Assembly (NCBI GenBank): GCA_964502615.1
Contig: CAZCXF010000003.1
Span: 8,962 to 72,961 of the forward strand
Source of the DNA: an uncultured Candidatus Saccharibacteria bacterium
Lineage (GTDB): Bacteria; Patescibacteriota; Minisyncoccia; Phycocordibacterales; UBA9973
DNA: 64,000 nucleotides
Reading direction: 5' to 3'
The notes beneath the pieces are model-generated. The model did not search any database. It saw nothing but the letters and a program-made list of their open reading frames with translations, and was not told the origin of the DNA. Positions 1 through 64,000 of the stretch are shown piece after piece; position 1 is the stretch's first letter; the number at the start of each line of letters is the position of its first letter. The translations under genes and the position numbers were made by a program.

Positions 1-100
1 GATTTACCACATTGCGCCGGGATATTTTTCTATAAAAATGTAAAAAACCTTGATTTTAAAGGGGATATTTTGAAAACTCTCGATAAAATTAGGTAGAATT

Positions 101-307
101 ATGAAAAAAATAGTAATTTCGCTAATAAACACATATCAGAAAATACCTCTTAAATCACACAATTCATGTGTCTTTATACCCACATGTTCTCAATATACAA
201 AAGAATCTATTGAAAAACATGGTTTAAGCAAAGGCCTCTTACACGGGTTTTTAAGGATTTGTAGATGTCATCCTTGGCAAAAAAACCATTATGATCCTAT
301 AAAATAA
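101..307 (+). CDS. yidD: membrane protein insertion efficiency factor YidD
   Basis: 68 aa with the conserved IPTCSQY...RCHPW motif of the YidD family; sits immediately upstream of yidC. Confidence 0.8.
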   Translation: MKKIVISLINTYQKIPLKSHNSCVFIPTCSQYTKESIEKHGLSKGLLHGFLRICRCHPWQKNHYDPIK

Positions 308-348
308 AGTGATTTTGGGTTTCTGTATTTTTAAGATACAATAGGAGG

Positions 349-1089
349 ATGCATGCACTATGGAACACAATCTTCTATCAACCAATATATAACGCTCTTG
401 TTTTTACAATCAACAATATTACCTTTGGTGATGTTGGCTTTGCTATTATCTTTATAACTATAGTAGTGAAATTTATCCTATTCCCTCTTACTAAAAAATC
501 TATAAGAAGCCAGGTTCTAATGAAGAGAATTGAACCAGAACTAAAGAGTATTAAAAAAGATTTTCCAAATAAAGAAGAACAAGCTAAAAAAACATTTGAG
601 TTATATAAAAAATATGGAGTAAACCCATTTTCTGGTTGTTTGGTTGTTTTACTCCAACTCCCAGTTATTTTTGCTTTATATTATGTTTTTTATAAAGGAT
701 TGGATTTATCAAGTGGTCCTCTATATTCTTTTATTCACGCTCCTTTTGATGTACATAATAATTTTTTAGGATTAGTGGATATACATAGTAAAAGTATAGT
801 TCTTGCAGTAATGGCAGGTATATCTCAATTTATTCAAGGATATTTAGCTTCACCTATAAAACCAAAAGTTGAAGTTGTAAAAGATATTAAAAAAGATGAA
901 CCCAAAACATTTCAAGAACAGATGTCAGACAGTATGCAGTTAAATGTAAAATATTTCCTACCTATTTTTATAGCTTTTATTGCTTATCAAATATCTGCTG
1001 CGGTTGCATTATATTGGATTACCAGTAATATATTTACTATAGTTCAAGAATGGTATATAAGACGTGAATTAAACAAAAACACTATATAA
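349..1089 (+). CDS. yidC: YidC/Oxa1 family membrane protein insertase (short Gram-positive/CPR type)
   Basis: 246 aa polytopic protein with YidC-like hydrophobic core; in the yidD-yidC-jag gene order. Confidence 0.8.
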   Translation: MHALWNTIFYQPIYNALVFTINNITFGDVGFAIIFITIVVKFILFPLTKKSIRSQVLMKRIEPELKSIKKDFPNKEEQAKKTFELYKKYGVNPFSGCLVVLLQLPVIFALYYVFYKGLDLSSGPLYSFIHAPFDVHNNFLGLVDIHSKSIVLAVMAGISQFIQGYLASPIKPKVEVVKDIKKDEPKTFQEQMSDSMQLNVKYFLPIFIAFIAYQISAAVALYWITSNIFTIVQEWYIRRELNKNTI

Positions 1090-1095
1090 ATCACT

Positions 1096-1563
1096 ATGCA
1101 AGATAAAATTAAACAAATAATAGAAGATATTTTCAAACACACAAATTGCACAATTTCAAAGTGTGAGTTTTCAGATGAACATGGAATGCTTTGGTGTATG
1201 ATAGAAACCCCTGATTCTAGATTTATGATCGGAAGAGATGGAGAAACACTAAGATCTCTTAATCATTTAGTTCAAAAAGTTATAGAAAAAGATTTACCTG
1301 AAAATGAAACAACTAAGATATTTATTGATGTGAATGGTTACCAGAAAAAACGTTTTAATGATTTAAAAAATATTGCTCACATGATGGCAGAACGTGCTCG
1401 CTACTTCAAAAGTAATATTGAGATTGATCCAATGCCAGCTTTCGAGCGACGTATCATACACATGTTTTTAGAAGGATCTCCTGATATTAAAACAGAGTCC
1501 GAAGGTTTTGGTCCCAATAGAAAAGTGGTAATTAAATATACACCAAACAATATAACTATTTAA
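1096..1563 (+). CDS. khpB: Jag/KhpB-like RNA-binding protein (KH + R3H domains)
   Basis: 155 aa; KH-like GRDGETLRSL segment and C-terminal R3H-like segment; follows yidC in the conserved order. Confidence 0.65.
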   Translation: MQDKIKQIIEDIFKHTNCTISKCEFSDEHGMLWCMIETPDSRFMIGRDGETLRSLNHLVQKVIEKDLPENETTKIFIDVNGYQKKRFNDLKNIAHMMAERARYFKSNIEIDPMPAFERRIIHMFLEGSPDIKTESEGFGPNRKVVIKYTPNNITI

Positions 1564-2559
1564 CTAATGACCGTTTGTTGACCAGTGCCAATTCTCTATT
1601 GGTAAATTTCTCAAACCATATTTACTAGAGTTTTGACTTAACCAATCAAAACAAACTTTTGTAGATCCTACTATTGGGAATCTATTTTTCCTTCCAGTTC
1701 CTATGTTTATAAGTGAACCGTTACATTTTAAATCAAAAGCTAACCCTGTTTCGTGCATAGACGTTCCAGGATATGCTGTAGTTGGATTACATTTTGCATT
1801 TTTATTAAATTCATTTCCAACTCCACAATTTGCTCTTCTAGTTGCTATTTGTTCGGCTGGAGTTCTAAATCCTCCACCTGAAATTTTTAATCCAGCAGCA
1901 TTAGCATCAGCTATCATTTGTTTAAACTTTGCAGAAATTGATTTACAAGCGATAAATCTCACTGTAACAGTTTTTACTTCCTCTACCCCCTCTGGACATT
2001 TTGAAGTCTTGGCACCTGTTGAAGGAATAACTGTTTTTTCGTTAGATAGGATTGGATCTCCATCAACACTAATATCATTACTAACCTGATCCAACGTCAA
2101 TCCGTCTTTCCCTGTCAGTGCCGGATCTATGGTGTTTAAAATAGCATATGCACCAAGAGCAAGTAATAACCCCCCAATAGGACCCCAAATCTTCTTTTTA
2201 AGCTCTGCTTTCTCAGTAAATGACTCACTAGTCATATACGATATACCATGGATTATTAGCATAATAACTGCCAATACTCCACATATACCAATAGCTACAT
2301 TAAATAGAATATTAAAATACTTACCTATATCATTCGTCTCTATCTTCTCTAACCCTGGTAATGGAGCAAGGAGACAATATATATTTTCGTCTCTTTTAGT
2401 TTTTTCGTCCTTTTTAATACAAGGGTCACCTGACGGTTTATCCTTTTCAGCATTTATTGTAACTGGAGTATCCCCTGTCCCAGCATAAATATTAATAACA
2501 GAAATAGATAGATTAAATATTACTATTAGTGTTACAAGAAATACTTTTAAAGGTTTCAT
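1564..2559 (-). CDS. T4SS-associated cell-wall hydrolase: N-terminal signal/TM, VirB2/TrbC-like two-helix module, C-terminal M15 (VanY-like) metallopeptidase domain
   Basis: Two hydrophobic helices separated by a short charged loop (IGKYFNILFNVAIGICGVLAVIMLIIHG...KKKIWGPIGGLLLALGAYAIL). C-terminal SMHETGLAFD (SxHxxGxAxD) and ENWHW motifs of LAS/M15 peptidases. Paralog of 3978-5264. Confidence 0.55.
   Translation of the reverse strand: MKPLKVFLVTLIVIFNLSISVINIYAGTGDTPVTINAEKDKPSGDPCIKKDEKTKRDENIYCLLAPLPGLEKIETNDIGKYFNILFNVAIGICGVLAVIMLIIHGISYMTSESFTEKAELKKKIWGPIGGLLLALGAYAILNTIDPALTGKDGLTLDQVSNDISVDGDPILSNEKTVIPSTGAKTSKCPEGVEEVKTVTVRFIACKSISAKFKQMIADANAAGLKISGGGFRTPAEQIATRRANCGVGNEFNKNAKCNPTTAYPGTSMHETGLAFDLKCNGSLINIGTGRKNRFPIVGSTKVCFDWLSQNSSKYGLRNLPIENWHWSTNGH
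2078..2385. repeat. duplicated segment, copy A (paired with 4705-5012)
   Basis: ~308 bp recognisably similar with a ~118-bp core (2121-2238 vs 4748-4865) differing at about one position. Confidence 0.8.
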
Positions 2560-2560
2560 T

Positions 2561-3949
2561 TTAATTTAAATCCAAACTCCACAGCGTCCCATCTTTTTTA
2601 TTAATAAAATAAAGAGCAGTATTTTCTTTATTTAAAAATAAGTGCGTAGCATCTAAGTATTGATTACCTAAACTATCAACATCTGCAATACTTGAAACTT
2701 CTCCGGTTAAGCTGTTTATTTTTACAAAAGTATCATCAAAAGATGTCAATCCTTGGTACCAAGAATCTGGTTGTTTACTACCTAGAGTATCTGGTATTGC
2801 ACAATATATTGTTATATTATCATCTTTCCAAACACATTTTTCTGGTAAACCACCTATATTTAAATTAGAAATAAAATGGCTTGATGTGTTTAATAGATTT
2901 AATTCCGGCTCTGAATCATTATAAGAACTGTATAATACTACTAACCCATCTTTATTTGAAAGAGTTGTTAATCCTCTAACTCCACCAAGTATCTTCTTTA
3001 AAGTCCCGTTGGTCGTATTTAAACTAAATAGACTACCATTTACAGAACTCGATGCTCTTGTTGTAAGAAAAACATTAGAAGCACCTACCCATTGGGACAA
3101 CCACTCTGAATAAGGAGATGAAAAAACTTGAGATTTTTTATTATCATAAAACGATCTTACCCAACCGGAAATTCCATTTGAATTTTTTACAAGATAAAAG
3201 AATTGGGTTTTATCTGGAGATAAACTTAAATCAATAATGTTTGAAGGCAAAAACTCTCCTTTATCAGCCCCAAGGGTAGCAAAGTAACTACTTATTGTTT
3301 TATTATCTCCAGATAAATATCTGTAAATTATAGAAGAAGCTTTACTGTCAAAAATAGCTTCATATATTCCAGGAATCGTAGAGTTAGATATCTTACTTAC
3401 AGTTTTTGTATCTAAATACATTTGATAAATATGTCCTGTAACTTTTTCAACATACCTAAGAGAAGGAACAGTCTCTACTGTTGGAACGACTGGTTTTTTA
3501 TCTGCCACTTTTTTATTTTTAGTATTTATAGGTTCAGTTTTAGTTTGGGGCTTATCTCCACCTTTAAGTGGGACTTCAGTTGTTGTTTGAGCAGGCTCAC
3601 CACCCCCCTTAACTGGAATTTCATCTACAGGTAAAGGTCTAGTATCCTCAAAAAACGCAGCACCAGATACTGCAAAATCTGTTAACTGATGTAGTCTAAT
3701 TTTTGTTTCCCCTACTCCAACAATTTCAGGGTTATCTGAATTCTGATTTGAAGGATTCTCATTAACCAGAGTACTACTATCTGTAGTAGGTTGCTTAGTA
3801 TTAAAAAGACTGCCAAATAATCCATAAGCACTAGAGTTTGTGCCACTAGAAGAATTACTATTTTTTTTACTAGATATATAGTAAACCAAGAATACCAGGC
3901 CTACTAAAATAAACACAGATATAAAAATTATTTTCGTTTTACGTGGCAT
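2561..3949 (-). CDS. bitopic membrane protein with Pro/Thr-rich linker and large extracytoplasmic domain (VirB8/VirB10-like topology; function unknown)
   Basis: N-terminal TM, low-complexity Ser/Pro-rich region, long beta-rich C-terminus; embedded in the T4SS-like operon. Confidence 0.3.
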   Translation of the reverse strand: MPRKTKIIFISVFILVGLVFLVYYISSKKNSNSSSGTNSSAYGLFGSLFNTKQPTTDSSTLVNENPSNQNSDNPEIVGVGETKIRLHQLTDFAVSGAAFFEDTRPLPVDEIPVKGGGEPAQTTTEVPLKGGDKPQTKTEPINTKNKKVADKKPVVPTVETVPSLRYVEKVTGHIYQMYLDTKTVSKISNSTIPGIYEAIFDSKASSIIYRYLSGDNKTISSYFATLGADKGEFLPSNIIDLSLSPDKTQFFYLVKNSNGISGWVRSFYDNKKSQVFSSPYSEWLSQWVGASNVFLTTRASSSVNGSLFSLNTTNGTLKKILGGVRGLTTLSNKDGLVVLYSSYNDSEPELNLLNTSSHFISNLNIGGLPEKCVWKDDNITIYCAIPDTLGSKQPDSWYQGLTSFDDTFVKINSLTGEVSSIADVDSLGNQYLDATHLFLNKENTALYFINKKDGTLWSLDLN

Positions 3950-3977
3950 AGATTAACCCTTTAATTGTACCATAAAA

Positions 3978-5264
3978 CTATTTATCCTGAGCTACACATT
4001 GAGTATACAAATCAGCCCTAATAGGGGCTTCAGTATTCATAAATTTTCCACCCCCACTACAACTACCAGATCCATACGCTCTATAAGTTTGTTCAATGTT
4101 TTTGCCACATTTCTTATAGTTGTTATTCATAATATAAGCACCCAAAAGAATATCAACCATAGGATCATATAAATCTTTTGCGAATATTCTCTGATGACCA
4201 GGTATTGTTGTTTGAATACCTACCGTATAGTCTGCGTACTTTGAGCCCTTAGGGTAAAGCGTTACACCTAAAAGGCCTATTCCATGAGAAAACCTCCAAT
4301 CGAGACCTAAATCTTGAGCATTTGGGTTTAAAGCAGAATAAGGTTTACCTTGTATATGTTCTGTGTTTTTAAAAGAACCCTTTTCAATCAAAGTGTTATC
4401 TGGAGTAAAAGTTGTACCATCATACTTTTTACCAGAAGCAATAAATTCTCTTCTTGATTTAATTCCAGATGATGCAGCATCTTCATCGTGACCAACAAGA
4501 CCTTCAATACCTCCAGATTCTCTTTGTATTGCAGCTTGAAGTAAGCAGTGTGGAATATTATACTCAGGTTTAGCAGCTATTTCCTTTATAGTATTATAAT
4601 ACTTAGTTCTTTTAAACTTTTTTGTACTTGGATTTGATTGAGTTTCAATAAGTCTTATTTGTTGACCTTCAGATAAGGTAACATTAGGGTCAATATTTAT
4701 GTTGTTACTAACCTGATCCACCGTCAGCCCCTCCTTCCCCGTCAGCGCCGGATCTATAGTGTTTAAAATAGCATATGCACCAAGAGCAAGTAATAACCCC
4801 CCAATAGGACCCCAAATCTTCTTTTTAAGCTCTGCTTTCTCAGTAAATGACTCACTAGTCATATAACTAATCCCATGAATGATTAGCATGATAACTGCAA
4901 GCACTCCACATATACCAATAGCTATATTAAAGAGTATATTAAAATACTTCCCTATATCATTAGTTTCTATGCTCTTTAGCCCTGGAAGTGGAGCCAGGAG
5001 ATTGTAGGTGGTGTTGTTTGAAGGTTTACCGTTTTCAGCATTTATTGTAACGGGAGTATCCCCTTTTTTATAACAAAAAGTATTACCATTAATATTTTTT
5101 AGAGCATCTGAACACAATTCTTTTGTGGCGTATGGTCCTTGTACAACATTAGCAGTATCTAAGAAATACCACTCTTCTTCAGCAGAAACAAAAGCAACTT
5201 GAAAAGAAAGGAAGATATTAAATATTACCGTTAGTATTAATAGATATATATTTAACTTCTTCAT
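3978..5264 (-). CDS. T4SS-associated cell-wall hydrolase: VirB2/TrbC-like two-helix module fused to lytic transglycosylase (SLT-like) domain
   Basis: Same TM module as 1564-2559, near-identical at DNA level. C-terminal LLQAAIQRESGG catalytic-glutamate motif typical of family-1 lytic transglycosylases. Confidence 0.5.
   Translation of the reverse strand: MKKLNIYLLILTVIFNIFLSFQVAFVSAEEEWYFLDTANVVQGPYATKELCSDALKNINGNTFCYKKGDTPVTINAENGKPSNNTTYNLLAPLPGLKSIETNDIGKYFNILFNIAIGICGVLAVIMLIIHGISYMTSESFTEKAELKKKIWGPIGGLLLALGAYAILNTIDPALTGKEGLTVDQVSNNINIDPNVTLSEGQQIRLIETQSNPSTKKFKRTKYYNTIKEIAAKPEYNIPHCLLQAAIQRESGGIEGLVGHDEDAASSGIKSRREFIASGKKYDGTTFTPDNTLIEKGSFKNTEHIQGKPYSALNPNAQDLGLDWRFSHGIGLLGVTLYPKGSKYADYTVGIQTTIPGHQRIFAKDLYDPMVDILLGAYIMNNNYKKCGKNIEQTYRAYGSGSCSGGGKFMNTEAPIRADLYTQCVAQDK
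4705..5012. repeat. duplicated segment, copy B (paired with 2078-2385)
   Basis: See copy A. Confidence 0.8.
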
Positions 5265-5265
5265 T

Positions 5266-6261
5266 TTATAGTGTTAGGTTTAACTTCCCAGCAACTTTTT
5301 GGAATAAGAAATTCAAATTTTCCATAACTAAGTCAATAGTTGCATAACCACCTCTTTCTGCAGGTCTAACAGTTAGTTCTGTTTTTTTGGATGGAGTGTC
5401 AATTGTTTCACCGTTTATTTTCCAGTTATAAGAAAAATTTACCTCGTTACCATCTAATGCCAAGAAGTACGGTTCAGCAACTAAAGTAACTTCATCTTCT
5501 GAAATTAAAGTTCCGTCTGTTAATGCGTTGTTATATAAAACCCCCTCAGTAGGTGATTTCTTATAAAATATAATTTTTGGATTAACAATTGGTATATCTA
5601 TTGTTTTAGTAGCATTATATTTCCCATCTATAGATGAAGCTTGAACAGATATATTTTCTTTTGTTTTTAGTTGATCGTTGGAGAAAATATAATAATCTTT
5701 TCCGTAACCAGAAGCACTCTGTACAGCATTGTCGTCATTTTGCCAAGCGTAAGTAATATTACCCTTACCCTTCGTTATAATGTTTGTGTTTGGAATAGCA
5801 ACTACTTTTATTGTACTTTCTCTGGATGGGAAAGATTTACCTCTATAAAAAGGTGGAGTATAAGATCCTATACTTTCCCACATAAGCTCGACTTCAGAAG
5901 TTTTTATTGTAACCTTTTTTGTAAATTTATCTGCACTATCTGGCGGTGTTATTGTAATATAAAAATCCGTTGTAAGATCTGGTCCTGGTGCTTGAAAAGA
6001 ATAAGAAAGTTTTCCATAACCAGATAATAATATTTTTGAACCATTATGCCATTCAATAAAAGCTTTATTTAAGTCAGTAGCATAACTAGATATTTTTATA
6101 GTAACATCCCCATATGGTTCTGGATTTTCTGGTATGGTTGTTACATCTATGTCTCCATCTTGGAGTCCTACTTCGGAAGCATGGGTTAATAAACTTGGAG
6201 TTAACAAAACACCAAGCACCAATAGACCAAAACCGATAGTTTTCATTTTTAAGAATATCAC
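5266..6261 (-). CDS. secreted beta-rich protein, unknown function (T4SS operon member)
   Basis: N-terminal signal peptide (MKTIGFGLLVLGVLLTPSLLTHA); no recognised domain. Confidence 0.3.
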   Translation of the reverse strand: MIFLKMKTIGFGLLVLGVLLTPSLLTHASEVGLQDGDIDVTTIPENPEPYGDVTIKISSYATDLNKAFIEWHNGSKILLSGYGKLSYSFQAPGPDLTTDFYITITPPDSADKFTKKVTIKTSEVELMWESIGSYTPPFYRGKSFPSRESTIKVVAIPNTNIITKGKGNITYAWQNDDNAVQSASGYGKDYYIFSNDQLKTKENISVQASSIDGKYNATKTIDIPIVNPKIIFYKKSPTEGVLYNNALTDGTLISEDEVTLVAEPYFLALDGNEVNFSYNWKINGETIDTPSKKTELTVRPAERGGYATIDLVMENLNFLFQKVAGKLNLTL

Positions 6262-6304
6262 CTATATATTATATGATAACTTACTTTGGATTGCCAATTT
6301 AGCT

Positions 6305-8137
6305 TTATTGCTTATTTGCTTGTGCCAAGTCATCCTTTGCTTTTTTTATAGCTAGTATTTGTGATGGATCTGAAGTAATTATCTGATCTTCTGTATATGA
6401 AGCGATAGTTTTTACTGCAACGTGTTTAAGCCCAGCAAAGAATATCCCTTCCCCAACATTTGCTTCCAATAATAGGTATTTTTCTTCATCTGTTAGATTA
6501 AAAGTTTTCTGGAGTACATCAACAGTTGACGGAGATTGTTTTAATAGTAGTTGAATAGAAGTGATGGTAACAATAGGCACTGCATAAGGACTCTTCATGA
6601 AGTCGCCAACATCTTGAGTGATAGTTGCAAGTCCAAGGTAGTATTTACGCCCACGTTTAGCAATAGAATATAGGAATGAAGCGGTATCTTCAGATTTCAT
6701 CATCCACCAAGCCTCATCAACCACAAGAAGTCTCTTTTTAATATTTTTACGAACAGCGTTCCATATATAGTGTGTGACTATGTACATTGCGACTGGTTTT
6801 AGTTCGTCTTCCATGTCTCGAACTGAAAATACTACGAACTTTCGATTTATATCTACGTTTGAAGGTTGATTCAAAAATGATGCCCAAGATCCGTGAGTGA
6901 ATTTTGTTAAACGCTGTATTAATGATGCACTTCCCTCCATTCCAGCAAGCACCATCTCAAAGTCAGTAAGAAGTGGTGGTTCAATGTTTGCAAAATTTGA
7001 GTCAGGAGTAATATCTTTTAAAGCGTACGTTTCAGTGATAGCTCGATCGATAATTGAATCTTCTTCTGGAGTAAGGCCTCCAAGCATTATACGAAATAGA
7101 CCTACTAAGTTTATAGTGTTTGCACGAAGGACATCAGCTGGTGTTTCATCTGCTGTAGGTATTGGAAGATCAAAAGGATTGATATGGTGATCAGAAGAAA
7201 GAGCAATATTGAAGTATCTTCCACCAACAGCTTCGGATAAATATTCATACTCTCTTTCTGGGTCAATAACAATAACTTCAGTATCAAACATAAGAGTACG
7301 AATAACTTCAAGTTTAGTAGCATAAGATTTTCCCGCACCAGAAGTCGCGAAAGTTATAGAATTGTAGTTTGGAAGAGAGAATCTATCAAATATAATAAGA
7401 CTAGAGTTATGACGATTTACCCCATAAAGAATTCCTTTGTCAGAGGTTAGATCAAAAGATACGAAAGGAAATAAACTAGAAAGTGGCTCGGTATTTAACT
7501 TTTGATGTATTCCCAAAACATCAGTTCCCAGAGGAATTACACTTTTAAAAGCTTCATCCTGTTGGAATAGTGCTGGTTTTAGATATATAAGTTTTGATTC
7601 CAATAAAGATTTAATTTCACTTTCTATTTTAAATAAGTCATTTTCATTATCAGCATAAACTGTAATATAAAGACCAACATCAAACATTTTTTCCTGTGCC
7701 TGCATTAGGTTATCGCGCAAACTCTCTAGATCTCTATAAGCAGTATCGAGCATTGGGTCACGAACAAGACCTTTAGATTCTCGAATAGATATCTGGCTTT
7801 GAACTTCTGCAACTTTATTTTGAAAAGTATGAAGCACATCCACAGTGTCTATAGGATGTATAAATATTGAAACATCAAAAACTTTGTCCAGGTTTATTAT
7901 TGGTGAAAACCAGTTATCAGTAAGATATCTTGGATATGATATGACAAAGAAAGTTCGAGCAATTTTATCTCCAAGATTAAGCGATTTTGGTGTGATTTGG
8001 AGTGCAGATGGTGCAATAATATCTTGAAGCTCTAGTACAGCAGCTTTATATATTTCAGCAGGCAAAACAGGCATAACCATATTTTTAGGTTTTGTTATGT
8101 CGTTCTTTTTCCCAAATAATGATGAAAATATACCCAT
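6305..8137 (-). CDS. virB4: VirB4/TrbE/CagE-family T4SS ATPase (ATPase domain)
   Basis: Walker A FATSGAGKSYATK and Walker B LLVVDEAWWMM; size and motif spacing as in VirB4 C-terminal AAA_10 domain. Confidence 0.8.
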   Translation of the reverse strand: MGIFSSLFGKKNDITKPKNMVMPVLPAEIYKAAVLELQDIIAPSALQITPKSLNLGDKIARTFFVISYPRYLTDNWFSPIINLDKVFDVSIFIHPIDTVDVLHTFQNKVAEVQSQISIRESKGLVRDPMLDTAYRDLESLRDNLMQAQEKMFDVGLYITVYADNENDLFKIESEIKSLLESKLIYLKPALFQQDEAFKSVIPLGTDVLGIHQKLNTEPLSSLFPFVSFDLTSDKGILYGVNRHNSSLIIFDRFSLPNYNSITFATSGAGKSYATKLEVIRTLMFDTEVIVIDPEREYEYLSEAVGGRYFNIALSSDHHINPFDLPIPTADETPADVLRANTINLVGLFRIMLGGLTPEEDSIIDRAITETYALKDITPDSNFANIEPPLLTDFEMVLAGMEGSASLIQRLTKFTHGSWASFLNQPSNVDINRKFVVFSVRDMEDELKPVAMYIVTHYIWNAVRKNIKKRLLVVDEAWWMMKSEDTASFLYSIAKRGRKYYLGLATITQDVGDFMKSPYAVPIVTITSIQLLLKQSPSTVDVLQKTFNLTDEEKYLLLEANVGEGIFFAGLKHVAVKTIASYTEDQIITSDPSQILAIKKAKDDLAQANKQ

Positions 8138-8138
8138 A

Positions 8139-8792
8139 TTATTGTAATTTAATTCCCCTACTAATATCTCCTGGGTTGAAAGTCTTATAGAAAAGCTCTA
8201 CTTCTTCTTCTGTTGTTAGTTGACTGCTTCTAATACCGAGTCCTCCAAGTCCTGAAATTATAACATTAACTCTTTGGTCCAACTGGCTTCGTTTTTCTTC
8301 AAAGGAAGCCATTTCGAGAGCTTTCTTTGTATTTTCAACAGCTTTTTTTGTTTCGCCTCCGCCTATAATTTTATCAAGTAACCCGTCCCCTGATTTTAGT
8401 ACTGTTGGACTATAAGGCACTACAACGAAAAAGGTTTTAGTCATTATATTTACTTCATCAGTAAACGCTCTGATAAAATCAATATATTCTTTTGTTTGTA
8501 TTTTTAGAAGTTTTTCGTTTTGAACCTTGAGCCTTTCTTCAAGCATTCCTAAGTATGGCCTAATATCTAGTCTTCTTGATTGCATAACGATCTGGGTTGA
8601 AAAATCTAAACCATTTAAAAAAGATTGAAATTGACTAATTATAGCTGCTTGCTCATCTGCAGATTTAAGAGAAAGGTTTATAGAAGAGGCAATCAAGACA
8701 GCTCGAAGTCCCCCATCTTTTAAAATGATAACCCCATTTCTTACTTCTTTTATTGGTACAAATTCTTGAGCTGCGCGTGCGTTTATAGCCAT
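8139..8792 (-). CDS. probable VirB4 N-terminal domain, encoded as a separate ORF (split virB4 or frameshift)
   Basis: 217 aa soluble protein directly abutting the VirB4 ATPase ORF (stop TAA, 1 nt, ATG, different frame). 217+610 aa matches a canonical VirB4 (~800 aa). N-terminal sequence resembles the N-terminus of Firmicutes VirB4 homologues (from memory, not verified). Confidence 0.35.
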   Translation of the reverse strand: MAINARAAQEFVPIKEVRNGVIILKDGGLRAVLIASSINLSLKSADEQAAIISQFQSFLNGLDFSTQIVMQSRRLDIRPYLGMLEERLKVQNEKLLKIQTKEYIDFIRAFTDEVNIMTKTFFVVVPYSPTVLKSGDGLLDKIIGGGETKKAVENTKKALEMASFEEKRSQLDQRVNVIISGLGGLGIRSSQLTTEEEVELFYKTFNPGDISRGIKLQ

Positions 8793-8813
8793 AAGTTTAT
8801 TATATCATGTTAC

Positions 8814-9227
8814 CTACTCCTTATTATTCTCATCAGGCTGCACATCCAAACTCCAAGATATATCTCTTAATTTACTAGAAGAGAGAACTGGTAGAACTGA
8901 AGTTTGCGGGAGGGCCTCTTCTTCTTTGTTTGCATCCTTGGGTTTAGCTAGACGCTGTTTCCATATATACAGCTTGTTTGAAATAGCATAATTTATCGCT
9001 GCTTGGAGGTAGTATATAAAAGGCTTATTGTTTATCTTGTAAAAAGTTAAAAGGCCTGCTAGAAGCCCGACTGGTAGTATCAACAAAATTGCTATCCAAA
9101 AAGGTAGAAGTTTGTATAGAACAAATATCATTCCAGCACCCCCTGCCATGTATACGAACTGTCTAAAAGTAAAAGGACCAAAAAGTTTATCCTCAACGTC
9201 TATAAATTGTGGAACTTTAAATTGCAT
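8814..9227 (-). CDS. PrgI-family / VirB3-like small membrane protein
   Basis: N-terminal KVPQFIDVEDKLFGPFTFRQF motif followed by two TM helices; located directly upstream of virB4 as in Gram-positive T4SS loci (prgI-prgJ). Confidence 0.55.
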   Translation of the reverse strand: MQFKVPQFIDVEDKLFGPFTFRQFVYMAGGAGMIFVLYKLLPFWIAILLILPVGLLAGLLTFYKINNKPFIYYLQAAINYAISNKLYIWKQRLAKPKDANKEEEALPQTSVLPVLSSSKLRDISWSLDVQPDENNKE

Positions 9228-9247
9228 ATCCTAATTGTATCACAAAA

Positions 9248-10282
9248 CTATATTGCTTCGTGATAAGGATCGTGGGGTTTTTCTGCGGCAACTACTGGTT
9301 GAGAGTTGTTTGGTGGAACTATTTCAGGAGTACTATGATTTATCTTAGGGATAGTTTGGTTGCTAACAACAGGTTTGCTTACAGTAGGAGCACTTAATTT
9401 ACTACCAATAATACTTTTCATAACATCTTCTTTTTCAGGCTCGTTACTAACCATCTCAATACCAGCGCTTTTATAGATACCCGATTCAGTTTTTGGTGTT
9501 TCTTCAATTGGTTTTGGTATTGTGGAAGCAAAAGTTTTTGGAGTCTCAGGTTTTGCCACTACTGCATAGGGTGGAATTGGCACCTCATCTTCTCCTTCTT
9601 GTGCCACCCCCTTACTTTTTTCCCAATTATTTCTTAAAATCTCACGAATATTTTTTAAAATATCTTCATTTACATTATTTACTATCTCACTAACTACAGT
9701 AGGGCTTACTCCTAGCTTACTGTTTAATTCTTCTTCATATTTATCTGGGTGAATTGTATTAAGAATTACTTTATTAGTGGCTTCCTCAAGTGTCTGCATT
9801 TGATCTATCGATAGATTTTTCTCAGTAGCTATATTTACCAGTTTTAATTGATATCCTGATTCAACAATAGCATCTTTAACTTCTTTTGGTAAGGTATTAA
9901 ATTTTTCATCGAGTTTTCTAGTATCACCATATTTCTCTTCAACAAGAGATTTTGTGTTGTCCTCATAAGCTTTATTTAAACTATCGGATATCGGTTCTAT
10001 TATGGATTCGTTTATTTCGGCTGTGATCCTCTCTAGTAAATCATCTGATACACCCAACTCATCGAATAAAATATCTATATAATTTTCCTTACTTATAACA
10101 CCCAAAAGTAGTAAAGTTGTCTCTGTCCCTAAGGTTTCTTTTTGACTAGTACTTAGATCGTGTGCCTGACTAATCTCTTGCAATGTATCCATCCATTTCA
10201 TATTAGAAAAGAATTCTTGTACATCTGGTGGAAGTTTTGTGTATGCTTCAGCTATTTTTTGTTGTAATTGTGTTTGATCCAT
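9248..10282 (-). CDS. acidic soluble protein of unknown function (T4SS operon member)
   Basis: 344 aa, no TM, Glu/Asp-rich; position between VirB6-like and PrgI-like genes. Confidence 0.3.
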   Translation of the reverse strand: MDQTQLQQKIAEAYTKLPPDVQEFFSNMKWMDTLQEISQAHDLSTSQKETLGTETTLLLLGVISKENYIDILFDELGVSDDLLERITAEINESIIEPISDSLNKAYEDNTKSLVEEKYGDTRKLDEKFNTLPKEVKDAIVESGYQLKLVNIATEKNLSIDQMQTLEEATNKVILNTIHPDKYEEELNSKLGVSPTVVSEIVNNVNEDILKNIREILRNNWEKSKGVAQEGEDEVPIPPYAVVAKPETPKTFASTIPKPIEETPKTESGIYKSAGIEMVSNEPEKEDVMKSIIGSKLSAPTVSKPVVSNQTIPKINHSTPEIVPPNNSQPVVAAEKPHDPYHEAI

Positions 10283-10292
10283 AAATTATACT

Positions 10293-12992
10293 TTAATGAT
10301 GCCCTCCTTTATCCCCATGCCCTTTATCTTCTTTATGATCGTCTCCCCCACCATGTGCATCTTTAACTTTTACTTTAGTGTGTACTTCTATATGTTTAAG
10401 AGTATCACCTAAGGTTGCCTTCAAGTCCTTTAAGAAGTCCTTTTGTGAAGTGCCATGATCCATTCCTCCAGAAAGTTTCTTGAGTCCCATTCTCATTAGA
10501 CCAGAAGTGTGAGCAGCAAGCCCAGCTCCTATTAAAGCACTAGCTCCTCCTGTAAATGCTGCTGCAGCTAAACCAAGAGCGGTAATAGCATTATGATCCA
10601 TATCTCTTAAGTCCATGGTTCCCTTAGTTGCCATATTCAATACGTCATTTCTTAAGTTGTAACTAGGAACTTTGTTATAGGTTTTCTCTAAATGCTCTGC
10701 ATCGTGGAACTTACTAGGATCCTTACCAAGGTTTGTGGCATATGTATTTAATATATTTGTATTTACTTTACCACTATTGTCATCCACTGATCTATTTACC
10801 ATTGCATTTTCTCCCGCACTTAGTTTACTTACATCTTTTCCGTTAAACAGGAATTTTGCCACTTCAGCTTTGTTAGCGCTCTTTCTAGCCTTTTCCTGAT
10901 CACCTTGGTCAAGTTCTGAATATTTTTTACCCTTTTGTATTTTATCTGCATGTTCATCAAGTACATGTTCTGCGTGAGCTTTGTCGCTTTTCTCACTTTT
11001 CTCCTTCTTATTCTTATCTATTCTTTGTTTCAACCAAGTATTACCGACTACATTCTTTCTTTGTACTTCATTTTTACCAGTTTTAGGGTTCGTTCTTATT
11101 ACAGGTTTACCAGTAGTAGGATCGCGTTCTACTACTTTTTTAACACCTAAACCTACATTTGCCATTTTTGCGCTTATAGCCTTGCCGTAAGTCTTTGGGT
11201 TATACCACTGCTTTTTGAATTTATCTATTGCAGCGTCTCTTGTAGTCTGACTAGATTGAGCCATCTTAAGTGGATTTGAAATAAAACCTCTTCCAAGAGC
11301 TGCAATTCCACCAGAAGCTAAAGCTGCTCCACCAACAAGCGCACCCCCTCCGATAACGGCAGCTTTTGTTACCATAGAACCAATATCACCAGCAAATTGT
11401 GTGGCTAGTTTTTTTGCCTTCATCATTAATATCATTATGAAAGCAAAAGGGACAATTATCCCGAGCACAAAGTCTGTGCCACTAGTACCGTTTAATTTTG
11501 GCAAAAAATCTCCACCTACGAATTTTAAAATCAGATACATGAAAAACATGAAAATAGGGGCCAAGAACGACAATTTTAAAGTATTATCCCACCATTTTGA
11601 CCAACCTATTGCCTCAATATTTTTCATTGCTGGAACCATGTAAGAAAAGAAAGCTATTGGTACTAATATCATTGCTATCCAAAGGCCTATAACTCTACCA
11701 ATCATAAGTAATCCGACAGATAAAAAAACAATCATTCCAACGATATTAACAATAGATGCAAGAAGTGTTACCAAAATAAAAGTACCAACACTGACACCTT
11801 TTGATAAGTCATCTTCAAGTCGGGAACTAGCATTTCTGTTCGGGTCGGTAGATCCAACCCTAGCTGCTTTTATTATTAATTTTTGTGGGTCTACAGCTTT
11901 CACTACTGCAATAGATAGTTGTTTTTCACCACTTTTTCCAAGAGCCTCAGTTTTATTTTCTGGATTTGCTTTATCTGAAGTTGTAACCGTTGTTGCGCTA
12001 TAGAAAACTCTAGCTAGTATATTCGAAGCATCAATAATAACTCTTGTGGCAAATAAACTAAAGTTCATTAAAATACCTATGATTACAACATTCATAATCA
12101 TCTCTTTGGTTTTGAATCCATGTATATTTAGTATTGTGGAGAAAGCAATCCAAAGAAGTACAAAAATAAAGAAAATATTTACAAAATCACGAACTATACC
12201 CCACCCACCAGTAACAAAAGTGTTGGTATAGGCTTTATCTCCTACTGAGTAAAAAAAAGAGAAGTCAAAAAACTTTCCAGTCAATTCAAATAAAAATGAA
12301 GTTGGTTTAAATAAGATTGTATACAATATCTGAGCAAAACATCCACCAATATTTACTCTAAAAACAGCTTTTGTACACCAAGGTAGATATCCAGCATCTG
12401 AGTTTATGGTTGCAAGTTCTTCAGTCTCGCTGTCTTCAACCTCTCCTGCTTTAGTTGTACTGATTTCAACATCGTATCTTGGATAAGCTAAACTTTCACC
12501 AGAAGTGTCACCTGCATAACCAAAGTAACTTACATAGTAAGTTTTTTCTGGAGTTAGATTATTTATTGTTTTTTCTACAACCCCATTTTTCTTAAAATCT
12601 ATCCAGTTACTACTACAACCATCTCTACCACCATCAATTTTAGATCCTTCTGGAATTGAGAAAAAACTCTCATTTATAGAACATCCAGAATCATGAGCCA
12701 TGTAAAAATCTAGTAATGCTAAATTTTCTTTTGATATAGTAGTACCTGGTTTATCTGTAACTATCACTACTAAACCTTCATGGTCTGTGTTTGATAATTG
12801 TGTTATGTCAAAAGCGAAACTTATGGATGTACTAGTTCTTTTCTTTTTTAATATTGTTATAGAAAGGTCAGCGCTAGCTACAGATTTTTTTAGAATAGGA
12901 ACTCCATCTTTTATGCTAACCGTAAAAGGCGCGAAAAGATTCACGAGAATAAGGGTTATTAGGATTGAAGGTATAATTTTTCTCATTCGCAA
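10293..12992 (-). CDS. VirB6/TrbL-like polytopic T4SS channel protein with N-terminal extracellular domain and Lys-rich / His-rich C-terminal tail
   Basis: Signal peptide, ~230 aa extracellular region, multiple TM helices (aa ~260-560), long hydrophilic C-terminus ending HGGGDDHKEDKGHGDKGGHH; position upstream of prgI-like/virB4 as prgH in Gram-positive T4SS. Confidence 0.5.
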   Translation of the reverse strand: MRMRKIIPSILITLILVNLFAPFTVSIKDGVPILKKSVASADLSITILKKKRTSTSISFAFDITQLSNTDHEGLVVIVTDKPGTTISKENLALLDFYMAHDSGCSINESFFSIPEGSKIDGGRDGCSSNWIDFKKNGVVEKTINNLTPEKTYYVSYFGYAGDTSGESLAYPRYDVEISTTKAGEVEDSETEELATINSDAGYLPWCTKAVFRVNIGGCFAQILYTILFKPTSFLFELTGKFFDFSFFYSVGDKAYTNTFVTGGWGIVRDFVNIFFIFVLLWIAFSTILNIHGFKTKEMIMNVVIIGILMNFSLFATRVIIDASNILARVFYSATTVTTSDKANPENKTEALGKSGEKQLSIAVVKAVDPQKLIIKAARVGSTDPNRNASSRLEDDLSKGVSVGTFILVTLLASIVNIVGMIVFLSVGLLMIGRVIGLWIAMILVPIAFFSYMVPAMKNIEAIGWSKWWDNTLKLSFLAPIFMFFMYLILKFVGGDFLPKLNGTSGTDFVLGIIVPFAFIMILMMKAKKLATQFAGDIGSMVTKAAVIGGGALVGGAALASGGIAALGRGFISNPLKMAQSSQTTRDAAIDKFKKQWYNPKTYGKAISAKMANVGLGVKKVVERDPTTGKPVIRTNPKTGKNEVQRKNVVGNTWLKQRIDKNKKEKSEKSDKAHAEHVLDEHADKIQKGKKYSELDQGDQEKARKSANKAEVAKFLFNGKDVSKLSAGENAMVNRSVDDNSGKVNTNILNTYATNLGKDPSKFHDAEHLEKTYNKVPSYNLRNDVLNMATKGTMDLRDMDHNAITALGLAAAAFTGGASALIGAGLAAHTSGLMRMGLKKLSGGMDHGTSQKDFLKDLKATLGDTLKHIEVHTKVKVKDAHGGGDDHKEDKGHGDKGGHH

Positions 12993-13035
12993 TATGATAT
13001 TAATTATATCATATCTATAGATTTAGCTTGAGTAT

Positions 13036-13815
13036 TTACCAGATATTTAGTTGATATTCTAAGTCTTGGTATTGTGATGGAGCGTAAAAATCTGGTTTTA
13101 TATTAAAGTCTCCATAGTAAGGGTTGTTTTTAGTAGCCTTAGGACCTGTATATTTTACATCCCTCTTTTGGTCTTTACATTGAAGAGTCAAAGTATCTGC
13201 GTGATCAATTAGATCTTGGTTCCTTTTAATATCAGCATTGATCATCGCTACTTCATCGGCAGTTTTTAACTCAGGGGCTATTAGATAATACTGACGAAGT
13301 AAGTCAGCTAACTCATCTTTTTCAGCATCGGTGTATTCTAGTTCCTCATCTATTGGACAAACTTTTGGACTCTCATCTTTTTTTGGTTCTGGTGTTGGAG
13401 TCGGTTTTGGTCCACCACCTGTTCTTACTATTGGCTCATTCCCTACACTTATACCTTCTCCTGGTGTTGGAATAGGATTAAAAGGTGCTGTTATTCCACT
13501 TTTTTTGTTTACAGTTCCTCCTACATCGCCCCCTGGAACCTGGTTTATATCACTACCACCATTATTCTGTGTATTGTTTTTTGTGTTAGTGTTTTGGTCG
13601 GTATTTTCTGTTTCAGTATTAGTTTTATCTACAGTATCAACAGTCTTTTGTTTTGGTGTACCAAGTAATGGGGAGAATAGTTTTGTAATAGATTGATTTT
13701 TGGTCCCAAAAAGTTTATCACTATTTTTAAATAGTAGATATGCAACCACAACAAGCACAATAATTGAAATTATTGTTATTATGAGAGCTTTACTTTTTTT
13801 AGGATTGTTTTCCAT
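13036..13815 (-). CDS. bitopic membrane protein with Thr/Asn/Pro-rich linker, unknown function
   Basis: N-terminal TM, low-complexity linker, conserved-looking C-terminal domain. Confidence 0.3.
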   Translation of the reverse strand: MENNPKKSKALIITIISIIVLVVVAYLLFKNSDKLFGTKNQSITKLFSPLLGTPKQKTVDTVDKTNTETENTDQNTNTKNNTQNNGGSDINQVPGGDVGGTVNKKSGITAPFNPIPTPGEGISVGNEPIVRTGGGPKPTPTPEPKKDESPKVCPIDEELEYTDAEKDELADLLRQYYLIAPELKTADEVAMINADIKRNQDLIDHADTLTLQCKDQKRDVKYTGPKATKNNPYYGDFNIKPDFYAPSQYQDLEYQLNIW

Positions 13816-13819
13816 ATAT

Positions 13820-16678
13820 CTATTGTGCGACTTTTATTAATGTACCCTCTGGTTCAAGTGGGGCGTAATCTTTGATTATCTGTTGTTTGTTCTTAATGAT
13901 CGGTAAAGGTCTATCATCTGAAGCAATAATTTTTCCGTTATAGTCAGTAAAGGTTACTTTTTCTTTTAATAAACAAGTTGGACTTATTTTTGTTCCACCT
14001 TCCTTTGCTATTTTATCTGCTCTTCTCTTTTGAGCAGCAGCGATTATTTCGTTTACTCTTTTTTGTATTGCCTTTAGCTTATCTAAGTTTGGAGTTGCTT
14101 CTGCTAGCAAATCTCTTGAATCATTTTTTGCAGCTTCAACCTCTTCTATATAATCTGGAATATTTTTGGTAAGTTGAAGCCCTTCTTGTGCTGCTGGAAG
14201 GTATTTTGTATTTCCCTTCCAATAGTTTTGCATTGGACTAGCAAGTCCATAAGTTGCATCTATGTATTCCTCAAATCCATCTAAAGTTGCAAGAAGTTTT
14301 GCAGGGTCTAATCCTGTATTTTCTGGAGCGATCATTTTTAATATTGAATCACGATCTGTTCCGATTGTATTTGCTATAAAGATTGGATCGAGAGGCCTTT
14401 TACCAGCAAGCATATCGTCTCTAATCTTCTCATTCTTTATTCTAATTCTTTCATTGTCTGCTTCTATTGCAGCTCTCTGTTCTTCGTAATTTCTGTAATC
14501 TTTTGCTTCTTTAAATTTCTTTCTTATCTGATTCATTCCTGCAAGCGGGTTTACTATGAAACTGAGTCTCTTTAATAGTGAAACCTTCTTTTTTACAGGC
14601 TTGTCTGGCAACGGTTGAGGATATTCGTAGGTACCATCTGGAGCGTATTCTATTGTATTACCTACATTTCCAACATCATTTACACTATTTAGGGTAGAAA
14701 GATATTCGTCAATTGCTTCTTTAGAATTTTCTCTCCAGTTAGGATTTGGACCAGGTATACAATAATCAAGTTCACCAAGTGCTGGTAATACATCTGCAAT
14801 AACACCTTTGTATATTCCCATCGCATCTATATAGTCGTATTGATTTTGTATTACCCCCTTCTTGATTAATACCCCATCTTGATCATATATGTTTCCAAGA
14901 TCTTTTGTTATATCAAATCCATCGTCTTTTATGTATGTATGAGGAGTTTTAATTGGACCGCCACCTCCTGTTGTCGCACCTCCTCCATTTGAAGTTGGAT
15001 TACCTCCAGAACCTACTGTAACTCCTGTAGTTGTTGAAACTGGAGTACTACCTGTACCAAAAATAGTGTCGTCAACATTTACATATCCATCTTCATCGAA
15101 AGTTATTGATTGAGTAGTTGTTCCGCCAGATGCAACAGTTGTTATGTTTTTAGCTGGGTCAAGTCCTGCTAATCCTTGGTTTTCAAATTTAGCTAGAAGC
15201 ATTGTAAACAAAGCATTTAATGCATCGTTCATTGTTTTTACTAGTTCAAGTTGTCTCTCAGGAGTGTTTAGGTAAGTGTTTGCTTTTGCAGCTATAGCAC
15301 TTCCTGGGGTTACTGTTTCCCACTCTTTACACTTTTTTTCTGCAGGTGCCTTACCACCATTGGTACTGCATGAAGAGATAAGACCAGAATATTCTGATTC
15401 TACATTAGTCTTACAAGAGTTTATTGCTGCAGGAGTCTTGTTGTCAGTTTCACATGTTTGAAGTGAGTCAGTCTTTTGAGATTCATAATTTGATTTACAA
15501 CTATTAATTTCTGCAGGAGTTGGACCAGCTGGAGTTTCATAAACTTTACACTTTTGCTGAGGTCTGTATCCTTGTCCTTGAACTAATTCAGCCTTAGCAT
15601 TTTCAACCTTATCTTGTTGTTTTGAAGAAATATTTTCAGTACTTAGTGCTATAAAACCAAGTGGATTGTTTTTATCATCTTGAGTTAGTCTTGACCAGCC
15701 ACTCCATCCACCCTTTGTGAAATCATTAGAGAAATCTTCTATTGTTGCTCCAGGTTCTAAGTAATTTGTTAAATCTTGTTTCATAGAAGAAGTAAAATCT
15801 TTTGCAAGTTGTTGCGTAGAGATTGCTCCTCGAGCAAAATCTCTACCATACGGGTAATCAGCACCATTCATCGGATCTTTAAATAATCTTGTTTCTTGAT
15901 CTAAAATGCTATTTTCTATGTCACTATAATATTTACTAAGATTATTAACATAAAAAGAATTACCACTAAATCCAGTATTTATCCAGTTCATAGTATATTT
16001 TGTCATTGCAGAAAGCTGATTTTTTGCAAGTTGTATGGCTATACCATTTAAACAGTTCTCTCGATATTCTTTTTTTGCTTCTTTTGTATCTGTATCCTTT
16101 TTGTCCTCATGCTGTTTTTCTGAAGCATCATCAAGTTTTTTCTCAACGCCAGGGACTTCTGCATGCTCTTCTGTTAGGTTTCGATTTGCTATGTTTTCAA
16201 TTCCTTTACCAGCACCGGTTCCTAATTGGGTTCCTGTTCCTACTACTGTTGTAGTAGTGGCACCAAGCGCAGTTTGAATCACTCCAGTTATTACAGTAGT
16301 AACTATATTTTTAGTGTTTTTTGCTAGTTGTTTTTTTGCCCAATCTTGCAATTTCTTTTTTGCCTTATCTACCAATTTATTTGCAACCTTGTTTACAGCT
16401 CCAACAATTTTGTCTGAAACTTTGTTTACTATTCCAGTACAGCCTACAACTTGAGAAAGAAGCCTTGGATTTATAAAATCTTTAACTTTGGGTTTGAAAG
16501 GGTTATCACCATTATTTGGATTGTCGTAGTTAAGTGGAGCAGATGCTTGACCTGATGGAGTTGATTGAGGCGAGCCTGTTGCTATACCTGCGTATACTTG
16601 TAAAGGCAAAATAGTTTCCACTAAGAATAAGGCTATGACTAGAGTAGAAATGATTTTTCTTGTAGTTCCTTTATTCAT
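13820..16678 (-). CDS. large secreted protein with Cys-rich short repeats and Gly/Thr-rich region (candidate surface adhesin)
   Basis: Signal peptide; repeated P(A/T)EINSCK(S/T)N...SC units; 952 aa; no catalytic motifs recognised. Confidence 0.35.
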   Translation of the reverse strand: MNKGTTRKIISTLVIALFLVETILPLQVYAGIATGSPQSTPSGQASAPLNYDNPNNGDNPFKPKVKDFINPRLLSQVVGCTGIVNKVSDKIVGAVNKVANKLVDKAKKKLQDWAKKQLAKNTKNIVTTVITGVIQTALGATTTTVVGTGTQLGTGAGKGIENIANRNLTEEHAEVPGVEKKLDDASEKQHEDKKDTDTKEAKKEYRENCLNGIAIQLAKNQLSAMTKYTMNWINTGFSGNSFYVNNLSKYYSDIENSILDQETRLFKDPMNGADYPYGRDFARGAISTQQLAKDFTSSMKQDLTNYLEPGATIEDFSNDFTKGGWSGWSRLTQDDKNNPLGFIALSTENISSKQQDKVENAKAELVQGQGYRPQQKCKVYETPAGPTPAEINSCKSNYESQKTDSLQTCETDNKTPAAINSCKTNVESEYSGLISSCSTNGGKAPAEKKCKEWETVTPGSAIAAKANTYLNTPERQLELVKTMNDALNALFTMLLAKFENQGLAGLDPAKNITTVASGGTTTQSITFDEDGYVNVDDTIFGTGSTPVSTTTGVTVGSGGNPTSNGGGATTGGGGPIKTPHTYIKDDGFDITKDLGNIYDQDGVLIKKGVIQNQYDYIDAMGIYKGVIADVLPALGELDYCIPGPNPNWRENSKEAIDEYLSTLNSVNDVGNVGNTIEYAPDGTYEYPQPLPDKPVKKKVSLLKRLSFIVNPLAGMNQIRKKFKEAKDYRNYEEQRAAIEADNERIRIKNEKIRDDMLAGKRPLDPIFIANTIGTDRDSILKMIAPENTGLDPAKLLATLDGFEEYIDATYGLASPMQNYWKGNTKYLPAAQEGLQLTKNIPDYIEEVEAAKNDSRDLLAEATPNLDKLKAIQKRVNEIIAAAQKRRADKIAKEGGTKISPTCLLKEKVTFTDYNGKIIASDDRPLPIIKNKQQIIKDYAPLEPEGTLIKVAQ

Positions 16679-16711
16679 AATAGATTAATCACTATTTAGT
16701 ATAACACATTA

Positions 16712-17578
16712 TTAATTACCAGAAATGCCATCAATATCAGTCTCGAGTGCATCACTGTATTTTTTATAATTTATAAAAGATTTTATCCCAGACAGTGGGT
16801 CGCCTAGTAGATTTGTCATACCAACTATACTTTGTCCAACCTTTTCATAATTGTTTGCAAGGCTTATATGAGGGTTAACCAATGTATTCGGTACTGGTAT
16901 TTTTATAAACTCTGCTCCAAAATCTCTATAAGCCTTAGAAATTGAGTTTATTTGCTTGATAGCATTTGGGTCTTTGTTTACTAAGCCTTGGTTTATAAAA
17001 ATAAGCTCATCTCCAATGTTTTTATCTCCATATTTTATAACAAGATTTATAAAAGCTTCATAATAGTTGCTTATTGAATCAGGGTTAGATTCTACAACCT
17101 TAACCATATTTCTAGTATAAATATCATCAATAGGTGTAGCTTCAACCTTTTTACCAATAGCCTCAGATACTGCCTGGATGGAGTTTTGATCTAGTGTTCC
17201 ACTCTGCTGTAGAGACATAATAATAGAGAAAAAGTCACGAGAAAGTGCATCGTTTTCTGATATTGGTGTATCTCCGCCAGCTAAATCTGGCCTATCTTTG
17301 GCTATGGTTGCCCTCTTTGCCAAGATAAACTCCTTATTTTCTGGGCCATTTTTTGTTGGATCAAGCCCCCAAAGCTTTTCTTCCCAGTCTGGAATAGTGT
17401 TATTATTTGCATCTTGCTCAGTCAAACTTTTAACCACAAGCTTACTTTTAGGGAGAATTTTTGATTTGCCGCCAAAGTACCTAGCAATTTCATATATTCC
17501 TAAAACAATAGCAAGTATTATAGCAATAGCTATTACCCTATGTATGAATTGTTTACTCGGTAAATAATCTTGATTCAT
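16712..17578 (-). CDS. membrane-anchored protein, unknown function (first gene of T4SS-like operon)
   Basis: N-terminal TM helix; 288 aa. Confidence 0.3.
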   Translation of the reverse strand: MNQDYLPSKQFIHRVIAIAIILAIVLGIYEIARYFGGKSKILPKSKLVVKSLTEQDANNNTIPDWEEKLWGLDPTKNGPENKEFILAKRATIAKDRPDLAGGDTPISENDALSRDFFSIIMSLQQSGTLDQNSIQAVSEAIGKKVEATPIDDIYTRNMVKVVESNPDSISNYYEAFINLVIKYGDKNIGDELIFINQGLVNKDPNAIKQINSISKAYRDFGAEFIKIPVPNTLVNPHISLANNYEKVGQSIVGMTNLLGDPLSGIKSFINYKKYSDALETDIDGISGN

Positions 17579-17604
17579 TGTATGGGAATATTATACAACT
17601 GAAA

Positions 17605-18420
17605 TTACAAATTTCCTATACTAGTGTCAACAGATTTCGTTAATTTAAGCCAAATATCTAAAGGCAAGTCCTCGGCTCTTGATTTTGGGTCAATTTTTAA
17701 ATTTAAAAACGACTTTTCTATTGCATCTTTTGGTATTATCAGCTCCAAATTCTTTTTTAGAACCTTACGCTTATGCCCAAAACCAGTTTTAATAAGATTA
17801 AAGAAGTTACTTTCTGTTTTTTTATCTTTAAAATTTAATTTTGAGATATTGCTTATAGCTATGATTGCTGAATCAACCTTGGGAGCTGGACTAAAAAATC
17901 TCTTATTTACTTTCATAATATATTTAGGTGTACCATATGCTTTAACAGATAGAGATAAGATACTCTCCTTTTTATCATTTGCAACTATTCGCATAGCAAC
18001 TTCTTTTTGCACTAGTATCACCATCTTGCTTGGTTGTATTTCTTCAGATAAGAATTTTTTAAATATTGCTCCAGTTATATTGTAAGGAATGTTTGCGATT
18101 ATTTTGTATTCATTATTTATTAAGTTATATTTTTTAGCGTCAAATTCTAAAATATCACCTTGAACCAAGACAAGATTACCAGTATCTATTTGTGTTCGAA
18201 ATTTTTCTTCGAGAATCAATATCAAATCCCTATCTTTCTCAACAGCAATAACCTTGCCAGATTTTTCCAGCAATTTTTCAGTCAACGCTCCTTTACCTGG
18301 ACCAATTTCTAAAACAGTATCTTTTTTAGACACTTCTCCAGTTTCACACATTGTTCGAAGTGCGGATTCCGATTTTAAAAAGTTCTGCCCGAAAGATTTT
18401 TTTGCTACATGTATCATCAA
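17605..18420 (-). CDS. rsmA: 16S rRNA (adenine1518/1519-N6)-dimethyltransferase RsmA/KsgA
   Basis: FGQNFL motif and SAM-binding LEIGPGKGALT. Confidence 0.85.
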   Translation of the reverse strand: MMIHVAKKSFGQNFLKSESALRTMCETGEVSKKDTVLEIGPGKGALTEKLLEKSGKVIAVEKDRDLILILEEKFRTQIDTGNLVLVQGDILEFDAKKYNLINNEYKIIANIPYNITGAIFKKFLSEEIQPSKMVILVQKEVAMRIVANDKKESILSLSVKAYGTPKYIMKVNKRFFSPAPKVDSAIIAISNISKLNFKDKKTESNFFNLIKTGFGHKRKVLKKNLELIIPKDAIEKSFLNLKIDPKSRAEDLPLDIWLKLTKSVDTSIGNL

Positions 18421-18530
18421 TTAATACTAACACGCTTTTAAAATAAAAAACAAAACTGATTTTATGAGTAGGTGTGGGCGCGCGCCGAGCGAAGCGAGGT
18501 AGGGATAAGCGAATAAAATTAGTTTTGTTT

Positions 18531-20447
18531 TTACAGGTAAACCACCCTCTCTCCATTTTTTGGTCCACCTTGATCAAACGAAGTTAGATGCTCTGGGATA
18601 TCGTAAATAAATTCACTCGGAGTATTTACTTGCCTATTTCCAAATATTGTTCGAAGAGATGCATATGATAAATACAATTTACGTCTTGCTCTTGTTAATG
18701 CTACATAGAATAATCTCCTCTCTTCTTCAGAGTCTTCTTTAGATTTTCCATCCATTCTTGTGTGTGGGAAAAGGTCTTGTTCAAGTCCAGTTATAAATAC
18801 GTATTTAAACTCAAGGCCTTTTGAAGCGTGTACTGTCATAAGTCTTACACCCTTACTCTTATGCATTAAAGTATCTTGATCACTAGCAAGACTCGCATCT
18901 TCTAGTAGTTTTTCCATTCCTTCCCCTTCCGGCATGGTATCGTATTTAGTTGCAAGGGTTACAAGCTCTTTCATGTTTTCTAAACGTTCAAGATCATCTG
19001 ATGCTCCTTTAGATAATTCTTCTTCAAGTCCGCTTTCTTTTATAACGAATTTTATAGATTCTGATGGAGTGTGACTGTCAGTGTATTCTCGTATTTTATC
19101 TAAAAGAATATAAAATTTATTTATTTTTTCCTGCATTGCTTTAGGAAGATCACTAAAATTTCCAGCAAAAAGTTTTGTTAGAGTTACTTTTCCAATTCCT
19201 CGTGTAGGTGTATTTATAATTCTTTTTATATCTGAGAGACTTTCTTTATTGTAAGCTGCTTTTATGTACGAAAGGATATCTTTTACTTCTCGACGCTCAA
19301 AGAATTTTATTCCAAGGACTTGATAAGGTATTTGTCTTCCGAGTAAAGCTTCTTCAAGTACTCGGGACTGAAAGTTTGCTCTATATAAAACTGCAATTTC
19401 TTCTGGATCTATGTCTTTCTTTAATAAGTCATCAATTTTCTCAGCAACAAACTCTGCTTCTACTATTTCATCGTAAGCTTCGTAAATGTCTATAGATTCA
19501 CCATCTACATTTTCAGTAAATAATGTTTTATCTACTCGATATTGATTTTTCTTTATCACGCTATTTGCAGCACTAATTATATTTTTTGTGGATCTATAAT
19601 TTTGTTCAAGCATTATAACTTTTGCACTTGGAAAATCTTTTTCGAAATGAAGCATGTTTTTTATATTTGCTCCACGCCAGCTATAAATATTTTGATCTGT
19701 ATCACCAACCACACAAATATTTTCATCTTTGTTTACTAATAGTTTTGTAAGCTCATACTGAACTTCATTTGTGTCCTGGTATTCATCTATATGTATGTAC
19801 TTCCATTTTGCTTGGTAACTATTTTTTACCTCAGGATATTTTTTTAAGATTAAAACTGTTTGAAGAAGCAGATCATCAAAATCAAGTGCTCTCTCCTCTT
19901 TTAACTTTCTTTCATAATCTCGCCAAATAACAGCAACTATACTTTGCATAGCTCCATTTACATTTTGGCTAAAAGTTTCAGATGTTATAAAATCTCCTTT
20001 TGATTTAGAAATAATACTTTTTATCTTACGAGGTTCGTACTGTTTTGGGTCTATCCCCCTCTCTTTCATACTATCTTTTATTATTACTAGCGCGTCGTGT
20101 TCGTCAGCAATAGCAAAATGTTTAGTCAGGCCTATCAAGTGAGCATTTTCTTTTATGATATATACACCTAGAGAGTGAAATGTTGATATAAAAGGTAAGC
20201 TATTTTGCCCATGAACAGGATCATTTAAAAGGTTTGCGACCCTGTCTCGCATTTCTTTTGCAGCCTTGTTTGTAAATGTAACTGCAAGTATTTGGCTTGG
20301 ATCTATTCCTTGGTGGATCAAGTGAATTATCCTATGAGTTATAGTCTTTGTCTTACCAGCTCCTGCTCCAGCTACAATCAAAAGAGGCCCCTCCGTATAA
20401 AGGACAGCCTCTTTTTGTTTATCGTTTAAGGATTCTAAGTAATTCAT
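18531..20447 (-). CDS. pcrA: UvrD/PcrA-family ATP-dependent DNA helicase
   Basis: N-terminal LLIVAGAGAGKTKTITHRI Walker A and UvrD helicase motifs throughout. Confidence 0.85.
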   Translation of the reverse strand: MNYLESLNDKQKEAVLYTEGPLLIVAGAGAGKTKTITHRIIHLIHQGIDPSQILAVTFTNKAAKEMRDRVANLLNDPVHGQNSLPFISTFHSLGVYIIKENAHLIGLTKHFAIADEHDALVIIKDSMKERGIDPKQYEPRKIKSIISKSKGDFITSETFSQNVNGAMQSIVAVIWRDYERKLKEERALDFDDLLLQTVLILKKYPEVKNSYQAKWKYIHIDEYQDTNEVQYELTKLLVNKDENICVVGDTDQNIYSWRGANIKNMLHFEKDFPSAKVIMLEQNYRSTKNIISAANSVIKKNQYRVDKTLFTENVDGESIDIYEAYDEIVEAEFVAEKIDDLLKKDIDPEEIAVLYRANFQSRVLEEALLGRQIPYQVLGIKFFERREVKDILSYIKAAYNKESLSDIKRIINTPTRGIGKVTLTKLFAGNFSDLPKAMQEKINKFYILLDKIREYTDSHTPSESIKFVIKESGLEEELSKGASDDLERLENMKELVTLATKYDTMPEGEGMEKLLEDASLASDQDTLMHKSKGVRLMTVHASKGLEFKYVFITGLEQDLFPHTRMDGKSKEDSEEERRLFYVALTRARRKLYLSYASLRTIFGNRQVNTPSEFIYDIPEHLTSFDQGGPKNGERVVYL

Positions 20448-20486
20448 TAGTACCCTATTGTAACATTTTTATTAACCTTCTCAATT

Positions 20487-23400
20487 TTACCTTTCATATA
20501 TACGGCGTGTAGGAGAAATTGAACGCATCATCTTGTCTTGGCTAGGTACATCTCCTTCATAGTCTCTACTCCATGAATCTCTATCATTCCAATCTATTGG
20601 CCTCTTGAAACCATAAAGTGTATTATCGTCAGCCTTATATACTTTCTCTGTTATACGTTTTATGTATGTTTCCATATTTTCATTACCAATAGGTTTTTCG
20701 TTTCCAAGCGTGTGTTCAACTTTGTCCACGAATTTCTCATAGTCTTTACTACCTACAAGTTTCTTATAGAATCCAGATAAACGTTCCACTTCATTTCTGT
20801 GTGAGAATGAATATGTTCCAGTTAGTGGATTTTGACTAATGATTCCTTTTCTTACAAGTTTATCTAAATCTGCTTTTGGTAAATTGTTTCCATTTAGAAA
20901 ATCTTCTTGCATGAAATATTTTGCCGGTATTTTTTCTACAATTTTCCATTCCTCGGTAGGTCTAAAGTATTCTTGTGTAACTCTCACGTCTGGACCCGGA
21001 ACATTTCTTCCAAGAACTGGATCATAAATAACTTTAGGTACATTTTCTACTCGGACATTTGTTCCAAATAGTTGTTGCAGTTCACGCTCTTTATTGAAGT
21101 CTTCATAAGAATCAAAGTTTAAACCTTTTTGTTCAAACATCTGATCGTTCGCGGTATTCCAATCATCATATTTTAGACCATCTTTAGTGTCATCAATTGT
21201 TGGATATTCAGGTTTGTCTATTAAAACGGTTTTATTTCCAAAAGTTTGCCTTATCTCTCTGGCTGTTTCTAAATGCCTAGGATCTGATTCTATTGGTAAA
21301 CCTTCACCAGTGCTATTGTTTACAGCGTTTTCATAAACGCCATTACCTTTATTGGTAAATATTGCTTCTCTATCTGTCATAGGTACTTCTCTTGAAGTCG
21401 TTCCAGGATTTGGTCCACCTTTAATTGCACCAGATCTAGGATAAACATTTCCCGTTTCCTCTCCTGTATTGTATCCACCTACAGCCTCAGTAGGTTTTAT
21501 TATTTTCCCAGATCCTATACCTTCGTTACTAAAACCATCTGGCTGTGTCGGACGAACATTGTTATCCATAATTATGGGTGTCTCTGTTTTAGTAACTGTA
21601 CCAAGTCCATACTCATCAACTTTTTCTGCTGTAATACTTGGTCCAGAAATCTTACGAGCCCCAGATAGATCAATATCATTTTCTTCCACCTTAGGAGTAG
21701 GCACTGTGTCTATGTTTACTGGTGCTGTTGTTCCTGTCACTTGGTGCGCTCCGGATAGATCAATAGATTCATTATTTACTGTTGAGTTTAATTCTGTTCC
21801 ATTCAGTGCAACGTTCTCAGTATTAACTCCTTCTTGGAAATCTACATTTTCTGTTTTTATTGCTGACTCATCTAATATAGTTGATTCTGTTGAAATTTTT
21901 GCAGTACTAATTATGTCTTTATCGTCTAGTTTTATATTTTTATTGAAATTATCTTCAACGACTGGAGATTTTGAGATATCAGCAACCTTTTCTAATTTTG
22001 GAGCAACTTTAATTTTTGGACTTCCATCTGCTTTGACTGTTGGTTGATCGTCTACAGGTACTTTCACTTCTGCTTTAGGAGTTGGTGGTAGAGTATCGTT
22101 TAAATTAGTTTGTGTAGTTATGTGAGCACTGTCTGGAATATTTGCTGGTACAGTATTAACATTAACGGTATCTTTTATTGAAGATGTTAATACACTATCC
22201 TTGCTTGGTAGATTCTGTAACATCTCATTGTTACTAACCTTTGTCATACCGATAGCCCCTGCAACTTTATCTTGGTGGTGCCCCAAAATACTACTCCAGT
22301 TAATAGTAAGGCCAAGTCTCTCTTGTATGTCACGGATTTCATAAGCCAAACCAGAAAATGTTGCTGCAACTAAAGCACCACGGATTATTTCATGTTTCTT
22401 AAATGCTGCTTGTTTGTCATCGAACCCAATTTCATTCTTCTGTCTCAATCTCTCAAGAATAACTGCTACATCTCTGTTGTCTTCTTGGATTAAGTCTCTA
22501 AGTTGTCTTTTCTCCATTCTTGAAGAACCATCCATACTCATGACCTTAATTTCTATTAGCTCATCTGGTATATCTGCAAAGTTTGGTTTGTTTGCTTGTA
22601 TTTCAACAGCTGCTTTAGACAAAAGTCTTAGCATTTCATAGTTTATTCCAACTGGATTATTAGTACCATAGTTTATAAGACCTTCTTCTAATTTACTTCT
22701 TATATAGTTTGAGCGTCTCTCAAGTTCAAGTATTAATCTTGCCTTTTCTCCAGGATTTGTAGTTCCTCCAATTTTATTTAATATATTTTCCAATCTTTGT
22801 ATTTGACTGTCCGCATCTATAAATCCTGCTACTTCTCGAGCATTTACGTCTTTACCAGATATCACTTTGGAAGCTTCTTTTAATATCTTGCCTTTAAGCT
22901 CCATATCTTTACTTGAGTTCTTGTCTTCAAAAATTTGCCCAGGCTGGTAGGGTTTACCATTGGCCATTATAGGAGTTCCTTGTTCATCAAGCATTACATT
23001 TCCAGCATCATCTTTTTTAAAGTTGTTGCTGTACTTCTCTCTTGCGAGCATCCTTTCCTCCCTAGTCATCTCTCTAAAAGTTTTACCTTCTCTTCCCTCA
23101 CTAAAAGCTTTGTTTATTTTTTGTTCAGCTTTTCTTTTTGCTCTAAGTGCTCCTATTGTCGCTGCTGTGATAGGACCTGCTAATGTTGCAAATCCTCTCA
23201 ATGCCCACCTGCTGGCATATCCTAACCCCATATAACTTGCTCTCCACAAGTTTTCATTATTTGCCAGCTTTTTCCAGGATGAAGATTCTTGTAATTTTTC
23301 CATTTCCAAGATTGCATCTGGGCTCGTATTTGTAAATTGCATCATAGATATCTTGTAGTCTTTCTCACACATGAATGTTTGTGCTTTTTCTACAGCAAGT

Positions 23401-24401
23401 GAAGCCTCCATTCCTTCATCTTTGTATTTTTTCGCACGTAAATCTATGACTTTCTTTTTTGCTTCGTTATATTCATGCTCAAGCAAAATATATTTATCGT
23501 AATTTTTCTCACTACCGAGCCCTTTTGCAGCTCTTTCATTTTTCCATGAATCTGGCATTTTTGAGAATTCATTTGCTTTTTCGTTATATTTTTCTACAGC
23601 TTCTTTAACTTCAGGAGACATAGCAGGATCAATTTGTATAAACTCTATGCTTGGCTTACCAGCATTATCAATCACTTTCAAATTAAGCTCAGACATTCTT
23701 TTTGTTAAAGCTCCCAATACTTCTTCGTCGGGCTTGAGTTTTCCTGATCTAAAATCTTCCAAAGCTTCTTTACTTTGTGAATTTACGTAAGATGATTTCC
23801 ATATCTTTTTCCATACTTTACCAAGAGCACTAGGACGCCACTTAAATACGTTAAATGTTCCATTTATTTTGTTTTTTTCATTAAATCTTTTTTCTCCCTC
23901 TTTTTTTACATCAACAAATATTTGCTGAGATGCTTGTTCTATAACCAACATTTTTTGTGGTTCAGTTAGAGTTGCCCATTCTGGTATAGATTCAAAATCT
24001 TTTTCTTTTAGACCAACCTTCCTTAGTTTTTTACCAAGTAAAGTGCTGGCATTTCTGGCTTCTTCTTCTGCTTCCTTCTTTTCCAAATGTTCTTCAATGC
24101 TTTGTTTTATAACTTCAGCTTGCTCTTCATTTGTTTTCTTCGTTTCCTCTGCTTGCTCGGCAATTGTCTTTTTTAGTTCCTCTTTGAGGTTTCCTATCTT
24201 TATTTTCTCTCTGAATGTATCAATAGTAACTTGGTCAAATCCTAGATTGATAAGCCCTGCATCGCTTTCTCCGGATTTGATTGCCATAGTAAGAATCATT
24301 TCTTTACTACTACCGATCTGGCTCTTCAGTTGCGCAGAAATAGCCTTATTTTCATCTAATTTTTTCTGAGCCTCTTCTTTTGTTAATCCTTCAATTGCCA
24401 T
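20487..24401 (-). CDS. giant (1304 aa) protein of unknown function, coiled-coil N-terminus, one internal hydrophobic segment
   Basis: No signal peptide, no nucleotide-binding motifs; long Lys/Glu-rich coiled-coil; hydrophobic stretch GLGYASRWALRGFATLAGPITAATIGAL. Confidence 0.4.
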   Translation of the reverse strand: MAIEGLTKEEAQKKLDENKAISAQLKSQIGSSKEMILTMAIKSGESDAGLINLGFDQVTIDTFREKIKIGNLKEELKKTIAEQAEETKKTNEEQAEVIKQSIEEHLEKKEAEEEARNASTLLGKKLRKVGLKEKDFESIPEWATLTEPQKMLVIEQASQQIFVDVKKEGEKRFNEKNKINGTFNVFKWRPSALGKVWKKIWKSSYVNSQSKEALEDFRSGKLKPDEEVLGALTKRMSELNLKVIDNAGKPSIEFIQIDPAMSPEVKEAVEKYNEKANEFSKMPDSWKNERAAKGLGSEKNYDKYILLEHEYNEAKKKVIDLRAKKYKDEGMEASLAVEKAQTFMCEKDYKISMMQFTNTSPDAILEMEKLQESSSWKKLANNENLWRASYMGLGYASRWALRGFATLAGPITAATIGALRAKRKAEQKINKAFSEGREGKTFREMTREERMLAREKYSNNFKKDDAGNVMLDEQGTPIMANGKPYQPGQIFEDKNSSKDMELKGKILKEASKVISGKDVNAREVAGFIDADSQIQRLENILNKIGGTTNPGEKARLILELERRSNYIRSKLEEGLINYGTNNPVGINYEMLRLLSKAAVEIQANKPNFADIPDELIEIKVMSMDGSSRMEKRQLRDLIQEDNRDVAVILERLRQKNEIGFDDKQAAFKKHEIIRGALVAATFSGLAYEIRDIQERLGLTINWSSILGHHQDKVAGAIGMTKVSNNEMLQNLPSKDSVLTSSIKDTVNVNTVPANIPDSAHITTQTNLNDTLPPTPKAEVKVPVDDQPTVKADGSPKIKVAPKLEKVADISKSPVVEDNFNKNIKLDDKDIISTAKISTESTILDESAIKTENVDFQEGVNTENVALNGTELNSTVNNESIDLSGAHQVTGTTAPVNIDTVPTPKVEENDIDLSGARKISGPSITAEKVDEYGLGTVTKTETPIIMDNNVRPTQPDGFSNEGIGSGKIIKPTEAVGGYNTGEETGNVYPRSGAIKGGPNPGTTSREVPMTDREAIFTNKGNGVYENAVNNSTGEGLPIESDPRHLETAREIRQTFGNKTVLIDKPEYPTIDDTKDGLKYDDWNTANDQMFEQKGLNFDSYEDFNKERELQQLFGTNVRVENVPKVIYDPVLGRNVPGPDVRVTQEYFRPTEEWKIVEKIPAKYFMQEDFLNGNNLPKADLDKLVRKGIISQNPLTGTYSFSHRNEVERLSGFYKKLVGSKDYEKFVDKVEHTLGNEKPIGNENMETYIKRITEKVYKADDNTLYGFKRPIDWNDRDSWSRDYEGDVPSQDKMMRSISPTRRIYER

Positions 24402-24421
24402 ATAGTTAATTTTACTTTAGT

Positions 24422-24985
24422 TTATTTCTTTTTACTATTAAAAACTTCGTCTATGTCTCCTGCATTAAAACCCTCTGCTAGTAACTCCTTTTTACTTAAT
24501 CCAGCTTCCCTACCTTTCGCAATCGCCTCCATAGCTTTCTTTTTTAACTGTTCCAGCTTTTCCATTTCCTCTTGTTTGGCGATAAACTCTTCAAGCTCCT
24601 TATTCTCCTTATCCAATTGAGCGAGTTGTTTTTCTATTTCGATTACTTTTTGCATTTCCTCATAAAGTTGTTTCCGTAGTTCCTCATTGTTTTGAATTAC
24701 CTCGGAATCTTCTTCTGGTTCGACGACGTCTTCAGTATCAGGGTTTTCAGTGTAGTTCTCTTCTGTTTGTGAATCACCGGGATTAGTGTCATGAAGTACG
24801 ATAGGATGTGATATTTCGTCAGGTTGTACCTCTCCTGGAATTACTTGTTTACTAGAATTGTCTAACTTTTTTTCATTTAGCTGTGCCATCAATTCTTCCT
24901 CCTCAAGCAAAAGAGCATCCAGTTCTTCTTTGGCTTTATCTTTATCGGTTGGTATTGGTGGTTGGTTAAATTTGGCTTGATTCAT
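24422..24985 (-). CDS. acidic coiled-coil protein
   Basis: 187 aa, Glu/Lys-rich heptad-like; overlaps upstream gene end by 20 nt (translational coupling). Confidence 0.3.
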   Translation of the reverse strand: MNQAKFNQPPIPTDKDKAKEELDALLLEEEELMAQLNEKKLDNSSKQVIPGEVQPDEISHPIVLHDTNPGDSQTEENYTENPDTEDVVEPEEDSEVIQNNEELRKQLYEEMQKVIEIEKQLAQLDKENKELEEFIAKQEEMEKLEQLKKKAMEAIAKGREAGLSKKELLAEGFNAGDIDEVFNSKKK

Positions 24986-27173
24986 AGCTACGGTTGTTCA
25001 TTACATTATAAACTTCCTCTAAATTTTCGTCTTTTATCCCTTGCTCTTTGAAGAACGTTCTTACTTGTTCTAATGCCAACTCCTTATCCTTATATGATCT
25101 GTATGCATCTTGGTAAGATATTGTTTTTAATAGTGTCTTACCCTTACCTGTAATGCTATCGCTACTGACTTTATTATACAGTTTTTTCTTAATAAGTTCT
25201 TGTATTTGTTTCCATACCTCATCATCAAGATCTTCTTTCTTTTTTACTTGAGTTGAATCAGGGTGTTTTTTTATATAGTTGTCTCGAATAATTTTATGAG
25301 TTGTTATATTTTCAAATTTTATACCATATTTCTCAATACGGGGACGTAAGTATTCAAGAAGACTCTCTAGTTGAGCAATTGTAAACTGAGTATGGTTTTT
25401 TGTATCGCCCTCCATCTCAACCCCAAGTGAAAAATAGTTGACTGCATTACGATTATTAAAATCACTCTTTCCAGCGTGTGCCAATACTGAGTTGTCGGTA
25501 TTAAATAAGTATCGAGTTCCATCTTTCATAATTACTACATGAGAAGAAGTATTTGATTCTGGGTTTTTAAATTGTCTTATAATGCTGTCTGCCTCTTCGT
25601 ATTCGCCAGTATGGTGAATCACAATAACCTGCTTCTCATTTATTGCAGGTTTATGAGTAATGCTATCTAGCGTAAAGTTTGGGGTATAGTTTTGATATTC
25701 TTTATATTTATTTTTGTATTCATATGGAGATATTCTTTCATCATTAATTAAAACAAGAGCTGTACCCCCATCGGTGTTTCTAAGTAAATGTTTTTTAATT
25801 TCTTCTGTTGTTATTTTTTGGTCGTTGTCCCAAATAGGAAGATTGTATGACCCATTGTCTAAGAGAAAAGCTTGGATAGGTACACCCCTGTATTCATTTT
25901 GCAGTCTTTGATAAACATGATACATATCACTAAATGATCCATTAACCTGAAGTTGTTTGTCTCCACAGACCATGATTATTTTTCCACCCTCAAGCGTTCC
26001 AAAATGTGTACAGTCTGATGGTTTAGTAGCTTTTAGATTTTTATCTACACTTACCCCTATAGGGAATGGAATTTCTTTACCTTTCTCATTTATAGAAACA
26101 GGCACCATTCGCAAGGCTTGTTCATGATAGACAAGATTTAATGTTGAATCAGGATTCAATTTAAAGTTGAGAGGTATTTCGTATGTTTCAGACACCATCC
26201 AATCATCGTTAAATTCTTTATAATGACCGGCTTTAATTTGCTGTGTTTTTGTGTTGTATCCTACAACTGGTATATCACCAATCTTTTCAGCACCTAATCC
26301 AGTATGTCCCTTGAGAGCTGGACTGAATTCCCCATAGCTATAAAATTTCTTAAATAAATTTGTTGTTATACCTGCTGCTGAATCTATATCACTATAATTT
26401 TCACGGTCATTTATCAATTTAAACCTAGGAGGAGTTCTATCGCTTAGGTCAAAAACTGATGTTTTGTAATAACCAAACTTGTAATCTATTTTATGTTCCC
26501 CTATAAAGTCATAAGTACTTCTCTCAACATTTGTTGAGTCTCCAATTTTATTTACATCATATCCTTCACTGATACCTACGATTTTTGGATCATCCTTACC
26601 TTCCTTATCCATATGTCTTTCTTTCCAGTTTTTCCAGAGTTGCCAATATTCTTGGGGGGTATGATAAGAAAGTGCAACACTAGCACTTACGCCAGCAGAT
26701 AAAGTTAAAAGACGAATAGAACCACGTAACCATTTATTTTTCTGATTCCAAAACTTGTTGGCAATTTTCATCCATAATGGACCAACTTTTCCAGAATGTA
26801 CTTTATCCAAAGTGTCTGCCAGTATTTTAGTCAACTCTTCGGGTGTTTTACTTTCTTTATCTAAAAAATCTTCCCTCTTTTCTTTTGCTAACTTATTTAA
26901 AGCAAAAATTACTTCTTTTGTACTCTCTTCATTTAACTTATTAAATTCTTGGAGAATAGTATTTTCGTTTTCTTCTTCAACTAATTCAGTTGCAATTTCT
27001 GTATTTTTTTCATTGTTTTTTAAAATTTCTTGTGGTTTTTCTTCTGTTATAATTTTTTCAAGTAAAGCCTTTCTTCCTCTAATATATTCTAATCTCTCTA
27101 GCAATAAATCCCTCTCATTTTTTTCTTGAAGGTTATCACCTGGCTTTTTTATTGAATCAATATTGTCTGTCAT
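24966..27173 (-). CDS. membrane-anchored N-acetylmuramoyl-L-alanine amidase (Amidase_2/PGRP domain) with N-terminal coiled coil
   Basis: C-terminal VIVIHHTG...LAHAGKS...NYFSLGVEMEGD...ITTHKII matches Amidase_2 zinc amidase pattern; TM helix near aa 150-170. Confidence 0.6.
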   Translation of the reverse strand: MTDNIDSIKKPGDNLQEKNERDLLLERLEYIRGRKALLEKIITEEKPQEILKNNEKNTEIATELVEEENENTILQEFNKLNEESTKEVIFALNKLAKEKREDFLDKESKTPEELTKILADTLDKVHSGKVGPLWMKIANKFWNQKNKWLRGSIRLLTLSAGVSASVALSYHTPQEYWQLWKNWKERHMDKEGKDDPKIVGISEGYDVNKIGDSTNVERSTYDFIGEHKIDYKFGYYKTSVFDLSDRTPPRFKLINDRENYSDIDSAAGITTNLFKKFYSYGEFSPALKGHTGLGAEKIGDIPVVGYNTKTQQIKAGHYKEFNDDWMVSETYEIPLNFKLNPDSTLNLVYHEQALRMVPVSINEKGKEIPFPIGVSVDKNLKATKPSDCTHFGTLEGGKIIMVCGDKQLQVNGSFSDMYHVYQRLQNEYRGVPIQAFLLDNGSYNLPIWDNDQKITTEEIKKHLLRNTDGGTALVLINDERISPYEYKNKYKEYQNYTPNFTLDSITHKPAINEKQVIVIHHTGEYEEADSIIRQFKNPESNTSSHVVIMKDGTRYLFNTDNSVLAHAGKSDFNNRNAVNYFSLGVEMEGDTKNHTQFTIAQLESLLEYLRPRIEKYGIKFENITTHKIIRDNYIKKHPDSTQVKKKEDLDDEVWKQIQELIKKKLYNKVSSDSITGKGKTLLKTISYQDAYRSYKDKELALEQVRTFFKEQGIKDENLEEVYNVMNNRSYESSQI

Positions 27174-27287
27174 CTCTGTTTAGACATTGTAATAGGTCTA
27201 TATTATAAAGTAAATAAATAATTTTGTCAAATCAGTATAATATTACTTTGTTTATAAGCCTTATTTTATCATTAAAGTAAATAAAAA

Positions 27288-27323
27288 ACACCCTAAAGTT
27301 ATTGTCCAAGACTTTAACTTTAG
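27288..27323 (-). terminator. rho-independent terminator of the 27346-28110 gene
   Basis: Perfect 10-bp stem ccctaaagtt/aactttaggg followed by T-run on minus strand. Confidence 0.7.
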
Positions 27324-27345
27324 GGCGTGGGTACGGATCAATGAA

Positions 27346-28110
27346 TTATTTTATCACGATCACATTACTTTGTTTCTGGCGGAACATTCCGCCAACCTGC
27401 TGGCCGTTAAGGATCATCGGTGTGTAAGCTGCGCTTGGAAGAATAGCGGCTGTTATTGTACTTTCGTAAATAAAGCTTTTAGTCTCCAACTTCTCACGGG
27501 CCCAACCTTTCAGGATTTTTAAGGCCTGATCAAGGGGCATGGCGTTCATGGTAACGATGGAGATATCTCTGCCAGTAGTAAATGTCTTAGCGCTGTCTTT
27601 GAGTGTTTTACCCCATTCTTTTTGAACCAGGAATCTCCAGTTTGTTGACTTTGACGGCAGCTTTTTCATTTCAGCAGTGTCCACATCATTTTTCCACATT
27701 GGAAGGTAAACCTGAATTGATTTAACACCATCGTCCTCACCCTCAACTCTCAGAATCCCGTCTGCATAAAAATTGATCCAACCGGAAGGTTGGAATTTAG
27801 GGTCAACTGATCCTAAATTATTTCCATTGTCCAATGCTTGGCCGGAAATGGAGTCAGTGGGTGTGGAATAGGTTCCGGTCAGGACCAGGCTGTAGCCTTT
27901 GAAATTTTCGGGCTTCGGGTAAAACAGAATGTCTGCTTTGTTATCCGGTTTTTCAACCGTTATCACAGAGCCCACCGGTACATTATCAGATACAAGCGAC
28001 CAGGTTTTTACTGAACCGCAGTCAGCGATCGGTTTCAGACTTGTGGTTTGAGCATTTACTGTTGCATTCAGGGCAGTCACCATTACCAGGGCAAAAATTA
28101 CCTTTTTCAT
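27346..28110 (-). CDS. secreted protein of unknown function, compositionally foreign (elevated GC)
   Basis: Signal peptide MKKVIFALVMVTALNATVNA; GC visibly higher than flanks; own promoter region and rho-independent terminator. Confidence 0.45.
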   Translation of the reverse strand: MKKVIFALVMVTALNATVNAQTTSLKPIADCGSVKTWSLVSDNVPVGSVITVEKPDNKADILFYPKPENFKGYSLVLTGTYSTPTDSISGQALDNGNNLGSVDPKFQPSGWINFYADGILRVEGEDDGVKSIQVYLPMWKNDVDTAEMKKLPSKSTNWRFLVQKEWGKTLKDSAKTFTTGRDISIVTMNAMPLDQALKILKGWAREKLETKSFIYESTITAAILPSAAYTPMILNGQQVGGMFRQKQSNVIVIK

Positions 28111-28262
28111 GTTGTTTTTTATATTTGTTTTGGGTTTAAGTTACAAATTTCTAGGTATATTTTATATACTCAAAAACTTGTAACCCAAACTAAACAAAGT
28201 ATCAAAGATCACATATTGCTGTATATAATAGCATAAATAAACAAAAAAGTCAAGTAATATCA

Positions 28263-28292
28263 ATAAAAAATCCCGCTTTTGCAAGCGGGCCT
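28263..28292 (-). terminator. rho-independent terminator of GH25 gene
   Basis: cccgctt-ttgc-aagcggg hairpin followed by T6 on minus strand. Confidence 0.7.
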
Positions 28293-28311
28293 TCGACATA
28301 ATATGCCGGTA

Positions 28312-29070
28312 CTATTTTTTCAGTAGCAATGAGTCAAAAACTTTCAGAGGTATATTATTACCATCAACTTTCTTTTTTATCCCCTTGATACTTACTTTGT
28401 CGGTGAATTGATGGATCAAAGCCTTTTTGATGTCAGGATCATCAAAATAGTCTTTTTTCGAATCTCCATAAGCTGCCAACCACAAAGGATACTTATTGAA
28501 AGCCGTATCTTCCTTGAAATTGTTTCGGTAAAAATTTAAGCTAGTGTAAATTACCGGAACAACTCTATGTTTTTGGGCTACAGTATCGAGAAGGAATTTA
28601 AACCTCTTTTTCAAAGAATCGGTTAATAAAATATCCTTCTTACGATTGGTACTATCTCCTTCTTCAATGTCTATAATTGGGCGGAAGTCACCCTTGATCA
28701 GTATCATAGACATTGAAAGATAGTTCATTGCTTGTGAGTCAACCGGTTGACTGGGCACAAAGTAGTGATATGCACCAACTCTGTAACCTCTCGATTTTGC
28801 TTCGGCGAAATTCTTCAAAAATGTAGAATCTCTGTACGAAACTCCTCTGGTTGCTCGACAAACTACGAATTTAACCGGATGCTCATTTGCTATTGAGTCC
28901 CATATGATACAGGTTCCCTGGTGATGGGATATGTCTATTCCAAATGCCACTTCAGGTGCTTTAGGTTTTTTCTTCATTGCAGTTTTAGTTTCAAAAACAA
29001 GCAATGCAATTAAAAAGATTGCAGTAAAGATAATTAGTTTTTTTCTCATGATTACAAAGTTTGTAATCAA
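28312..29070 (-). CDS. glycoside hydrolase family 25 muramidase (lysozyme), secreted
   Basis: GIDISHHQG...CRATRG...GAYHYF pattern of GH25; N-terminal signal/TM. Confidence 0.65.
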   Translation of the reverse strand: MITNFVIMRKKLIIFTAIFLIALLVFETKTAMKKKPKAPEVAFGIDISHHQGTCIIWDSIANEHPVKFVVCRATRGVSYRDSTFLKNFAEAKSRGYRVGAYHYFVPSQPVDSQAMNYLSMSMILIKGDFRPIIDIEEGDSTNRKKDILLTDSLKKRFKFLLDTVAQKHRVVPVIYTSLNFYRNNFKEDTAFNKYPLWLAAYGDSKKDYFDDPDIKKALIHQFTDKVSIKGIKKKVDGNNIPLKVFDSLLLKK

Positions 29071-29100
29071 ATTAACACAAAAAAACTATAAAGTCAAGTA

Positions 29101-29676
29101 CTATCTATTTAAACCATATTCTTCGAGTGCTTTCTTATATGAATTTTCTATTTCTTCTGGTTTATCTTTAATACTATCAAGATATGATGGGTGTATTCCC
29201 CATACTAGAAGTAGTTCTTCTTTGTCGCCGTTACGGTCTATTACTTCCTTCATTCTATTTCTTGTTTTTTCGTAATTTTCTATAAATTCTGCTTGCGAAG
29301 CAAAAGCATCCCTGTTCTGTCTACTTTTATTTTTTATAAATTCTTCCTTAGCATTGCTATCTAAATTGTCGTAGAATAGTCCCCCTATTTTTGTTTCATT
29401 ATCAAAATTAACTTTTTCTTCTTCTGCTATAACATCAGGAGTTTTTTCAACTTTCTCTTCACCCAAAATTTGTTTTTTTAGCTGTATATATTCGTCACGA
29501 AGTCTATTAAATTCAACCAACGCTTCTTTTCTTCCTTTTTCTTTTTCTTCCTTTTTAAATTTTTCATCAAAAGCTTTCCCAGTAGTAGAAGCTTTCACTT
29601 GCATTAAAGCTTCCACAGGATTTGCTCCCGTGACTATTGTTCCATCTTCTAATTTAAATCTAAAAAGTTGTTTCAT
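29101..29676 (-). CDS. hypothetical protein
   Basis: 191 aa, Lys/Glu-rich, no motif recognised. Confidence 0.3.
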   Translation of the reverse strand: MKQLFRFKLEDGTIVTGANPVEALMQVKASTTGKAFDEKFKKEEKEKGRKEALVEFNRLRDEYIQLKKQILGEEKVEKTPDVIAEEEKVNFDNETKIGGLFYDNLDSNAKEEFIKNKSRQNRDAFASQAEFIENYEKTRNRMKEVIDRNGDKEELLLVWGIHPSYLDSIKDKPEEIENSYKKALEEYGLNR

Positions 29677-29677
29677 G

Positions 29678-32092
29678 TTATTCTTTTATTTTTATAGCTT
29701 TCAAAAACTTATCTTCATTACCCAAATCTCTGTCAGCTTTTTTCTTTGGCGGAAGAATCATCACTCCATTAATCATATTACTTCCTGGAATAGCTTTAGA
29801 TAATTCTTGATCAATAAATGTTAAATCATGGGTTGAGTTATTTATAAAACCTTTTTTAGTCAGTTCACTGTATGATGCATAAGTGTCGTATCCTTTTGCT
29901 TTAATCAACGCAAAAGGATAATGGAATTTATTTAAATATTTATTATTCTTGCCAGAAGTTTGATAATCAGGAAAGTTATATATTACCTTACCCAATTCGT
30001 TTGTGTATTCTTTGATAACTCGCTCTTTCATTTTTCTTTTTGCAAACTCAAAAGCCTTTAGATCACTATCTATCTTTTTTTGAATTTCACCAATAACAAA
30101 TTTTAATGGCACCATCTCTTCTCGGTACATTTTTCTTGGTTTATTTTCACCCTTTTCTTGCCACCCTTCCGCTTCCACAAGTATCTTCACTTTTTCTTCT
30201 AATTCCTTGTCAGTAAACTTTGGATCAAAAGGATCTCTACCTTCTTTTGACCATTGTATCAAGTGCCTAAAATCAACTTCTTTCTGCAAGGCAAATAAAG
30301 AACTGGCATATTTGTATTTGAAATATGACTCATTGAATCTTTTATTATCAACATATGAAAGATTGTCTTCTTGGTTTATTGTGTTGGTCAATCTATCTAA
30401 CTTAAGATCACGTTCTATAAAACCATTCTCTAGCATAGTATCGTATGTTTCTTTTGTTGCTGAAGTTTTATTGTCGCCAGGATGATTTTTTTGGTGGTGA
30501 TCAAAGTTTATTTGCACGCCTCCATTCTCATGCTCTACTGACAAAGTCTTATTATTTGTATCAATATATATTATTACTTCTCCTGGTTTTTGTTCAACAC
30601 CTTCTCCTTTATGTGTTTTTTCTATTAAATTATATTTAACTCCAGCTAGTTGAAGCATATATAGAGCTCCACGTGTATCACTATCCGCATCCCAGTGGCT
30701 CAGTAGTTCTCCCTTTTCGTTTTCGAAACTGTATCCATGGATAACTACTCTATCTACTTTCATATTATTCTTTCGTAAGATATCTCCTATCTCTCGCATT
30801 GTTTCTAATCTCTTTAATTTTTCCTTTTCTATTTTTTCATTTTCTTCTGTATCTTCAACTTGTCCTGCTGGTTGTATTTCTACATTTCCAAATCCAAGAA
30901 TAGAAAGTTGTTCTTTCCATAATTTTGCTTTTTCTTCAGGCGAAGCCTTTCTTCTACCAATGGTTTGCCTAATTTTTAATTCCTCAATTTTCTCACCGAA
31001 GTTCTCAAGACTCTTTAATTCTTGTTTGTTTTTGTATTCTTCACTTTTTTCTACAACGAACTCCTTATTTTTATCCATCAAGAAAGAGCGCATATCTTCT
31101 ATGCTCATATTACCCTTTTGGTTTGTAGTTAGATTCTCAAAAGAAATCTTCCCGTTTCTAACTTCTCTGATTTTATATATAGCTCTTTCACCGTCTAATC
31201 CGCCAGTTCTAATTTTCACAATATCTCCAATACTAATATCTTCAAGTTTCTTTTCTTTCTCTTTATTCTTTCTAAATTCTATACTTGTTTCTTCTGCTAG
31301 CCTCTCTGCATCTTCCATTTTTAATTCTACTCGTTCGCCCTTCTCGTTTTTAACAACAATATATTTTTCTTTTCCACGTATAACAATTCCAACCACTGAG
31401 TAATTTAAACTTTCTTTACCAACTAGTTTGTTTATATCATCAGTAGCAACTTCTACATCAAGACTTTTACCATTATCTAAATTTACCCAATCTGATCTCA
31501 TCTCTCCGTTTACTTCGAGAGGGATCTTCTTATCAAGAGCTAATTTAATATTATTTAATCTTTCTATAAGAAGTCTTTTTTTGTCTAGTAAATTATCTAA
31601 AGCTTTTTTTCTACTAGATTTTTCTATATCACTTAAATCTTTATTATTTATTCGATCAATTTTTCTACTTAATGCTATCTTTACCCACTCATATGGGTTC
31701 TCTTCAAAAATTTCTAACTCCCTTTTATTTCTTTCATCAACTTTTTTATCCCCGTATATTTTACTTAATTCATTTCTCCATATATCTGTTTCTAAATAAA
31801 CTAAATCTTGTAGTTTTATATCTTCATTATTTAGTACAAGACCCATACGATCTAGTTTTTCCCCTCTTGAAGTTTTTGGGTTTTTTTCTTCTATTTCCCT
31901 TATATCTTTACCTTCTGGATAATCTTTAGGGAAAAGCCTCTTTAGCATAGGGTTAAAAATACGACCTGCTTCCTTCCTACTCTCCTTTTCAATATTTCTT
32001 GGTTTACGTGGTTCTATAGGTGTAGGATTATCTCCCCCGCCACTTTGGCCGGGTATTTCACTAAGAGCATTGTATTTCTTTAGTCCATCCAT
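29678..32092 (-). CDS. large Lys/Glu-rich protein with embedded DHH-family phosphoesterase motifs
   Basis: HWDADSDTRGA (motif I), VIIYIDTN (motif II), INFDHHQ (DHH motif III) within aa ~450-530. Confidence 0.4.
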   Translation of the reverse strand: MDGLKKYNALSEIPGQSGGGDNPTPIEPRKPRNIEKESRKEAGRIFNPMLKRLFPKDYPEGKDIREIEEKNPKTSRGEKLDRMGLVLNNEDIKLQDLVYLETDIWRNELSKIYGDKKVDERNKRELEIFEENPYEWVKIALSRKIDRINNKDLSDIEKSSRKKALDNLLDKKRLLIERLNNIKLALDKKIPLEVNGEMRSDWVNLDNGKSLDVEVATDDINKLVGKESLNYSVVGIVIRGKEKYIVVKNEKGERVELKMEDAERLAEETSIEFRKNKEKEKKLEDISIGDIVKIRTGGLDGERAIYKIREVRNGKISFENLTTNQKGNMSIEDMRSFLMDKNKEFVVEKSEEYKNKQELKSLENFGEKIEELKIRQTIGRRKASPEEKAKLWKEQLSILGFGNVEIQPAGQVEDTEENEKIEKEKLKRLETMREIGDILRKNNMKVDRVVIHGYSFENEKGELLSHWDADSDTRGALYMLQLAGVKYNLIEKTHKGEGVEQKPGEVIIYIDTNNKTLSVEHENGGVQINFDHHQKNHPGDNKTSATKETYDTMLENGFIERDLKLDRLTNTINQEDNLSYVDNKRFNESYFKYKYASSLFALQKEVDFRHLIQWSKEGRDPFDPKFTDKELEEKVKILVEAEGWQEKGENKPRKMYREEMVPLKFVIGEIQKKIDSDLKAFEFAKRKMKERVIKEYTNELGKVIYNFPDYQTSGKNNKYLNKFHYPFALIKAKGYDTYASYSELTKKGFINNSTHDLTFIDQELSKAIPGSNMINGVMILPPKKKADRDLGNEDKFLKAIKIKE

Positions 32093-32392
32093 GTTTGTCT
32101 ATTATACCTATATTTAAATATGCTTGTCAAATAAAGCTATTTGTGGTGTAGTAAAGCGTTTTTATAGGGAGTTGATAACCCTGTGTATTACTTGGTTGAC
32201 TAAGGGGTCTACATGGGCTACCCTTAAAGGAGTAGGGTAGCTTTAGGGCTTCACTACTTCCTGAAATAGAAGAAAAGCTTTATTTTGTAAGCATTACCGA
32301 AAAGATTGTAACAATCACATTGGTATCATTTAGAAAATTACAGCCCTCACTTTTGTGGTCGTACTGTAGTTCCTAGATAGGGTGATCCCAGT

Positions 32393-33622
32393 TTGATTAA
32401 TTTATTTAGGCTTATTAAACTCAAAAATCAAGATTCTAATGGTAGTTTTGCTTGGCAAAAAAACCAAAAGATGAAAATAGCCTTATTTTACAAGCCTTCT
32501 ACTATGAAAGCTTGTATTTCTGTGTTTGTATTAATGTATATCTTTTGCCAGCCAAGCTTAGCTTCGGCTGGTTTTTTATCTGATCTTGTTGATAAAATAG
32601 TGGGCAATAAGACTCAGGCTTCTGAAATAGAACCTGCAAATACAGAGGTGATTCACAATTCTCAAAATGTTCCTTTGCTTGAGTCTTCTATTAACCCAGA
32701 CTTAAAGAATATAAAAGATGAACCTACTCCTGTTTCTATATCTAGTAATACAGCCTTATCTAATAATGGTAATCTAGACGTTGATTCTGAGCTTGAAAAA
32801 TATGACTCAAACGTCAAAATTACTACTTATACAGTAAAAAAGGGTGATACATTAGATAGTATTGCTAAAAAACTCAAGATTTCTAAGGCTACTATAATTG
32901 CATCAAACACAGACCTTAAAAAATCAGATTTATTAAAGGTTGGACAACCTCTTGCTATCTTTGGAATTAAGCCTGATGTCAAAGAGGTCCCAGTTAAAAA
33001 TGAAAAAACGATAGTAAAGAAAGAGGAAGAACCAAAAGAAACAAAGAAAGTCGTTGTTGAAACTAAACAACAAGCACCAAAAGAAGAACCAATTCCAGCC
33101 CCTATAGTACAAGCTCCAGTAGTTACAACACCTATTATAGAACCCCCAGTTCAGGTTGCTCAGCCTCAACAACCAGAACCTCAAACTCCAACTGGGCAGC
33201 CAGAAGGTGGAATCGATGGTGGATATATATGGCCATTCCCTAAAGGAATAGGTCGCGTATCACAAGGTTTGCATGCTGACCAAGCGATTGACTTTGCAGC
33301 ACCAAAAGGTACTCCTATATATGCTGTTTCAAATGGTACGGTTTTAATTGCTCATCCAACAGGTTATAATGGTGGATATGGTAGATATGTCGTTATAAAC
33401 TTTGATGATGGGCGCCAAGCAATATTTGGACATATGAGCGAAGTTACTGCAACTCCAGGGCAAGTAGTAAAAAAGGGTGATGTTATAGGATTTGTTGGTT
33501 CAACTGGTAAATCTACTGGCCCCCACCTACACTTAGGTTTCCACTTTGAGAGTGGTTCAGGACTAGGAAACCCTTATATTGGTTTGAAAGTTAATAGTAC
33601 GGATTTTATAGACAATGAATAA
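32393..33622 (+). CDS. LysM domain + M23 (LytM-like) metallopeptidase
   Basis: LysM YTVKKGDTLDSIAKKL; M23 HADQAIDF (HxxxD) and GPHLHLGFHF; true start probably at internal Met (~32471 or ~32504), giving signal peptide MKACISVFVLMYIFCQPSLASA. Confidence 0.75.
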   Translation: MINLFRLIKLKNQDSNGSFAWQKNQKMKIALFYKPSTMKACISVFVLMYIFCQPSLASAGFLSDLVDKIVGNKTQASEIEPANTEVIHNSQNVPLLESSINPDLKNIKDEPTPVSISSNTALSNNGNLDVDSELEKYDSNVKITTYTVKKGDTLDSIAKKLKISKATIIASNTDLKKSDLLKVGQPLAIFGIKPDVKEVPVKNEKTIVKKEEEPKETKKVVVETKQQAPKEEPIPAPIVQAPVVTTPIIEPPVQVAQPQQPEPQTPTGQPEGGIDGGYIWPFPKGIGRVSQGLHADQAIDFAAPKGTPIYAVSNGTVLIAHPTGYNGGYGRYVVINFDDGRQAIFGHMSEVTATPGQVVKKGDVIGFVGSTGKSTGPHLHLGFHFESGSGLGNPYIGLKVNSTDFIDNE

Positions 33623-33902
33623 AAAATTATTAACATTACTTATAGCATTCCTATTATTTATAGGCTATCCAATGGCTGATATTTCTGCTGCAACTACAAC
33701 AGGATCAACACCAGCTTCAAAAACAGTCACCAAGACAGTAAAAAAGAAAACAGCTACGAAGAAAAAAGTAGTAAAAAGAAAGAGAAAAGAAAGATTAATT
33801 AGTGCTCCAAAACCATTTACTCTCGAAACTGCTCCCCATTCACCTCAACCAATTGCCAAAGCAAAAAAGAAAACAACTAAGAAAACAGTTAAGAAAGCAT
33901 AA
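33615..33902 (+). CDS. small Lys-rich secreted protein
   Basis: Signal peptide then KKK-rich basic tail; 95 aa. Confidence 0.3.
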   Translation: MNKKLLTLLIAFLLFIGYPMADISAATTTGSTPASKTVTKTVKKKTATKKKVVKRKRKERLISAPKPFTLETAPHSPQPIAKAKKKTTKKTVKKA

Positions 33903-33904
33903 AA

Positions 33905-33934
33905 AATCCCCGACCAAAGTCGCGGGATTTTTTA
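33905..33934 (+). terminator. rho-independent terminator
   Basis: atccccgac-caaa-gtcgcgggat hairpin followed by T6. Confidence 0.65.
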
Positions 33935-33953
33935 TGCTATAATTTATCTATAA

Positions 33954-35507
33954 ATGAAAAGGCTCTTACTACTATCTCTAATAGTTTTTCTATTATCTGG
34001 ATTTGTTAATCTAGGTTCTGCCTTAGCTTCTGATGGTACTATTGATACTAGTTTTGTAACAGGGACTGGTTTTGATGGGCCAGTTAACGCAATAGTTAAA
34101 CAATCCGATGGAAAAATAATCGTTGGAGGACAATTCTATAATTATAATGGAACACCTTCTGCATCTATTGTCAGACTAAACTCAGATGGAAGCATAGATA
34201 GTAGTTTCACTATTGGTACAGGTTTCAACGGAGCTATAACAGCTTTAGGTATTACATCAAATGGAAAAATAATCGCAGCAGGGACTTTTGATGACTACAA
34301 TAGTAATTATTCTAAGGGAGTAGCAAGAATAAATTCTGATGGAACTTTTGACTCAACATTTGTTACGGGTATTGGTATTAGTGGTGCAAGAAATTTTTAT
34401 ACTATTAATGCTATGGTAGTTCAATCTGATGACAAAGTTATTTTAGTTGGGCGGTTTAATGGTTATGACGGTAATACTGTTGCTGATATAGTTCGTATCA
34501 ATACAGATGGTTCTTTTGATTCGAGTTTTCTTCAGGGTGGTGGTTTCGATAACGAAACTTTTTCTTTAGCTATTCAATCTGATAATAAAATAATAGTTGG
34601 AGGGACTTTTAATAGTTACGATAGTAATACTGTTGCAAATATAGTTCGATTAAATTCTGATGGAACATACGATGCATCTTTTTCAACAGGAGCTGGTTTT
34701 AGTGATAGAGTTTCATCGATAGTCGTTCAATCTGATAATAAAATCCTTCTAGCTGGACCGTTTACTACATTTGATGGAAATAGTATTCCTTATTTAATAC
34801 GCCTCAATTCTAACGGATCTATTGATGGTAGTTTTAATACTTCTAATAATTTTGACGGTACTATTAATTCTGCAGTTATTCAGTCAAATGGAAAAATTAT
34901 AGTAGGAGGGGTTTTCAATAATTATGGATCAACTGCAGTGTCGCACGGTATTGCGCAACTAACTTCTACCGGGGCACTTGATTCAACATTTTCTATAGGC
35001 ACTGGTTTTGATTTTACTCCATTAGTAATGTTGTTAGATTCAAATAATAAGTTAATTGTTGGTGGAGATTTTGGCCAATATAACGGATCAACAGCTGTAG
35101 ACATCATTAGACTAAATGCTGATCCCGTAGTAATTATCTCTTCTGGTGGAGGAGGTGGAGGTCACCATAGCTCAGGGTTTTTACCAAGTCTGGTGCAAAT
35201 ACCTACACCAACAACAGGGATAAATATTCCTGCTGTGTGTATGCCTCTAATTACAGGTCCTATTGAGAGAGGTAAGAAAAATAACCCAGAAGAAGTAAAT
35301 AAACTAGTAACTTTCTTAAACACTCACGAAGGAACAAATTTAATTGCTGACGGTATTTATGGACGCAAAGATGTAGAAGCTATTAAAAATTTTCAGACCA
35401 AATACTATAAAGATATATTCTCTCCATTTTTGAAAAATAAAGTAACTGGCATCGTCGGATACTACACTAGGTTTAAAATAAACGAGCTTAATTGTTTGAA
35501 AAAATAA
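33954..35507 (+). CDS. secreted delta-60-repeat (beta-propeller-like) protein with C-terminal peptidoglycan-binding (PG_binding_1-like) domain
   Basis: About 8 repeats of DGSxDxSFxxGxGFxGxV...QSDGKIxVGGxFxxY...IVRLNSDG; C-terminal LIADGIYGRKDVEAIKNFQ resembles PG_binding_1. Confidence 0.5.
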   Translation: MKRLLLLSLIVFLLSGFVNLGSALASDGTIDTSFVTGTGFDGPVNAIVKQSDGKIIVGGQFYNYNGTPSASIVRLNSDGSIDSSFTIGTGFNGAITALGITSNGKIIAAGTFDDYNSNYSKGVARINSDGTFDSTFVTGIGISGARNFYTINAMVVQSDDKVILVGRFNGYDGNTVADIVRINTDGSFDSSFLQGGGFDNETFSLAIQSDNKIIVGGTFNSYDSNTVANIVRLNSDGTYDASFSTGAGFSDRVSSIVVQSDNKILLAGPFTTFDGNSIPYLIRLNSNGSIDGSFNTSNNFDGTINSAVIQSNGKIIVGGVFNNYGSTAVSHGIAQLTSTGALDSTFSIGTGFDFTPLVMLLDSNNKLIVGGDFGQYNGSTAVDIIRLNADPVVIISSGGGGGGHHSSGFLPSLVQIPTPTTGINIPAVCMPLITGPIERGKKNNPEEVNKLVTFLNTHEGTNLIADGIYGRKDVEAIKNFQTKYYKDIFSPFLKNKVTGIVGYYTRFKINELNCLKK

Positions 35508-35510
35508 TAT

Positions 35511-37076
35511 CTAGTTTCTAGGTCTATACTGTAATGCTTCCAAGATATGATTTGTATTTATATCTTCACTTCCTTCAAGGTCTGCAATAGTACGAGCAAG
35601 TTTAATCGTTCTATGATATGCACGTGCAGAGAGTTGTAGTTTTTCAGCACTATCATTTAATAATTTTTTTATTTCTGTTGTAAGTGGGGCATAAATTGCG
35701 AGTTCTTTTACATTCATCTCACTATTTGTGTTTATTTTTCTCGGAGAGTTTTTAAATCTTTTTGTTTGAATATCTCGAGCCCGCTTAACTCTTTCTTTTA
35801 TTACAGTAGTTTTTTCTCCAGAAGGTTCTGTGCTTGAAAGTTTTTCATAATCTACCACACCAACAGTTACCCAAATATCTATTCGATCCATAATAGGACC
35901 TGAAAGTTTTCTACTATACCTATCAAGGTCACTTGGTTTACAAATGCATTCTTTTTGTTTATTCCCTTTGTTTCCGCATGGACATGGGTTCATAGCCGCG
36001 ACTAATATAAAATTTGATGGAAAAATTGCCGAGCCACGAGCACGAGAAATAGCAACGATATTATCTTCTAAAGGTTGACGCAATGATTCCAAGACACGTT
36101 TTTCAAATTCTGGAAATTCATCTAAGAAAAGTACTCCCCGATGTGCAAGTGTTACTTCTCCTGGTTTTGGATTTACTCCACCCCCGATCATTGATACATA
36201 ACTTGCAGTATGATGAGGTGCTCTAAATGGTGGTTCTGTAATAAGGTTATCTTCAAGAAGACCCACTACTGAATGTATCCCCGTGATTTCAAGACATTCC
36301 TCTGTTTTTAAATCTGGAAGTATATAAGAGAAAACTCGAGCAAGCATTGTTTTACCAGTTCCTGGAGGTCCTGACATTGCAATATTATGTCCACCAGCTG
36401 CAGCTATTTCTACTCCCCGCTTTGCTCCTTCTTGTCCGCGGATATCTGCAAAATCTATTCCATATTCTTTTTTATTGTGAAATATTTCTGTTTTTGGGGT
36501 TGGGATTATTTTAGATTTCTCTTTTTCAATTGGATTACCCTCCTTGTCTAATCTTATTTTATAAATGTGATCAACGACTTCTTTTAGAGTTTTTGCTCCA
36601 TAGACTGTAATACCCTCTACTAATGCTGCTTCTTTTGCATTTTGTTCCGGTAAAAATATTTCTTTATAACCAAGCCTTTTAGCTTCTTGGGCTAGTGGCA
36701 AAGCCCCTTTTATTGGTTGAAGCTCACCATTTAAAGATAATTCACCTAAAAACACTCTTCCTTCTGGATCAAAATCAATTTCTTCTGCTGAAAGTAAATA
36801 AGCAAGAGCAATAGCTAAATCAAAATACGGACCCTCCTTTTTTATATCAGCAGGAGAGAGTGATATTACTATTTTTTGGTTTTGATTTTTAGGAGAAGTA
36901 AAACCAGAGTTTTTGAGTGCTGAACTCATCCTATCTTTTGACTCATCTACTGCTTTATCTGGCAGTCCTACTAAAGTAAAAGCGTGTAGGGTGTTTTTAG
37001 TTATATCAACCTCTACAGTAACGATCTTACCTTTTAATAGATATGTTTGAGCTGAATAAACTCTTGAAAATGACAT
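35511..37076 (-). CDS. comM: YifB/ComM-family Mg-chelatase-like AAA+ ATPase
   Basis: Lon-like N-domain, Walker A GPPGTGKT, ChlI-type AAA module. Confidence 0.8.
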   Translation of the reverse strand: MSFSRVYSAQTYLLKGKIVTVEVDITKNTLHAFTLVGLPDKAVDESKDRMSSALKNSGFTSPKNQNQKIVISLSPADIKKEGPYFDLAIALAYLLSAEEIDFDPEGRVFLGELSLNGELQPIKGALPLAQEAKRLGYKEIFLPEQNAKEAALVEGITVYGAKTLKEVVDHIYKIRLDKEGNPIEKEKSKIIPTPKTEIFHNKKEYGIDFADIRGQEGAKRGVEIAAAGGHNIAMSGPPGTGKTMLARVFSYILPDLKTEECLEITGIHSVVGLLEDNLITEPPFRAPHHTASYVSMIGGGVNPKPGEVTLAHRGVLFLDEFPEFEKRVLESLRQPLEDNIVAISRARGSAIFPSNFILVAAMNPCPCGNKGNKQKECICKPSDLDRYSRKLSGPIMDRIDIWVTVGVVDYEKLSSTEPSGEKTTVIKERVKRARDIQTKRFKNSPRKINTNSEMNVKELAIYAPLTTEIKKLLNDSAEKLQLSARAYHRTIKLARTIADLEGSEDINTNHILEALQYRPRN

Positions 37077-37113
37077 AAAAACATAAAAGCCCCAAAGGGC
37101 TTTTATAAAAATA

Positions 37114-37509
37114 CTATACGACCTTTTCCATGCAAGCTTTGCATGTGCGAGCTGCAGGGTTTGCTTCTAGCCTATCTTCTTCAATTGGATTTCCACAAAC
37201 TTCACAAATTCCGTAATTTCCACTTACTATTTTTTGCAGAGCATTATTTATATCATCGAGTCTCTGGTCTAGTGTCTCTGTTATTGCTGATCTTTCTCCA
37301 TAATCTTCTGTTCGATCAGCCATATCACTCTCATCTGCTTCAGGAGCACTCTGGGATGGAGGAGTGGCTTCCCACTCGCCTGTTTCTTTGTCTAATTTAC
37401 CCATAGAGCTTAATTCTTCTTCCAGTAGCTTCTTTTCTTCTTCTAATTTTGTTTTGTATATTTCTGTTTTCATAATTGTAATATTAACAAGACTATTTAT
37501 AATTAGCAA
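37114..37509 (-). CDS. DksA/TraR-family C4 zinc-finger protein
   Basis: C-terminal CEVCGNPIEEDRLEANPAARTCKAC four-Cys finger; N-terminal coiled coil. Confidence 0.6.
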   Translation of the reverse strand: MLIINSLVNITIMKTEIYKTKLEEEKKLLEEELSSMGKLDKETGEWEATPPSQSAPEADESDMADRTEDYGERSAITETLDQRLDDINNALQKIVSGNYGICEVCGNPIEEDRLEANPAARTCKACMEKVV

Positions 37510-37511
37510 TC

Positions 37512-38417
37512 TTATAACGGCTTGGTTTCTTTTGATATAATCCTTGTCACAACCTCTTTCAATACATCTTGGTTGTCGGCAATGATAAAATTGTTTTTAT
37601 TTATAAATATATAATAGAGTACTTCTTTTCCTAGATTATCATAAAGCACTCTAGCATCTTTGTTGTCTATAATAATATCAGACCACTGTTTTTCTAGGAG
37701 TTCGGATCTATCTCCGCTTATGTCTATACCAAAAATTGAACTCATATCATTAAGCATTGTTTTTTCCCAAGAAAGCATCGAAGCATATGTCTGGTTGTAG
37801 TCTTTAATTGAAAATATTAAGAATAGATGAGGTTTAGAACTATCACCATCTTTTGTGTTATAAGTTCCTATTAAGTATTTTTCACCCAAATTTCTAATTA
37901 GAGCTTGAGGAGCACTCTCGCCGATTAGAGAAATAAATTCTGTAACATTTACTAATTCTGGTTTTCCGCTAACATCTTTTTTTAAGAATATAGCTTTTAC
38001 CGAATTTTCTTTACTATCATTTCCAACCTCTTTTTTTATTGCACCCGATAAATCATTATGAGTTGTAAGCCCAGCTGTATCGACAAATGTTTTTTCGTTA
38101 AAAGATATCGGAGCCTCGATTTCTTTTATAGTTTGAACTGGTGATGTTGTCTCAACATTTTTTTGAGTTACAAAGTAAGTTATGCCTAAAGCAATTACTA
38201 TTAGAATAATTCCTCCAAAAATTAGAAAAACTTTAGAAGAATTACTACCTTCTGCTTTTTTATATATTTCTTCACTTTCCCTCTTTTCTTTTTCCGCTAG
38301 TGCAATTTTTATGACTGACATTTCATTGTCACGCACTGCATCAGCCATATCCGATGTATAAGTATGGATAACTTTTAGATCACTACTTAAATTGTTAGGC
38401 CTTTTATTTTCCTCCAT
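37512..38417 (-). CDS. membrane-anchored hypothetical protein
   Basis: Single TM around aa 63-85; no motif recognised. Confidence 0.3.
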   Translation of the reverse strand: MEENKRPNNLSSDLKVIHTYTSDMADAVRDNEMSVIKIALAEKEKRESEEIYKKAEGSNSSKVFLIFGGIILIVIALGITYFVTQKNVETTSPVQTIKEIEAPISFNEKTFVDTAGLTTHNDLSGAIKKEVGNDSKENSVKAIFLKKDVSGKPELVNVTEFISLIGESAPQALIRNLGEKYLIGTYNTKDGDSSKPHLFLIFSIKDYNQTYASMLSWEKTMLNDMSSIFGIDISGDRSELLEKQWSDIIIDNKDARVLYDNLGKEVLYYIFINKNNFIIADNQDVLKEVVTRIISKETKPL

Positions 38418-40536
38418 TTGTTGGTTTAAAGAAATCAGGGTTAGCTTCTTTAATTGATAAGTTTAGGCGTCCCCTTTCATCTACTTTTATTATTTTTACT
38501 GGAACCTTATCTCCCTCTTTAAGGATATCAGAAACTTTCTCAACTCGAAATGGTGCGATTTCAGAAACGTGCACTAGTCCTTCTGTGTCAGTATTTATTT
38601 TCACAAAAGCACCAAAATCCATAATTTTTACAACTTCTCCGTTTGCAAGTTCCCCTACTGTGTATTCGTGAGTCATATCGTCAATAATTTTCTTTGCTTT
38701 TTCTGCACCTCCGTTTTTACCAGTAATAAATATTGTTCCATCTTCATCAATTGTGATTTCTGTACCAGTTTCTTCGCGGATTGCATTTACATTTTTTCCA
38801 CCTGGTCCGATGACAAGTCCTATTTGTTCTTTTTTAACTTTAGTAACTACTATCATAGGTGCGTTTGGTGATATAGATGCGCGAGGTACAGCTATTTCTT
38901 TTACGATAGTTTCAAGTATGTTTAGGCGTGCAACTTTTGCACGACCCAATGCTTCTTTTAAAATATTTACAGGTATTCCATCAACCTTCACATCAAGTTG
39001 TATTGCAGTGATACCATCCTTTGTTCCAGCAACTTTAAAATCCATATCACCATAATGATCTTCTGGTCCTTGGATATCTGTAAGCAGTACGTATTTGTTT
39101 TTATCAGCAGTATCAATCATTGCTCCGATTGATATTCCTGCAACAGGTGTTTTTATAGGTACTCCACCATCCATCAATGCTATTGTTGATGCACAGATTG
39201 AAGCTTGAGATGTTGATCCATTTGAAGCAACTGATTCAGAAACCACTCGAATTGTATATGGGAAATTTATTTTCTCTGGAATCACAGGAGTTAAAGCTTT
39301 TTCAGCAAGGAATCCATGACCCATTTCTCTTCTATTGATTCCACCAACACGACCTGTTTCACCGCCTGAGTACGGAGGAAAGTTGTAGTGATGCATGAAA
39401 CGTTTCTTTGCAGAAAATTCTATTCCATCTATAGTGTGCATACTCTCAGGACCTGCAAGTGTTAGTACAGATAGTACGTGTGTTTCTCCTCGGTAAAATA
39501 TTCCAGAACCGTGTAACACGTCTGAAATACCTCCGGCCTTAGCATAAAGAGCACGAACTTCATCGAGTGTGCGTCCATCAGCACGTTTATTTTCTAAAAT
39601 AGCCTTTTCATGAAACATTTTATCTAGGTAGTGGTGTAGGTAATCTTGTGCAACATAAATTTCTTCCTTCTGTTCTTCGTTGTATGTTTCTTTTAAGATA
39701 TTGTTCCAAAGTAATTCCGCATCATTTGCCACTTTCTTTCCTTCTTTACTAAAAAGTCCAGCATCAATCATTCCTTTTACTTTATCATTAAACAAATCCA
39801 TAACATCTTTTGTTGCTTCTGGTTTTGGAAATGAAAGTTTTTCTTTACCAAATTCACTTCTTAGTTTTTGTTGGAAACTTTCCCACTTTGTTATCTCTTC
39901 AATTGCAATATCAAATCCACTACCTATTTCTTCATCAGACAATTCGAAAGCCATAGACTCAATCATGTTTATAGTCTTCTCTTTTCCGCAAACCATCAAA
40001 TCAAGAGTATAAACTGGTTCATCTCCGTTTGGAATGTAATTATTTACTTTTAGAGTATTGTCTTCTTTTGTCTTACTTATATGAACTGCTCCTATTGGAC
40101 CGTTCCAAGGTATGTCTGAAATGTTGAGTGCAATAGATGCTGCATTTACTCCCAAAGTTTTTGGATCAGCTTTTCCTATAGCAATTACAGTTATGATGAC
40201 TTGAACTGCATTTTTTATATGGTGGTCAAAAAGTGGTCTGATTGTACGGTCAATAACTCGTGCTGCAAGAATTGCTTGGTCGGATGGACGACCCTCACGT
40301 TTGCTAAATTGACTACCTAGGATTTTTCCAGCTGCATAGAACTTTTCTAAATACTCAACTGTTAAATTAAAAAAGCCTGGATTATTTTCCCCACTCTTTG
40401 AAATCACAGCTGTAGCCATTACAACTGTCCCCTCACATTTGAGCATGACTGAGCCGTTTGCTTGGTCTGCTAAATCACTAAAAACTGCAGTGATCTTTTT
40501 ACCACCGATTTCTACTTCGTATTCTTTACTATTCAT
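38404..40536 (-). CDS. pnp: polyribonucleotide nucleotidyltransferase (PNPase)
   Basis: Two RNase PH domains, KH and S1 domains; 710 aa. Confidence 0.9.
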   Translation of the reverse strand: MNSKEYEVEIGGKKITAVFSDLADQANGSVMLKCEGTVVMATAVISKSGENNPGFFNLTVEYLEKFYAAGKILGSQFSKREGRPSDQAILAARVIDRTIRPLFDHHIKNAVQVIITVIAIGKADPKTLGVNAASIALNISDIPWNGPIGAVHISKTKEDNTLKVNNYIPNGDEPVYTLDLMVCGKEKTINMIESMAFELSDEEIGSGFDIAIEEITKWESFQQKLRSEFGKEKLSFPKPEATKDVMDLFNDKVKGMIDAGLFSKEGKKVANDAELLWNNILKETYNEEQKEEIYVAQDYLHHYLDKMFHEKAILENKRADGRTLDEVRALYAKAGGISDVLHGSGIFYRGETHVLSVLTLAGPESMHTIDGIEFSAKKRFMHHYNFPPYSGGETGRVGGINRREMGHGFLAEKALTPVIPEKINFPYTIRVVSESVASNGSTSQASICASTIALMDGGVPIKTPVAGISIGAMIDTADKNKYVLLTDIQGPEDHYGDMDFKVAGTKDGITAIQLDVKVDGIPVNILKEALGRAKVARLNILETIVKEIAVPRASISPNAPMIVVTKVKKEQIGLVIGPGGKNVNAIREETGTEITIDEDGTIFITGKNGGAEKAKKIIDDMTHEYTVGELANGEVVKIMDFGAFVKINTDTEGLVHVSEIAPFRVEKVSDILKEGDKVPVKIIKVDERGRLNLSIKEANPDFFKPTNGGK

Positions 40537-40741
40537 ATTCTTTATTTAGTTAGTCTCCAGACCCTAGTTTTGAAACACTTCTAGTTTCAACTCTATCCGT
40601 CTAGAGAATAACTGGTTATTTGTAATATACACAAAGCATAGCAGGAAATATGGATGTTTTCAATTATGTTTACTTTTATGGGTATTGAAGATATACTCCA
40701 ATTAAACGGACTGAAACTTTAAATCATTTAAAAAACTCATC

Positions 40742-41479
40742 ATGAAAAGTATAATCTTCAAGGAATACTCTAATGTATATAGGGAAAGCCTTATAAACTT
40801 CTCAACAACCTCTCTTGAAATGTTTAACCTGATAAGGGAAAAGATTTCTAGGCAGAATTTCATTAGCCTGTCATTAGGTCGGTTAACCGATTCAAGTTTT
40901 GAAGTTGTGCCTGCAATTAATTTCTCATCAGTAGGACTGGTTGATAATAACATTATTGAAGCACTGTATTATGATCAACACCATTGCGATGAATCCGGTA
41001 ATCTTATTGCTCAAAAGAAAGTTATCCGGCTGGATAATCCACTTGCAGAGTTACCGATTTTACCCAATTACAAAGGTGACTCAAAATTTTTTACAATTGG
41101 GGAGGAATTGTCTTCTTACCGACAGTTCATAAAAGAGTCACGAGAATACTTGCTCACCATGATTGGCCAGGATATCACTCTCTACTATAAGAATGATGAC
41201 CTGAGTATATCCATGGTTAGTGGTTCACTCACGGAAGTAAACAAAAGCAATATTTTCATGAACGACTTTCATGAATTGCTGGTTAAGGATAATAAAACAG
41301 TTCGTGTTGAAATCCTTTCCAGACCCAAAAACCATCGCTTCATATCTCAAAATGGCTACATGTTCCAAGTTACCCCGGCAATTTTTGAAAAATGTCAGAT
41401 GTACGATGGTGGTGAGGTTTTCGGAATTGAAAAAGTTTGGAATTTTTCAATTCCACAAAAAATGGTTAATGTTGCTTAG
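40742..41479 (+). CDS. hypothetical protein inserted between rpsO/NYN and pnp
   Basis: 245 aa, no recognised motif; opposite strand to flanking operon; followed by GC-rich hairpin. Confidence 0.35.
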   Translation: MKSIIFKEYSNVYRESLINFSTTSLEMFNLIREKISRQNFISLSLGRLTDSSFEVVPAINFSSVGLVDNNIIEALYYDQHHCDESGNLIAQKKVIRLDNPLAELPILPNYKGDSKFFTIGEELSSYRQFIKESREYLLTMIGQDITLYYKNDDLSISMVSGSLTEVNKSNIFMNDFHELLVKDNKTVRVEILSRPKNHRFISQNGYMFQVTPAIFEKCQMYDGGEVFGIEKVWNFSIPQKMVNVA

Positions 41480-41524
41480 TTCTGTGTACTTGAATAATAA
41501 CAGGTGGCCCCGTGGCCGCCTTTT

Positions 41525-42031
41525 TTAATATATTAAATATTTTCTTGGATTAGCTGAAAGATCTAAGAAGTCATCTGCTTGCTCTTTTAATTTCATAGAT
41601 GAACTCTTTCCAAATGATACTACTTCAACTTGTACTCCAAATGTACTCTGTAAATATTCTACAAGTGGAACAAAGTCACCGTCCCCTGCTACTAGTACTA
41701 CTGCATCGAGTCTAGGTGCCATTTTTACTGCGTCGATTGATATTCCTACGTCCCAGTCACCTTTTTTATTTCCACCAGCAAAAATTTGTAGTTCTTTTGT
41801 TTTGGTTTCAATACCTAGCTTAGTAAGTGCATCAAAAAAGTTCTTTTCTTCCCCTCCTTCGGAAGTTATGACATATGCAGTCGCGCGGACGAGCTTTCGC
41901 CCAGCTACAGCATCTTTAAGTACTGCACCAAAATTTACTTTTCGTTTATATAGATTTTTAGCACTATGATACAGATTTGCTGTATCGATAAATACACCAA
42001 CTCTCTGCTCTTTATGTTTTATTATGCTCAT
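41525..42031 (-). CDS. NYN-domain (LabA-like) protein
   Basis: RVGVFIDTANLY...VVLVAGDGDFVPLVEYL pattern of NYN/PIN-like nucleases. Confidence 0.6.
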   Translation of the reverse strand: MSIIKHKEQRVGVFIDTANLYHSAKNLYKRKVNFGAVLKDAVAGRKLVRATAYVITSEGGEEKNFFDALTKLGIETKTKELQIFAGGNKKGDWDVGISIDAVKMAPRLDAVVLVAGDGDFVPLVEYLQSTFGVQVEVVSFGKSSSMKLKEQADDFLDLSANPRKYLIY

Positions 42032-42057
42032 ATATGTTTATTGTATCAAAACAAAAT

Positions 42058-42077
42058 GTTCCGACCTAGGTCGGAAC
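42058..42077 (-). terminator. rpsO terminator/attenuator hairpin
   Basis: Perfect palindrome gttccgacc-ta-ggtcggaac followed by T-rich tract on minus strand. Confidence 0.65.
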
Positions 42078-42083
42078 ACAATG

Positions 42084-42344
42084 TTATGCTTTTAATGTTT
42101 TAAGTTGTGCTGCGTGACGAGTCTTGTCTTTCTTCTCTAAGTACTTAAGATGACTTCTGCGATCAGCAACCATCTTGATAAGTCCACGTCGAGAGTGATT
42201 ATCTTTCTTGTGTTCCTTCAAGTGACTTGCAAGTTCATCGATTCTTTTACTTAGAATTGCAATTTGAACTTCAGGAGATCCTGTGTCCTTATCGTGAATC
42301 TGGCTTTTCTTTATAATATTTTGCTTTTTCTTTGTCGTTAACAT
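42084..42344 (-). CDS. rpsO: 30S ribosomal protein S15
   Basis: [14 protein letters not shown]...[15 protein letters not shown] signature. Confidence 0.9.
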
Positions 42345-42417
42345 CGTCCTTATATACTAGCACATATTTAAAAAAATTGCAAGAGGGCTTTATATAAGGG
42401 TATTTATACAGACTTAT

Positions 42418-43365
42418 GTGTTACAATTATTGTACGACATTAATATGGCTTCAAAAATTGACCAATTAAAAAGAGAATTCCTTGAACATGTTGAAATTGA
42501 GAAAGGAAATAGCCTAAAAACAGTAAATAATTACGATCATTACCTGACACGGTTTTTTGAATTTGCAAAGATAAGCGAGCCAAAAGAAATTACTGATGAC
42601 AAGATTCGCGAATTCAGGTTATTTTTAAACCGACAGCCGGGTATGAAAATTCGTGGTCAGCAAGCTGCCACACTTAAAAAGAATACTCAGAACTATCATT
42701 TGATTGCACTTCGTTCATTTCTAAAATACATGATGAAACGGGAGGTTACTTCCCTACCGCCTGACCGTATTGAACTTGCCAAGATCAAAGAAAGATCTCT
42801 CGATCTTATCTCAACAGATGAACTTGTAAGGCTCATGAATGCGCCCGATGTTAGTACCCCAAAAGGTCTTCGTGATAGAGCAATTCTAGAATTATTCTTT
42901 TCTACCGGTCTTCGTTTGTCTGAACTCTGCTCTCTTGATCGCGATCTTGATTTATCAAAAGATGAGTTCTCAATTCGAGGAAAGGGAGAAAAAGTAAGAG
43001 TAGTATTTCTTTCAGACGAAGCGAAGAATGCAATACGTGCATACTTGAAAGGGCGTAAAGATTTAGACGAGCCTATGTTTGTGCAACAGTCTCACAATGG
43101 AGGTAAACAAAATGGTAGATTAACCCCAAGGTCAATAGAGCGAATCGTGAAACACTACGCAATTAAGGCTGGAATATCGAAAAAAGTTACACCTCACGTA
43201 ATTCGCCATTCATTTGCAACTGATTTACTATCAAATGGTGCTGACATCCGCTCAGTGCAGATGATGCTTGGTCATGCTAATATTGCTACAACTCAGATAT
43301 ATACTCACATAACAGACAAGCAACTCAGAGATGTACATAAAAAGTTTCACAGTAAGTCAAAATAA
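42418..43365 (+). CDS. xerC: XerC/XerD-family tyrosine recombinase
   Basis: C-terminal HVIRHSFATDLL...LGHANIATTQIYTH with catalytic R-H-R-Y pattern; start may be the internal Met at ~42445. Confidence 0.8.
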   Translation: MLQLLYDINMASKIDQLKREFLEHVEIEKGNSLKTVNNYDHYLTRFFEFAKISEPKEITDDKIREFRLFLNRQPGMKIRGQQAATLKKNTQNYHLIALRSFLKYMMKREVTSLPPDRIELAKIKERSLDLISTDELVRLMNAPDVSTPKGLRDRAILELFFSTGLRLSELCSLDRDLDLSKDEFSIRGKGEKVRVVFLSDEAKNAIRAYLKGRKDLDEPMFVQQSHNGGKQNGRLTPRSIERIVKHYAIKAGISKKVTPHVIRHSFATDLLSNGADIRSVQMMLGHANIATTQIYTHITDKQLRDVHKKFHSKSK

Positions 43366-43368
43366 TTT

Positions 43369-44163
43369 ATGAAAATAATTTCATGGAATGTAAATGGAAT
43401 ACGCGCAGTACACAAGAAGAATCTCTTCGTGCCTTTTGTGAAAAAATACAAGCCAGATATTATCTGTCTTCAAGAAACAAAAGCAGAACAACACCAATCA
43501 GAAGTGGATCTGCCAGATTATGAAGAATATTGGAATTCTGCATCACGTAAGGGTTACAGTGGTACTGCAATTTTTACTAAGACCAAACCCATATCAGTTA
43601 TTCTCGATATTCCAAAAGAGATTGCTAAAAAATATAAAAATTTGAGCGATAAATATGGAGATGCCAATAGTGAAGGCCGTGTAATAGCAGCTGAGTTTAA
43701 AGATTTCTATATTGTTACTGTATATACTCCAAATGCCAAAGATGATCTTTCTCGTATAGAAATGCGTCATGATATGTGGGACAAGGCTTTCCTTGAATAT
43801 ATGAAGAAACTTGAGAAAAATAAACCCGTTATTTTCTGCGGTGATCTTAATGTTGCACACACAGAGGACGATCTTGCTCGTCCAAAGGAAAATATCGGCA
43901 ACAAAGGTTTTACAGCTGAAGAAAGAAAAGGATTTCAGAATTTTCTTGATGCTGGGTTTATAGATACCTTTCGATTATTCACGAAAGGTAACGGTTACTA
44001 TACATGGTGGAGTCACTTCGCAAATGCACGTACTCGTAATGTTGGCTGGAGAATAGATTACTTTTTAGTATCAACTAAACTAAAATCAAAAATTAAATCA
44101 GCTAAAATTCTTCCTGAAGTTTTAGGGTCTGATCACTGCCCCATCCTTTTGGAATTAAAATAA
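43369..44163 (+). CDS. xth: exodeoxyribonuclease III (AP endonuclease)
   Basis: MKIISWNVNGIRA N-terminus and ExoIII family motifs through C-terminal SDHCP. Confidence 0.85.
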   Translation: MKIISWNVNGIRAVHKKNLFVPFVKKYKPDIICLQETKAEQHQSEVDLPDYEEYWNSASRKGYSGTAIFTKTKPISVILDIPKEIAKKYKNLSDKYGDANSEGRVIAAEFKDFYIVTVYTPNAKDDLSRIEMRHDMWDKAFLEYMKKLEKNKPVIFCGDLNVAHTEDDLARPKENIGNKGFTAEERKGFQNFLDAGFIDTFRLFTKGNGYYTWWSHFANARTRNVGWRIDYFLVSTKLKSKIKSAKILPEVLGSDHCPILLELK

Positions 44164-44326
44164 TAAAGTATTGACTTCCTGTGAGGAAGTACGCTATATT
44201 GATAAAAGTATGAAACGCAATTTTAATAGTCAGTATAATCAAATTCCTTGCCTCCTTCCGACATCATATTTGATGGCTGATTTTTGCGTTTAAACACTCT
44301 CCTTAGAAAAAATTGATTAAACCTAA

Positions 44327-44356
44327 AAATGAGCCATCAAATATGGCTCATTTTTG
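44327..44356 (+). terminator. intrinsic terminator hairpin after a short non-coding/small-ORF region
   Basis: aatgagccat-caaat-atggctcatt perfect 10-bp stem followed by TTTTG TTCTTT. Confidence 0.5.
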
Positions 44357-44404
44357 TTCTTTAAAAATATTCAAAATATTCACTAACCCCCTAAATTTAA
44401 TTTC

Positions 44405-45397
44405 ATGAACAAGATGAATTTTAAGATTGCCATTATTGGCAACGGAAAGCTAGCTAAGTCCATCGTACTCGGCTTATTAAAATCTGGTTTTAAACCAGGA
44501 CAAATCATTGTTATAGGCAGAGAAACCTCTGATTTAGAATGGTTCTCAAAGAAGGTAAATATTTCACGCAACATGGAAGAAATTGCTACAGCAAGTCATA
44601 TAATCATTGCTGTTACTCCAGACGGTTGCGGAGATACCTTGGTCCGGATTAGAGATGTAAATTTGCAAAGGTTGTGGGGTTACGAAATAATCTCGTTTAC
44701 CTCAGGTCTTTTAACAGAACAGATTTCAAACGTGATTCCTGAGAATGTATTGCATCGTACTATCGCAGCTACTTGTAATACAAATATTGCTTATGGTCAC
44801 GGTATTATCTGCTCGACAAGGGATTCCAACCTGCTTCGTTTCTTGGTTGGGGAGAATTTGTACATAGAAAGAAATCAAGAAAAGATAATAAATTATATTG
44901 TAAGTATCGGTTCTTTCAACGCTCTGCATTGCGTTGGGGTCGACCTTGCTAAAACAAAGTCACGCATGCCACTTTCTAAGTGGATAGATTGCGCTGATTA
45001 TTCATTATCTAACTTTAACTTTCCTGACCAAATTCACTCCAAAGATCCTCAGTACGTCATCAAAGAGTATTTATGCAATGTAAGTAGAATTTTCTCAAGG
45101 AATTTCTACCACAATGTTTCTCAGTCTGAGAGGATGGCTCTCGGTACATTCAAAAGCACTCTGCAAACTCTTCGAGCAATGATAAACGAAGGAAATGCAG
45201 ATCCTGTTGCGAATTTACGAAGTACTGTTGTTACCCGTGGTGGTTGTACTGAGAAAGGTGTAAATAAAATTTTAACACCCGATCAATTAACATCTCGTAA
45301 ATTCATGGAGGAAGAGGTGGTTATGCCTATTTTGAATGTAGCAAACAATTTTCCAAGAATTGCTACAGAATCAATCAGAAAAAGCTTGAGAGCTTGA
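44405..45397 (+). CDS. divergent pyrroline-5-carboxylate reductase-like NAD(P)-binding protein
   Basis: N-terminal Rossmann KIAIIGNGKLAKS; weak ProC-like HRTIAATCNTNIAYGHG and VVTRGGCTEKG segments; 330 aa, longer than canonical ProC. Confidence 0.4.
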   Translation: MNKMNFKIAIIGNGKLAKSIVLGLLKSGFKPGQIIVIGRETSDLEWFSKKVNISRNMEEIATASHIIIAVTPDGCGDTLVRIRDVNLQRLWGYEIISFTSGLLTEQISNVIPENVLHRTIAATCNTNIAYGHGIICSTRDSNLLRFLVGENLYIERNQEKIINYIVSIGSFNALHCVGVDLAKTKSRMPLSKWIDCADYSLSNFNFPDQIHSKDPQYVIKEYLCNVSRIFSRNFYHNVSQSERMALGTFKSTLQTLRAMINEGNADPVANLRSTVVTRGGCTEKGVNKILTPDQLTSRKFMEEEVVMPILNVANNFPRIATESIRKSLRA

Positions 45398-45424
45398 ATT
45401 GTTTTTCTCAAACTATGTGTGAAT

Positions 45425-45452
45425 ACCCCGGCTATGAGTCGGGGTTTTTTAT
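45425..45452 (+). terminator. rho-independent terminator
   Basis: ccccggctatgagtcgggg hairpin followed by T6. Confidence 0.7.
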
Positions 45453-45891
45453 TTTTTGCAATTTTATTATTTTATGTTAGTATCTTTTTTAAGTGATTGT
45501 TTAACCATTAAAAGATTTTTTATGATTGTGAAAACATTTGTCCTTTCTCTTTTCTCAGTTTTTATCTACACGAGAAAAGAAAAAGAAAAAGAAAAAATTG
45601 TAACGTGGGATGACCATAGTTATCATGCACACTATCCTTAGTCTAAAACCATTCAAACCCCAATTTTTCACTTTTCAAATCTCGGCTTATGAGGTATCTT
45701 GCAAGAGTGTTTGTTCGCTCCTTATCAGCATCATTTTGGTGTCTGAAAAGAACATTTCAGTCTAAAAACCGACCACCAAAACCTGGAGATGGTTTGTGGT
45801 CAAGAAAAGGCTTCAAATAAGAAGCATTACATGAATACTTCTGATTCTACCCGTTAAGTTCCAACTGCTAACCCGGTTGGTTCTTTTTTAT

Positions 45892-46386
45892 TTAGCTTAC
45901 TTTTGGCGGTTGGTCCATTCCAGCCCAAAGGTTCATAGTTCCTATATTTTCAGTACCTGATTGTTTCATATACAGGAAGAGTTGCATTTTGTATGCAGCG
46001 GCAATAGAAAGCATCCCCATCAGATGAAGTGCTTTACTTTGAGTTCTTCCCCACATATTTACTTCTGTTTTCATATCTTCTTCTGAAATAGAGTTTATTA
46101 ATTTTTCTACCTCAGTGAATTCCTTGTCCATCATACTTGCAAAATTCTCAAGGGTCGCTTGCTCCCCTACTCCAAGATATTTTTTATAGGCACTTCCATC
46201 TCCTGTAACTACTCCTTCTATTCCAGATATAAATATCTGAGTAAGGTATGTCATAAGCTCCTGCATATTTCTCTGAGGTTCTGTTGGTTTATGAGAAAGT
46301 TGTTCTGGTTTTATCTTTTCTGCTAGGTGCTTGATAATTCGAAATTCGTTTCCAAGTATTCCTAAATATTGTTCTTTTGTGATCAT
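45892..46386 (-). CDS. hypothetical helical protein (possibly DinB/YfiT-like)
   Basis: 164 aa; weak resemblance only. Confidence 0.25.
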   Translation of the reverse strand: MITKEQYLGILGNEFRIIKHLAEKIKPEQLSHKPTEPQRNMQELMTYLTQIFISGIEGVVTGDGSAYKKYLGVGEQATLENFASMMDKEFTEVEKLINSISEEDMKTEVNMWGRTQSKALHLMGMLSIAAAYKMQLFLYMKQSGTENIGTMNLWAGMDQPPKVS

Positions 46387-46450
46387 ATAATCTAATTATT
46401 AGTTTGTAATAACATGATTATAACATATCAAACCATCCCCTATTCTTTAT

Positions 46451-47947
46451 TTATTTTTTGACACCATGCTTTGCATGGAGTTTTTTTATTTCTTCCTCCT
46501 CAAGGGTTTCTTTCTTTTCCTTACCCTTTTCCCCTAATGCTTTTAATTCCTTATCGTCTAGTTTTTCAAATTCATGAACAAGTTTTGATAAGTTTTCTTT
46601 TGTATTTTTCTTAGGATCATCAAGAACTTCTTCAAGAAGCGCATTCAATATCCACCCCATTCTCGGCCCTGGTTTTATATTTAATTCTTCCATTAAAGTT
46701 TTTCCATCTATCTTGAGTTGTCCTACCGAAATCGGATCTCTTAAAACCTCTTCAATCATAGCGTGATATTTTCTTAGTCTATATGGGGCTTCTGCTTTTT
46801 TCATTCCTACCCTATCACATTCACGAATATTCATTAGATCCCATATGTTTTCTTTACCCACCTTCGCCACCATCCTCCTAACTGCTGAGAGTGTAATTTG
46901 CTCAGTATCAGAGAAAAACATGTGGTTTCTAACCATAGATACAACAAAATCTGTCTCCCTCTTTGGAAACTTCAATCTTTCCATTATTGTCTTTACCATC
47001 CTAGCTCCGACCACTTCATGACCATAGAAGGTATAAGCTTTCTTGTCACCTGGTCTCCTAGCGCGTGGTTTTCCAATGTCGTGAAATAGTGCAGATAATC
47101 TGATTTCCCTAGAAAAACCTTTACTTGCAGCATGTTCTAAGGCTTGTAGGCAATGTTCAAAAACATCATATATATGTGCTCCCCCTTGGTCGCACCCAAT
47201 TCCCTCTTCTAATTCTGGAATTATGTATTTTAAGAGTCCTAATTTAGAAAGCATACCAATCCCAATACTAGGATTATTGGATTCAATTATTTTTACAAAT
47301 TCGTCGTGGATTCTTTCGTTCGAGATATTCTTTATTAAGTTTGAATTATCTGAAATAGCTTGCATGGTGTCGTAGTCCACTGCAAAACCTAACTGTGTGG
47401 AAAAACGTATAGCTCGGAGCATGCGAAGTGCATCCTCATTAAACCTATCATTTGCCTGACCTACAGCTCTAACCACCCTGTCCCTTATATCTTCTTGTCC
47501 TTTATAAAGGTCAATAATCTGTCCCTTAGATATGTTGTAAGCTAAGGCATTCATAGTAAAATCACGTCTTTTGAGATCATCTCCTATATTATCGCTATAT
47601 TTTACTTGGTCTGGATGGCGAAAGTCACTATATTTTGCCTCAATTCGATAAGGTGTAACCTCTATTTTACGTGTTTCACCTGAAACATTGGTTTCATCTA
47701 TAACAGCTACAGTTCCAAATGTATTCTCATATACCGTCTTTTCAAACAGAGGTATAATTTCCTCAGGCTTAGCATCTGTTGTTATATCCCAGTCTTTAGG
47801 ACTTCTTTCTATTAAAAGGTCTCTTACGCAACCACCAACAATAAAGGCTTCAAATCCAGCCTTCTCTAAGGTAGATGTTACATGTGTAACATATAGAGGT
47901 ATTTTTGAATTATCTATTAGATTATTCGACATTTTATTTATGTGCAC
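46451..47947 (-). CDS. cca: CCA-adding tRNA nucleotidyltransferase with HD domain
   Basis: Pol-beta-type GGCVRDLL and polyA-polymerase head; HD motif HDIGK; likely true start at internal ATG ~47932. Confidence 0.8.
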   Translation of the reverse strand: MHINKMSNNLIDNSKIPLYVTHVTSTLEKAGFEAFIVGGCVRDLLIERSPKDWDITTDAKPEEIIPLFEKTVYENTFGTVAVIDETNVSGETRKIEVTPYRIEAKYSDFRHPDQVKYSDNIGDDLKRRDFTMNALAYNISKGQIIDLYKGQEDIRDRVVRAVGQANDRFNEDALRMLRAIRFSTQLGFAVDYDTMQAISDNSNLIKNISNERIHDEFVKIIESNNPSIGIGMLSKLGLLKYIIPELEEGIGCDQGGAHIYDVFEHCLQALEHAASKGFSREIRLSALFHDIGKPRARRPGDKKAYTFYGHEVVGARMVKTIMERLKFPKRETDFVVSMVRNHMFFSDTEQITLSAVRRMVAKVGKENIWDLMNIRECDRVGMKKAEAPYRLRKYHAMIEEVLRDPISVGQLKIDGKTLMEELNIKPGPRMGWILNALLEEVLDDPKKNTKENLSKLVHEFEKLDDKELKALGEKGKEKKETLEEEEIKKLHAKHGVKK

Positions 47948-47964
47948 CCAGAGGGATTTCGATC
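47943..47964 (-). pseudogene. tRNA-Arg 3'-end fragment (direct repeat of tRNA-Arg acceptor/T-arm)
   Basis: tgcacccagagggatttcga duplicates the 3' end of the tRNA-Arg gene 100 bp away (one extra T); further degenerate T-arm-like copy cgaatccct at ~48018. Confidence 0.5.
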
Positions 47965-48044
47965 ATTACATGATCAGTACACTTTTCGTATTGCTGGAGC
48001 AATAAACTCAAAGTCTTCGAATCCCTACAGAACGTGCCGTTCTG

Positions 48045-48116
48045 TGCACCCAGAGGGATTCGAACCCCCAATAACGGTTCCGAAGACCGTCGTGATATCC
48101 ATTTCACCATGGGTGC
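48045..48116 (-). tRNA. tRNA-Arg (anticodon TCG)
   Basis: 72-nt cloverleaf folded by eye: acceptor GCACCCA/TGGGTGC, D-stem GTGA/TCAC, anticodon stem ACGGT/ACCGT loop CTTCGGA, T-arm GGGGG-TTCGAAT-CCCTC. Confidence 0.8.
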
Positions 48117-48253
48117 AATTATATGTTTATATTTGCGACTAAGTAATTGTATACTAAAACACATGTTTAGTAAATAGCCTTATAAATAAAGGTTAAAATC
48201 GTAAATTGCAATTATCTTAGAAAATAGTTATAATCTATGAGTTATTTTATTTT

Positions 48254-48324
48254 GCGGGATTGGTTTAGTGGTAGAACACGTCCTTGCCAAGGATGAGACA
48301 GGAGTTCGATTCTCCTATCCCGCA
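48254..48324 (+). tRNA. tRNA-Gly (anticodon GCC)
   Basis: Acceptor GCGGGAT/ATCCCGC, anticodon stem CGTCC/GGATG loop TTGCCAA, T-arm AGGAG-TTCGATT-CTCCT. Confidence 0.85.
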
Positions 48325-48594
48325 CAAAATATTTTCTATGTGTCCCAAAGTCTATATGTTCTTTATTAGTCTTTTATACACATTTAAAACCCTTTTAAAT
48401 TATAGCTTTTGTGGATAACTCTGTGGGCATTGTTCATAAAAGACACATAATATAACTAATTGAATTTATTTTTGTCTGTAAATATCCTTAATTTACAAGC
48501 TTTTTCTACAAAGACAGAGTAATATTGGTTTTTTATGTCCTATAAATAGCTTAGGTTTCACGTGAAACATATTAATAAGTTACACATGTAACGT

Positions 48595-48999
48595 ATGAAA
48601 AAATTCACCTCAGATTCACAAAAAATTGGCCAATTAGGCGAAGATATTGCTTGTAAGTTTCTCATGAAACACGATTTTATAATATTAGAACGAAATTATA
48701 CAAAAAAATGGGGCGAGATAGACATAATTGCTGAAAAGGATAAAAAAATATACTTTATAGAGGTAAAATCAGTTTCATGTGTAACCTTACCAGATTTTAA
48801 AGATGAAAACCCATTTATTAAACGACCAGAAGAGAATATGCATCCTTGGAAGCTTAAAAGACTATCAAAGACAATTCAAACTTACCTTATCCACAAAAGA
48901 ATAGGGAATACACCTTGGCAATTTGACTTACTGCTTGTATATATAGACTTAAAAAATAGAACAGCAAGAGTAAGAACTATTGAAAATATTATTTTATAA
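48595..48999 (+). CDS. YraN/UPF0102-family endonuclease-like protein
   Basis: IGQLGEDIACKFL...GEIDIIA...IYFIEVK pattern of the UPF0102 family. Confidence 0.7.
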   Translation: MKKFTSDSQKIGQLGEDIACKFLMKHDFIILERNYTKKWGEIDIIAEKDKKIYFIEVKSVSCVTLPDFKDENPFIKRPEENMHPWKLKRLSKTIQTYLIHKRIGNTPWQFDLLLVYIDLKNRTARVRTIENIIL

Positions 49000-49026
49000 A
49001 TAGTATATATAAGTTATACTTTATAA

Positions 49027-50673
49027 ATGAAAGAATGCCTGTATTGTAAGTCAAATTTTGATATTTCTGATAGAGAAAAGACTATGTACGAAAAAGTAGG
49101 TGTTTCTCAGCCGGATATCTGTTCTCACTGCAGATGGAAACAACACATGGCTTTTTGGCCGTTCGGTAAGTTTAGAGTAGGGAAGTCAGATTTGTCTGGT
49201 GAAAAGCTAATTACTGTGTTGCCTGAGAATCCAAGATATCCGGTGTATACATCAAAAGAATGGTGGAGTGATGCTTGGGATCCGATGGAATATGGACAAG
49301 ATTATGATTCAAGTCGTTCATTTTTTGATCAACTCAAAGAGCTTCAAGAAAAAGTTCCAAGGCCTCATCAACAAGGTGCACAGAGTGTTGGATGTGATTG
49401 GTGCGATGATACATGGGAATCAAAGAACTGCTATCTAAGCAGATCTGTTTTTGGTGCAGAAAATCTAATCTATGGTTACAGAGCAGTTAATTGTAAAGAC
49501 TCAATAGATATTTCTCACGTGTATGATTTAAATCAATGTTACGATTGCGTTTACTGTTTTAACTCGTACGAATTATTCTTCTCAAGAAACAGTAGAGATT
49601 GTATGAACAGCGCCTTTCTTTTTGATTGTAGAAACTGTAGTAACTGTTTTATGTGTTGGAACTTGAGAGGCAAATCTTATTGTATTTTAAATGTTCAATA
49701 TACAAAAGAAGAGTATTTAGAAAAAATTAAGCAGTTTGATTTTTCTTCAAATGAAAATCTCGAGCGATTAAGACTTCAATATCAAGAGATATTAAGGAAG
49801 GAAGTTGTTCATAGAGAGAATTTCAGCGTTAAAACATATGATTCTATTGGTAGCTATATGGCAGACTGTAAAAATTGTAATAATGTTTTTTTCTGGGAGA
49901 GTTCTGAGGATTGTATGAATTGTTTAAGAGGGCTTCGCTCTAAAGATTGTATAGATCTAACAGGGAACTGGATTATGGAATTATCTGGGAATAATAGTTG
50001 TTGCACTAATGGCTATCAACTCAAATATTCTATTTGGTGTGATGGGGCAAGATATTCGGAGTATTGTGATGAATGCTTGGAAATCGACTACTGTTTTGGT
50101 TGTGTAAGTTTACGTAAGAAAAAATATTGTATTTTAAATAAACAATATACAAAAGAAGAATATGAGGTTCTAAAAGAAAGAATAATTTCTGACATGAAAC
50201 AGAGAGGGGAGTATGGTAAATTCCCACCATACTCACTAGGTCTATGTCCTTATAATGTTTCTACGGCAGCGATCTACTTTCCAGAAGTAACAAAAGAATA
50301 TGTTTTAGAAAAAGGTGGTTATTGGGATGAAGAAGGGGGAGTTAAAATTGAAGGGATGGATACTAAGGATTTACCAGACTCAATTTATGATATCGGTGAA
50401 GATATATGCAAACAGCCTCTTATTTGTCCTGTAACTGGATGGAGATATAACATTTCTGTTGATGAACTTTCTTTTCTAAAAAGAAATAAAATCGCTATTC
50501 CAAGAGTGCACTTTGATGTGAGAACTAAAGAAAGAGTTATAACTACTAGTCCAACAAAAGGGGAACTATACCAGTGTTTTTACTGTAAAAAAGATATTAA
50601 TGCATATTATCCGAAAAGTTGGGGATATGAAAAAATTGCATGCGACGAGTGTTATTTAAGAGAAATCGCCTAG
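49027..50673 (+). CDS. cysteine-rich protein with internal duplication, unknown function
   Basis: About 50 Cys in CxxC/CxC pairs; repeated module ending K(S/K)YCILN(V/K)QYTKEEY appears twice. Confidence 0.35.
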   Translation: MKECLYCKSNFDISDREKTMYEKVGVSQPDICSHCRWKQHMAFWPFGKFRVGKSDLSGEKLITVLPENPRYPVYTSKEWWSDAWDPMEYGQDYDSSRSFFDQLKELQEKVPRPHQQGAQSVGCDWCDDTWESKNCYLSRSVFGAENLIYGYRAVNCKDSIDISHVYDLNQCYDCVYCFNSYELFFSRNSRDCMNSAFLFDCRNCSNCFMCWNLRGKSYCILNVQYTKEEYLEKIKQFDFSSNENLERLRLQYQEILRKEVVHRENFSVKTYDSIGSYMADCKNCNNVFFWESSEDCMNCLRGLRSKDCIDLTGNWIMELSGNNSCCTNGYQLKYSIWCDGARYSEYCDECLEIDYCFGCVSLRKKKYCILNKQYTKEEYEVLKERIISDMKQRGEYGKFPPYSLGLCPYNVSTAAIYFPEVTKEYVLEKGGYWDEEGGVKIEGMDTKDLPDSIYDIGEDICKQPLICPVTGWRYNISVDELSFLKRNKIAIPRVHFDVRTKERVITTSPTKGELYQCFYCKKDINAYYPKSWGYEKIACDECYLREIA

Positions 50674-50731
50674 ATCATATCAATTGTGTTTTATGCAAAA
50701 TATGCTAATATAGATGAGTGTTTTTCGTATT

Positions 50732-50804
50732 CGGGGTGTGGTGTAACGGCTAACATTCCTGTTTTGGGAACAGGCGACTCCGGGTTCGAATCCCGGCACC
50801 CCGA
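50732..50804 (+). tRNA. tRNA-Pro (anticodon TGG)
   Basis: Acceptor CGGGGTG/CACCCCG, anticodon stem CCTGT/ACAGG loop TTTGGGA, T-arm CCGGG-TTCGAAT-CCCGG. Confidence 0.85.
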
Positions 50805-50830
50805 CAAGCCGGATGAGAATTTTTAGTTAT

Positions 50831-50901
50831 GCGGGATTAGTTTAGTGGTAGAACTACAGTTTTCCAAACTGTTGGCAAGAGTTCGATTCTCTTATCCCGC
50901 A
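50831..50901 (+). tRNA. tRNA-Gly (anticodon TCC)
   Basis: Same acceptor/D/T arms as tRNA-Gly(GCC); anticodon stem ACAGT/ACTGT loop TTTCCAA. Confidence 0.85.
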
Positions 50902-50902
50902 C

Positions 50903-51625
50903 ATGCAATTTGTATTTATTTTCTTTACTTTTGTATCCACATTTTTAGGTGGCTTATTTGGACTAAAATTTAGAGATAAAATGCATCTAATCTTGGGTTT
51001 AACAGCTGGAATAATTCTAGGTGTTATTGTTTTTGATATATTTCCTGAAATTATAGAAATCACAGGATCTCTAGGGGTTGATCCAATATACCCAATGCTT
51101 TTTCTGATAATAGGATTTTTAATCTTTCACATCGCTGAAAAGTTATTGCTTGTTCACCATTCTCACGAAGATAACTATGGACCTCATACACACCCAACAG
51201 TAGGGAAGTTTCAAGCCCTAGCTTTGGCAGGACACTCATTCCTAGATGGAGTTGGAATTGGTCTTGGTTTTCAAATATCGAGTGCAACAGGTATATTTGT
51301 AGCTCTTGCTGTAATTGCTCACGACTTTGCAGATGGATTAAATACGGTTTCCCTAATGCTTCGTCATAAAAATAGCGATAAGCGAGCAATACAGTTTTTG
51401 TTTATCGATGCTCTTGCTCCAGTCTTAGGAGGGCTTTCAACTTTATTTTTTACATTATCTGAAAAGACTTTACTTGCTTATTTGGGATTTTTTGCGGGAT
51501 TCCTTCTTTATATTGGTGTTTCAGATATACTTCCTGAGGCTCATAGTAAAAATTCATCTCTTAAAACTGTTGGTATGACGGTACTAGGAATAATTTTAAT
51601 ATTTCTTGTTACCAGAGCTCTATAA
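50903..51625 (+). CDS. ZIP-family divalent metal transporter
   Basis: Polytopic; HSHEDNYGPHTHP His-rich loop and HDFADGL motif; start probably downstream (MHLILGL ~50975) because the ORF as drawn abuts the tRNA. Confidence 0.65.
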   Translation: MQFVFIFFTFVSTFLGGLFGLKFRDKMHLILGLTAGIILGVIVFDIFPEIIEITGSLGVDPIYPMLFLIIGFLIFHIAEKLLLVHHSHEDNYGPHTHPTVGKFQALALAGHSFLDGVGIGLGFQISSATGIFVALAVIAHDFADGLNTVSLMLRHKNSDKRAIQFLFIDALAPVLGGLSTLFFTLSEKTLLAYLGFFAGFLLYIGVSDILPEAHSKNSSLKTVGMTVLGIILIFLVTRAL

Positions 51626-51627
51626 AT

Positions 51628-51665
51628 AAAAAAACCGGATCACTTAAGATCCGGCTCCATTTTTG
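51628..51665. terminator. bidirectional intrinsic terminator between convergent ZIP and desaturase genes
   Basis: ccggatc-actta-gatccgg hairpin flanked by A7 upstream and T5 downstream. Confidence 0.7.
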
Positions 51666-51680
51666 TAATACAATAATTAA

Positions 51681-52760
51681 TTATGCAACCACTGGTTGTG
51701 AGTGATTTTTAACCCAGGCCATTTTGCAAAGATATGAAATATGGTCAATAAATACTCCGATGAACGTTTTGTATTCATTGTATTCCACATTAAACTCTCT
51801 ACAATGTTGCTTCAATATTTTTCGTACTCTGCGATAGTGTACATGTGATATATCCGGGAATAGGTGATGCTCAACTTGAAAGTTTAGTCCACCAAACAAA
51901 TGGAACCAAACGGGGTTCCATGTCCCAAAGTCTGCTGTTGTTTTTAATTGAAACACTGCCCATTCCATGTTTATGTTAGGATTACCTACATAAAACGTAG
52001 CTTTGTTTTGGACGTGTGCCATTTGAAAAACAATCGCTATGATAAATCCACATACAAACTCAAGTACGATAAATCCGAGGCCACCTTTTACAGAACCAAA
52101 CACAATCATAGGTAAGATTAAAGATTTGAATAGGTAAACAAGTTTACCAGCCCAAAAAAATATTTTCTGGTTTTTTGTCATCTGCTTTATTTTATGACCA
52201 CCAATTCTGCCAGTAAAATACTTGTAGATATCTTTAATTGCAAACCAGAAAAAATGAAGTACTCCATAAAGGATAAAAGCATAAAAAGGTTGAAAAATAT
52301 AAACAAAACGCCATTTTTGCCAAAACCCTAAACGCAGAGCACTATTTGTATCTACGTCATCATCTTCCGGTGTGTTGGTTACATGATGATGTATCACATT
52401 ATGCTTGGTCTTCCACATGAAACTACTAGCTCCCGAAGCATCAAACACCCAACTCATTATTTCATTCACGACTTCGTTTTTGCTATAGCTACCATGAGCT
52501 CCATCGTGGCCAATATTAAATCCTGCCAATCCCATGACCACTCCACTTGCTGCTCTGAACCATAAGTAGGTTGAGAGGGTCATTTGTGTAGTGTAGGGGT
52601 AAACATAAAGAAATATTGCCAGGAGTATGATGATACCTGTTTTGATGAATAGAACCAGGTTACCCTTAATCGAGATTCCTTTTTCTTCAAAGTAGGAATA
52701 AACTTTTGTCTTTAAAGAGCTGTAGAAAGGGGAGCCCTGACCCGTGGTTATCTTTATCAT
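51681..52760 (-). CDS. membrane-bound fatty-acid desaturase (three His-box type)
   Basis: HDGAHGS, HNVIHHHV and QVEHHLFP histidine boxes; multiple TM helices. Confidence 0.75.
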   Translation of the reverse strand: MIKITTGQGSPFYSSLKTKVYSYFEEKGISIKGNLVLFIKTGIIILLAIFLYVYPYTTQMTLSTYLWFRAASGVVMGLAGFNIGHDGAHGSYSKNEVVNEIMSWVFDASGASSFMWKTKHNVIHHHVTNTPEDDDVDTNSALRLGFWQKWRFVYIFQPFYAFILYGVLHFFWFAIKDIYKYFTGRIGGHKIKQMTKNQKIFFWAGKLVYLFKSLILPMIVFGSVKGGLGFIVLEFVCGFIIAIVFQMAHVQNKATFYVGNPNINMEWAVFQLKTTADFGTWNPVWFHLFGGLNFQVEHHLFPDISHVHYRRVRKILKQHCREFNVEYNEYKTFIGVFIDHISYLCKMAWVKNHSQPVVA

Positions 52761-52810
52761 ATTTATTTTTTTAAGAGTACAGGTTAAAGTTTCTTTTCAT
52801 CATAACACTT

Positions 52811-52843
52811 AAGTAGGTATTAAAAAACCACTCATGGATAGAA
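52811..52843 (-). terminator. hup terminator
   Basis: accactc...gagtggt hairpin followed by T6 on minus strand. Confidence 0.6.
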
Positions 52844-52872
52844 TAGAGTGGTCTTTCAATCTGTATAATATT

Positions 52873-53145
52873 TTATTTTACAGCGTCTTTTAGAGCTTTC
52901 GCTGCTCGGAACTTAGGAACTTTTGTTGCTGGAACTTTAACTTGTTCACCAGTCTTTGGGTTGCGAGCCATACGAGCTGCGCGTTGCTTGACTGAGAAGA
53001 TTCCAATTCCTGCTATTGATACCTCGCCACCTTTCTTCAAAGTAGAAACGATTGCATCAAACATTCCGTTCACAACTTCTTCAGCTTGTACTTTTGTACC
53101 GCCGATTTTGCCATGAACCCATTCTACTAATGCTTGTTTATTCAT
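52873..53145 (-). CDS. hup: HU-family DNA-binding protein
   Basis: 90 aa; GFGxF...RNPxTGE arm motif (GIGIFSVKQRAARMARNPKTGEQV). Confidence 0.85.
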   Translation of the reverse strand: MNKQALVEWVHGKIGGTKVQAEEVVNGMFDAIVSTLKKGGEVSIAGIGIFSVKQRAARMARNPKTGEQVKVPATKVPKFRAAKALKDAVK

Positions 53146-53329
53146 TTAATTATTTTTTTATAATCTCAAAAGAAATTATAAAAATTTTTCTGAATAATAT
53201 TCGACCGTTTTAGAAACGCGTTCCTTAAAATAGGAGTAATACTATTATATACCAAGGGTATTTTCACGCAAGCTCTAGTACTAAATTGACAAAATTATAA
53301 AAACATTGTAATTTTTTGTCATTTTCACT

Positions 53330-53644
53330 CTAATTTTCTCTATTTCCTAAGTAATCTGGGTGTACAAATCCTGTTCTGTCTTCTTTTAGAATCAACGGTT
53401 TTTTGTCTGGATTCTTTCTTCTCTCCTCAACTCGTCTTTTTAGAAAATTCATTGCTATTTCTTGAACTTCTTCTGAGCTAGTAAGTGCTTCGTAAATAAG
53501 ATCTTCGAGTTGGTCCCATGTAACATCTCCTATAAGGATTCTTTTTTCTATTTCTTCAAATTTTTTTAGATAAATTGCTTGTAGTTCAGGACTTTCTCCA
53601 GCTATTTTCTCTAATTTTGTCCTACCAATTTGATTCATATTCAT
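53330..53644 (-). CDS. hypothetical protein
   Basis: 104 aa; no motif recognised. Confidence 0.25.
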   Translation of the reverse strand: MNMNQIGRTKLEKIAGESPELQAIYLKKFEEIEKRILIGDVTWDQLEDLIYEALTSSEEVQEIAMNFLKRRVEERRKNPDKKPLILKEDRTGFVHPDYLGNREN

Positions 53645-53660
53645 ATAGCTTTAACTTATT

Positions 53661-55187
53661 TTACCTTGCAAATTCGACTATTCTATTCTCGCGGATCATG
53701 GTTACTTTTATTTCACCAGGGTAGGTGAGTTCTTGTTCTATTTTCTTTGCAATATCACGTGCCATATCTTTTGCTCCGATATCAGATACTTTCTCTGGGG
53801 TAACAAAGATTCTAATTTCACGTCCAGCAGACAGAGCGTAAGATTTTTCAACACCGTCGAAACTCTTAGCTAAGGCTTCAAGGTCTTGCAAGCGCTTAAT
53901 ATAATTCTCAACAGAGTCGCGTCGTGCACCAGGGCGCCCACCTGAGATCATGTCAGCTGTCTGTACTATAACAGCTTCTATAGTCTCGTGAGGAACATCG
54001 TCGTGGTGACTTTTCATTGCAGTTATAATTCTTGGGTCAGCTCCAAATTTCTGAAGGATACGAATACCAATATCTATGTGTGTACCTTGAACTTCATGGT
54101 CAAGTGCTTTACCAATGTCATGTACTAGAGCACCAGCCTTTGCGATTTGAATATCTGCTCCAAGTTCTTCGGCAAGCATTCCAGCGATGTGAGCCATCTC
54201 TATAGAGTGCTGTAGGACATTCTGCCCATAACTTGTACGGAAATACAAGCGTCCAACAATAGCTACTATTCTAGGGTCAAGATTGAATATTCCGCATTCA
54301 TATACTGCCTGGTCACCTTTTTCTTTAATTATTTTATTGATATCTTCTTGAGCTTTCAAAACAACCTCTTCAATTTTTGCTGGTTGAATACGGCCATCAA
54401 GGATAAGATTCTCAAGCGCAAGGCGAGCAACTTGTCTTCGAACTGGATCAAATGATGAGATTACAATTGCCCCTGGAGTTTCATCGATAATAAGTTCAAC
54501 CCCGGCTGCACGTTCAAAAGCACGAATATTTCTACCTTCCTTACCAATAATCTTACCCTTGATTTCATCGTTTGGAATATTTACTGAAGTCGTCATCATT
54601 TCGCTTGCAGTTGATGAAGCAAGGCGATTGATACTTGCAGAAAGTATATCTTTTGCTCTACGATCGAGTTTTTCAGTATTTGCTGTTTCCATCTTTTGCA
54701 TCCTAACAAGCAAATCTTCTTCATATCTATCTTCAATACTCTTGAAAAGAATATTTTTTGCATCCTCGACTGAAAGGTGAGCTATTTTCTCAAGCTCAGC
54801 TTCTTTTTCAGATTGCATATTTTCAACTCGTTCTTTTACTTTTTTAACTTCCTCAACTTTAATTTTTATATTCTCAACTTCACGATCAATTTCAACTTGG
54901 CGTGCATCTAGAAGCTCCTCCTTTTTTATAAGGCGATGTTCTGTCTGCTTCCACTCTTCTTCTTTTTTCTTACTTTCTAATTGCACTTCTTCAGCCTTCT
55001 CCTCAGCTTTCTTTTTAGCTTCGTCGAGAACTCTCTGTGCTTCTTCTTTTGCACCGAGCATGATCTGCTTGATTTCGAGTTCCATTGAACCCTTCTTACC
55101 AAGAGATATGATAAGGCGCAAATAATATCCAACGCCAACACCTGCAACTAGTGCAAGTACTGAAATTATTATTGCTGTTAATGACAT
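53661..55187 (-). CDS. rny: ribonuclease Y
   Basis: N-terminal TM, coiled-coil, KH domain, HD domain (HDIGK). Confidence 0.85.
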   Translation of the reverse strand: MSLTAIIISVLALVAGVGVGYYLRLIISLGKKGSMELEIKQIMLGAKEEAQRVLDEAKKKAEEKAEEVQLESKKKEEEWKQTEHRLIKKEELLDARQVEIDREVENIKIKVEEVKKVKERVENMQSEKEAELEKIAHLSVEDAKNILFKSIEDRYEEDLLVRMQKMETANTEKLDRRAKDILSASINRLASSTASEMMTTSVNIPNDEIKGKIIGKEGRNIRAFERAAGVELIIDETPGAIVISSFDPVRRQVARLALENLILDGRIQPAKIEEVVLKAQEDINKIIKEKGDQAVYECGIFNLDPRIVAIVGRLYFRTSYGQNVLQHSIEMAHIAGMLAEELGADIQIAKAGALVHDIGKALDHEVQGTHIDIGIRILQKFGADPRIITAMKSHHDDVPHETIEAVIVQTADMISGGRPGARRDSVENYIKRLQDLEALAKSFDGVEKSYALSAGREIRIFVTPEKVSDIGAKDMARDIAKKIEQELTYPGEIKVTMIRENRIVEFAR

Positions 55188-55411
55188 ATAAGTGACAATG
55201 TCACTTCTAAATACACGAGTCTTCTATAGACCTATTTTATATTCTGTATTCTTATGTAGCACGTTCACCAATATAAAACTTTTTTTCATAAGATTGTTTG
55301 GAATTTCTGTATCAGATAAGACTGTATTTTTGGAAGTAAACACTTACTAAACTGTTAAAATTCGATATACGTATAATACTAGAAATACTTGATTTTGTCG
55401 AGTTTGGTAAA

Positions 55412-56161
55412 TTATTTATTTCTTGGGAGAACTATATAAAAAGTAGTACCTAGATTTTCACCTTTAGAAATAGCATATATTTGCCCACTATGGCGATTGA
55501 TGATTTCTTTTGATGCATATAGTCCAAGACCCATGCCGTCAGTATTCATTTTTTTAGCACGCTCACCTCGATAGAAACGTTTGAATATGTTTTTCCTGTC
55601 TTTTCTTGAAAGCCCTATACCATCATCTTTTATTTTAAGTACCAGCTCTTTATTTTTTAGTTCGGCTTCGATATCTATACTACCGCCTTCTTTTGCATAT
55701 AAAATTGCATTTTCTATTATTACGTTTATAACAAACGAAATCTTTTTTGTATCAATAGTGAGGAGGGGTAGATTTACCAAAGAAGGAACTTTTAGTGAGA
55801 TTTTTTTATCATGAAGCAGTACACTATATTTTTTTAAAGCATCTTCTAAAATTTCACGCATTGAAACTGCTTTTAGGTCATAAGTTGAAGTATTTTGAAT
55901 ATCTTTTATACCAGCGACAATATCAACTAACTCGAGTAATCTGTTTACTGAGTTGTCTAGGTTTGTTATTATCTCGAGTTCATCTTTACGTGGCATGTCA
56001 GTTTTTATTGCGTCAGCCATCCATTTGATACGAGTGAGAGGAGTTCTAAAAGTGTGATTTACAATAGTAAGAAAAGTTTGCTCAGTAAAATCTCTACTGA
56101 ATTCTCTTTTAAGTAAATATAAAATAATGAGAACTAAAACAGTAATAATTATTATTTGCAT
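55412..56161 (-). CDS. small membrane-anchored sensor histidine kinase (orphan)
   Basis: H-box HTFRTPLT; HATPase G-boxes DDGIGL and GMGLGL; single N-terminal TM; no adjacent response regulator. Confidence 0.65.
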   Translation of the reverse strand: MQIIIITVLVLIILYLLKREFSRDFTEQTFLTIVNHTFRTPLTRIKWMADAIKTDMPRKDELEIITNLDNSVNRLLELVDIVAGIKDIQNTSTYDLKAVSMREILEDALKKYSVLLHDKKISLKVPSLVNLPLLTIDTKKISFVINVIIENAILYAKEGGSIDIEAELKNKELVLKIKDDGIGLSRKDRKNIFKRFYRGERAKKMNTDGMGLGLYASKEIINRHSGQIYAISKGENLGTTFYIVLPRNK

Positions 56162-56166
56162 TTTTA

Positions 56167-56751
56167 TTATTTTTTAGGTTTTGAAACTATATCGTCTATG
56201 ATTCCGTACTTCTTTGCTTCATCGCTTGTCATCCAGTAGTCGCGATCTGAATCTTTTTCTATTTGAGCTACTGTCTGTCCTGTATTTTTTGCAAGAATTT
56301 TATTTAATGTATCTTTTGTACGAAGAATATGTTTTGCGTTGATTGCGATATCTGATGCTTGACCTTCTGCGCCACCCATAACTTGGTGTATCATAACTTC
56401 AGAGTTTGGAAGAGCGAATCTTTTGCCTTTTGCGCCAGCAGAAAGAAGAACTGCACCCATAGAAGCAGCGATACCTACACATATAGTAGATACATCTGCT
56501 TTTACGAAACCCATAGTGTCTAGTATTGCGAGTCCTGCTGTAACTGAACCACCAGGGGAGTTGATATATAAGTATATGTCTTTCTTAGGATCTGTGTGAT
56601 CAAGATAAAGTAGCTGAGCAATTACAAGGTTTGCAGTGTGGTCGTCTATTGGACCACCAAGGAAAATTATGCGCTCATTTAGAAGGCGAGAGTATATATC
56701 GTACGCTCGTTCACCAAACTGTGATTTTTCTATAACTGTAGGGATTAACAT
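56167..56751 (-). CDS. clpP: ATP-dependent Clp protease proteolytic subunit
   Basis: ClpP signature incl. catalytic Ser context GIAASMGA and His/Asp downstream. Confidence 0.9.
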
Positions 56752-56944
56752 GGGTTTAGTATAGCAAAATAAGGATATTGCGCCAATGTGAACCTACTTG
56801 ACATAGTATGATATTATATGGTATAATACAGTGAGAAATGATCTTTGAGAATATTGGCTTTTCATGAAGGTTTAGATTGTTGAATTGTATGGATCAATCT
56901 TGGTCCCTAGAAATCAACAATTTTAAACCACTCAATTTTATATC

Positions 56945-57400
56945 ATGAAAAAGTTATTAGTAATTTTAGCCGCAATTCCTTTCTTAACAAGCTGCACCAA
57001 AGAAAGCACGGACGAGTTCCTCCAAAACACCAACGTAACCTTCGGTTTTCAAATCGCTGGTGTTCCTGTCGTTCTGAGTTTTGGTAATGGAGCCACCGGG
57101 CTTTATTATCCCCAGTCCGGATATGGTTCTTATGTTTACGGAGGAAATTCAACTAACATGACAGCATGTTATGTTGTAAGTTCTCCTGCGAGCTCAGAAT
57201 CAGTACCCGTTTTTGACCGGACAGGTTTATCTATCGGAACAGTACGGTGTGACCAAGGGGTTGGATCAAATACAAATCAAATTTTTCTTTCTTTGAAAAA
57301 CTGGTTCGTACAACATCCAAACACTCCATGCATTGTTCTGGTTCGTTGGGATCCAAGACCGTTTACAACCGGGCGTTGGGAAGGAACAATCGTTGGTTAA
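56945..57400 (+). CDS. lipoprotein of unknown function, compositionally foreign (elevated GC)
   Basis: Lipobox LTSC after signal peptide; GC clearly above flanks; followed by hairpin + T9. Confidence 0.4.
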   Translation: MKKLLVILAAIPFLTSCTKESTDEFLQNTNVTFGFQIAGVPVVLSFGNGATGLYYPQSGYGSYVYGGNSTNMTACYVVSSPASSESVPVFDRTGLSIGTVRCDQGVGSNTNQIFLSLKNWFVQHPNTPCIVLVRWDPRPFTTGRWEGTIVG

Positions 57401-57435
57401 AAAATAATTTCAGCCAAGCAGTTAGTAAATAAAAG

Positions 57436-57474
57436 AAGCCCCAGGATCTATATCCATACGGGCTCTTTTTTTTT
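57436..57474 (+). terminator. rho-independent terminator
   Basis: gaagcccc...gggctc stem followed by T9. Confidence 0.55.
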
Positions 57475-57486
57475 GCACAAAATATT

Positions 57487-58608
57487 TTATTGATTCTCTA
57501 AGAAGTTAAAAACTTTTTCGTTTTCAAGCATATTCTCGATGTATGCGCGAGCGCGAACTGGATCAGCATCTTTATACATTGTCATAATGTTTCCAACTTC
57601 TTTTTCTATTTCTTCTTCAGTTGGTTTTAGGTTTTCTTTATCTGCAATTGTGCGGATTATCATTTGAAGTTTCGCACGCTTCTCTGCATCTCCTCTCCAC
57701 TCTTTTCTTAAGTCATCTTCAGTCTTTTTTATTTGAACTAAATAATCTGCAAAGTTTAATCCTGCGTTCGTAACATCTGCTTCTAATCGATAAAGTATTT
57801 TCTGTATTTCACTTTCGATCAATATCTCAGGTATTTCTCCAGAGGTTTCTGAAATTAATTTCTCAACAATTACCATACGAAGTTTGTCTTTCTCAAGAGT
57901 TTCTTTTTCGATCTTCATATTTTCACGAATTTTATTTTTCAGAGCCTCTGCATTTTCAAAATCACCGAAAGATTTTGCGAAAGCATCATCAAATGCTGGG
58001 TACTCACTCTCGGGTATTTCATGAGCCTTAGCATGTTCTTCTTCTGTCATATTTTCGTGACCTTCATGACTTCCTCCGCGTGCTTGCTCTGCTCGCATTT
58101 TACGAAGATCAAGAATAGTTTTTTCTACATCAGCCTCTCCAACACTAACTTCTGCGATTGGGTTTTTCTTTTTCTCGTCACTTGCAAGTTTTTTATAATC
58201 TGGAAGCTTCATTTCTGGTAATACTGCAGTTAGGATTTTGAATTCTAGATCTGAACCGCGAGCAATCTTTGTAATAGCAATCTGTGGGCGACCAATAGCT
58301 TCGATTTTATTTTCTTCTATTATTTTTATATACACATCTTTGATTGCAAGTTCTGCCATCTCTTCTAATATCATCATGTCTGTGACGTTTTCTTTTACTA
58401 CAGATGCAGGAGCTTTGCCTTTACGGAATCCTGGAAGTTCAATACGCTCGCTTATAATAGAGAGAGCTTTTTCTTCGTATTTTTCAAAATCTGCTACAGG
58501 TAGTGACCCTATTATTTCTAATTCACTTTTTTCTTTTTTATTGATTGTTGTTTTCATAAGTTTATCTAGTTTATATGTACGTAAGTTATTTGTCAAAAAA
58601 TCCACCAA
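57487..58608 (-). CDS. tig: trigger factor
   Basis: Ribosome-binding N-domain and PPIase-like middle domain; true start probably MKTTINKK (~58557). Confidence 0.75.
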   Translation of the reverse strand: MVDFLTNNLRTYKLDKLMKTTINKKEKSELEIIGSLPVADFEKYEEKALSIISERIELPGFRKGKAPASVVKENVTDMMILEEMAELAIKDVYIKIIEENKIEAIGRPQIAITKIARGSDLEFKILTAVLPEMKLPDYKKLASDEKKKNPIAEVSVGEADVEKTILDLRKMRAEQARGGSHEGHENMTEEEHAKAHEIPESEYPAFDDAFAKSFGDFENAEALKNKIRENMKIEKETLEKDKLRMVIVEKLISETSGEIPEILIESEIQKILYRLEADVTNAGLNFADYLVQIKKTEDDLRKEWRGDAEKRAKLQMIIRTIADKENLKPTEEEIEKEVGNIMTMYKDADPVRARAYIENMLENEKVFNFLENQ

Positions 58609-58626
58609 TTGGTGGATTTTTTGACA
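58595..58626. terminator. bidirectional terminator (perfect palindrome) between ppa and tig
   Basis: A6-tccacc-aatt-ggtgga-T6. Confidence 0.65.
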
Positions 58627-58632
58627 GAGTAA

Positions 58633-59220
58633 TTAATTTTCTAGTTTAGGAGCGTAATCTTTGTTGTATCTTTCTTTACATTCATTGATTATCTTTACTG
58701 CTTCGTCTGCGCCAAAGAATTCTTTTACTTCTCCTGTGCCTGGCTTCTTTAATTCTTTATATTTTTCCCAGAAATATTTTGTTTCAGTTTTAAAATAATC
58801 TCCCAGATCTTCAATAGAATTTATATGATCGTTTTTCTTGTCATCATTTACTACTCCGATTATTTTATCATCTACTTCTCCACTATCTATAAATTTCATT
58901 ACACCAATAACTCTTATCTCAACAAGAGATCCAGGGACAAATTCTTCTGTTACGTTTACAACAACAATATCAAGAGGGTCATTGTCTTCATCCCATGTCA
59001 TTGGAATTGCTCCGTATGAAAATGGGTATACAAGTGGTGAGTATCCTACGCGATCAAGTTTAAGTTGGCCACTCTCTGTTATTAGTTCATATTTATTTCT
59101 TGAGCCCTTGTTGTTTTCTATAATAGTATTAACTATTTTTTTATCTTCATTTGCAAATGGTGGTAGCACATGAAGCAGATTTAACATGTATCTTGATGGT
59201 TTATGATTTATATTTGCCAT
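58633..59220 (-). CDS. ppa: family I inorganic pyrophosphatase
   Basis: PLDIVVV and Asp-rich metal-binding motifs. Confidence 0.8.
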   Translation of the reverse strand: MANINHKPSRYMLNLLHVLPPFANEDKKIVNTIIENNKGSRNKYELITESGQLKLDRVGYSPLVYPFSYGAIPMTWDEDNDPLDIVVVNVTEEFVPGSLVEIRVIGVMKFIDSGEVDDKIIGVVNDDKKNDHINSIEDLGDYFKTETKYFWEKYKELKKPGTGEVKEFFGADEAVKIINECKERYNKDYAPKLEN

Positions 59221-59338
59221 ATTTTTTATATTTCTCCATAAAGTTTATTAATAAAAAAGTCCTCTGATCTCCTGTCCATGCTTGCGCATTGGCAGGCCAG
59301 ACATTTTTTCTTAAAAAACTTTATTCCGGTTAATAATA

Positions 59339-60535
59339 TTACGCAGTTGTGCCATCATCTACTAGACCTTCGTCGAGTGTGATCTCACCTGCATCTTCAC
59401 TTATTATATCATCTTCACTAGATACTACCTCGCCAGTTACACCTTTAATATCTATTCTCCAACCAGTTAGTTTTGCTGCAAGGCGAACATTCTGTCCTCC
59501 TTTACCAATTGCAAGAGAGAGTTGATCAGCCGTAACTTCTACTACTGCTTTGTGTTCTCCTTCATTTACTTCTATATCAAGAACACGAGCAGGAGAAAGT
59601 GCGCTTGCAATATATTCGCTAGGATTTGCTGACCAAGGAATAATATCGATTTTTTCTCCACCGAGTTCGCTCATGACAGTTGTGACACGAACACCTTTCT
59701 GACCAACGCAAGATCCAACTGGATCAACGTGTTCATCGTTTGAATAAACTGCAATTTTAGAACGACTACCTGCTTCACGAGCGATAGCTTTTATCTCTAC
59801 TATACCTCCTGCAATTTCTGGAGCTTCAGATGCAAATAATCCTTCGATAAGCTGAGGATGAGTGCGAGAAAGTTTTAGATTTACACCACGAGGAGTTTCT
59901 TCGACAGAATAAAGATATGCACGAATTCTCTCACCACGTTTGTAAAATTCTCCAGGGATTTGTTCTTCTGGAAGAATTATTCCAGTTGCGCGATTGAAAT
60001 CTACATAAACTATTCCACGTTCAACTTTTTGAACAAAGCCGTTTACTATTTCACCTTCTTTACTTCCGTATTCATCGATAATAGCGCCACGTTCTGCTTC
60101 ACGGATTTTTTGTATGATAACTTGTTTAGCTGTTTGTGCTGCGATACGACCGTAGTCATCTTTTGTTTCAAGAGGGAAAATTATTTCTTCTTCGAGTTTT
60201 GCATCACTTTTTATTTTTTTTGCATCAGCAAGTAGTATGTGATGTTCTTCGTTGAAGCGAACACGATTGTCATCTTCGGAAATTTCTTCTTCAGCATCTT
60301 CATCTGTTGTCATGCGGACGATTGAATCATCGACAACAATCTTTACTTGGTAGAATTCCATCTTTCCAGTTTCAATATCTATTGTTGCCCGAACTATTTG
60401 GCCCTTTTTCCCGTAATCTTTTTTGTAGGCAGCAGCAAGAGCCTGCTCGATAGCATCGATTATCTTTTCGCGAGGTATTTTGCGCTCCTGTTCGAGTTGC
60501 TCAAGCGCGGATTTCATTGTTTTGAGGTCTAACAT
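59339..60535 (-). CDS. nusA: transcription termination/antitermination factor NusA
   Basis: N-terminal NusA domain, S1 and two KH domains; 398 aa. Confidence 0.85.
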   Translation of the reverse strand: MLDLKTMKSALEQLEQERKIPREKIIDAIEQALAAAYKKDYGKKGQIVRATIDIETGKMEFYQVKIVVDDSIVRMTTDEDAEEEISEDDNRVRFNEEHHILLADAKKIKSDAKLEEEIIFPLETKDDYGRIAAQTAKQVIIQKIREAERGAIIDEYGSKEGEIVNGFVQKVERGIVYVDFNRATGIILPEEQIPGEFYKRGERIRAYLYSVEETPRGVNLKLSRTHPQLIEGLFASEAPEIAGGIVEIKAIAREAGSRSKIAVYSNDEHVDPVGSCVGQKGVRVTTVMSELGGEKIDIIPWSANPSEYIASALSPARVLDIEVNEGEHKAVVEVTADQLSLAIGKGGQNVRLAAKLTGWRIDIKGVTGEVVSSEDDIISEDAGEITLDEGLVDDGTTA

Positions 60536-60826
60536 ATTTAGTTGTTATTAAATTTTTAATTAAAAAAGTCCGGTTCGAAAACGGACTTGCTAATCGCATC
60601 GTACTATAAAAGGACGACCTCGTCAAATTGGGGATAATTTGTGGATAAATACCCTTGTAGAAATTGACAAAACTCCAAAAAGCCCTTATACTTGACACAG
60701 AGGTGAGTATTGTGTTTTAAACACAATTTGTACGTTGAAAAATGTTTTTGTAGGTGGGTAATACAGTTTTAGTCTTATAAATCAAGGCTTGATCTGTATT
60801 ACTCATCTTCTTAAAAAACAAACATC

Positions 60827-61552
60827 ATGAAAAAGAAACAGTTAATCAGAACCCCATGGATAGGGGCAATTATCCTTATTTCAGTTGCAGCTCTGGTTAG
60901 CTGCAGTAAATCTGACGTAATTCAGCCGAAACAACCCGTAAAAACAGACACCATTCCCGTGGTAAAGTATGCCGCATCTTTCACAAGCAATCCGGTATTG
61001 AACCCGGATACGCTTTATGCAAGGACTGCCGGTGTAATGTCGTGGGTTTCAGCTCACGCAACTAGTACCTCGATTAACATAGGTACTCTTGCCGAAAGCA
61101 AAAATTCCGCTACAATTCCACCACAGGAAACATCAACCAGCGCCACAATCACCCTTACAGGTGAAGATGGAACAATTACTCCTAAGACAGTTCCTGTTCC
61201 GGTGTATGACACGGTATTCAGTTTCATCTGTAAGAATAGCCCGGTATGGCACACAGATTCCCTTATAAAAACATGGGCTGGTGGACATACAGTCCTTCCC
61301 CCGGATCCTCTGCCAAACTGGATATACTACAGAGACCGTACTGCAAGAGCTTTAAGAGCTGATGGTACATTGTCAAATCCAGGTACATGGTATCACCTTA
61401 ATGATGGTGCCCAATACGGAGATGGCCAGTGGATATGGAACAACGTTTTTATCGGACTGAAAGAGGTTACCCCAAATAACTGGAAATACCAGTGGATAAG
61501 GGTGCATGTGGAGGGTATCTATACCTACACCGCATACGCTACTCATCAGTAG
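60827..61552 (+). CDS. lipoprotein of unknown function, compositionally foreign (elevated GC)
   Basis: Signal peptide with lipobox LVSC; higher GC than flanks; own terminator. Confidence 0.4.
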   Translation: MKKKQLIRTPWIGAIILISVAALVSCSKSDVIQPKQPVKTDTIPVVKYAASFTSNPVLNPDTLYARTAGVMSWVSAHATSTSINIGTLAESKNSATIPPQETSTSATITLTGEDGTITPKTVPVPVYDTVFSFICKNSPVWHTDSLIKTWAGGHTVLPPDPLPNWIYYRDRTARALRADGTLSNPGTWYHLNDGAQYGDGQWIWNNVFIGLKEVTPNNWKYQWIRVHVEGIYTYTAYATHQ

Positions 61553-61595
61553 CCCCTCAAGTTTTCTTTCATTTTTTCATGGCTATACTTTAAGC

Positions 61596-61630
61596 CGGAT
61601 TCCTTTTTGGGAATCCGGTCTTTTTATTTT
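61596..61630 (+). terminator. rho-independent terminator
   Basis: ccggattcc-tttttg-ggaatccgg hairpin followed by T5. Confidence 0.7.
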
Positions 61631-61710
61631 GTGGATAATATTGCTATTATTTAACATACAAGAGTGGTACAATTGAAACATATAATTTAGCCACCGTTAA
61701 TTTTATTAGT

Positions 61711-63006
61711 ATGAATATATTTAAATTTTCGCTTAGTAGTTTTTTTGTTTTATTATCTCTCTTTTCATTTCAACTAGCAGGAGCTGCTACTGCACCTGTA
61801 GTAACTAAAAATAACTCAGCAGATAACCTAGGTGTTATTGTTGCAAATGTAAACATTAAAAATGCAAAAATTGTTTTCCAAGATGGTAAGAATTTTAAAA
61901 TATCATTTACTATATCAAACGGTGAAGGACTACAAACAGGAGTTAAATACGGCTTAAAACTTTTCTCAGATGACAAGAGCCAATCTCTAGTTGATGAAAA
62001 GATATATGATGACTCACTAACTCTAGGTGAGAATAGTTCTGTATCAAAAGAGATAACTTACACACCACCTTCTATTTTAGATGGCAGTTACACAATCCTC
62101 CTAGAAAGTAAAAATCAAAGTAATTTCCCTTTTAGTTCTTTCATTGTTGGTAAAATAAAACTAACAGCTTCTGTGAAATGGTTAGAAATTATTCCTGAAT
62201 CATGCTACACACAAATACAAGAAGATAAGACAAATAAACACCACCTCATAACAGAAATTGTTGAAATCAATGAGACTGATTCTCTATCTTTAAATTGTAC
62301 TGTTATAAACAATTCTACTAATACAGTTACAGCAACACCTATTTTTAATACTAGGTACTCTGGATCTTATGGTGAATACGCTCCACAATCTGGTGGAAGT
62401 GAAGATGCCATTACATTTGCAAAAGGAGAAAAGAAAAATATATCAATGTTGCTTCCAAGAGGTGATATTCCAAAGCCTTACAACGTAAAAGTAAATCTAA
62501 TGGATGGAGAAAACTATTCAAACACTATTTCAGTTGGCTACATAATAAAAGGAATGAGTGCAACTATTCAAAAAGTTTCACTAGATAAAGATTTTTATAA
62601 AGCAGGAGAAAATGCAGAAGTTTCATTCGTTTGGTTTGGTGCAGGTTTTTATGAAAAAACACCAAAAGTTACAGTAAATGCTTCACTTACAAATAGTAGA
62701 GGTTGGCAGTGTGCAAGTTCTGTGACACAAGACGTAGTTAAAGAAAAAAATGAACCAGTAAATAAAATATCAATACCCATAAAAAATACTTGTGATGATC
62801 CACATATTAAAATTTCAATAAGTGATGCTGGTGGTACTGTACTAGACCAGAAAGAATTTACATTTAAAACTAATAAAGCCAAGAATAAAACTACAAGCAT
62901 TGTTAACAACAAATATGTGATAGGTTCGATAATAGTATTTGTTTTGATAGCAATATTTGGTCTTTATATGAATAGGAAAAAGAAAATTAATAGTGTTAAA
63001 ATGTAA
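61711..63006 (+). CDS. surface protein with signal peptide and C-terminal TM anchor plus basic tail
   Basis: N-terminal signal; C-terminal IGSIIVFVLIAIFGLYM NRKKK membrane anchor. Confidence 0.35.
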   Translation: MNIFKFSLSSFFVLLSLFSFQLAGAATAPVVTKNNSADNLGVIVANVNIKNAKIVFQDGKNFKISFTISNGEGLQTGVKYGLKLFSDDKSQSLVDEKIYDDSLTLGENSSVSKEITYTPPSILDGSYTILLESKNQSNFPFSSFIVGKIKLTASVKWLEIIPESCYTQIQEDKTNKHHLITEIVEINETDSLSLNCTVINNSTNTVTATPIFNTRYSGSYGEYAPQSGGSEDAITFAKGEKKNISMLLPRGDIPKPYNVKVNLMDGENYSNTISVGYIIKGMSATIQKVSLDKDFYKAGENAEVSFVWFGAGFYEKTPKVTVNASLTNSRGWQCASSVTQDVVKEKNEPVNKISIPIKNTCDDPHIKISISDAGGTVLDQKEFTFKTNKAKNKTTSIVNNKYVIGSIIVFVLIAIFGLYMNRKKKINSVKM

Positions 63007-63018
63007 TCTATAAAAATT

Positions 63019-64000
63019 ATGAAAAACATTCTTAAAAATACAAAATATATAGGTTTCGCAATAGTATTGTTAATAACACTATTTAGTTACTCTAAAGCTT
63101 CAGCTACATCTTATGTTACTAACTGCGTATTTGGTGGAAATATAGCGACAGAGGCAACTCTCAACCCTGGTGGACCTTTCTCTACTAGCACAACTCCATT
63201 TGATGCTCAAGGTAGACTTGAGACAAATGGTTGCTTAACAAATCACGTATCTTTAGTTGTTGAGCACAATGGAACACCAGTAACATTAATACCGGCAACA
63301 ACAGTTCTGCCTGCAAATAGTGGACCATATCCGACAGGACTTCCTGCTTTTACAACATTCTCATCACAAACTACTCCTGCAACATATCCAGTTACATTTA
63401 CAACAGGCTTTGATGAAGTAGATGATTTGCCTACTCCTTGTGTCATAACACTAACATTCTCAGGAACGTTTAGATGGGGTAAGATTCTTTACTCAGGCCC
63501 TGCATCTCACCCACAAATAGATGTATATGTACAACTCACAGGAACTGGTGCCAACCCAACACCTCTTGCTCCTAGAATACGCCACTTTATAGTCCCAGCA
63601 AATACTACTAACGACAGTCGCTATGAAAATATAAATGGTTTCAATTGTAATCAACAATATAATGGCTGTGAGATAGAAAACCCATGGGGATTCTGGGCAG
63701 GACATATATCTTCTAACTCACCAATAACTACATATGGTGGAGGATCTATATGTGGGGCAACAGGAAATACTACATATGGTGGAGGATTTGCACACTGCTT
63801 CATTGCTGATACAAAAGTTGCTATGGCAGACGGAACAGAGAAAAATATCCAAGATGTAAAACTAGGAGATGTTTTGAAAGGTGAACTTGGTAACAATAAA
63901 GTTATTGGATTCCACAGACCAGAATTGGGTAATGAAAAACTATATTCATTCAATGGAGGCAGACACTTTGTTACTGCAGAGCACCCATTCTATACAACAG
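63019..64000 (+). CDS. secreted protein with Hint (intein/hedgehog-like, bacterial intein-like) domain; truncated by window end
   Basis: ATG at 63019 with signal peptide; open frame to window end (translated by hand, no stops). From nt ~63796: CFIADTKVAMADGTEKNIQDVKLGDVL...TAEHPF matches the N-terminal splicing block of Hint domains. Not in the ORF track because the ORF runs off the window. Confidence 0.55.
   Translation, partial: MKNILKNTKYIGFAIVLLITLFSYSKASATSYVTNCVFGGNIATEATLNPGGPFSTSTTPFDAQGRLETNGCLTNHVSLVVEHNGTPVTLIPATTVLPANSGPYPTGLPAFTTFSSQTTPATYPVTFTTGFDEVDDLPTPCVITLTFSGTFRWGKILYSGPASHPQIDVYVQLTGTGANPTPLAPRIRHFIVPANTTNDSRYENINGFNCNQQYNGCEIENPWGFWAGHISSNSPITTYGGGSICGATGNTTYGGGFAHCFIADTKVAMADGTEKNIQDVKLGDVLKGELGNNKVIGFHRPELGNEKLYSFNGGRHFVTAEHPFYTT

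Follow-up and report, generated by a model that had tools for sequence, protein, structure and literature searches.

A probable resident, non-conjugative type IV secretion system in the chromosome of a Paceibacteria bacterium

A twelve-gene operon in the 64-kb stretch of DNA that we analysed (hereafter the window) probably encodes the resident chromosomal type IV secretion system (T4SS) of a bacterium of the Paceibacteria (Patescibacteria/CPR), a non-conjugative machine that would serve as a contact-dependent conduit between symbiont and host. According to this explanation, it is the class-typical version of a machine of the Patescibacteria clade, derived from the conjugation apparatus of monoderms (MPF-FATA). 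The T4SS interpretation is supported but already known, since the features of the operon match those reported by Wang et al. 2023 (PMC10633639) and Quiñonero-Coronel et al. 2025 (PMC12102498): a VirB4 clade, TrsD, PrgI, VirB2-like pilins, proximity to dnaA, rnpA and ksgA, and no relaxase have been described for Patescibacteria (PMC12102498), and the homologous S. epibionticum cluster SEML1_0004-0019, of the same core order, is essential, as shown by Tn-seq only in Saccharimonadia, a class other than that of the present organism (PMC10633639). What we did not find described for Patescibacteria T4SS is the fusion of pilin-like subunits to interchangeable wall-cutting enzymes.

Between 17578 and 1564 the ORF listing of the window holds exactly twelve long ORFs (g1-g12, numbered from the rsmA side), all on the minus strand and placed, as the original prediction had it, between yidC-jag and rsmA-pcrA (Table 1). 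The genes had been called tightly packed or overlapping; they are tightly packed (gaps of 1-43 nt), and none overlap. The gene-by-gene order proposed for them stands overall, with refinements for Cys content, the VirB4 split, the transmembrane hydrolases and the second bitopic protein. A core chromosomal context was likewise borne out: the flanks are conserved, dnaA lies ~3 kb past the operon end, with dnaA and dnaN directly beyond yidD-rnpA on contigs of the same organism, and the GC content of the operon is uniform (0.33-0.37). Flanking repeats did not exceed chance-level matches of 25-37 nt, and no nearby integrase was found within the 64 kb, the sole recombinase of the window being a XerC/D-like tyrosine recombinase (42418-43365) 25 kb from the operon. 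Family-profile scans of the window for relaxases, VirD4/T4CP and VirB11 came back empty (the scans took in yidD and nearly all non-overlapped ORFs of 100 aa or more, the short ORF at 63651-63953 being left out), and VirB7/9/10 outer-membrane core proteins were equally absent from the 64 kb, in agreement with the first reading of the sequence. A ComM-like protein and PNPase are encoded in the same window.

Table 1. Genes of the operon and its flanks, in window coordinates.
Gene	Position	Strand	Length (aa)	Assignment	Basis
yidD	101-307	+		Flank of operon	
yidC	349-1089	+		Flank of operon	
jag	1096-1563	+		Flank of operon	
g12	1564-2559	-	331	Signal peptide, VirB2-like pilin module, C-terminal VanY/M15 peptidoglycan peptidase	PF02557
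g11	2561-3949	-	462	Bitopic: TM helix, disordered linker, TolB-like beta-propeller (predicted); PrgL/VirB8 position	AF2, Foldseek
g10	3978-5264	-	428	Signal peptide, VirB2-like pilin module, C-terminal SLT-like lytic transglycosylase	PF18895, SLT
g9	5266-6261	-	331	Secreted or anchored protein	N-terminal hydrophobic segment
g8	6305-8137	-	610	VirB4 ATPase, central and C-terminal P-loop part	NF045971, 4AG5, Walker motifs
g7	8139-8792	-	217	TrsD-like protein, VirB4 N-terminal domain as own ORF	NF045971 N-terminus, NF041427
g6	8814-9227	-	137	PrgI/VirB3-like small membrane protein	Pfam PrgI PF12666
g5	9248-10282	-	344	Acidic soluble protein, pI 4.6, Pro-rich tail, between VirB6-like gene and PrgI	No TM segment
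g4	10293-12992	-	899	Extended VirB6-like polytopic membrane protein	Fold
g3	13036-13815	-	259	Bitopic: TM helix, low-complexity linker, small C-terminal domain	TM at residues 5-36
g2	13820-16678	-	952	Protein with N-terminal signal or anchor, 10 Cys	Sequence features
g1	16712-17578	-	288	Bitopic membrane protein, single N-terminal TM helix, lineage-specific	TM segment at residues 8-37
rsmA	17605-18420	-		Flank of operon	
pcrA/uvrD	18531-20447	-		Flank of operon	

To place the operon among its relatives, we compared 80 Paceibacteria loci at GTDB-species level and tabulated gene order for 40 of them. Order and flanks (pcrA-rsmA ... jag-yidC) are retained in most of these 40, so the synteny comparison that had been proposed as a check came out in favour of a shared arrangement. 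VirB4 is 75-94% identical across the 80 genomes (median 79%), as opposed to 45-58% for the flanking housekeeping genes of the same genomes (yidC 50%, jag 45%, rsmA 54%), while the extracellular parts of the operon reach merely 25-40%. With median identities of 79% for VirB4, 60% for the TrsD-like ORF and 50% for PrgI, the motor appears to be under strong constraint. The conserved order and flanks, the nearby dnaA and dnaN, the uniform GC content and the lack of repeats or a nearby integrase support a resident rather than a mobile system, and from the joint absence of relaxase, T4CP and VirB11 from the 64 kb we infer that it is not a conjugation module.

The motor itself is a VirB4 ATPase in two polypeptides, one being the TrsD-like N-terminal domain and the other the P-loop body. 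The body (g8) scored 362.4 bits against NF045971 conju_CD1110, the NCBIfam model of a Gram-positive VirB4 family (curated cut-off 325; profile positions 183-732 of 752), and matched the PDB profiles of VirB4 (4AG5, E 4e-35) and TrwK (5e-5), Pfam P-loop_TraG (E 9e-23) and residues 228-772 of pCF10 PrgJ (25% identity, E 4e-41). Its Walker A (ATSGAGKS) and Walker B (LLVVDE) motifs lie at 264 and 470, and its original assignment to the VirB4 family, as opposed to an FtsK/TraG type, is thus upheld by the NF045971 and 4AG5 matches. VirB4 had also been described as split; there are indeed two ORFs, which turn out to be a conserved pair of TrsD-like ORF and VirB4. The former (g7), whose stop codon lies 1 nt ahead of the virB4 ATG, aligns to positions 2-117 of NF045971, matches the TrsD/TraD model NF041427 weakly (E 3.8e-7; 30 bits against a cut-off of 200) and has a precomputed PF26593 TraC-like match in the source data. 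In 77/77 related loci having both, the TrsD-like ORF is separate from virB4, at varying spacing. A frameshift was therefore rejected as the origin of the split, the two-gene arrangement being kept across relatives and the N-terminus of NF045971 being covered by g7. The proposed PrgI/VirB3-like gene (g6) lies well above the gathering score of PF12666 (41.2 bits against 27), also matches TcpE (E 1.3e-5) and was found in 76 of the 80 loci.

The VirB6-like polytopic protein foreseen upstream of this motor is supported at the level of fold only. The g4 product carries an FN3-like beta-sandwich at its N-terminus, a membrane core and a C-terminal domain that are both helical, and a tail rich in His; it showed no sequence similarity to VirB6 relatives by Pfam TrbL, by hhalign against PrgH or by tblastn against plasmids. 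The analogy with the prgH-I-J-K-L order fails at the PrgL position: g11, the second of the proteins labelled bitopic, had been put forward for comparison with the VirB8 fold and is instead predicted to be a membrane-anchored TolB-like beta-propeller, on which ground we rejected it as VirB8. Its AF2 model (mean pLDDT 82.8, >90 over most of the propeller) retrieved tricorn, TolB and WD40 proteins with Foldseek (E around 4e-10). The protein is present in 65-67 loci, with PG_binding_1 (PF01471) in some homologues. No VirB8-like component was found in the operon, judging from the fold of g11 and from comparisons of g1 and g9 with PrgL.

Two genes had been read as transmembrane hydrolases. Their hydrolase domains (SLT-like in g10, VanY in g12) were recovered, and the membrane part, which had gone unrecognised, is a VirB2-like pilin module. 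Both proteins also have a leader that looks cleavable, and their hydrolases are extracytoplasmic. In g10 the pilin module contains two TM helices (about residues 86-180, DNA 4690-4989) and is followed by an SLT domain (21.5 bits against a gathering score of 21.3) with an ES motif at residues 249-250; in g12 it occupies DNA 2063-2362 and precedes a VanY domain (PF02557, 36.4 bits against 25) in which both zinc-ligand motifs, SMHETGLAFD (267-276) and ENWH (322-325), are intact. Since T4SS_pilin (PF18895) gave 23.0 bits for g10 and 22.8 for g12, each under the gathering score of 26.6, the pilin assignment rests on the family: PF18895 is matched by 63 of 76 members and TrbC by 6, an HMM built from the family's pilin module matches g10 at E 7e-36, and the Mbov_0395 pilin-like model gives g10 35 bits against a cut-off of 40. 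The pilin cores of g10 and g12 are nearly identical as proteins and 88% identical as DNA (dS 0.50, dN 0.067). Two such fusion genes occur in just 4 of 70 related loci, most relatives having no counterpart of g12, which is an additional copy. The same module is joined in relatives to at least 11 unrelated types of C-terminal domain, and the enzyme domain is swapped even between close relatives. Hydrolase-fused modules are the only pilin modules found in the 64 kb; further pilins and a coupling protein could be encoded elsewhere in this genome, T4CP homologues lying far from virB4 in most Patescibacteria genomes (PMC12102498).

Akin to the Patescibacteria VirB4 clade (PMC12102498) and to Ca. Southlakia epibionticum ML1 (PMC10633639), the operon is chromosomal and near dnaA. 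With the S. epibionticum cluster it shares the order VirB6-like, intervening gene, PrgI, TrsD-like ORF, VirB4, hydrolase/exported proteins, as well as PF18895 pilin modules, and neither cluster has a relaxase or T4CP. They differ in that Saccharimonadia have (i) six divergent pilins encoded in an array and each standing alone, whereas the window has pilin modules only as hydrolase fusions, (ii) a separate triple-lysozyme protein, and (iii) a non-essential NTF2/VirB8-like protein where the window operon has the TolB-like propeller and no VirB8-like fold. The staphylococcal pGO1/pSK41 Trs/Tra systems (the MPF-FATA subclass with TrsC, TrsD, TrsE and TrsG) likewise keep a separate TrsD/TraD, related to the N-terminus of VirB4, beside the VirB4 ATPase (PMC12102498), and they too have a wall hydrolase and a protein like PrgI/TrsC; pGO1, however, is a plasmid that encodes relaxase and coupling protein but lacks a VirB2-like pilin and any recognisable VirB6, while the present system is chromosomal and has neither relaxase nor T4CP. 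The enterococcal Prg/Pcf system of pCF10 shares the PrgI family and the order VirB6-like, PrgI, VirB4, hydrolase, bitopic protein, but its PrgJ is one polypeptide, its PrgH has no detectable similarity to g4, its PrgL is VirB8-like where g11 is a propeller, and T4CP PcfC and relaxase directly adjoin the cluster. A Mycoplasma ICE trio (Mbov_0395 pilin-like, Mbov_0396 TM protein, Mbov_0397 VirB4) provides the best or only NCBIfam matches of three adjacent window gene families, all below the equivalog cut-offs (pilin module 35 bits against 40, g4 family faint, VirB4 243 bits). Mycoplasma ICEs are mobile, with a DDE recombinase and TraG, and mycoplasmas, having no cell wall, therefore lack hydrolase fusions, unlike the window system. 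Compared with R388 Trw and other diderm VirB-type T4SS, the operon has no VirB7/9/10, VirB11, VirB5 or VirD4, its g4 has large extra domains and its pilin is fused to enzymes.

In the mechanism that we propose, VirB4 would power both the building of a membrane channel based on VirB6 and VirB3 and the extraction of pilin modules, which would leave the membrane to form a short pilus or tube, while the tethered hydrolases would breach the wall at the channel site, the cell's own and possibly also that of the host. Were the host an archaeon that lacks murein, which has been reported for some cultured Paceibacteria, only the bacterium's own wall would be a target for the hydrolases. The resulting structure would be a contact-dependent symbiont-host conduit for proteins or nucleic acids, moving inward or outward. 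Host interaction rather than conjugation is the published view of this system (PMC10633639; PMC12102498; PMC12857230), and it may apply to the present operon as well. At the interface between a cultivated Minisyncoccota/Patescibacteriota parasite and its host, tube-shaped structures have been observed that, it was suggested, could be T4SS pili (bioRxiv 10.64898/2026.06.21.733656).

Import of nucleic acids, in the manner of H. pylori ComB or archaeal Ced, is a tentative variant, in which the machine would supply a nucleotide-deficient cell with nucleic acids of its host. It is compatible with the conduit explanation, which leaves direction open, and no true alternative to it. The relaxase and T4CP required to export processed DNA are absent from the window, reviews count the T4SS among the possible routes of nucleotide acquisition (PMC11665869), the 2026 preprint ties the VirB4 clade to RNA parasitism and reports tube-like structures (bioRxiv 10.64898/2026.06.21.733656), and the ComM-like protein and PNPase would fit as well. 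NCBIfam CedB and CedD also match the P-loop region of g8; however, these matches (33 and 15 bits) are so far below the cut-offs (700 and 600) that the shared P-loop alone accounts for them, and we rejected a CedB/CedD affinity. Also against import, the operon has no ComEC-like or ComB-specific component, and in S. epibionticum competence needs ComEC and type IV pili, while deletion of comEC leaves the T4SS requirement in place. We consider it improbable that the operon is a T4SS-derived device for the cell's own envelope, inserting hydrolases, propeller and surface proteins into its own wall for remodelling, division or a surface organelle, with no intercellular transport. Two to four of the 12 products concern peptidoglycan (SLT-like, VanY and, in g11 homologues, PG_binding_1), TolB-like propellers serve envelope maintenance, and the operon sits among housekeeping genes and adjoins yidC; but VirB1-type hydrolases are a usual T4SS accessory, enzyme swapping among close relatives would be unexpected if the wall attacked were the conserved one of the cell itself, the extracellular components show the rapid evolution of interface proteins, and in every T4SS studied so far pilin, VirB6, VirB3 and VirB4 make up the module for pilus and substrate channel. 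That a conjugative element (an ICE or domesticated remnant) still moves DNA between Paceibacteria cells is very unlikely, for although the recognisable parts (CD1110-type VirB4, PrgI, TrsD, Mycoplasma-ICE-like pilin and membrane proteins) are all of monoderm conjugation descent and coupling proteins are often encoded apart from virB4 (PMC12102498), no relaxase or T4CP turned up in the window, there is neither a nearby integrase nor att-like repeats, base composition does not shift, the operon occupies the same chromosomal position in most of the 40 loci tabulated from the 80-genome set, VirB4 is conserved beyond neighbouring housekeeping genes, and a published survey counted only 109 relaxases among 3,035 Patescibacteria genomes.

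The operon further encodes a lineage-specific set of five proteins, four of them envelope-associated (the membrane-anchored TolB-like propeller, the 331-aa secreted protein, the 952-aa protein and the bitopic 288-aa protein) and one an acidic soluble protein. The last (g5) keeps its position in 43-51 loci, with an invariant C-terminal D-P-Y motif, and has no family or PDB match. For g1, which has a counterpart at the same post-rsmA position in 35-39 related loci (~25% identity), no Pfam, NCBIfam or PDB-profile match and no similarity to PrgL was found. The g2 protein, originally termed Cys-rich, has 10 Cys in 952 aa and is enriched only relative to neighbours with 0-4 Cys; it has no family or PDB match, is probably extracellular and fast-evolving, and occurs in 41-45 loci (~26% identity) with invariant Cys and LDYCIPGPNPNW-type motifs. 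Outside this set, g3 is poorly conserved (detected in only 9-10 of 80 loci), and its matches to SAG1386/EF1546 and IcmG/DotF, across the TM and linker region, are all sub-threshold. The 331-aa protein (g9), which has no PDB or PrgL match, is present in 74-77 loci (~34% identity), and its family shows faint Ig-like matches (BiPBP_C in 3 of 36 members, aBig_2 in 1 of 36).

The ORF calls of the window bear out the original prediction on the twelve genes of the operon (g1 to g12, see the table), in position, number and order as well as in physical description; the genes are tightly packed, as it had held, but they nowhere overlap, the intergenic gaps running from 1 nt, the smallest, to 43 nt. Upstream, on the same strand, lie rsmA/ksgA, immediately adjacent, and the gene for a UvrD/PcrA helicase; jag (R3H/KH), yidC and yidD lie downstream on the other strand and converge on the operon. 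Contigs of the same organism (L081-L083) continue past the window start and yidD with rnpA, then dnaA and dnaN. The operon thus sits near dnaA, rnpA and ksgA, as reported for Paceibacteria, in which the cluster is found close to dnaA, dnaN, rnpA, rpmH and ksgA (Quiñonero-Coronel et al., 2025; PMC12102498).

Window positions of the features discussed
Feature	Position	Strand	Remarks
Operon g1-g12	17578 to 1564	-	12 consecutive ORFs; in order 288, 952, 259, 899, 344, 137, 217, 610, 331, 428, 462, 331 aa
Thrombospondin-type-like stretch of g1	17380-17430		degenerate in the window copy
C-terminal tail of g4	10293-10360		
D-P-Y motif of g5	9248-9260		DPYHEAI in the window copy
Best sigma-70-like match	6268-6297	-	TTGGCA, 18-nt spacer, TATAAT; 11/12 positions
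Genes for large orphan proteins and wall hydrolases	20487-33622		1304-aa protein without family, acidic 187-aa protein, 735-aa protein with Amidase_2, 804-aa orphan
GH25 muramidase	28312-29070		within the 20487-33622 run
M23 peptidase with LysM	32393-33622	+	within the 20487-33622 run
517-aa protein, seven DUF5122 beta-propeller repeats	33954-35507		E 4e-80
ComM/YifB-like Mg-chelatase-family ATPase	35511-37076		
DksA/TraR zinc-finger protein	37114-37509		
PNPase	38404-40536		
NYN-domain nuclease, XerC/D-like tyrosine recombinase, exonuclease/endonuclease/phosphatase-family protein	41525-44163		clustered; recombinase at 42418-43365

A locus scan of one genome per GTDB species yielded 80 related loci, almost all of them labelled Paceibacteria, Nomurabacteria or Parcubacteria and some bearing 'uncultured Saccharibacteria' as an automated annotation. 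Gene order was tabulated for 40 of these loci; in most, the genes run pcrA, rsmA, g1, g2, (g3), g4, g5, PrgI, TrsD, VirB4, g9, pilin fusion, g11, with convergent jag and yidC after g11, and the site of the operon and its flanks are identical. GC content is even across the operon, nothing meaningful was found in the way of flanking repeats around it, and no integrase adjoins it, the sole recombinase among the Pfam-scanned ORFs of the window being XerC/D-like and 25 kb away. Synteny, even composition and the lack of repeats and of an integrase speak against an ICE or genomic island, and the conserved order and flanks, with rnpA-dnaA-dnaN next door, point to a chromosomal resident next to the region where the origin usually lies. 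Across Paceibacteria species, conservation is higher in VirB4 than in the housekeeping genes on either side of the operon: the median identities in the related loci are 79% for VirB4, 60% for TrsD and 50% for PrgI, those of the flanking genes in the same loci are 50% (yidC), 45% (jag), 54% (rsmA) and 58% (pcrA), and the extracellular parts of the system stand at 25-40%.

Were oriC placed between rnpA and dnaA, its position in most bacteria, the operon would be oriented head-on to replication, as would ∼30 kb of further minus-strand genes (window 1-32092); GC skew is uninformative as a guide to the origin, as it tracks the coding strand. Scans for promoters and terminators returned sites no more numerous than in shuffled sequence. 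Over the 19 kb covered, where sigma-70-like sites were fewer overall than in shuffled sequence, the best match falls between virB4 and g9, within their 43-nt spacer, and could be a candidate internal promoter for the distal genes.

The centre of the operon is formed by the ATPase gene g8 and its two neighbours. The product of g8 matches the Gram-positive VirB4 family CD1110 (NCBIfam NF045971) at 362.4 bits (cut-off 325), in an alignment spanning positions 183-732 of the 752 in the profile, as well as Pfam P-loop_TraG and AAA_10. Its closest solved relative is the VirB4 C-terminal domain of PDB 4AG5 (E 4e-35), followed by TrwK of R388, and its Walker A and Walker B motifs are present. These matches and motifs identify g8 as VirB4 rather than as an FtsK- or VirD4-type ATPase, so the VirB4 call of the original prediction holds against the FtsK/TraG-type or unrelated P-loop protein that would have overturned it. 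The protein shares 75-94% identity with VirB4 of 80 Paceibacteria/Patescibacteria genomes and 25% with PrgJ; judged by similarity alone, it would belong to the Patescibacteria clade of VirB4, which is nested in MPF-FATA and was found in 2,417 of 3,035 Patescibacteria genomes (PMC12102498).

The stop codon of g7 lies 1 nt before the virB4 ATG, and its product matches positions 2-117 of NF045971 and the TrsD/TraD family NF041427 (E 3.8e-7), both under the cut-off. As g8 aligns to pCF10 PrgJ over residues 228-772 only, we conclude that the VirB4 N-terminal domain is supplied by g7 as a separate ORF. A frameshift as the origin of this split is ruled out by the related loci, since the TrsD-like and VirB4 genes are separate, with variable spacing, in all 77 in which both ORFs were found. 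The arrangement is akin to that of staphylococcal TrsD/TrsE, and TrsD is the most frequent partner of VirB4 in Patescibacteria (PMC12102498). Next to g7, g6 encodes a member of the PrgI/VirB3 family (PF12666, 41.2 bits; gathering score 27).

The position of the polytopic channel component is filled by g4, a divergent protein confirmed as a VirB6 homologue at the fold level only. Pfam TrbL matched none of 22 members of the g4 family, hhalign of a 66-sequence g4 profile against pCF10 PrgH gave a probability of 1.6%, and tblastn of the g4 membrane core against 72,556 plasmids returned no match. Precomputed PF19590 marks on five g4 homologues were set aside, as our own Pfam scan did not reproduce them. 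In several classes, sequence searches have been described as picking up VirB6 only with difficulty (PMC12102498). The g4 protein ends in a His/Gly/Asp-rich tail, HGGGDDHKEDKGHGDKGGHH, and the family consensus likewise ends in HGGGGHH, a conserved terminal motif that could bind metal.

At the position that PrgL/VirB8 occupies in pCF10, the operon encodes the bitopic protein g11, whose model, of high confidence (mean pLDDT 82.8), shows a beta-propeller connected to a TM helix by a disordered linker. The propeller matches TolB, tricorn and WD40 proteins, some g11 homologues carry an added peptidoglycan-binding domain, and the model indicates a TolB-like propeller, not a VirB8-like protein. Since the propeller model rules out g11, and g1 and g9 are ruled out by the lack of any hhalign similarity to PrgL, no counterpart of the VirB8-like, NTF2-fold bitopic proteins (PrgL, TraM, TcpC) was found among the three. 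Of the other proteins, g1 and g3 are bitopic, g2 and g9 exported, and g5 acidic and soluble; no significant match to Pfam or NCBIfam was obtained for these five, either singly or as families, and none below E 0.04 when the family profiles of g1, g2, g4, g5, g9, g11 and the pilin fusion were compared with all PDB sequences. A three-fold internal Ig-like repeat suspected by eye in g9 was dropped after self-BLAST showed none. Two motifs stand out in these families: an invariant C-terminal D-P-Y in the g5 family, and a g1 family consensus, DTDxDGIxDWEE, that resembles calcium-binding thrombospondin-type repeats.

Neither a relaxase nor a VirD4/TcpA coupling protein, and neither VirB11 nor VirB9/10, turned up in Pfam scans of yidD and of almost all non-overlapped ORFs of the window that reach 100 aa. 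The operon could still be pictured as a conjugative MPF-FATA element of the pCF10, pGO1 or ICE type; however, pCF10 has its relaxase and coupling protein within 12 kb of prgJ, whereas neither was found in the 64 kb of the window, and the constant site and flanks, with neither repeats nor an adjacent integrase, do not fit the mobile context of such elements, which would have an integrase or a replicon, att repeats and an insertion site that varies. In Patescibacteria generally, relaxases are almost absent and T4CPs are located far away, and PrgI, PF18895 pilins and scarce matches to VirB6 and VirB8 have been reported (PMC12102498). The cluster of S. epibionticum agrees in core order, and Tn-seq scores the majority of the genes in it as essential (Wang et al., 2023; PMC10633639).

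The inventory of parts and its conservation, both observed, together with the genomic context, match this published system, and the operon is almost certainly an instance of the Patescibacteria T4SS. The original reading of a Gram-positive/CPR-type T4SS that is not an ICE and probably serves host interaction, not conjugation, is therefore supported, and was already in print (PMC10633639; PMC12102498). As to function, a non-conjugative conduit at the interface with a host is somewhat probable; nucleic-acid import is a version of this reading rather than a competitor, and the Tn-seq data that demonstrate a requirement for epibiotic growth come from S. epibionticum only (PMC10633639). By analogy with studied T4SSs, VirB4 (TrsD plus body) would dock on PrgI/VirB3 and the VirB6-like channel, pilin modules would be pulled from the membrane by VirB4, and enzymes tethered to them would open the peptidoglycan locally.

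The VirB2-like pilin modules of this operon are encoded by g10 and g12. Both proteins start with a signal-peptide-like leader, followed by a module of 90-100 aa with two hydrophobic helices and a basic connecting loop. Against Pfam T4SS_pilin (PF18895) they score 23.0 and 22.8 bits, just below the gathering score of 26.6, and the module is also just below threshold for a Mycoplasma-ICE pilin-like family. Among 76 proteins aligned at this position in related genomes, 63 match PF18895 (best E 4.7e-10) and six match TrbC/VirB2, and an HMM of the family pilin module matches g10 and g12 at E around 1e-36, placing a VirB2-like pilin near virB4. The same HMM found no further copy of the module in any frame of the 64 kb. 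The pilin cores of g10 and g12 are almost identical as proteins and 88% identical as DNA, with dS 0.50 and dN 0.067, values that rule out a recent gene conversion and argue for an older duplication under purifying selection.

Behind the module, g12 carries a VanY/M15 peptidase domain (36.4 bits against 25) with both zinc-ligand motifs, SxHxxGxAxD and ExWH, and g10 an SLT-like lytic transglycosylase domain that is borderline (21.5 against 21.3 bits) and has the ES motif. The cluster thus encodes VirB1-type wall hydrolase domains with catalytic residues, the enzymes themselves being predicted from sequence; if the leader is cleaved and the module crosses the membrane twice, either protein would have its enzyme domain outside the membrane. 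An ORF with the pilin module follows g9 in 70 of the 80 related loci (131-774 aa), and few of these modules stand alone. The C-terminal families in relatives are NlpC/P60 (14), VanY or M15_4 (12), SLT families (6), YkuD (5), Amidase_5 (3) and Amidase_2 (1), and all-against-all BLAST divided the C-terminal parts into at least 11 unrelated clusters and 15 singletons, which differ even among genomes with VirB4 87-94% identical to that of the window. All five two-copy genomes pair two different enzyme types. When 1.84 billion representative proteins were searched with the module (E up to 0.001; 10,438 matches), at least 100 aa followed the module in 134 of the best 140 single-module matches (median 181 aa).

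A bolder reading is that the Paceibacteria pilin carries interchangeable peptidoglycan-degrading enzymes on the pilus or at its base, the cassette being swapped from lineage to lineage to match the chemistry of the host wall, so that an 'armed' or drilling pilus would breach the host envelope. The evidence is compatible with it, in that the only modules of the window are fusions, long C-termini prevail in the library, the C-terminal clusters are many, the enzymes of two-copy genomes are mixed, and the enzyme is predicted outside the membrane; we nevertheless regard it as unlikely. In the literature searched we found no description of pilin-hydrolase fusions in CPR, which does not prove that none exists.

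The N-terminal extensions of the pilin fusions also vary, from 30 to 480 aa, with matches to TIG, Big_1, Filamin and CBM_10. Ten further matches in the representative-protein library hold two to seven modules in one polypeptide; three to seven are found, for example, in the library proteins P0368, P0372, P0378, P0418, P0471 and P0487, with seven matched stretches in the 1046 aa of P0471. Such multi-module proteins would amount to an array of pilins joined into one polyprotein.

The system in the window is the published one and not a new one, here in a clean and complete form from Paceibacteria. That system is of interest in that no T4SS before it had been reported as essential for its carrier bacterium, in that nearly all of a huge uncultured radiation has it, and in that reviews still call its role completely unknown. 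Further accounts of these T4SSs are found in PMC12857230 and PMC11665869. The details that may be new are the pilin-hydrolase fusion, the TolB-like propeller at the VirB8 position and a fold-level VirB6 in this class. The first of these, a class-specific architecture with a VirB2-like pilin module fused to shuffled wall hydrolases, offers a handle on whether the machine attacks the host wall; the propeller in place of the missing VirB8 and the fold-level confirmation of VirB6 may be useful to specialists.

Other genes of the window deserve mention. Several large orphan proteins and wall hydrolases are encoded one after another immediately upstream of pcrA, and could represent a second envelope or host-attack gene set. 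After them comes the gene for another propeller protein, which has no sequence relationship to g11. The cluster comprising the NYN-domain nuclease and the XerC/D-like recombinase, with no tRNA gene or repeat adjoining it, is read as putative housekeeping. The window also encodes PNPase, which together with VirB4 has been tied to RNA parasitism in this phylum (2026 preprint; bioRxiv 10.64898/2026.06.21.733656).

What the first reader, a model, noticed from the sequence alone, without database searches (positions are those of the whole stretch)
1564..5264. Pilin-like (VirB2/TrbC-type) two-helix module fused to two different peptidoglycan hydrolases; paralogs share a near-identical DNA segment
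Both proteins have signal/TM, a ~70 aa exposed segment, then a helix-loop-helix hydrophobic hairpin (GKYFNILFN[VI]AIGICGVLAVIMLIIHG ... KKKIWGPIGGLLLALGAYAIL) that strongly resembles the mature T4SS pilin fold. One continues into an M15/VanY-type metallopeptidase (SxHxxGxAxD, ExWH), the other into an SLT-type lytic transglycosylase (QRESGG). Fusing a pilin-like membrane module to cell-wall-cutting enzymes is not a standard T4SS arrangement. It differs from VirB1 (soluble) and PrgK (single TM), and would place the two hydrolase activities (peptide cross-link cleavage, glycan cleavage) directly at the channel. The ~300 bp encoding the TM hairpin is almost identical between the two genes (core 118 bp with ~1 mismatch) while flanks have diverged. 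This argues for recent gene conversion or recombination homogenising specifically that module, which is a sign of functional constraint or concerted evolution.
Basis: seen in the sequence. Interest (0 to 1): 0.7.

Follow-up and report, generated by a model that had tools for sequence, protein, structure and literature searches.

The report
Secretion-system pilins fused to swappable wall-cutting enzymes
In this ultra-small (Patescibacteria) bacterium, the only pilin-like genes in the sequenced part of its origin-proximal type IV secretion locus are each fused to a different cell-wall enzyme, and related species keep the pilin part while swapping the enzyme part, which suggests a modular tool for breaching cell walls.

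Summary

They lie in a Patescibacterial MPF-FATA-like T4SS operon (VirB3/PrgI, TrsD, VirB4, VirB6-like) next to yidC/jag and, in related contigs, dnaA. This system is already described, but I found no paper describing the fusion.

New context:
- In 76 of 84 related loci (80 of them species representatives), the pilin-module gene sits at the same position after virB4 and nearly always carries a C-terminal enzyme.
- There are at least 22 unrelated C-terminal types (NlpC/P60, VanY, SLT, YkuD, M15_4, GH73-like, unknowns). They turn over almost independently of VirB4 phylogeny.
- In all 8 loci with two copies, the pilin modules are identical or nearly identical within the genome but differ between genomes, which indicates gene conversion or recent duplication.
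- In Saccharibacteria, the pilins and the hydrolases are separate essential genes.

The most likely role is a pilin-anchored, T4SS-docked set of wall enzymes with swappable cassettes. Whether the target is the cell's own wall or the host's is unresolved. This is a new variant of a known kind.

The parts
3978..5264 (-). geneB, 428 aa: signal peptide, small GYF-like N-domain, pilin-like hairpin, linker, lytic-transglycosylase-like domain
1564..2559 (-). geneA, 331 aa: signal peptide, short N-region, pilin-like hairpin, linker, VanY/M15 metallopeptidase domain
   Evidence: ORF. Pfam VanY 36.4 bits (cut-off 25) and T4SS_pilin E 1e-4. NCBIfam pilin-like E 3.5e-9.
4725..5006 (-). Pilin-like module of geneB (aa 87-180): YNLLAPLPG beta-hairpin, TM helix 1 (aa 108-132), basic loop SYMTSESFTEKAELKKK, TM helix 2 (aa 150-167), NTIDPALTGKEGL junction
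2098..2379 (-). Pilin-like module of geneA (aa 61-154)
4705..5001 (-). Shared DNA segment, geneB copy (297 bp, 89.2% identical to 2078-2374)
   Evidence: blastn; alignment A1
2078..2374 (-). Shared DNA segment, geneA copy
   Evidence: blastn
4759..4865 (-). 107-bp perfectly identical conversion tract, geneB copy (loop plus TM helix 2)
2132..2238 (-). 107-bp perfectly identical conversion tract, geneA copy
5019..5064 (-). Second short shared segment, geneB copy (46 bp, 91% identical to 2431-2476; encodes GDTPVTINAE)
2431..2476 (-). Second short shared segment, geneA copy
3984..4670 (-). Lytic-transglycosylase-like domain of geneB (aa 199-427); catalytic Glu-Ser in QRESGG (window 4509-4526), GLLGV (4263-4277), YRAYGSG (4065-4085)
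1582..1944 (-). VanY/M15 domain of geneA (aa 206-326); SMHETGLAFD (window 1732-1761) and ENWHW (1582-1596)
2561..3949 (-). Conserved 462-aa exported or membrane-anchored protein of unknown function, lying between the two pilin-enzyme genes. Syntenic in relatives whatever the enzyme type.
5266..6261 (-). Conserved 331-aa secreted protein of unknown function, lying between virB4 and geneB
6305..8137 (-). VirB4-like ATPase (CD1110 family)
   Evidence: NCBIfam 362 bits (cut-off 325); Pfam P-loop_TraG
8139..8792 (-). TrsD/TraC-like protein, equivalent to the N-terminal domain of VirB4 encoded as a separate gene
8814..9227 (-). PrgI/VirB3-like protein
   Evidence: Pfam PrgI 41 bits
10293..12992 (-). 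899-aa polytopic membrane protein with about 7 hydrophobic segments, a candidate extended VirB6
   Evidence: Hydropathy scan. No Pfam hit, so the assignment is inferred.

Best explanation
geneA and geneB are the cell-wall-active components of a chromosomal, origin-proximal Patescibacterial type IV secretion system of the monoderm MPF-FATA-like kind.

**Architecture and predicted topology.** Each protein is exported by a cleavable signal peptide. It is then held in the membrane by a VirB2/T4SS_pilin-like helix-loop-helix hairpin: N-terminus outside, short basic loop inside, C-terminus outside. The enzyme domain therefore faces the wall.

**Proposed mechanism (inferred).** The pilin-like hairpin is the piece that recruits the enzyme into the T4SS or its pilus-like conduit, in the position a VirB2-type subunit would occupy. 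A glycan-strand cutter (the SLT-like domain of geneB) and a stem-peptide peptidase (the VanY/M15 domain of geneA) would then act exactly where the machine has to pass peptidoglycan. This is the VirB1/PrgK/CwlT job, done by 'evolved pilins'.

**Cassette behaviour.** The enzyme domain is an exchangeable cassette. Recombination at the conserved junction just after the second helix (NTI[D/N]PxLxGxxG[L/I]x[V/I]xQV) swaps it between lineages. Gene conversion keeps the pilin modules of paralogues in one genome alike, presumably because both must fit the same machine.

**Shown:** domain identities, locus, predicted topology, cassette turnover, within-genome homogenisation.
**Inferred:** docking to or polymerisation with the T4SS, enzymatic activity, and which wall (own or host) is cut.
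For: **Domains**
- Pfam and NCBIfam hits.
- AF2 model with pLDDT 87.4: a 101-136/140-170 helical hairpin and a confident C-domain.

**Topology**
- Signal-peptide-like N-termini ending VSA|EEE and IYA|GTG; KKK loop.

**Locus**
- Tightly packed minus-strand genes: VirB6-like, PrgI, TrsD, VirB4, a 331-aa gene, geneB, a 462-aa gene, geneA. The gaps on either side of geneB and before geneA are 1-28 nt.
- The locus is conserved next to jag-yidC-rnpA-dnaA, as published for Patescibacteria (PMC12102498).

**No stand-alone pilin**
- Only these two ORFs in 64 kb carry the module.

**Generality**
- 76 of 84 related loci have a module ORF at the same place, and only about 4 lack a C-domain.
- 235 of 242 database relatives have at least 100 aa after the module.
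- Among 100 representatives the C-domains are VanY 33, SLT 12, YkuD 10, NlpC/P60 7, Amidase_2 4, and others.

**Cassette swapping**
- Loci with 98% identical VirB4 carry VanY+SLT (window), VanY+GH73-like (L005) or NlpC/P60+GH73-like (L007).
- Sharing of a C-domain type falls to 19% at 90-95% VirB4 identity.

**Homogenisation**
- Paralogue modules are identical or near-identical in all 8 two-copy loci. L070 has 820 bp at 100%, L006 418 bp at 100%, L007 317 bp at 100%.
- Between species the module diverges faster than VirB4.
- The 107-bp core is 100% identical within genomes and 84-96% between them.

**Rosetta-stone support**
- In S. epibionticum, stand-alone PF18895 pilins and separate M15-like and lysozyme proteins downstream of virB4 are all essential (PMC10633639 supplements).
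Against: - The window proteins score just below the curated cut-offs of PF18895 and NF045849, and far below that of TrbC PF04956.
- No experiment shows that any PF18895 protein forms a pilus or contacts VirB4/VirB6.
- A 20-26 kDa domain on every subunit may be hard to pack on a VirB2-type filament (my inference).
- VanY-type and YkuD-type domains are not classical wall-cutting enzymes.
- Only 64 kb of this genome is visible, so stand-alone pilins may be encoded elsewhere.
- The related loci are metagenome assemblies. Perfectly identical repeats of 300-800 bp could in principle be affected by assembly.
Confidence: 0.6

Rival explanations
1. Host-directed 'armed pilus'. The pilin modules polymerise, alone or with other pilins, into an extracellular T4SS pilus or tube. 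Its surface or tip displays the N-terminal adhesin-like domains and the C-terminal peptidoglycan enzymes, which digest the HOST bacterium's wall at the contact site. This would be analogous to evolved VgrG/Hcp/PAAR effectors of type VI secretion.
For: - The enzyme type turns over very fast and almost independently of phylogeny, as for polymorphic effectors.
- The module evolves faster than VirB4, as surface-exposed pilins do.
- The N-terminal regions vary from 25 to 475 aa and include TIG/fn3 Ig-like domains.
- No stand-alone pilin is present in the locus.
- Both termini are predicted to lie outside the membrane.
- The T4SS and its pilins are essential for epibiotic growth in Saccharibacteria, and a pilus has been proposed (PMC10633639, PMC12857230).
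Against: - No pilus has been demonstrated for any Patescibacterial T4SS.
- Decorating every subunit with a globular domain raises a steric problem (inference).
- No co-varying immunity gene lies next to the enzyme cassettes. The neighbours are the conserved 462-aa gene and jag.
- The own-wall and host-wall roles are not mutually exclusive.
Confidence: 0.25
2. Precursor model. The protein is a polyprotein. After membrane insertion it is cleaved at the highly conserved NTI(D/N)P junction, which yields a mature VirB2-like pilin and a free secreted hydrolase. This would parallel the C-terminal processing of TrbC/VirB2 pilins.
For: - The T169, I170, P172 and L174 motif immediately after helix 2 is nearly invariant, and a low-confidence linker follows it.
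- C-terminal trimming of TrbC-type pilins is established knowledge for RP4 (from memory, not tested here).
- It would solve the steric problem of an enzyme on every subunit.
Against: - No TraF-like or signal-peptidase-like gene was detected in the locus.
- The conserved motif could equally be a docking or recombination junction.
- There are no proteomic data.
Confidence: 0.1
3. Generic anchor. The hairpin is just a 2-TM membrane anchor whose profile hits are driven by hydrophobic composition. The proteins are housekeeping wall-remodelling enzymes unrelated to T4SS function.
For: - Sub-threshold Pfam scores for the window proteins, with weak cross-hits to unrelated membrane families such as Cyt_bd_oxida_II and OAD_gamma.
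- Structure searches return only generic hairpins.
Against: - The module hits PF18895 in 79 of 100 relatives, down to E 9.5e-19, and the Mycoplasma ICE pilin-like family at E 3.5e-9. The unrelated membrane families sit at E of about 0.05.
- The gene keeps a strict position after virB4 in 76 of 84 loci.
- Conserved extracytoplasmic motifs (YxLLAPxPG, NTINP) go beyond hydrophobicity.
- The same Pfam family forms the essential stand-alone pilin array of the S. epibionticum T4SS.
Confidence: 0.07
4. The near-identical segment reflects nucleotide-level selection (an embedded RNA or regulatory element) or an assembly artefact, rather than gene conversion.
For: The perfect core is sharply bounded. 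The relatives are metagenome-assembled genomes.
Against: - The same 107 bp differs by 4-16% between genomes while staying 100% identical within each, so no fixed nucleotide sequence is required.
- The identical tract has different lengths and limits in other genomes, from 268 to 820 bp.
- Rfam finds nothing there.
- Both proteins recur with identical sequences and gene order on contigs from four independently assembled samples.
Confidence: 0.03

Closest known systems
Patescibacterial T4SS with VirB2-like (PF18895) pilins (Wang et al. 2023, Cell, PMC10633639; Quinonero-Coronel et al. 2025, PMC12102498)
   Same: - The same machine and gene set: PrgI/VirB3, TrsD, VirB4, VirB6-like and PF18895 modules.
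- Origin-proximal location near dnaA, yidC, rnpA and ksgA.
- No relaxase or coupling protein was detected among the locus genes scanned (1564-27173).
- M15-like and lysozyme-like genes directly downstream of virB4.
   Different: - In S. epibionticum the pilins are stand-alone proteins of about 125-140 aa in an array of six, and the hydrolases are separate proteins.
- Here pilin module and enzyme are one polypeptide, and no stand-alone pilin is present in the locus.
- The 2025 survey counted VirB2 and VirB1 homologues separately and concluded that most VirB2-carrying genomes lack VirB1. It does not mention fusions.
Monoderm T4SS peptidoglycan hydrolases (PrgK of pCF10, TraG of pIP501, CwlT of ICEBs1, TcpG of pCW3)
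   Same: - Encoded in the T4SS operon.
- Membrane-tethered with the enzyme outside.
- A glycosidase activity combined with a peptidase activity.
   Different: - Those carry both activities in one protein behind a single N-terminal TM or signal anchor.
- Here the activities are split over two proteins. Each sits behind a cleavable signal peptide plus a VirB2-like two-helix hairpin, and the enzyme types are swapped between close relatives.
VirB2/TrbC/TraA conjugative pilins
   Same: - Signal peptide followed by a two-helix hydrophobic hairpin with a short basic loop.
- Encoded beside virB3/virB4.
- Weak but repeated profile similarity to PF04956 (best 3e-6 among relatives).
   Different: - Canonical pilins are about 70-130 aa with no extra domains. 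These are 331 and 428 aa, and relatives reach 900 aa, with N-terminal and C-terminal globular domains.
- Pilus formation is untested.
Structural-subunit/effector fusions: evolved VgrG, Hcp and PAAR of T6SS; flagellar FlgJ (rod cap plus glucosaminidase); the T3SS EtgA-EscI pair; phage tape-measure or tail proteins with lysin domains
   Same: - The logic of attaching a wall-degrading domain to a structural piece of a trans-envelope machine.
- A conserved N-terminal carrier with polymorphic C-terminal enzymatic cassettes and a conserved recombination junction.
- The geneA VanY domain hits a phage tape-measure PHROG at E 3e-7.
   Different: - A different machine and a different carrier fold.
- No adjacent immunity genes.
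- All cassettes identified so far target peptidoglycan rather than diverse cellular targets.
Mycoplasma ICE 'Mbov_0395 family pilin-like conjugal transfer protein' (NCBIfam NF045849)
   Same: The best single-family profile hit of the module (E 3.5e-9 and 8e-9). It sits next to a VirB4 of the related Mbov_0397 family.
   Different: That family is a stand-alone protein of about 80 aa. The score here (35-36 bits) is below the 40-bit equivalog cut-off.

Membership tests
T4SS_pilin (Pfam PF18895), part of the VirB2-like pilin superfamily | Profile match at or above the curated gathering score (26.6 bits) | tested here: inconclusive
   - Full proteins score 22.8 and 23.0 bits (E about 1e-4). The isolated module scores 26.5 bits.
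- 24 of 26 diverse module relatives and 79 of 100 representative relatives match at E<1e-3, best 9.5e-19.
- Membership is therefore supported through the chain of homologues, not by the window sequences alone.
T4SS_pilin (Pfam PF18895), part of the VirB2-like pilin superfamily | Signal peptide followed by two hydrophobic helices joined by a short basic loop | tested here: met
   - AF2 helices at 101-136 and 140-170.
- Hydropathy scan and KKK loop.
- Signal-peptide-like N-termini.
T4SS_pilin (Pfam PF18895), part of the VirB2-like pilin superfamily | Encoded within a T4SS gene cluster near virB3/virB4/virB6 | tested here: met
   The position is conserved in 76 of 84 related loci.
T4SS_pilin (Pfam PF18895), part of the VirB2-like pilin superfamily | Small single-domain protein (about 70-140 aa) | tested here: not met
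   The proteins are 331 and 428 aa. 235 of 242 relatives carry at least 100 aa after the module.
T4SS_pilin (Pfam PF18895), part of the VirB2-like pilin superfamily | Polymerises into an extracellular pilus | not testable with these tools
   No experimental data exist for any Patescibacterial T4SS pilin (PMC12857230).
TrbC/VirB2 pilin (Pfam PF04956) | Profile match above the gathering score (27.9 bits) | tested here: not met
   - geneA scores 13.9 bits (E 0.064) and the isolated module 17.6 bits.
- 10 of 26 relatives match at E<0.01, best 3e-6.
- This is a distant superfamily-level similarity only.
VirB2-like pilin fold (structure) | A specific structural match to solved VirB2, TraA or TrbC pilins | tested here: inconclusive
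VanY / peptidase M15B (Pfam PF02557) | Profile match above the gathering score, plus the Zn-ligand motifs H-x6-D and a C-terminal H | tested here: met
   - 36.4 bits against a cut-off of 25, covering aa 206-326.
- SMHETGLAFD and ENWHW are present.
- Weak PDB sequence matches to DD-carboxypeptidases and YodJ.
- Bond specificity was not tested.
SLT / family-1 lytic transglycosylase (Pfam PF01464, lysozyme-like fold) | Profile match, the catalytic Glu-Ser motif, and a goose-lysozyme/Slt-like fold | tested here: met
   - Pfam 21.5 bits against a cut-off of 21.3, partial match only.
- QRESGG, with Glu present in 69 of 88 aligned relatives.
- Lytic transglycosylase versus hydrolytic lysozyme chemistry was not tested.
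Monoderm VirB1-like T4SS hydrolases (PrgK/TraG/CwlT type) | A single polypeptide with an N-terminal single-TM anchor carrying both a glycosidase and a peptidase domain, encoded in the T4SS operon | tested here: not met
   The operon location is met. However, the activities are split over two proteins and the anchor is a signal peptide plus a two-helix hairpin. The genes are a functional analogue, not a member.
Polymorphic toxin/effector systems (Rhs, CdiA, evolved VgrG/Hcp) | A conserved N-terminal carrier with non-homologous C-terminal domains exchanged at a conserved junction | tested here: met
   - At least 22 C-domain clusters behind one module family in 76 loci.
- The breakpoints lie at the ...NTI(N/D)P...QV junction.
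- Turnover is nearly independent of VirB4 identity.
Polymorphic toxin/effector systems (Rhs, CdiA, evolved VgrG/Hcp) | A cognate immunity gene immediately downstream that co-varies with the toxin domain | tested here: not met
   The downstream neighbours are the conserved 440-462-aa gene or jag, whatever the enzyme type. In the window the gaps around these genes are 1-28 nt, which leaves no room for a small ORF.

The most novel reading that the evidence does not exclude
In Paceibacteria-type Patescibacteria, the T4SS conduit is built from or capped by 'evolved pilins'. These would be VirB2-like subunits that carry polymorphic peptidoglycan-active enzymes at the C-terminus and adhesin-like domains at the N-terminus on the outside of the filament. 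The pilus itself would then bore through the host bacterium's wall. The enzyme cassette would be swapped by recombination at a conserved junction to track host wall chemistry, a type IV counterpart of evolved VgrG/Hcp spikes.
Probability: 0.25. Interest if true: 0.85.

Novelty: new variant of a known kind. Interest (0 to 1): 0.62.

Why it matters
The T4SS is one of the few machines shown to be essential for the epibiotic life of Patescibacteria, and its role is described as completely unknown (PMC11665869). Three points follow from the findings here.

- **A link between pilin and hydrolases.** In a large clade, the pilin-like subunit and the wall-active enzymes are one polypeptide. In Saccharibacteria they are separate essential genes. 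This is Rosetta-stone evidence that pilin and hydrolases work together physically.
- **A correction to the published picture.** It revises the conclusion that Patescibacterial VirB2 systems mostly lack a VirB1 function.
- **A testable hypothesis.** Wall breaching at the symbiont-host interface may be a core job of this machine. The cassette-like turnover of enzyme types behind a constant, genome-homogenised carrier suggests selection at that interface.

The data also supply a catalogue of candidate new peptidoglycan-active domains: at least four recurrent C-domain families without a Pfam match, one of which (unk-B) has a GH73-like predicted fold.

Tried and rejected
**Structure and sequence searches that gave nothing useful**
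- Foldseek of the whole geneB model against the PDB gave nothing significant (best E 0.7, to Slt).
- A profile search of the module alignment against PDB sequences returned no pilin. The best hit was MacB at E 0.5, which is noise.
- phmmer of both full proteins against PDB sequences gave only weak DD-carboxypeptidase hits for geneA.
- tblastn of the module against 72,556 plasmids found no match, so no close relatives exist on sequenced plasmids.
- PHROGs gave nothing for the two unknown C-domain families, the 462-aa gene or the 331-aa gene.
- Pfam and NCBIfam gave nothing for the 331-aa, 462-aa, 344-aa, 899-aa, 259-aa and 952-aa neighbours.
- Rfam found no RNA family in the region.

**Ideas considered and rejected**
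- Nucleotide-level constraint as the cause of the 107-bp identity. Rejected because the tract differs between genomes.
- An immunity gene next to the cassettes. None was found.
- A general rule of 'one glycosidase plus one peptidase'. It holds for the window, L005 and L007 (SLT or GH73-like, plus VanY or NlpC/P60), but 68 of 84 loci have only one fused gene.

**Literature**
- Seven full-text searches found no description of a pilin-hydrolase fusion.

Full report
**1.

The window has about 35% G+C. Its first 17.6 kb carries yidD, yidC and jag on the plus strand, followed by a tightly packed minus-strand gene row.

The two genes of the finding are geneA (1564-2559, 331 aa) and geneB (3978-5264, 428 aa). 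A DNA alignment and blastn show:
- one ungapped 297-bp match at 89.2% identity (window 2078-2374 vs 4705-5001);
- a second 46-bp match at 91%;
- a core of 107 bp of perfect identity (2132-2238 vs 4759-4865), which becomes 119 bp if one mismatch is allowed.

Within the 297 bp, 32 nucleotide differences fall in 26 codons: 21 are synonymous and 5 change the amino acid. The protein module is therefore under strong purifying selection while silent sites have drifted, except in the core. With flanks about 16% diverged, an uninterrupted run of 107 identities has a probability of about 6e-9. Both proteins recur with identical sequences and gene order on contigs from four separately assembled metagenome samples, so an assembly artefact is unlikely.

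**2. What the proteins are**

*Enzyme domains.*
- geneA matches VanY/M15 above Pfam's curated cut-off (36.4 vs 25 bits, aa 206-326). It has the SMHETGLAFD and ENWHW metal-ligand motifs.

*Pilin-like module.*
- Both proteins match Pfam T4SS_pilin (PF18895) at E about 1e-4, slightly under the cut-off. The isolated module scores 26.5 vs 26.6 bits.
- Both match the NCBIfam 'Mbov_0395 pilin-like conjugal transfer protein' at E 3.5e-9 and 8e-9, and TrbC/VirB2 (PF04956) only weakly.
- Across relatives the assignment is solid. 24 of 26 diverse modules and 79 of 100 cluster representatives match PF18895 (best 9.5e-19), and 10 of 26 match TrbC/VirB2 (best 3e-6).

*Topology (predicted).* The model shows a signal-peptide helix, a small beta/alpha N-domain, a beta-hairpin (YNLLAPLPG...), two long helices (101-136 and 140-170), a low-confidence linker, and then the enzyme. 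Given a cleavable signal peptide, a KKK-containing loop and two hydrophobic helices, the predicted topology is N-out, loop-in, C-out. That is the VirB2 topology, with the enzyme outside (inference).

**3. Context**

Upstream on the same strand lie, in order moving away from geneB:
- a conserved 331-aa secreted protein;
- VirB4 (CD1110 family, 362 bits);
- a TrsD/TraC-like protein;
- PrgI/VirB3;
- a 344-aa protein;
- an 899-aa protein with about seven hydrophobic segments, a candidate VirB6;
- further membrane-anchored unknowns, then ksgA.

Related contigs continue past jag-yidC into rnpA, rpmH, dnaA and dnaN. This is the chromosomal, origin-proximal, relaxase-less, MPF-FATA-like T4SS of Patescibacteria. 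It was described by Quinonero-Coronel et al. 2025 (PMC12102498) and shown to be essential in Southlakia epibionticum by Wang et al. 2023 (PMC10633639). A VirB4-based scan of species-representative genomes places the window among Paceibacteria/Nomurabacteria MAGs.

An HMM of the module, run on all six-frame ORFs of the 64-kb window, finds only geneA and geneB. The locus therefore has no stand-alone pilin.

**4. The fusion is the rule in this clade and the enzyme is a cassette**

*Database relatives.* The 101-aa module alone has 10,865 relatives among 50%-identity cluster representatives at E<=1e-3.
- Of the 242 best that contain the module, 235 carry at least 100 aa after it. The median is about 186 aa before and 190 aa after.
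- In 100 representatives the C-domains include VanY 33, SLT 12, YkuD 10, NlpC/P60 7, Amidase_2 4, Peptidase_M15 2, and M15_4, SLT_2, CHAP and Amidase_5 at 1 each. TIG and fn3 domains occur N-terminally.

*Related loci.* I examined 84 loci: the window, three syntenic MAGs and 80 species representatives, with VirB4 75-99% identical.
- 76 have a module-bearing ORF at the same position after virB4 and the ~330-aa gene. 68 have one and 8 have two.
- Only about four lack a C-terminal domain.
- The C-domains fall into at least 22 unrelated clusters: NlpC/P60 16, unknown-A 12, VanY 10, unknown-B 6, SLT-like 5, YkuD 5, SLT_2 3, M15_4 3, others.

*Turnover.* Enzyme type is almost uncoupled from the phylogeny of the machine.
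- Pairs of loci with at least 95% identical VirB4 share a C-domain type in 3 of 7 cases. At 90-95% identity the figure is 19%, and below that 10-13%.
- The window's nearest relatives make the point. L005 (98.7% VirB4) has GH73-like plus VanY. L007 (98.2%) has GH73-like plus NlpC/P60. The window has SLT-like plus VanY.
- The N-terminal regions are mosaic too. geneB shares its GYF-like N-domain with L007's first gene, while geneA shares its short N-region with L005's first gene.

**5. Concerted evolution of the module**

In all eight two-copy loci the paralogous modules are identical or nearly identical in protein, although the C-domains differ:

| Locus | Shared DNA between paralogues |
|---|---|
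| L070 | 820 bp, 100% |
| L006 | 418 bp, 100% |
| L007 | 317 bp, 100% |
| L078 | 416 bp, 98.8% |
| L005 | 268 bp, 95.9% |
| L086 | about 90% |
| Window | 297 bp, 89%, with a perfect core |
| L026 | 1176 bp, 87%, identical module protein |

The 3' limit of identity always falls just after the conserved NTI(N/D)PxLxGxxG(L/I)x(V/I)xQV junction.

Between species the module diverges faster than VirB4, with median module identity 0.60-0.65 at 85-95% VirB4 identity. The 107-bp core is 100% identical within the window, L005 and L007 but 84-96% between them. This excludes a fixed nucleotide-level element and points to within-genome gene conversion, or in some loci to very recent duplication with replacement of the 3' cassette. 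In the window, geneB's flanks are the divergent ones. That fits arrival of the SLT cassette with part of a foreign module, followed by a short conversion event (inference).

**6. Comparison with the experimentally studied system**

In S. epibionticum, the two genes directly downstream of virB4 are both essential:
- SEML1_0007 is 1113 aa with a C-terminal Hedgehog/DD-peptidase (M15-like) fold.
- SEML1_0006 has two lysozyme-like domains plus a cysteine peptidase.

The PF18895 pilins there are six separate essential proteins of about 125-140 aa, SEML1_0014-0019 (supplementary tables). The window's clade therefore fuses, in one polypeptide, two component types that are separate in Saccharibacteria. 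This is a Rosetta-stone argument that they act together.

The 2025 survey scored VirB1 and VirB2 homologues separately. It concluded that most VirB2-carrying genomes lack VirB1, so that pilus biogenesis does not need it. The fusions described here suggest the VirB1-type function is often hidden inside the 'pilin' genes. None of seven full-text searches retrieved a description of such fusions. Public annotations call these proteins just 'pilin', 'C40 family peptidase' or 'hypothetical'.

**7. Mechanism**

*Best-supported reading (confidence about 0.6).* These are T4SS-integrated, pilin-anchored peptidoglycan enzymes. The VirB2-like hairpin targets or holds the enzyme at the machine. The enzyme, outside the membrane, opens peptidoglycan locally. 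The cassette is exchangeable, and the carrier is kept uniform within a genome because it must fit one machine.
- Shown: domain identities, locus, predicted topology, polymorphism, homogenisation.
- Inferred: docking, activity, target.

*Armed-pilus variant (about 0.25).* This more novel reading is favoured by the effector-like turnover, the fast-evolving module, the Ig-like N-domains and the lack of stand-alone pilins. It lacks any direct evidence, faces a packing problem, and has no immunity genes.

*Other rivals.* A precursor-cleavage model (about 0.1) and a generic-anchor model (about 0.07) are less likely. Nucleotide-level selection or an artefact as the explanation of the repeat is unlikely (about 0.03).

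*A correction on enzymology.* VanY-family domains are carboxypeptidases or L-Ala-D-Glu endopeptidases, and YkuD domains are L,D-transpeptidase-like. 'Cross-link cleavage' should therefore not be assumed.

**8. Verdict**

The machine is known. The fused, cassette-bearing, genome-homogenised 'evolved pilin' architecture is, as far as I could find, undescribed. I rate it a new variant of a known kind.

Caveats:
- The window proteins score below the curated profile cut-offs for the pilin families.
- The fold is uninformative.
- All relatives are metagenome assemblies.
- Only 64 kb of this genome is visible.

Noticed in passing
Proteins P0122, P0127, P0135, P0183, P0232, P0072 (database relatives): Some relatives carry 2-4 tandem pilin-like modules in a single polypeptide, for example P0127 (618 aa, modules at 30-124, 137-231, 244-338 and 352-445). 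These would be covalently concatenated 'poly-pilins', and I cannot explain them.
   Followed up: partly
window 5061-5171 (geneB aa 32-68); L007:10001-11182: The N-terminal exported region of geneB has a small beta/alpha domain with weak GYF/GYF_2 Pfam hits (E 0.015; 0.001 in the L007 homologue) and two Cys residues. It is confidently modelled (pLDDT 83-90). Its function is unknown, and it is shuffled independently of the C-domain.
   Followed up: partly
L006:9085-9996 and 11 other loci (C-domain cluster 'unknown-A'); clusters unknown-C and unknown-D: There are recurrent C-terminal cassette families with no Pfam or PHROG match. Unknown-A, about 160 aa and Cys-rich, occurs in 12 of 76 loci and about 19 database relatives. 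By context these are candidate new peptidoglycan-active domains.
   Followed up: partly
window 2561-3949 and 5266-6261: Two conserved exported proteins (462 aa and 331 aa) flank geneB in every syntenic genome but match nothing in Pfam, NCBIfam or PHROGs. They are likely uncharacterised T4SS components of this clade.
   Followed up: partly
window 8139-8792: A separate 217-aa gene matches the N-terminal region of VirB4-family ATPases (Mbov_0397 positions 104-233; TrsD/TraD family). VirB4 is therefore split into two genes here, as reported for Patescibacteria.
   Followed up: no
window 1564-2091 (geneA C-domain): The only PHROG hit of the VanY domain is to an internal segment of a phage tail tape-measure protein family (phrog_16823, E 3e-7). 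This is another case of a wall-active domain embedded in a structural protein of a penetration device.
   Followed up: no
window 24966-27173 and 20487-24401: A 735-aa protein with an Amidase_2 (N-acetylmuramoyl-L-alanine amidase) domain lies near a 1304-aa ORF that has no Pfam hit. Both are on the same strand as the T4SS row, beyond ksgA and a UvrD helicase. They may be additional large surface or wall-active proteins.
   Followed up: no
window 101-1563 plus related loci L002, L005-L007: The T4SS row abuts yidD-yidC-jag. In related contigs rnpA, rpmH, dnaA and dnaN follow, so the locus sits at the replication origin, in line with the published observation.
   Followed up: yes

Follow-up and report, generated by a model that had tools for sequence, protein, structure and literature searches.

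Pilin-like anchors with exchangeable enzyme heads among the wall hydrolases of a predicted origin-proximal T4SS locus

Wall hydrolases linked to T4SS are already known. Those of the VirB1 type (PrgK of pCF10, TraG of pIP501, CwlT and TcpG) are encoded in the T4SS operon, combine an N-terminal membrane anchor with an extracytoplasmic peptidoglycan-cleaving domain such as SLT, and presumably make local openings in the wall so that the machine can pass. In Patescibacteria, peptidase and lysozyme homologues adjoin virB4 (Wang et al. 2023, PMC10633639; Quinonero-Coronel et al. 2025, PMC12102498), and the published position of the T4SS, which has no relaxase, is near dnaA/KsgA (PMC12102498). Two enzymes in the window (the whole stretch of 64,000 nucleotides analyzed here) are predicted to share the above VirB1-type features; unlike in those systems, they are anchored by a VirB2-like pilin hairpin and bear a single head apiece, the family of which varies between close genomes (VanY, SLT, NlpC/P60, YkuD, Amidase_2 or unannotated), and the T4SS is chromosomal, origin-proximal and relaxase-less. 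With the T4SS of Ca. Southlakia epibionticum and other Patescibacteria the locus shares a monoderm-type (FATA-like) system without relaxase, proximity to dnaA and VirB2-like pilins; there, however, small-pilin arrays and separate hydrolase genes are found (PMC10633639, PMC12102498), whereas the only pilin modules of the window are fused to enzymes.

The window is a stretch of origin-proximal chromosome from a Paceibacteria ('Nomurabacteria'-like) CPR bacterium, in line with the small-genome organism assumed in an earlier, sequence-only reading. Homologues of its proteins bear the names Ca. Nomurabacteria or Paceibacteria, and its left end carries yidD-yidC-jag, from which orthologous loci run on to rnpA-rpmH-dnaA-dnaN. 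The origin-proximal reading of the T4SS is supported by its agreement with the published Patescibacteria placement (PMC12102498). The system (Table 1) is relaxase-less, of the monoderm type and typical of the phylum; its VirB4 is 89-99% identical to those of relatives. A Pfam scan assigned no family to the 344-, 899-, 259-, 952- and 288-aa proteins of the locus, of which the polytopic 899-aa protein, with several hydrophobic segments along its length, is a VirB6-like candidate.

Table 1. Features of the window discussed in the text; L numbers denote related loci.
Feature	Coordinates	Strand	Basis
Pilin::VanY, slot 2, last gene of T4SS operon	1564..2559	-	signal peptide, VirB2-like two-helix pilin module, M15B/VanY head
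462-aa membrane-anchored T4SS partner, after pilin::enzyme gene	2561..3949	-	synteny
Pilin::SLT, slot 1	3978..5264	-	signal peptide, small N-terminal Cys-containing domain, pilin module, C-terminal lysozyme-like/SLT head
331-aa secreted T4SS protein, between VirB4 and slot 1	5266..6261	-	56-85% identity, same position in L018-L021
VirB4-like ATPase	6305-8137	-	P-loop_TraG E 9e-23
TraC-like N-terminal piece	8139-8792	-	TraC-like family matched by orthologues
PrgI/VirB3-like protein	8814-9227	-	PrgI E 2.5e-10
Five more conserved T4SS-locus proteins (344, 899, 259, 952, 288 aa)	9248..17578	-	syntenic homologues in relatives
1304-aa and 187-aa coiled-coil-rich proteins, downstream of amidase gene	20487..24985	-	position and partial sequence
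Amidase735	24966..27173	-	N-terminal coiled coil, weak hydrophobic segment, X domain, AmpD/T7-lysozyme-type Amidase_2
X domain of Amidase735, conserved, unannotated	aa ~225-480; nt 25734-26501	-	recurrence in distant proteins
Sigma-70 promoter, 12/12 consensus, upstream of amidase gene	27202..27230	-	TTGACA, 17 nt spacer, TATAAT
Secreted 254-aa partner of GH25	27346..28110	-	signal-like N-terminus in sequence
Terminator-like hairpin after GH25	28272-28289	-	hairpin
GH25 muramidase, 245 aa, N-terminal membrane anchor or signal	28312..29049	-	Glyco_hydro_25 E 7e-33
191-aa and 804-aa cytoplasmic proteins, upstream of GH25, co-directional	29101..32130	-	12/12 consensus promoter at 32101-32130
LysM-M23 endopeptidase with signal peptide	32504..33622	+	divergent from amidase-side genes
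95-aa secreted Lys-rich protein	33615..33902	+	position where L014 has 129-aa PG_binding_1 protein
Secreted delta-60/DUF5122 beta-propeller protein	33954..35507	+	repeat matches

The notable part of the locus is the pair of enzymes fused to a pilin-like anchor with an exchangeable head. Both genes belong to the T4SS operon, in which they follow directly on VirB4, and both products are predicted to be integral membrane proteins with a Sec signal peptide. In pilin::VanY the pilin module (nt ~2063-2362) is joined to a C-terminal M15B/VanY peptidase head (nt ~1582-1944) that contains the motifs SMHETGLAFD and ENWH and has YodJ/LdcB/VanY as its closest solved structures; the protein matches VanY/M15 (E 5e-9, 36.4 bits against a cut-off of 25), T4SS_pilin (E 1e-4, below the cut-off) and the pilin-like NF045849 (E 3.5e-9), and an orthologue 87% identical occupies the same position in L021. 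In pilin::SLT (module at nt ~4690-4989, head at nt ~3978-4667) the SLT call is marginal (21.5 bits against 21.3, or 24 bits when the head is scored by itself). Support comes from the family level, where 8 of 13 homologues match SLT (best E 3.7e-12). T4SS_pilin is likewise matched by 8 of the 13, and the Glu of RE(S/T)GG is invariant in the family alignment. At 94-97% identity in protein and 88% in DNA, the two pilin modules are paralogous.

Both modules score under the curated cut-offs (22.8-23 bits against 26.6, and 35-36 against 40), as would be expected if the pilin-like segment were a generic two-helix anchor without T4SS function, and ordinary housekeeping autolysins and a carboxypeptidase were by chance located close to the origin and the T4SS. 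Such a coincidence would also fit the interspersed KsgA, UvrD and other housekeeping genes, the separate transcription units and the generally conserved origin-proximal gene order of the class. Members of the pilin-module family, however, match T4SS_pilin and TrbC/VirB2 above or near cut-off, and the pilin::enzyme gene holds a fixed slot in five genomes (VirB4, 331-aa protein, pilin::enzyme, 462-aa protein). In addition, the clustering of wall hydrolases pointed out by the sequence-only reading is improbable by chance: at least five among 30 consecutive genes have a probability of 6e-7 to 4e-4 per window under an assumed wall-hydrolase frequency of 0.5-2% of genes. We therefore consider a coincidental neighbourhood quite improbable.

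The pilin module was carried by 110 of the 140 homologues retrieved, and in 109 of these it was followed by 100 aa or more of C-terminal head. These heads sort into at least 11 unrelated clusters, among them VanY, two SLT types, YkuD, NlpC/P60, SLT_2, Amidase_2 and unannotated domains. The same operon slot is occupied by an Amidase_2 head in L018, NlpC/P60 in L019 and YkuD in L020. In L021, the VirB4 of which is 98.7% identical to that of the window, the flanks show 74-85% DNA identity, homology ends at the pilin/head junction, and the head at the slot is a different, unannotated domain. The alignments show an enzyme head that has apparently been swapped like a cassette between related genomes; a pilin-enzyme fusion with such head replacement is not described in the literature searched.

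A constant N-terminal delivery module with rapidly replaced C-terminal enzymes, often wall-degrading, is a hallmark of polymorphic toxins and effectors (CdiA-CT, Rhs, LXG, T6SS amidase effectors, Xanthomonas T4SS X-Tfe). One possible explanation is that the pilin-borne enzymes, perhaps together with the amidase and GH25, form an offensive arsenal that cuts the wall of a host bacterium in trans, being displayed on or released from the T4SS pilus at contact as the epibiont breaches the host envelope; head swapping would then be an adaptation to differing host wall chemistries. Southlakia cannot grow epibiotically without its T4SS and pilins (PMC10633639), and the CPR T4SS lacks DNA-transfer parts (PMC12102498). 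No stand-alone pilin was found in the T4SS locus of the window, which leaves the fusions as the only pilin candidates there, and the amidase protein, encoded near the T4SS, has no Sec signal. Unlike polymorphic effectors, however, the fusions carry Sec signal peptides and are inserted in the membrane, one of the heads (YkuD) is a transpeptidase, that is, a cross-linking rather than a lytic enzyme, and no cognate immunity gene co-varies with the head. The gene downstream encodes the 462-aa partner, which matched nothing in a family scan; its homologue (45-72% identity) always follows pilin::X in L018-L021 regardless of head type, and this constancy indicates a core component rather than a head-specific immunity protein. 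An offensive role is rated as unlikely.

On the basis of the domains, locus architecture, synteny and head replacement observed, we consider it probable that separate wall-remodelling modules are juxtaposed around a phylum-typical T4SS near the origin. In the first module, the pilin hairpin of the two Sec-exported proteins would act as membrane and T4SS anchor and place the C-terminal enzyme outside the membrane, a topology that we infer, with an SLT-type glycan cutter in slot 1 and a VanY/M15 peptide trimmer in slot 2. These would be a functional counterpart of the VirB1/PrgK-type hydrolases, the wall being opened or re-tailored at the machine assembly site. Equally conjectural are the physiological roles proposed here and the identity of the target, for which the cell's own wall rather than that of a host is the default reading. 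The diversity of heads counts against the modular explanation, being commoner in antagonistic effectors than in housekeeping assembly factors.

For the interval 24966-35507 and upstream of it, Pfam and NCBIfam scans support the domains named previously (Amidase_2, GH25, LysM-M23, VanY/M15 and, marginally, SLT), and their catalytic motifs are intact. The idea that together they cleave every bond type did not hold: GH25 and SLT share one glycosidic bond, VanY-type enzymes are carboxypeptidases, and neither a glucosaminidase nor a gamma-D-Glu-mDAP endopeptidase was identified among the window hydrolases. A link to the T4SS stands for the two upstream fusions, which are inside its operon. The genes of 24966-35507 are set apart from it by KsgA, UvrD and the 1304-aa protein; they do not form one unit but are distributed over three or more transcription units, which have consensus promoters of their own and a terminator. 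The investment, earlier taken to be large, is lineage-typical and not exceptional, since all related Paceibacteria loci examined have a core set (LysM-M23, the ~700-aa amidase and one pilin::enzyme) in matching positions; the only extras are GH25 and the second pilin::enzyme. The hydrolase density is a composite of separate modules, not a single system.

The second module would comprise the secreted LysM-M23 protein and the ~700-aa protein with coiled coil (presumably cytoplasmic), X domain and AmpD-type amidase, as autolysins for growth and cell separation. LysM (E 2e-11) and Peptidase_M23 (E 4e-26) were matched in an open frame at 32393-33622 (+), in which the called gene of 372 aa starts at 32504. 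Synteny across 7 related loci takes in LysM-M23, the amidase, a protein of ~1150-1300 aa, UvrD, KsgA and the T4SS; it may reflect only general conservation of origin-proximal gene order. No family scan matched the 1304- and 187-aa coiled-coil-rich proteins; positional equivalents with partial sequence similarity (1153-1174 aa) come after the amidase in L014 and L016. LysM plus M23, genetically paired with an N-acetylmuramoyl-L-alanine amidase, is also the arrangement of NlpD/EnvC-AmiABC, DipM and ActS. In contrast to these, M23 has an apparently intact metal site (Hx5D, H, HxH), with the His at -6 invariant in 7 orthologues and the HxH and middle His present, and the amidase is of the Amidase_2 (AmpD/T7-lysozyme) type, not Amidase_3.

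The Amidase_2 domain of Amidase735 spans aa 515-628 (nt 25290-25631; E 3.5e-16, 60.2 bits against a cut-off of 26), and its nearest solved relative is AmpD, both in sequence (E 6.5e-9) and in fold (2y28, E 2e-6). A signal peptide was not found in the protein, the weak hydrophobic segment of which lies at aa ~155-175 (mean hydropathy 1.3); the protein may act in the cytoplasm like AmpD or be exported through the T4SS. The best fold matches of the X-domain model are NAGPA/phosphodiester glycosidases and phage lysins, all weak (E 0.015-0.5, TM ~0.26-0.37) except for one uncharacterised crAss-like phage protein (E 2e-4), and suggest that the domain is possibly phosphodiester-glycosidase-like. In distant proteins it recurs ahead of Amidase_2 or NlpC/P60, in some cases together with LysM, and it is not described in the literature searched. 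This recurrent module resembles Atl-type amidase plus glycosidase autolysins and phage lysins annotated 'phosphodiester glycosidase', although here the tie consists of weak fold matches, with no sequence-level link found to PF09992 or any solved structure.

The third module, the membrane-anchored GH25 and its secreted partner, would be a lineage-restricted, accessory addition. The GH25 open frame (28312-29070, -) has a hydrophobic N-terminus and contains the motifs GIDISHHQG and DIE. Searches with the 254-aa partner returned no family and no solved relative; among the related loci examined, the pair occurs only in L014, the closest relative, where an orthologue of the partner (74% identical) lies beside GH25. 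The partner is unrelated to the X domain. Family scans gave no match for the 191- and 804-aa proteins, the latter being partially conserved in L007 and L014. The restricted distribution of this block, together with matches of GH25, Amidase_2 and M23 to phage lysis families in PHROGs, would suit a lysis cassette (GH25 endolysin plus amidase) left in the chromosome by a prophage or mobile element. This scenario is largely refuted and retains hardly any probability: scans of ten proteins against PHROGs and of the surrounding genes against Pfam turned up no structural, packaging or holin families of phages, base composition is uniform, the chromosomal synteny of the amidase and M23 is conserved throughout the family, and the sole integrase of the window is XerC/D-like and lies 7 kb past the right end of 24966-35507.

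Between LysM-M23 and the delta-60 gene, the 95-aa Lys-rich protein matches the 129-aa protein of L014 only in its N-terminal 18 aa, and the PG_binding_1 domain is absent from it. The delta-60 repeats were confirmed by seven DUF5122 matches (E 4e-80) and six TIGR02608 matches (199.8 bits against 76.5). The PG_binding_1-like tail (aa ~446-484), earlier proposed to target the propeller to murein, falls below the cut-off (17.1 bits against 23, E 0.0064), and its sole other support is a match to an endolysin wall-binding domain (7rum, E 0.16). The protein was not found beside M23 in relatives; it forms a fourth module, a predicted surface protein and not a hydrolase.

The window is uniformly AT-rich (31-38% G+C) and densely coding. 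Profile scans covering some 50 ORFs of the 64-kb window identified chromosomal genes encoding YidC, Jag, KsgA, UvrD/PcrA, ComM, DksA, PNPase, the CCA-adding enzyme, RNase Y, ClpP, trigger factor and NusA, together with four tRNAs. The first ORF encodes YidD, which in orthologous loci is followed by rnpA, rpmH, dnaA and dnaN; the distance from the start of the window to the replication origin region is therefore a few hundred bases. Homologues of the window's proteins are named as Candidatus Nomurabacteria, Paceibacteria and Patescibacteria, and several public metagenome assemblies contain contigs identical to the window's. Downstream of PNPase lie genes for a NYN-domain protein and a XerC/D-type tyrosine recombinase, around which no signs of a mobile element were seen. 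In addition to the components listed in the table, the T4SS block holds an 899-aa polytopic protein and several unannotated membrane or secreted proteins; neither a relaxase nor a coupling protein was detected in the scanned ORFs. The locus agrees with what has been published on the Patescibacteria T4SS, which is related to monoderm conjugation systems, lacks a relaxase and lies near dnaA, rnpA and ksgA in Paceibacteria (PMC12102498).

Positions of the features discussed, with the evidence for each call
Feature	Position (nt)	Strand	Evidence
YidD gene	101-307		
T4SS block	17578 down to 1564	minus	profile scans
VanY/M15B fusion (slot 2)	1564-2559	minus	36.4 bits, cut-off 25; zinc motifs aligned to YodJ/LdcB
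Module/head junction, VanY fusion	~2040-2075		conserved motif
SLT fusion (slot 1)	3978-5264	minus	marginal, 21.5 bits, cut-off 21.3; head alone 24 bits
Module/head junction, SLT fusion	~4667-4700		conserved motif
N-terminal domain of the SLT fusion (aa ~29-68)	5090-5190		conserved motif
VirB4-like ATPase	6305-8137	minus	part of T4SS block
TraC-like piece	8139-8792	minus	part of T4SS block
PrgI/VirB3	8814-9227	minus	part of T4SS block
1304-aa and 187-aa coiled-coil genes	20487-24985	minus	
Amidase_2 (700-aa amidase)	24966-27173	minus	60.2 bits, cut-off 26; AmpD nearest solved relative by sequence and fold
Promoter of the amidase gene	27230-27202	minus	12/12 sigma-70 consensus
Terminator-like hairpin	28289-28272		
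GH25	28312-29049	minus	114.8 bits, cut-off 27; full profile (positions 1-180 of 180)
804-aa gene	29678-32092	minus	
Promoter of the 804-aa gene	32130-32101	minus	12/12 sigma-70 consensus
LysM + M23	32504-33622	plus	LysM 44 bits, cut-off 20.9; M23 91.6 bits, cut-off 28.7
Delta-60 propeller	33954-35507		seven DUF5122 repeats, 264 bits; TIGR02608 199.8 bits, cut-off 76.5
NYN and XerC/D genes	41525-43365		

All of the catalytic domains named in the sequence-only reading (Amidase_2, GH25, LysM-M23, VanY/M15 and SLT) were recovered by profile scans. The Amidase_2 domain matched AmpD in sequence (E 6.5e-9) and, by Foldseek, in fold (2y28, E 2e-6), and its motifs IHHT, GVEMEGD and THKII align with the zinc and catalytic motifs of that enzyme, the third ligand being assigned by eye. 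The catalytic motifs of GH25 are present in the translation as GIDISHHQG, with the N-terminal Asp, and IDIEEGD (D-x-E). In the VanY protein the SxHxxGxAxD motif ('PGTSMHETGLAFD') aligns with YodJ, and the ExxH motif was read directly as ENWH. The SLT head was accepted at the family level because eight of the 13 homologues that were collected, aligned (alignment A4) and scanned match SLT (best E 3.7e-12), with the catalytic Glu of RE(S/T)GG invariant in the alignment; solved-structure relatives of this head were found neither with the single sequence nor with the family profile as the query. The delta-60 propeller is unambiguous. The PG_binding_1 domain claimed for its C-terminal tail scored 17.1 bits (E 0.0064), short of the cut-off of 23; the sole other support is a match to an endolysin wall-binding domain at E 0.16, and a comparison of the tail with the PG_binding_1 protein of the closest relative, L014, showed no similarity. 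A domain of this type in the tail is possible, as judged from a compatible motif pattern.

The unusual density of such genes was also borne out: five hydrolase genes among ~30 consecutive genes correspond to a probability of 6e-7 to 4e-4 per window, under the assumption that 0.5-2% of genes encode wall hydrolases. The statement that together they can cleave every bond type in peptidoglycan is overstated. GH25 and SLT enzymes both cut the MurNAc-GlcNAc bond, VanY-type enzymes trim terminal residues, and neither a glucosaminidase nor a gamma-D-Glu-mDAP endopeptidase was recognised in the enzyme set of the window. The suggested connection to the T4SS holds for the two upstream fusions (VanY and SLT), which are encoded inside the T4SS operon, a VirB1-type feature; KsgA and UvrD stand between the T4SS and all of the amidase, GH25 and M23 units. 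The original observation was thus correct and its interpretation partly right.

The genes at 24966-35507 belong to several transcription units. A 12/12 match to the sigma-70 consensus (TTGACA, TATAAT) is located directly upstream of the amidase gene and another directly upstream of the 804-aa gene, and a strong terminator-like hairpin follows GH25. From these signals, one unit comprises the 804-aa, 191-aa and GH25 genes and another the amidase, 187-aa and 1304-aa genes, with the 254-aa gene on its own; the opposite strand carries the LysM-M23 gene, a 95-aa gene and perhaps the delta-60 gene. Both promoters lie within 19 kb and have spacers of 17-18 nt, and two perfect matches of this kind suggest that promoters in this CPR genome are strong and of canonical type. 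The 804-aa gene runs in the same direction as the 191-aa and GH25 genes, separated by short gaps and ahead of the first terminator-like site, and its product is partly conserved in L007 and L014. The DHH-like motifs seen in it by eye ('DADSD', 'NFDHHQ') were supported by neither a family nor a solved-structure match, and a DHH-type assignment was rejected.

Synteny was examined by fetching loci related through the amidase alignment (A1) and comparing them with the window proteins, and the contigs of two homologues were inspected as well. The order LysM-M23 (divergent), ~700-aa amidase, ~1150-1300-aa protein, UvrD, KsgA and T4SS is found in L007, L008, L010, L012, L014 and L016/L017, with amidase identity down to 57%; the short contig L009 shows the M23-amidase part only, and in a CG10 Nomurabacteria genome the two genes are directly back to back. 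GH25 and its 254-aa secreted neighbour occur, among the relatives compared, in L014 only (78% and 74% identity), and a delta-60 gene beside M23 was found in none of them. At the M23-adjacent position L014 encodes a PG_binding_1 protein of 129 aa; the 95-aa ORF of the window retains only the N-terminal part of this protein. M23 and the amidase are therefore a conserved lineage pair, with GH25 and delta-60 as local additions. The pair may serve growth or daughter-cell separation, and GH25 would be an accessory muramidase. The gene set at 24966-35507 is thus largely lineage-typical and, taken alone, amounts to the usual biology of autolysins with the addition of a single unannotated domain. The 1304-aa and 187-aa coiled-coil genes are always downstream of the amidase in the relatives (the former as 1153-1174-aa versions); their products belong to no family, have two weakly hydrophobic segments and are fast-evolving except at the C-terminus.

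The unannotated domain is a ~260-aa region (aa ~225-480) ahead of Amidase_2, termed here the X domain. It, and not Amidase_2, is the most conserved part of the 700-aa amidase (alignments A1 and A2), and the divergent homologues P0026 and P0027 have lost the amidase motifs and kept the X domain. When 1.84 billion representative proteins were searched with a profile of the domain, 186 relatives were returned at E ≤1e-3, mostly over the C-terminal ~170 residues. Eighteen of the relatives were scanned: Amidase_2 lies directly downstream in five, NlpC/P60 downstream in two, and two carry LysM, which makes the X domain a recurrent partner of stem-peptide-cleaving enzymes. For the X domain itself, a Pfam scan of 18 family members gave no match (including PF09992) even at E 10, and a search of solved-structure sequences gave none either, also when the profile was broadened to 25 sequences; membership in the Pfam NAGPA family was accordingly rejected, with weak hints remaining at the level of fold. 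The model of the domain (pLDDT 80, pTM 0.83) has as its best PDB matches NAGPA phosphodiester glycosidases, at non-significant scores (E 0.1-0.5, TM ~0.26). In a viral structure set the best match was to a crAss-like phage protein that is uncharacterised (E 2e-4); ranked below it were four entries labelled "phosphodiester glycosidase", along with several lysins (E 0.015-1.5). The two structure libraries thus agree weakly on a glycosidase-like fold for the modelled domain, and we treat a phosphodiester-glycosidase-like nature as a lead with roughly even chances of being right. The X domain is a candidate for a new wall-hydrolase or wall-binding family. The 254-aa partner of GH25 was considered as a paralogue of it and rejected (profile comparison probability 0.2%).

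The 700-aa amidase has no signal peptide. Its N-terminus consists of a 150-aa coiled coil followed by one weakly hydrophobic stretch after basic residues, a pattern that fits a predicted N-in membrane anchor. In M23 the canonical His of HxxxD (position -4) is replaced by Asp, with HLH and GHMS present; a His two residues upstream (-6, Hx5D) is invariant in all seven orthologues, which makes an intact site more likely than a degenerate LytM-type amidase activator. From these residues the enzyme is probably active.

The two fusions within the T4SS operon share a layout in which a signal peptide is followed by a two-helix hydrophobic hairpin (hydropathy 2.18 and 1.64) with a Lys-rich loop, and then by the enzyme. 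Between them the hairpin module is 94-97% identical in protein and 88% identical in DNA over 300 nt, and the enzyme heads are unrelated. The modules of the window scored 22.8 and 23.0 bits against T4SS_pilin (PF18895; cut-off 26.6) and 36.2 and 35.0 bits against the Mbov_0395 pilin-like family (NF045849; cut-off 40). Relatives with the same module exceed the T4SS_pilin cut-off (28.9-29.2 bits), and some also match TrbC/VirB2 (PF04956) below its cut-off (best E 4.2e-5). No stand-alone pilin gene was found within the window. A small 'WYF..GPY..C..C' domain precedes the pilin module in the SLT fusion and in many other proteins of this kind (e.g. the homologues P0100, P0112, P0143 and P0072); one relative gave a weak GYF-domain match.

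With the VanY fusion as the query, 247 homologous proteins were retrieved. The pilin module was present in 110 of the 140 sequences examined, and all but one of these (109/110) carry a head of 100 aa or more at the C-terminus. In this set one module bears at least 11 unrelated head clusters, among them VanY, the SLT type of the window, a second SLT type, SLT_2, YkuD, NlpC/P60, Amidase_2 and several without a family. The position of the fusion after VirB4 is fixed in five genomes, and the order is constant: VirB4, a ~320-aa secreted protein, the pilin fusion, a ~410-460-aa protein and jag. In L018, L019 and L020, where all flanking genes are orthologous to those of the window and VirB4 is 89-93% identical, the head at this slot is Amidase_2, NlpC/P60 and YkuD, respectively. 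L021 (GCA_964477995.1) has the two-slot layout of the window, with 98.7% identity in VirB4, 87% in the slot-2 VanY protein and 92% in Jag. Its DNA homology to the window (74-85%) spans VirB4, the 331-aa gene and the pilin module, ends at the module/head junction and restarts in the 462-aa gene; the slot-1 head of L021 is another, unannotated domain. The two genomes thus differ by a cassette-like replacement of the head alone. We regard both a pure coincidence of neighbourhood and a prophage lysis-cassette remnant as unlikely; the conserved genes flanking this slot argue against the former and the uniform base composition against the latter. A prophage origin was rejected, as the PHROGs scan returned lysis-type families only, with no phage context, and no holin, phage structural gene or integrase adjoining the GH25 and amidase genes was found in the PHROGs and Pfam scans.

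Pilin-enzyme fusions of this kind were not found described in the searchable literature. In a survey of Patescibacteria T4SSs (PMC12102498) and in a T4SS review of 2025, pilins are treated as components distinct from VirB1-like hydrolases; the survey also reports that VirB1 homologues are linked to virB4 mainly in Paceibacteria, an association that the fusions would explain. The value that the locus adds lies in this head swapping and in the X-amidase module, as variants on T4SS-associated hydrolases and bifunctional autolysins.

The more likely explanation for the fusions is that the pilin module, inserted with both ends outside as the positive-inside rule would predict, brings the enzyme to the T4SS, for which it would serve as a VirB1 equivalent that opens or re-tailors the wall. 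The main rival is that the pilin-borne heads act on the wall of the host bacterium. It is favoured by the turnover of heads on a conserved delivery module, which resembles polymorphic effector systems, and by a CPR T4SS that is essential and lacks the parts for DNA transfer (PMC10633639). Against it stand Sec-dependent export with membrane insertion, the presence of a YkuD head, a synthetic, cross-linking enzyme (YkuD proteins are L,D-transpeptidases), and, in a difference from polymorphic effector systems, the lack of a downstream immunity gene co-varying with the head at this slot. The 410-462-aa gene that follows was considered for this role and rejected: its orthologues (45-72% identity) accompany every head type, and a gene constant across heads is not an immunity gene.

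In its fullest form, which we consider rather improbable, the host-directed explanation would make the fusions a new class of T4SS-borne polymorphic wall-active effectors; independently of this, the X domain would be a new family of wall-polymer glycosidases. The module/head junction, NP-x-LTG-x-GLT-x-DQ, is kept across unrelated heads (in both window fusions and in P0100, P0102, P0112 and P0143). TrbC/VirB2 pilins are processed at their C-termini, and the motif could be a processing site similar to that maturation, or a recombination junction. In the effector reading, VirB4 would extract the pilin module, which would then polymerise, or the module would undergo processing at this motif; the head would be shown on the pilus, or shed from it, at the contact site, where it would cut or re-tailor the host wall, and its type would be matched to host wall chemistry.

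Among envelope machines, only the T4SS has been shown to be essential to cultivated Patescibacteria in their epibiotic life (PMC10633639; PMC12857230), and the effector reading, if true, would supply a concrete mechanism for this essentiality in epibiotic CPR bacteria. If the enzymes act on the cell's own wall only, the locus encodes ordinary T4SS-associated autolysins and division hydrolases. The pilin-like T4SS proteins found in this Paceibacteria locus are all fused to peptidoglycan-active enzymes, and the enzyme part is exchanged cassette-like among genomes whose VirB4 is 89-99% identical; the idea that the T4SS must deal with a wall thereby becomes a set of predictions on the target wall, the display of heads on the pilus and the tracking of hosts by heads.

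Three further features of the T4SS region were observed. VirB4 seems to be split in two, with a TraC-like N-terminal protein of 217 aa and an ATPase of 610 aa, an arrangement kept in L018-L021. Between PrgI and the TraC-like gene of the T4SS operon, L020 carries a 116-aa 23S_rRNA_IVP-family gene (positions 4929-5279 of that locus). Right of dnaN, just past dnaA-dnaN, a class A PBP (transglycosylase and transpeptidase) is encoded in L018-L021, so that the origin region of these genomes concentrates wall-synthesis and wall-hydrolysis genes.
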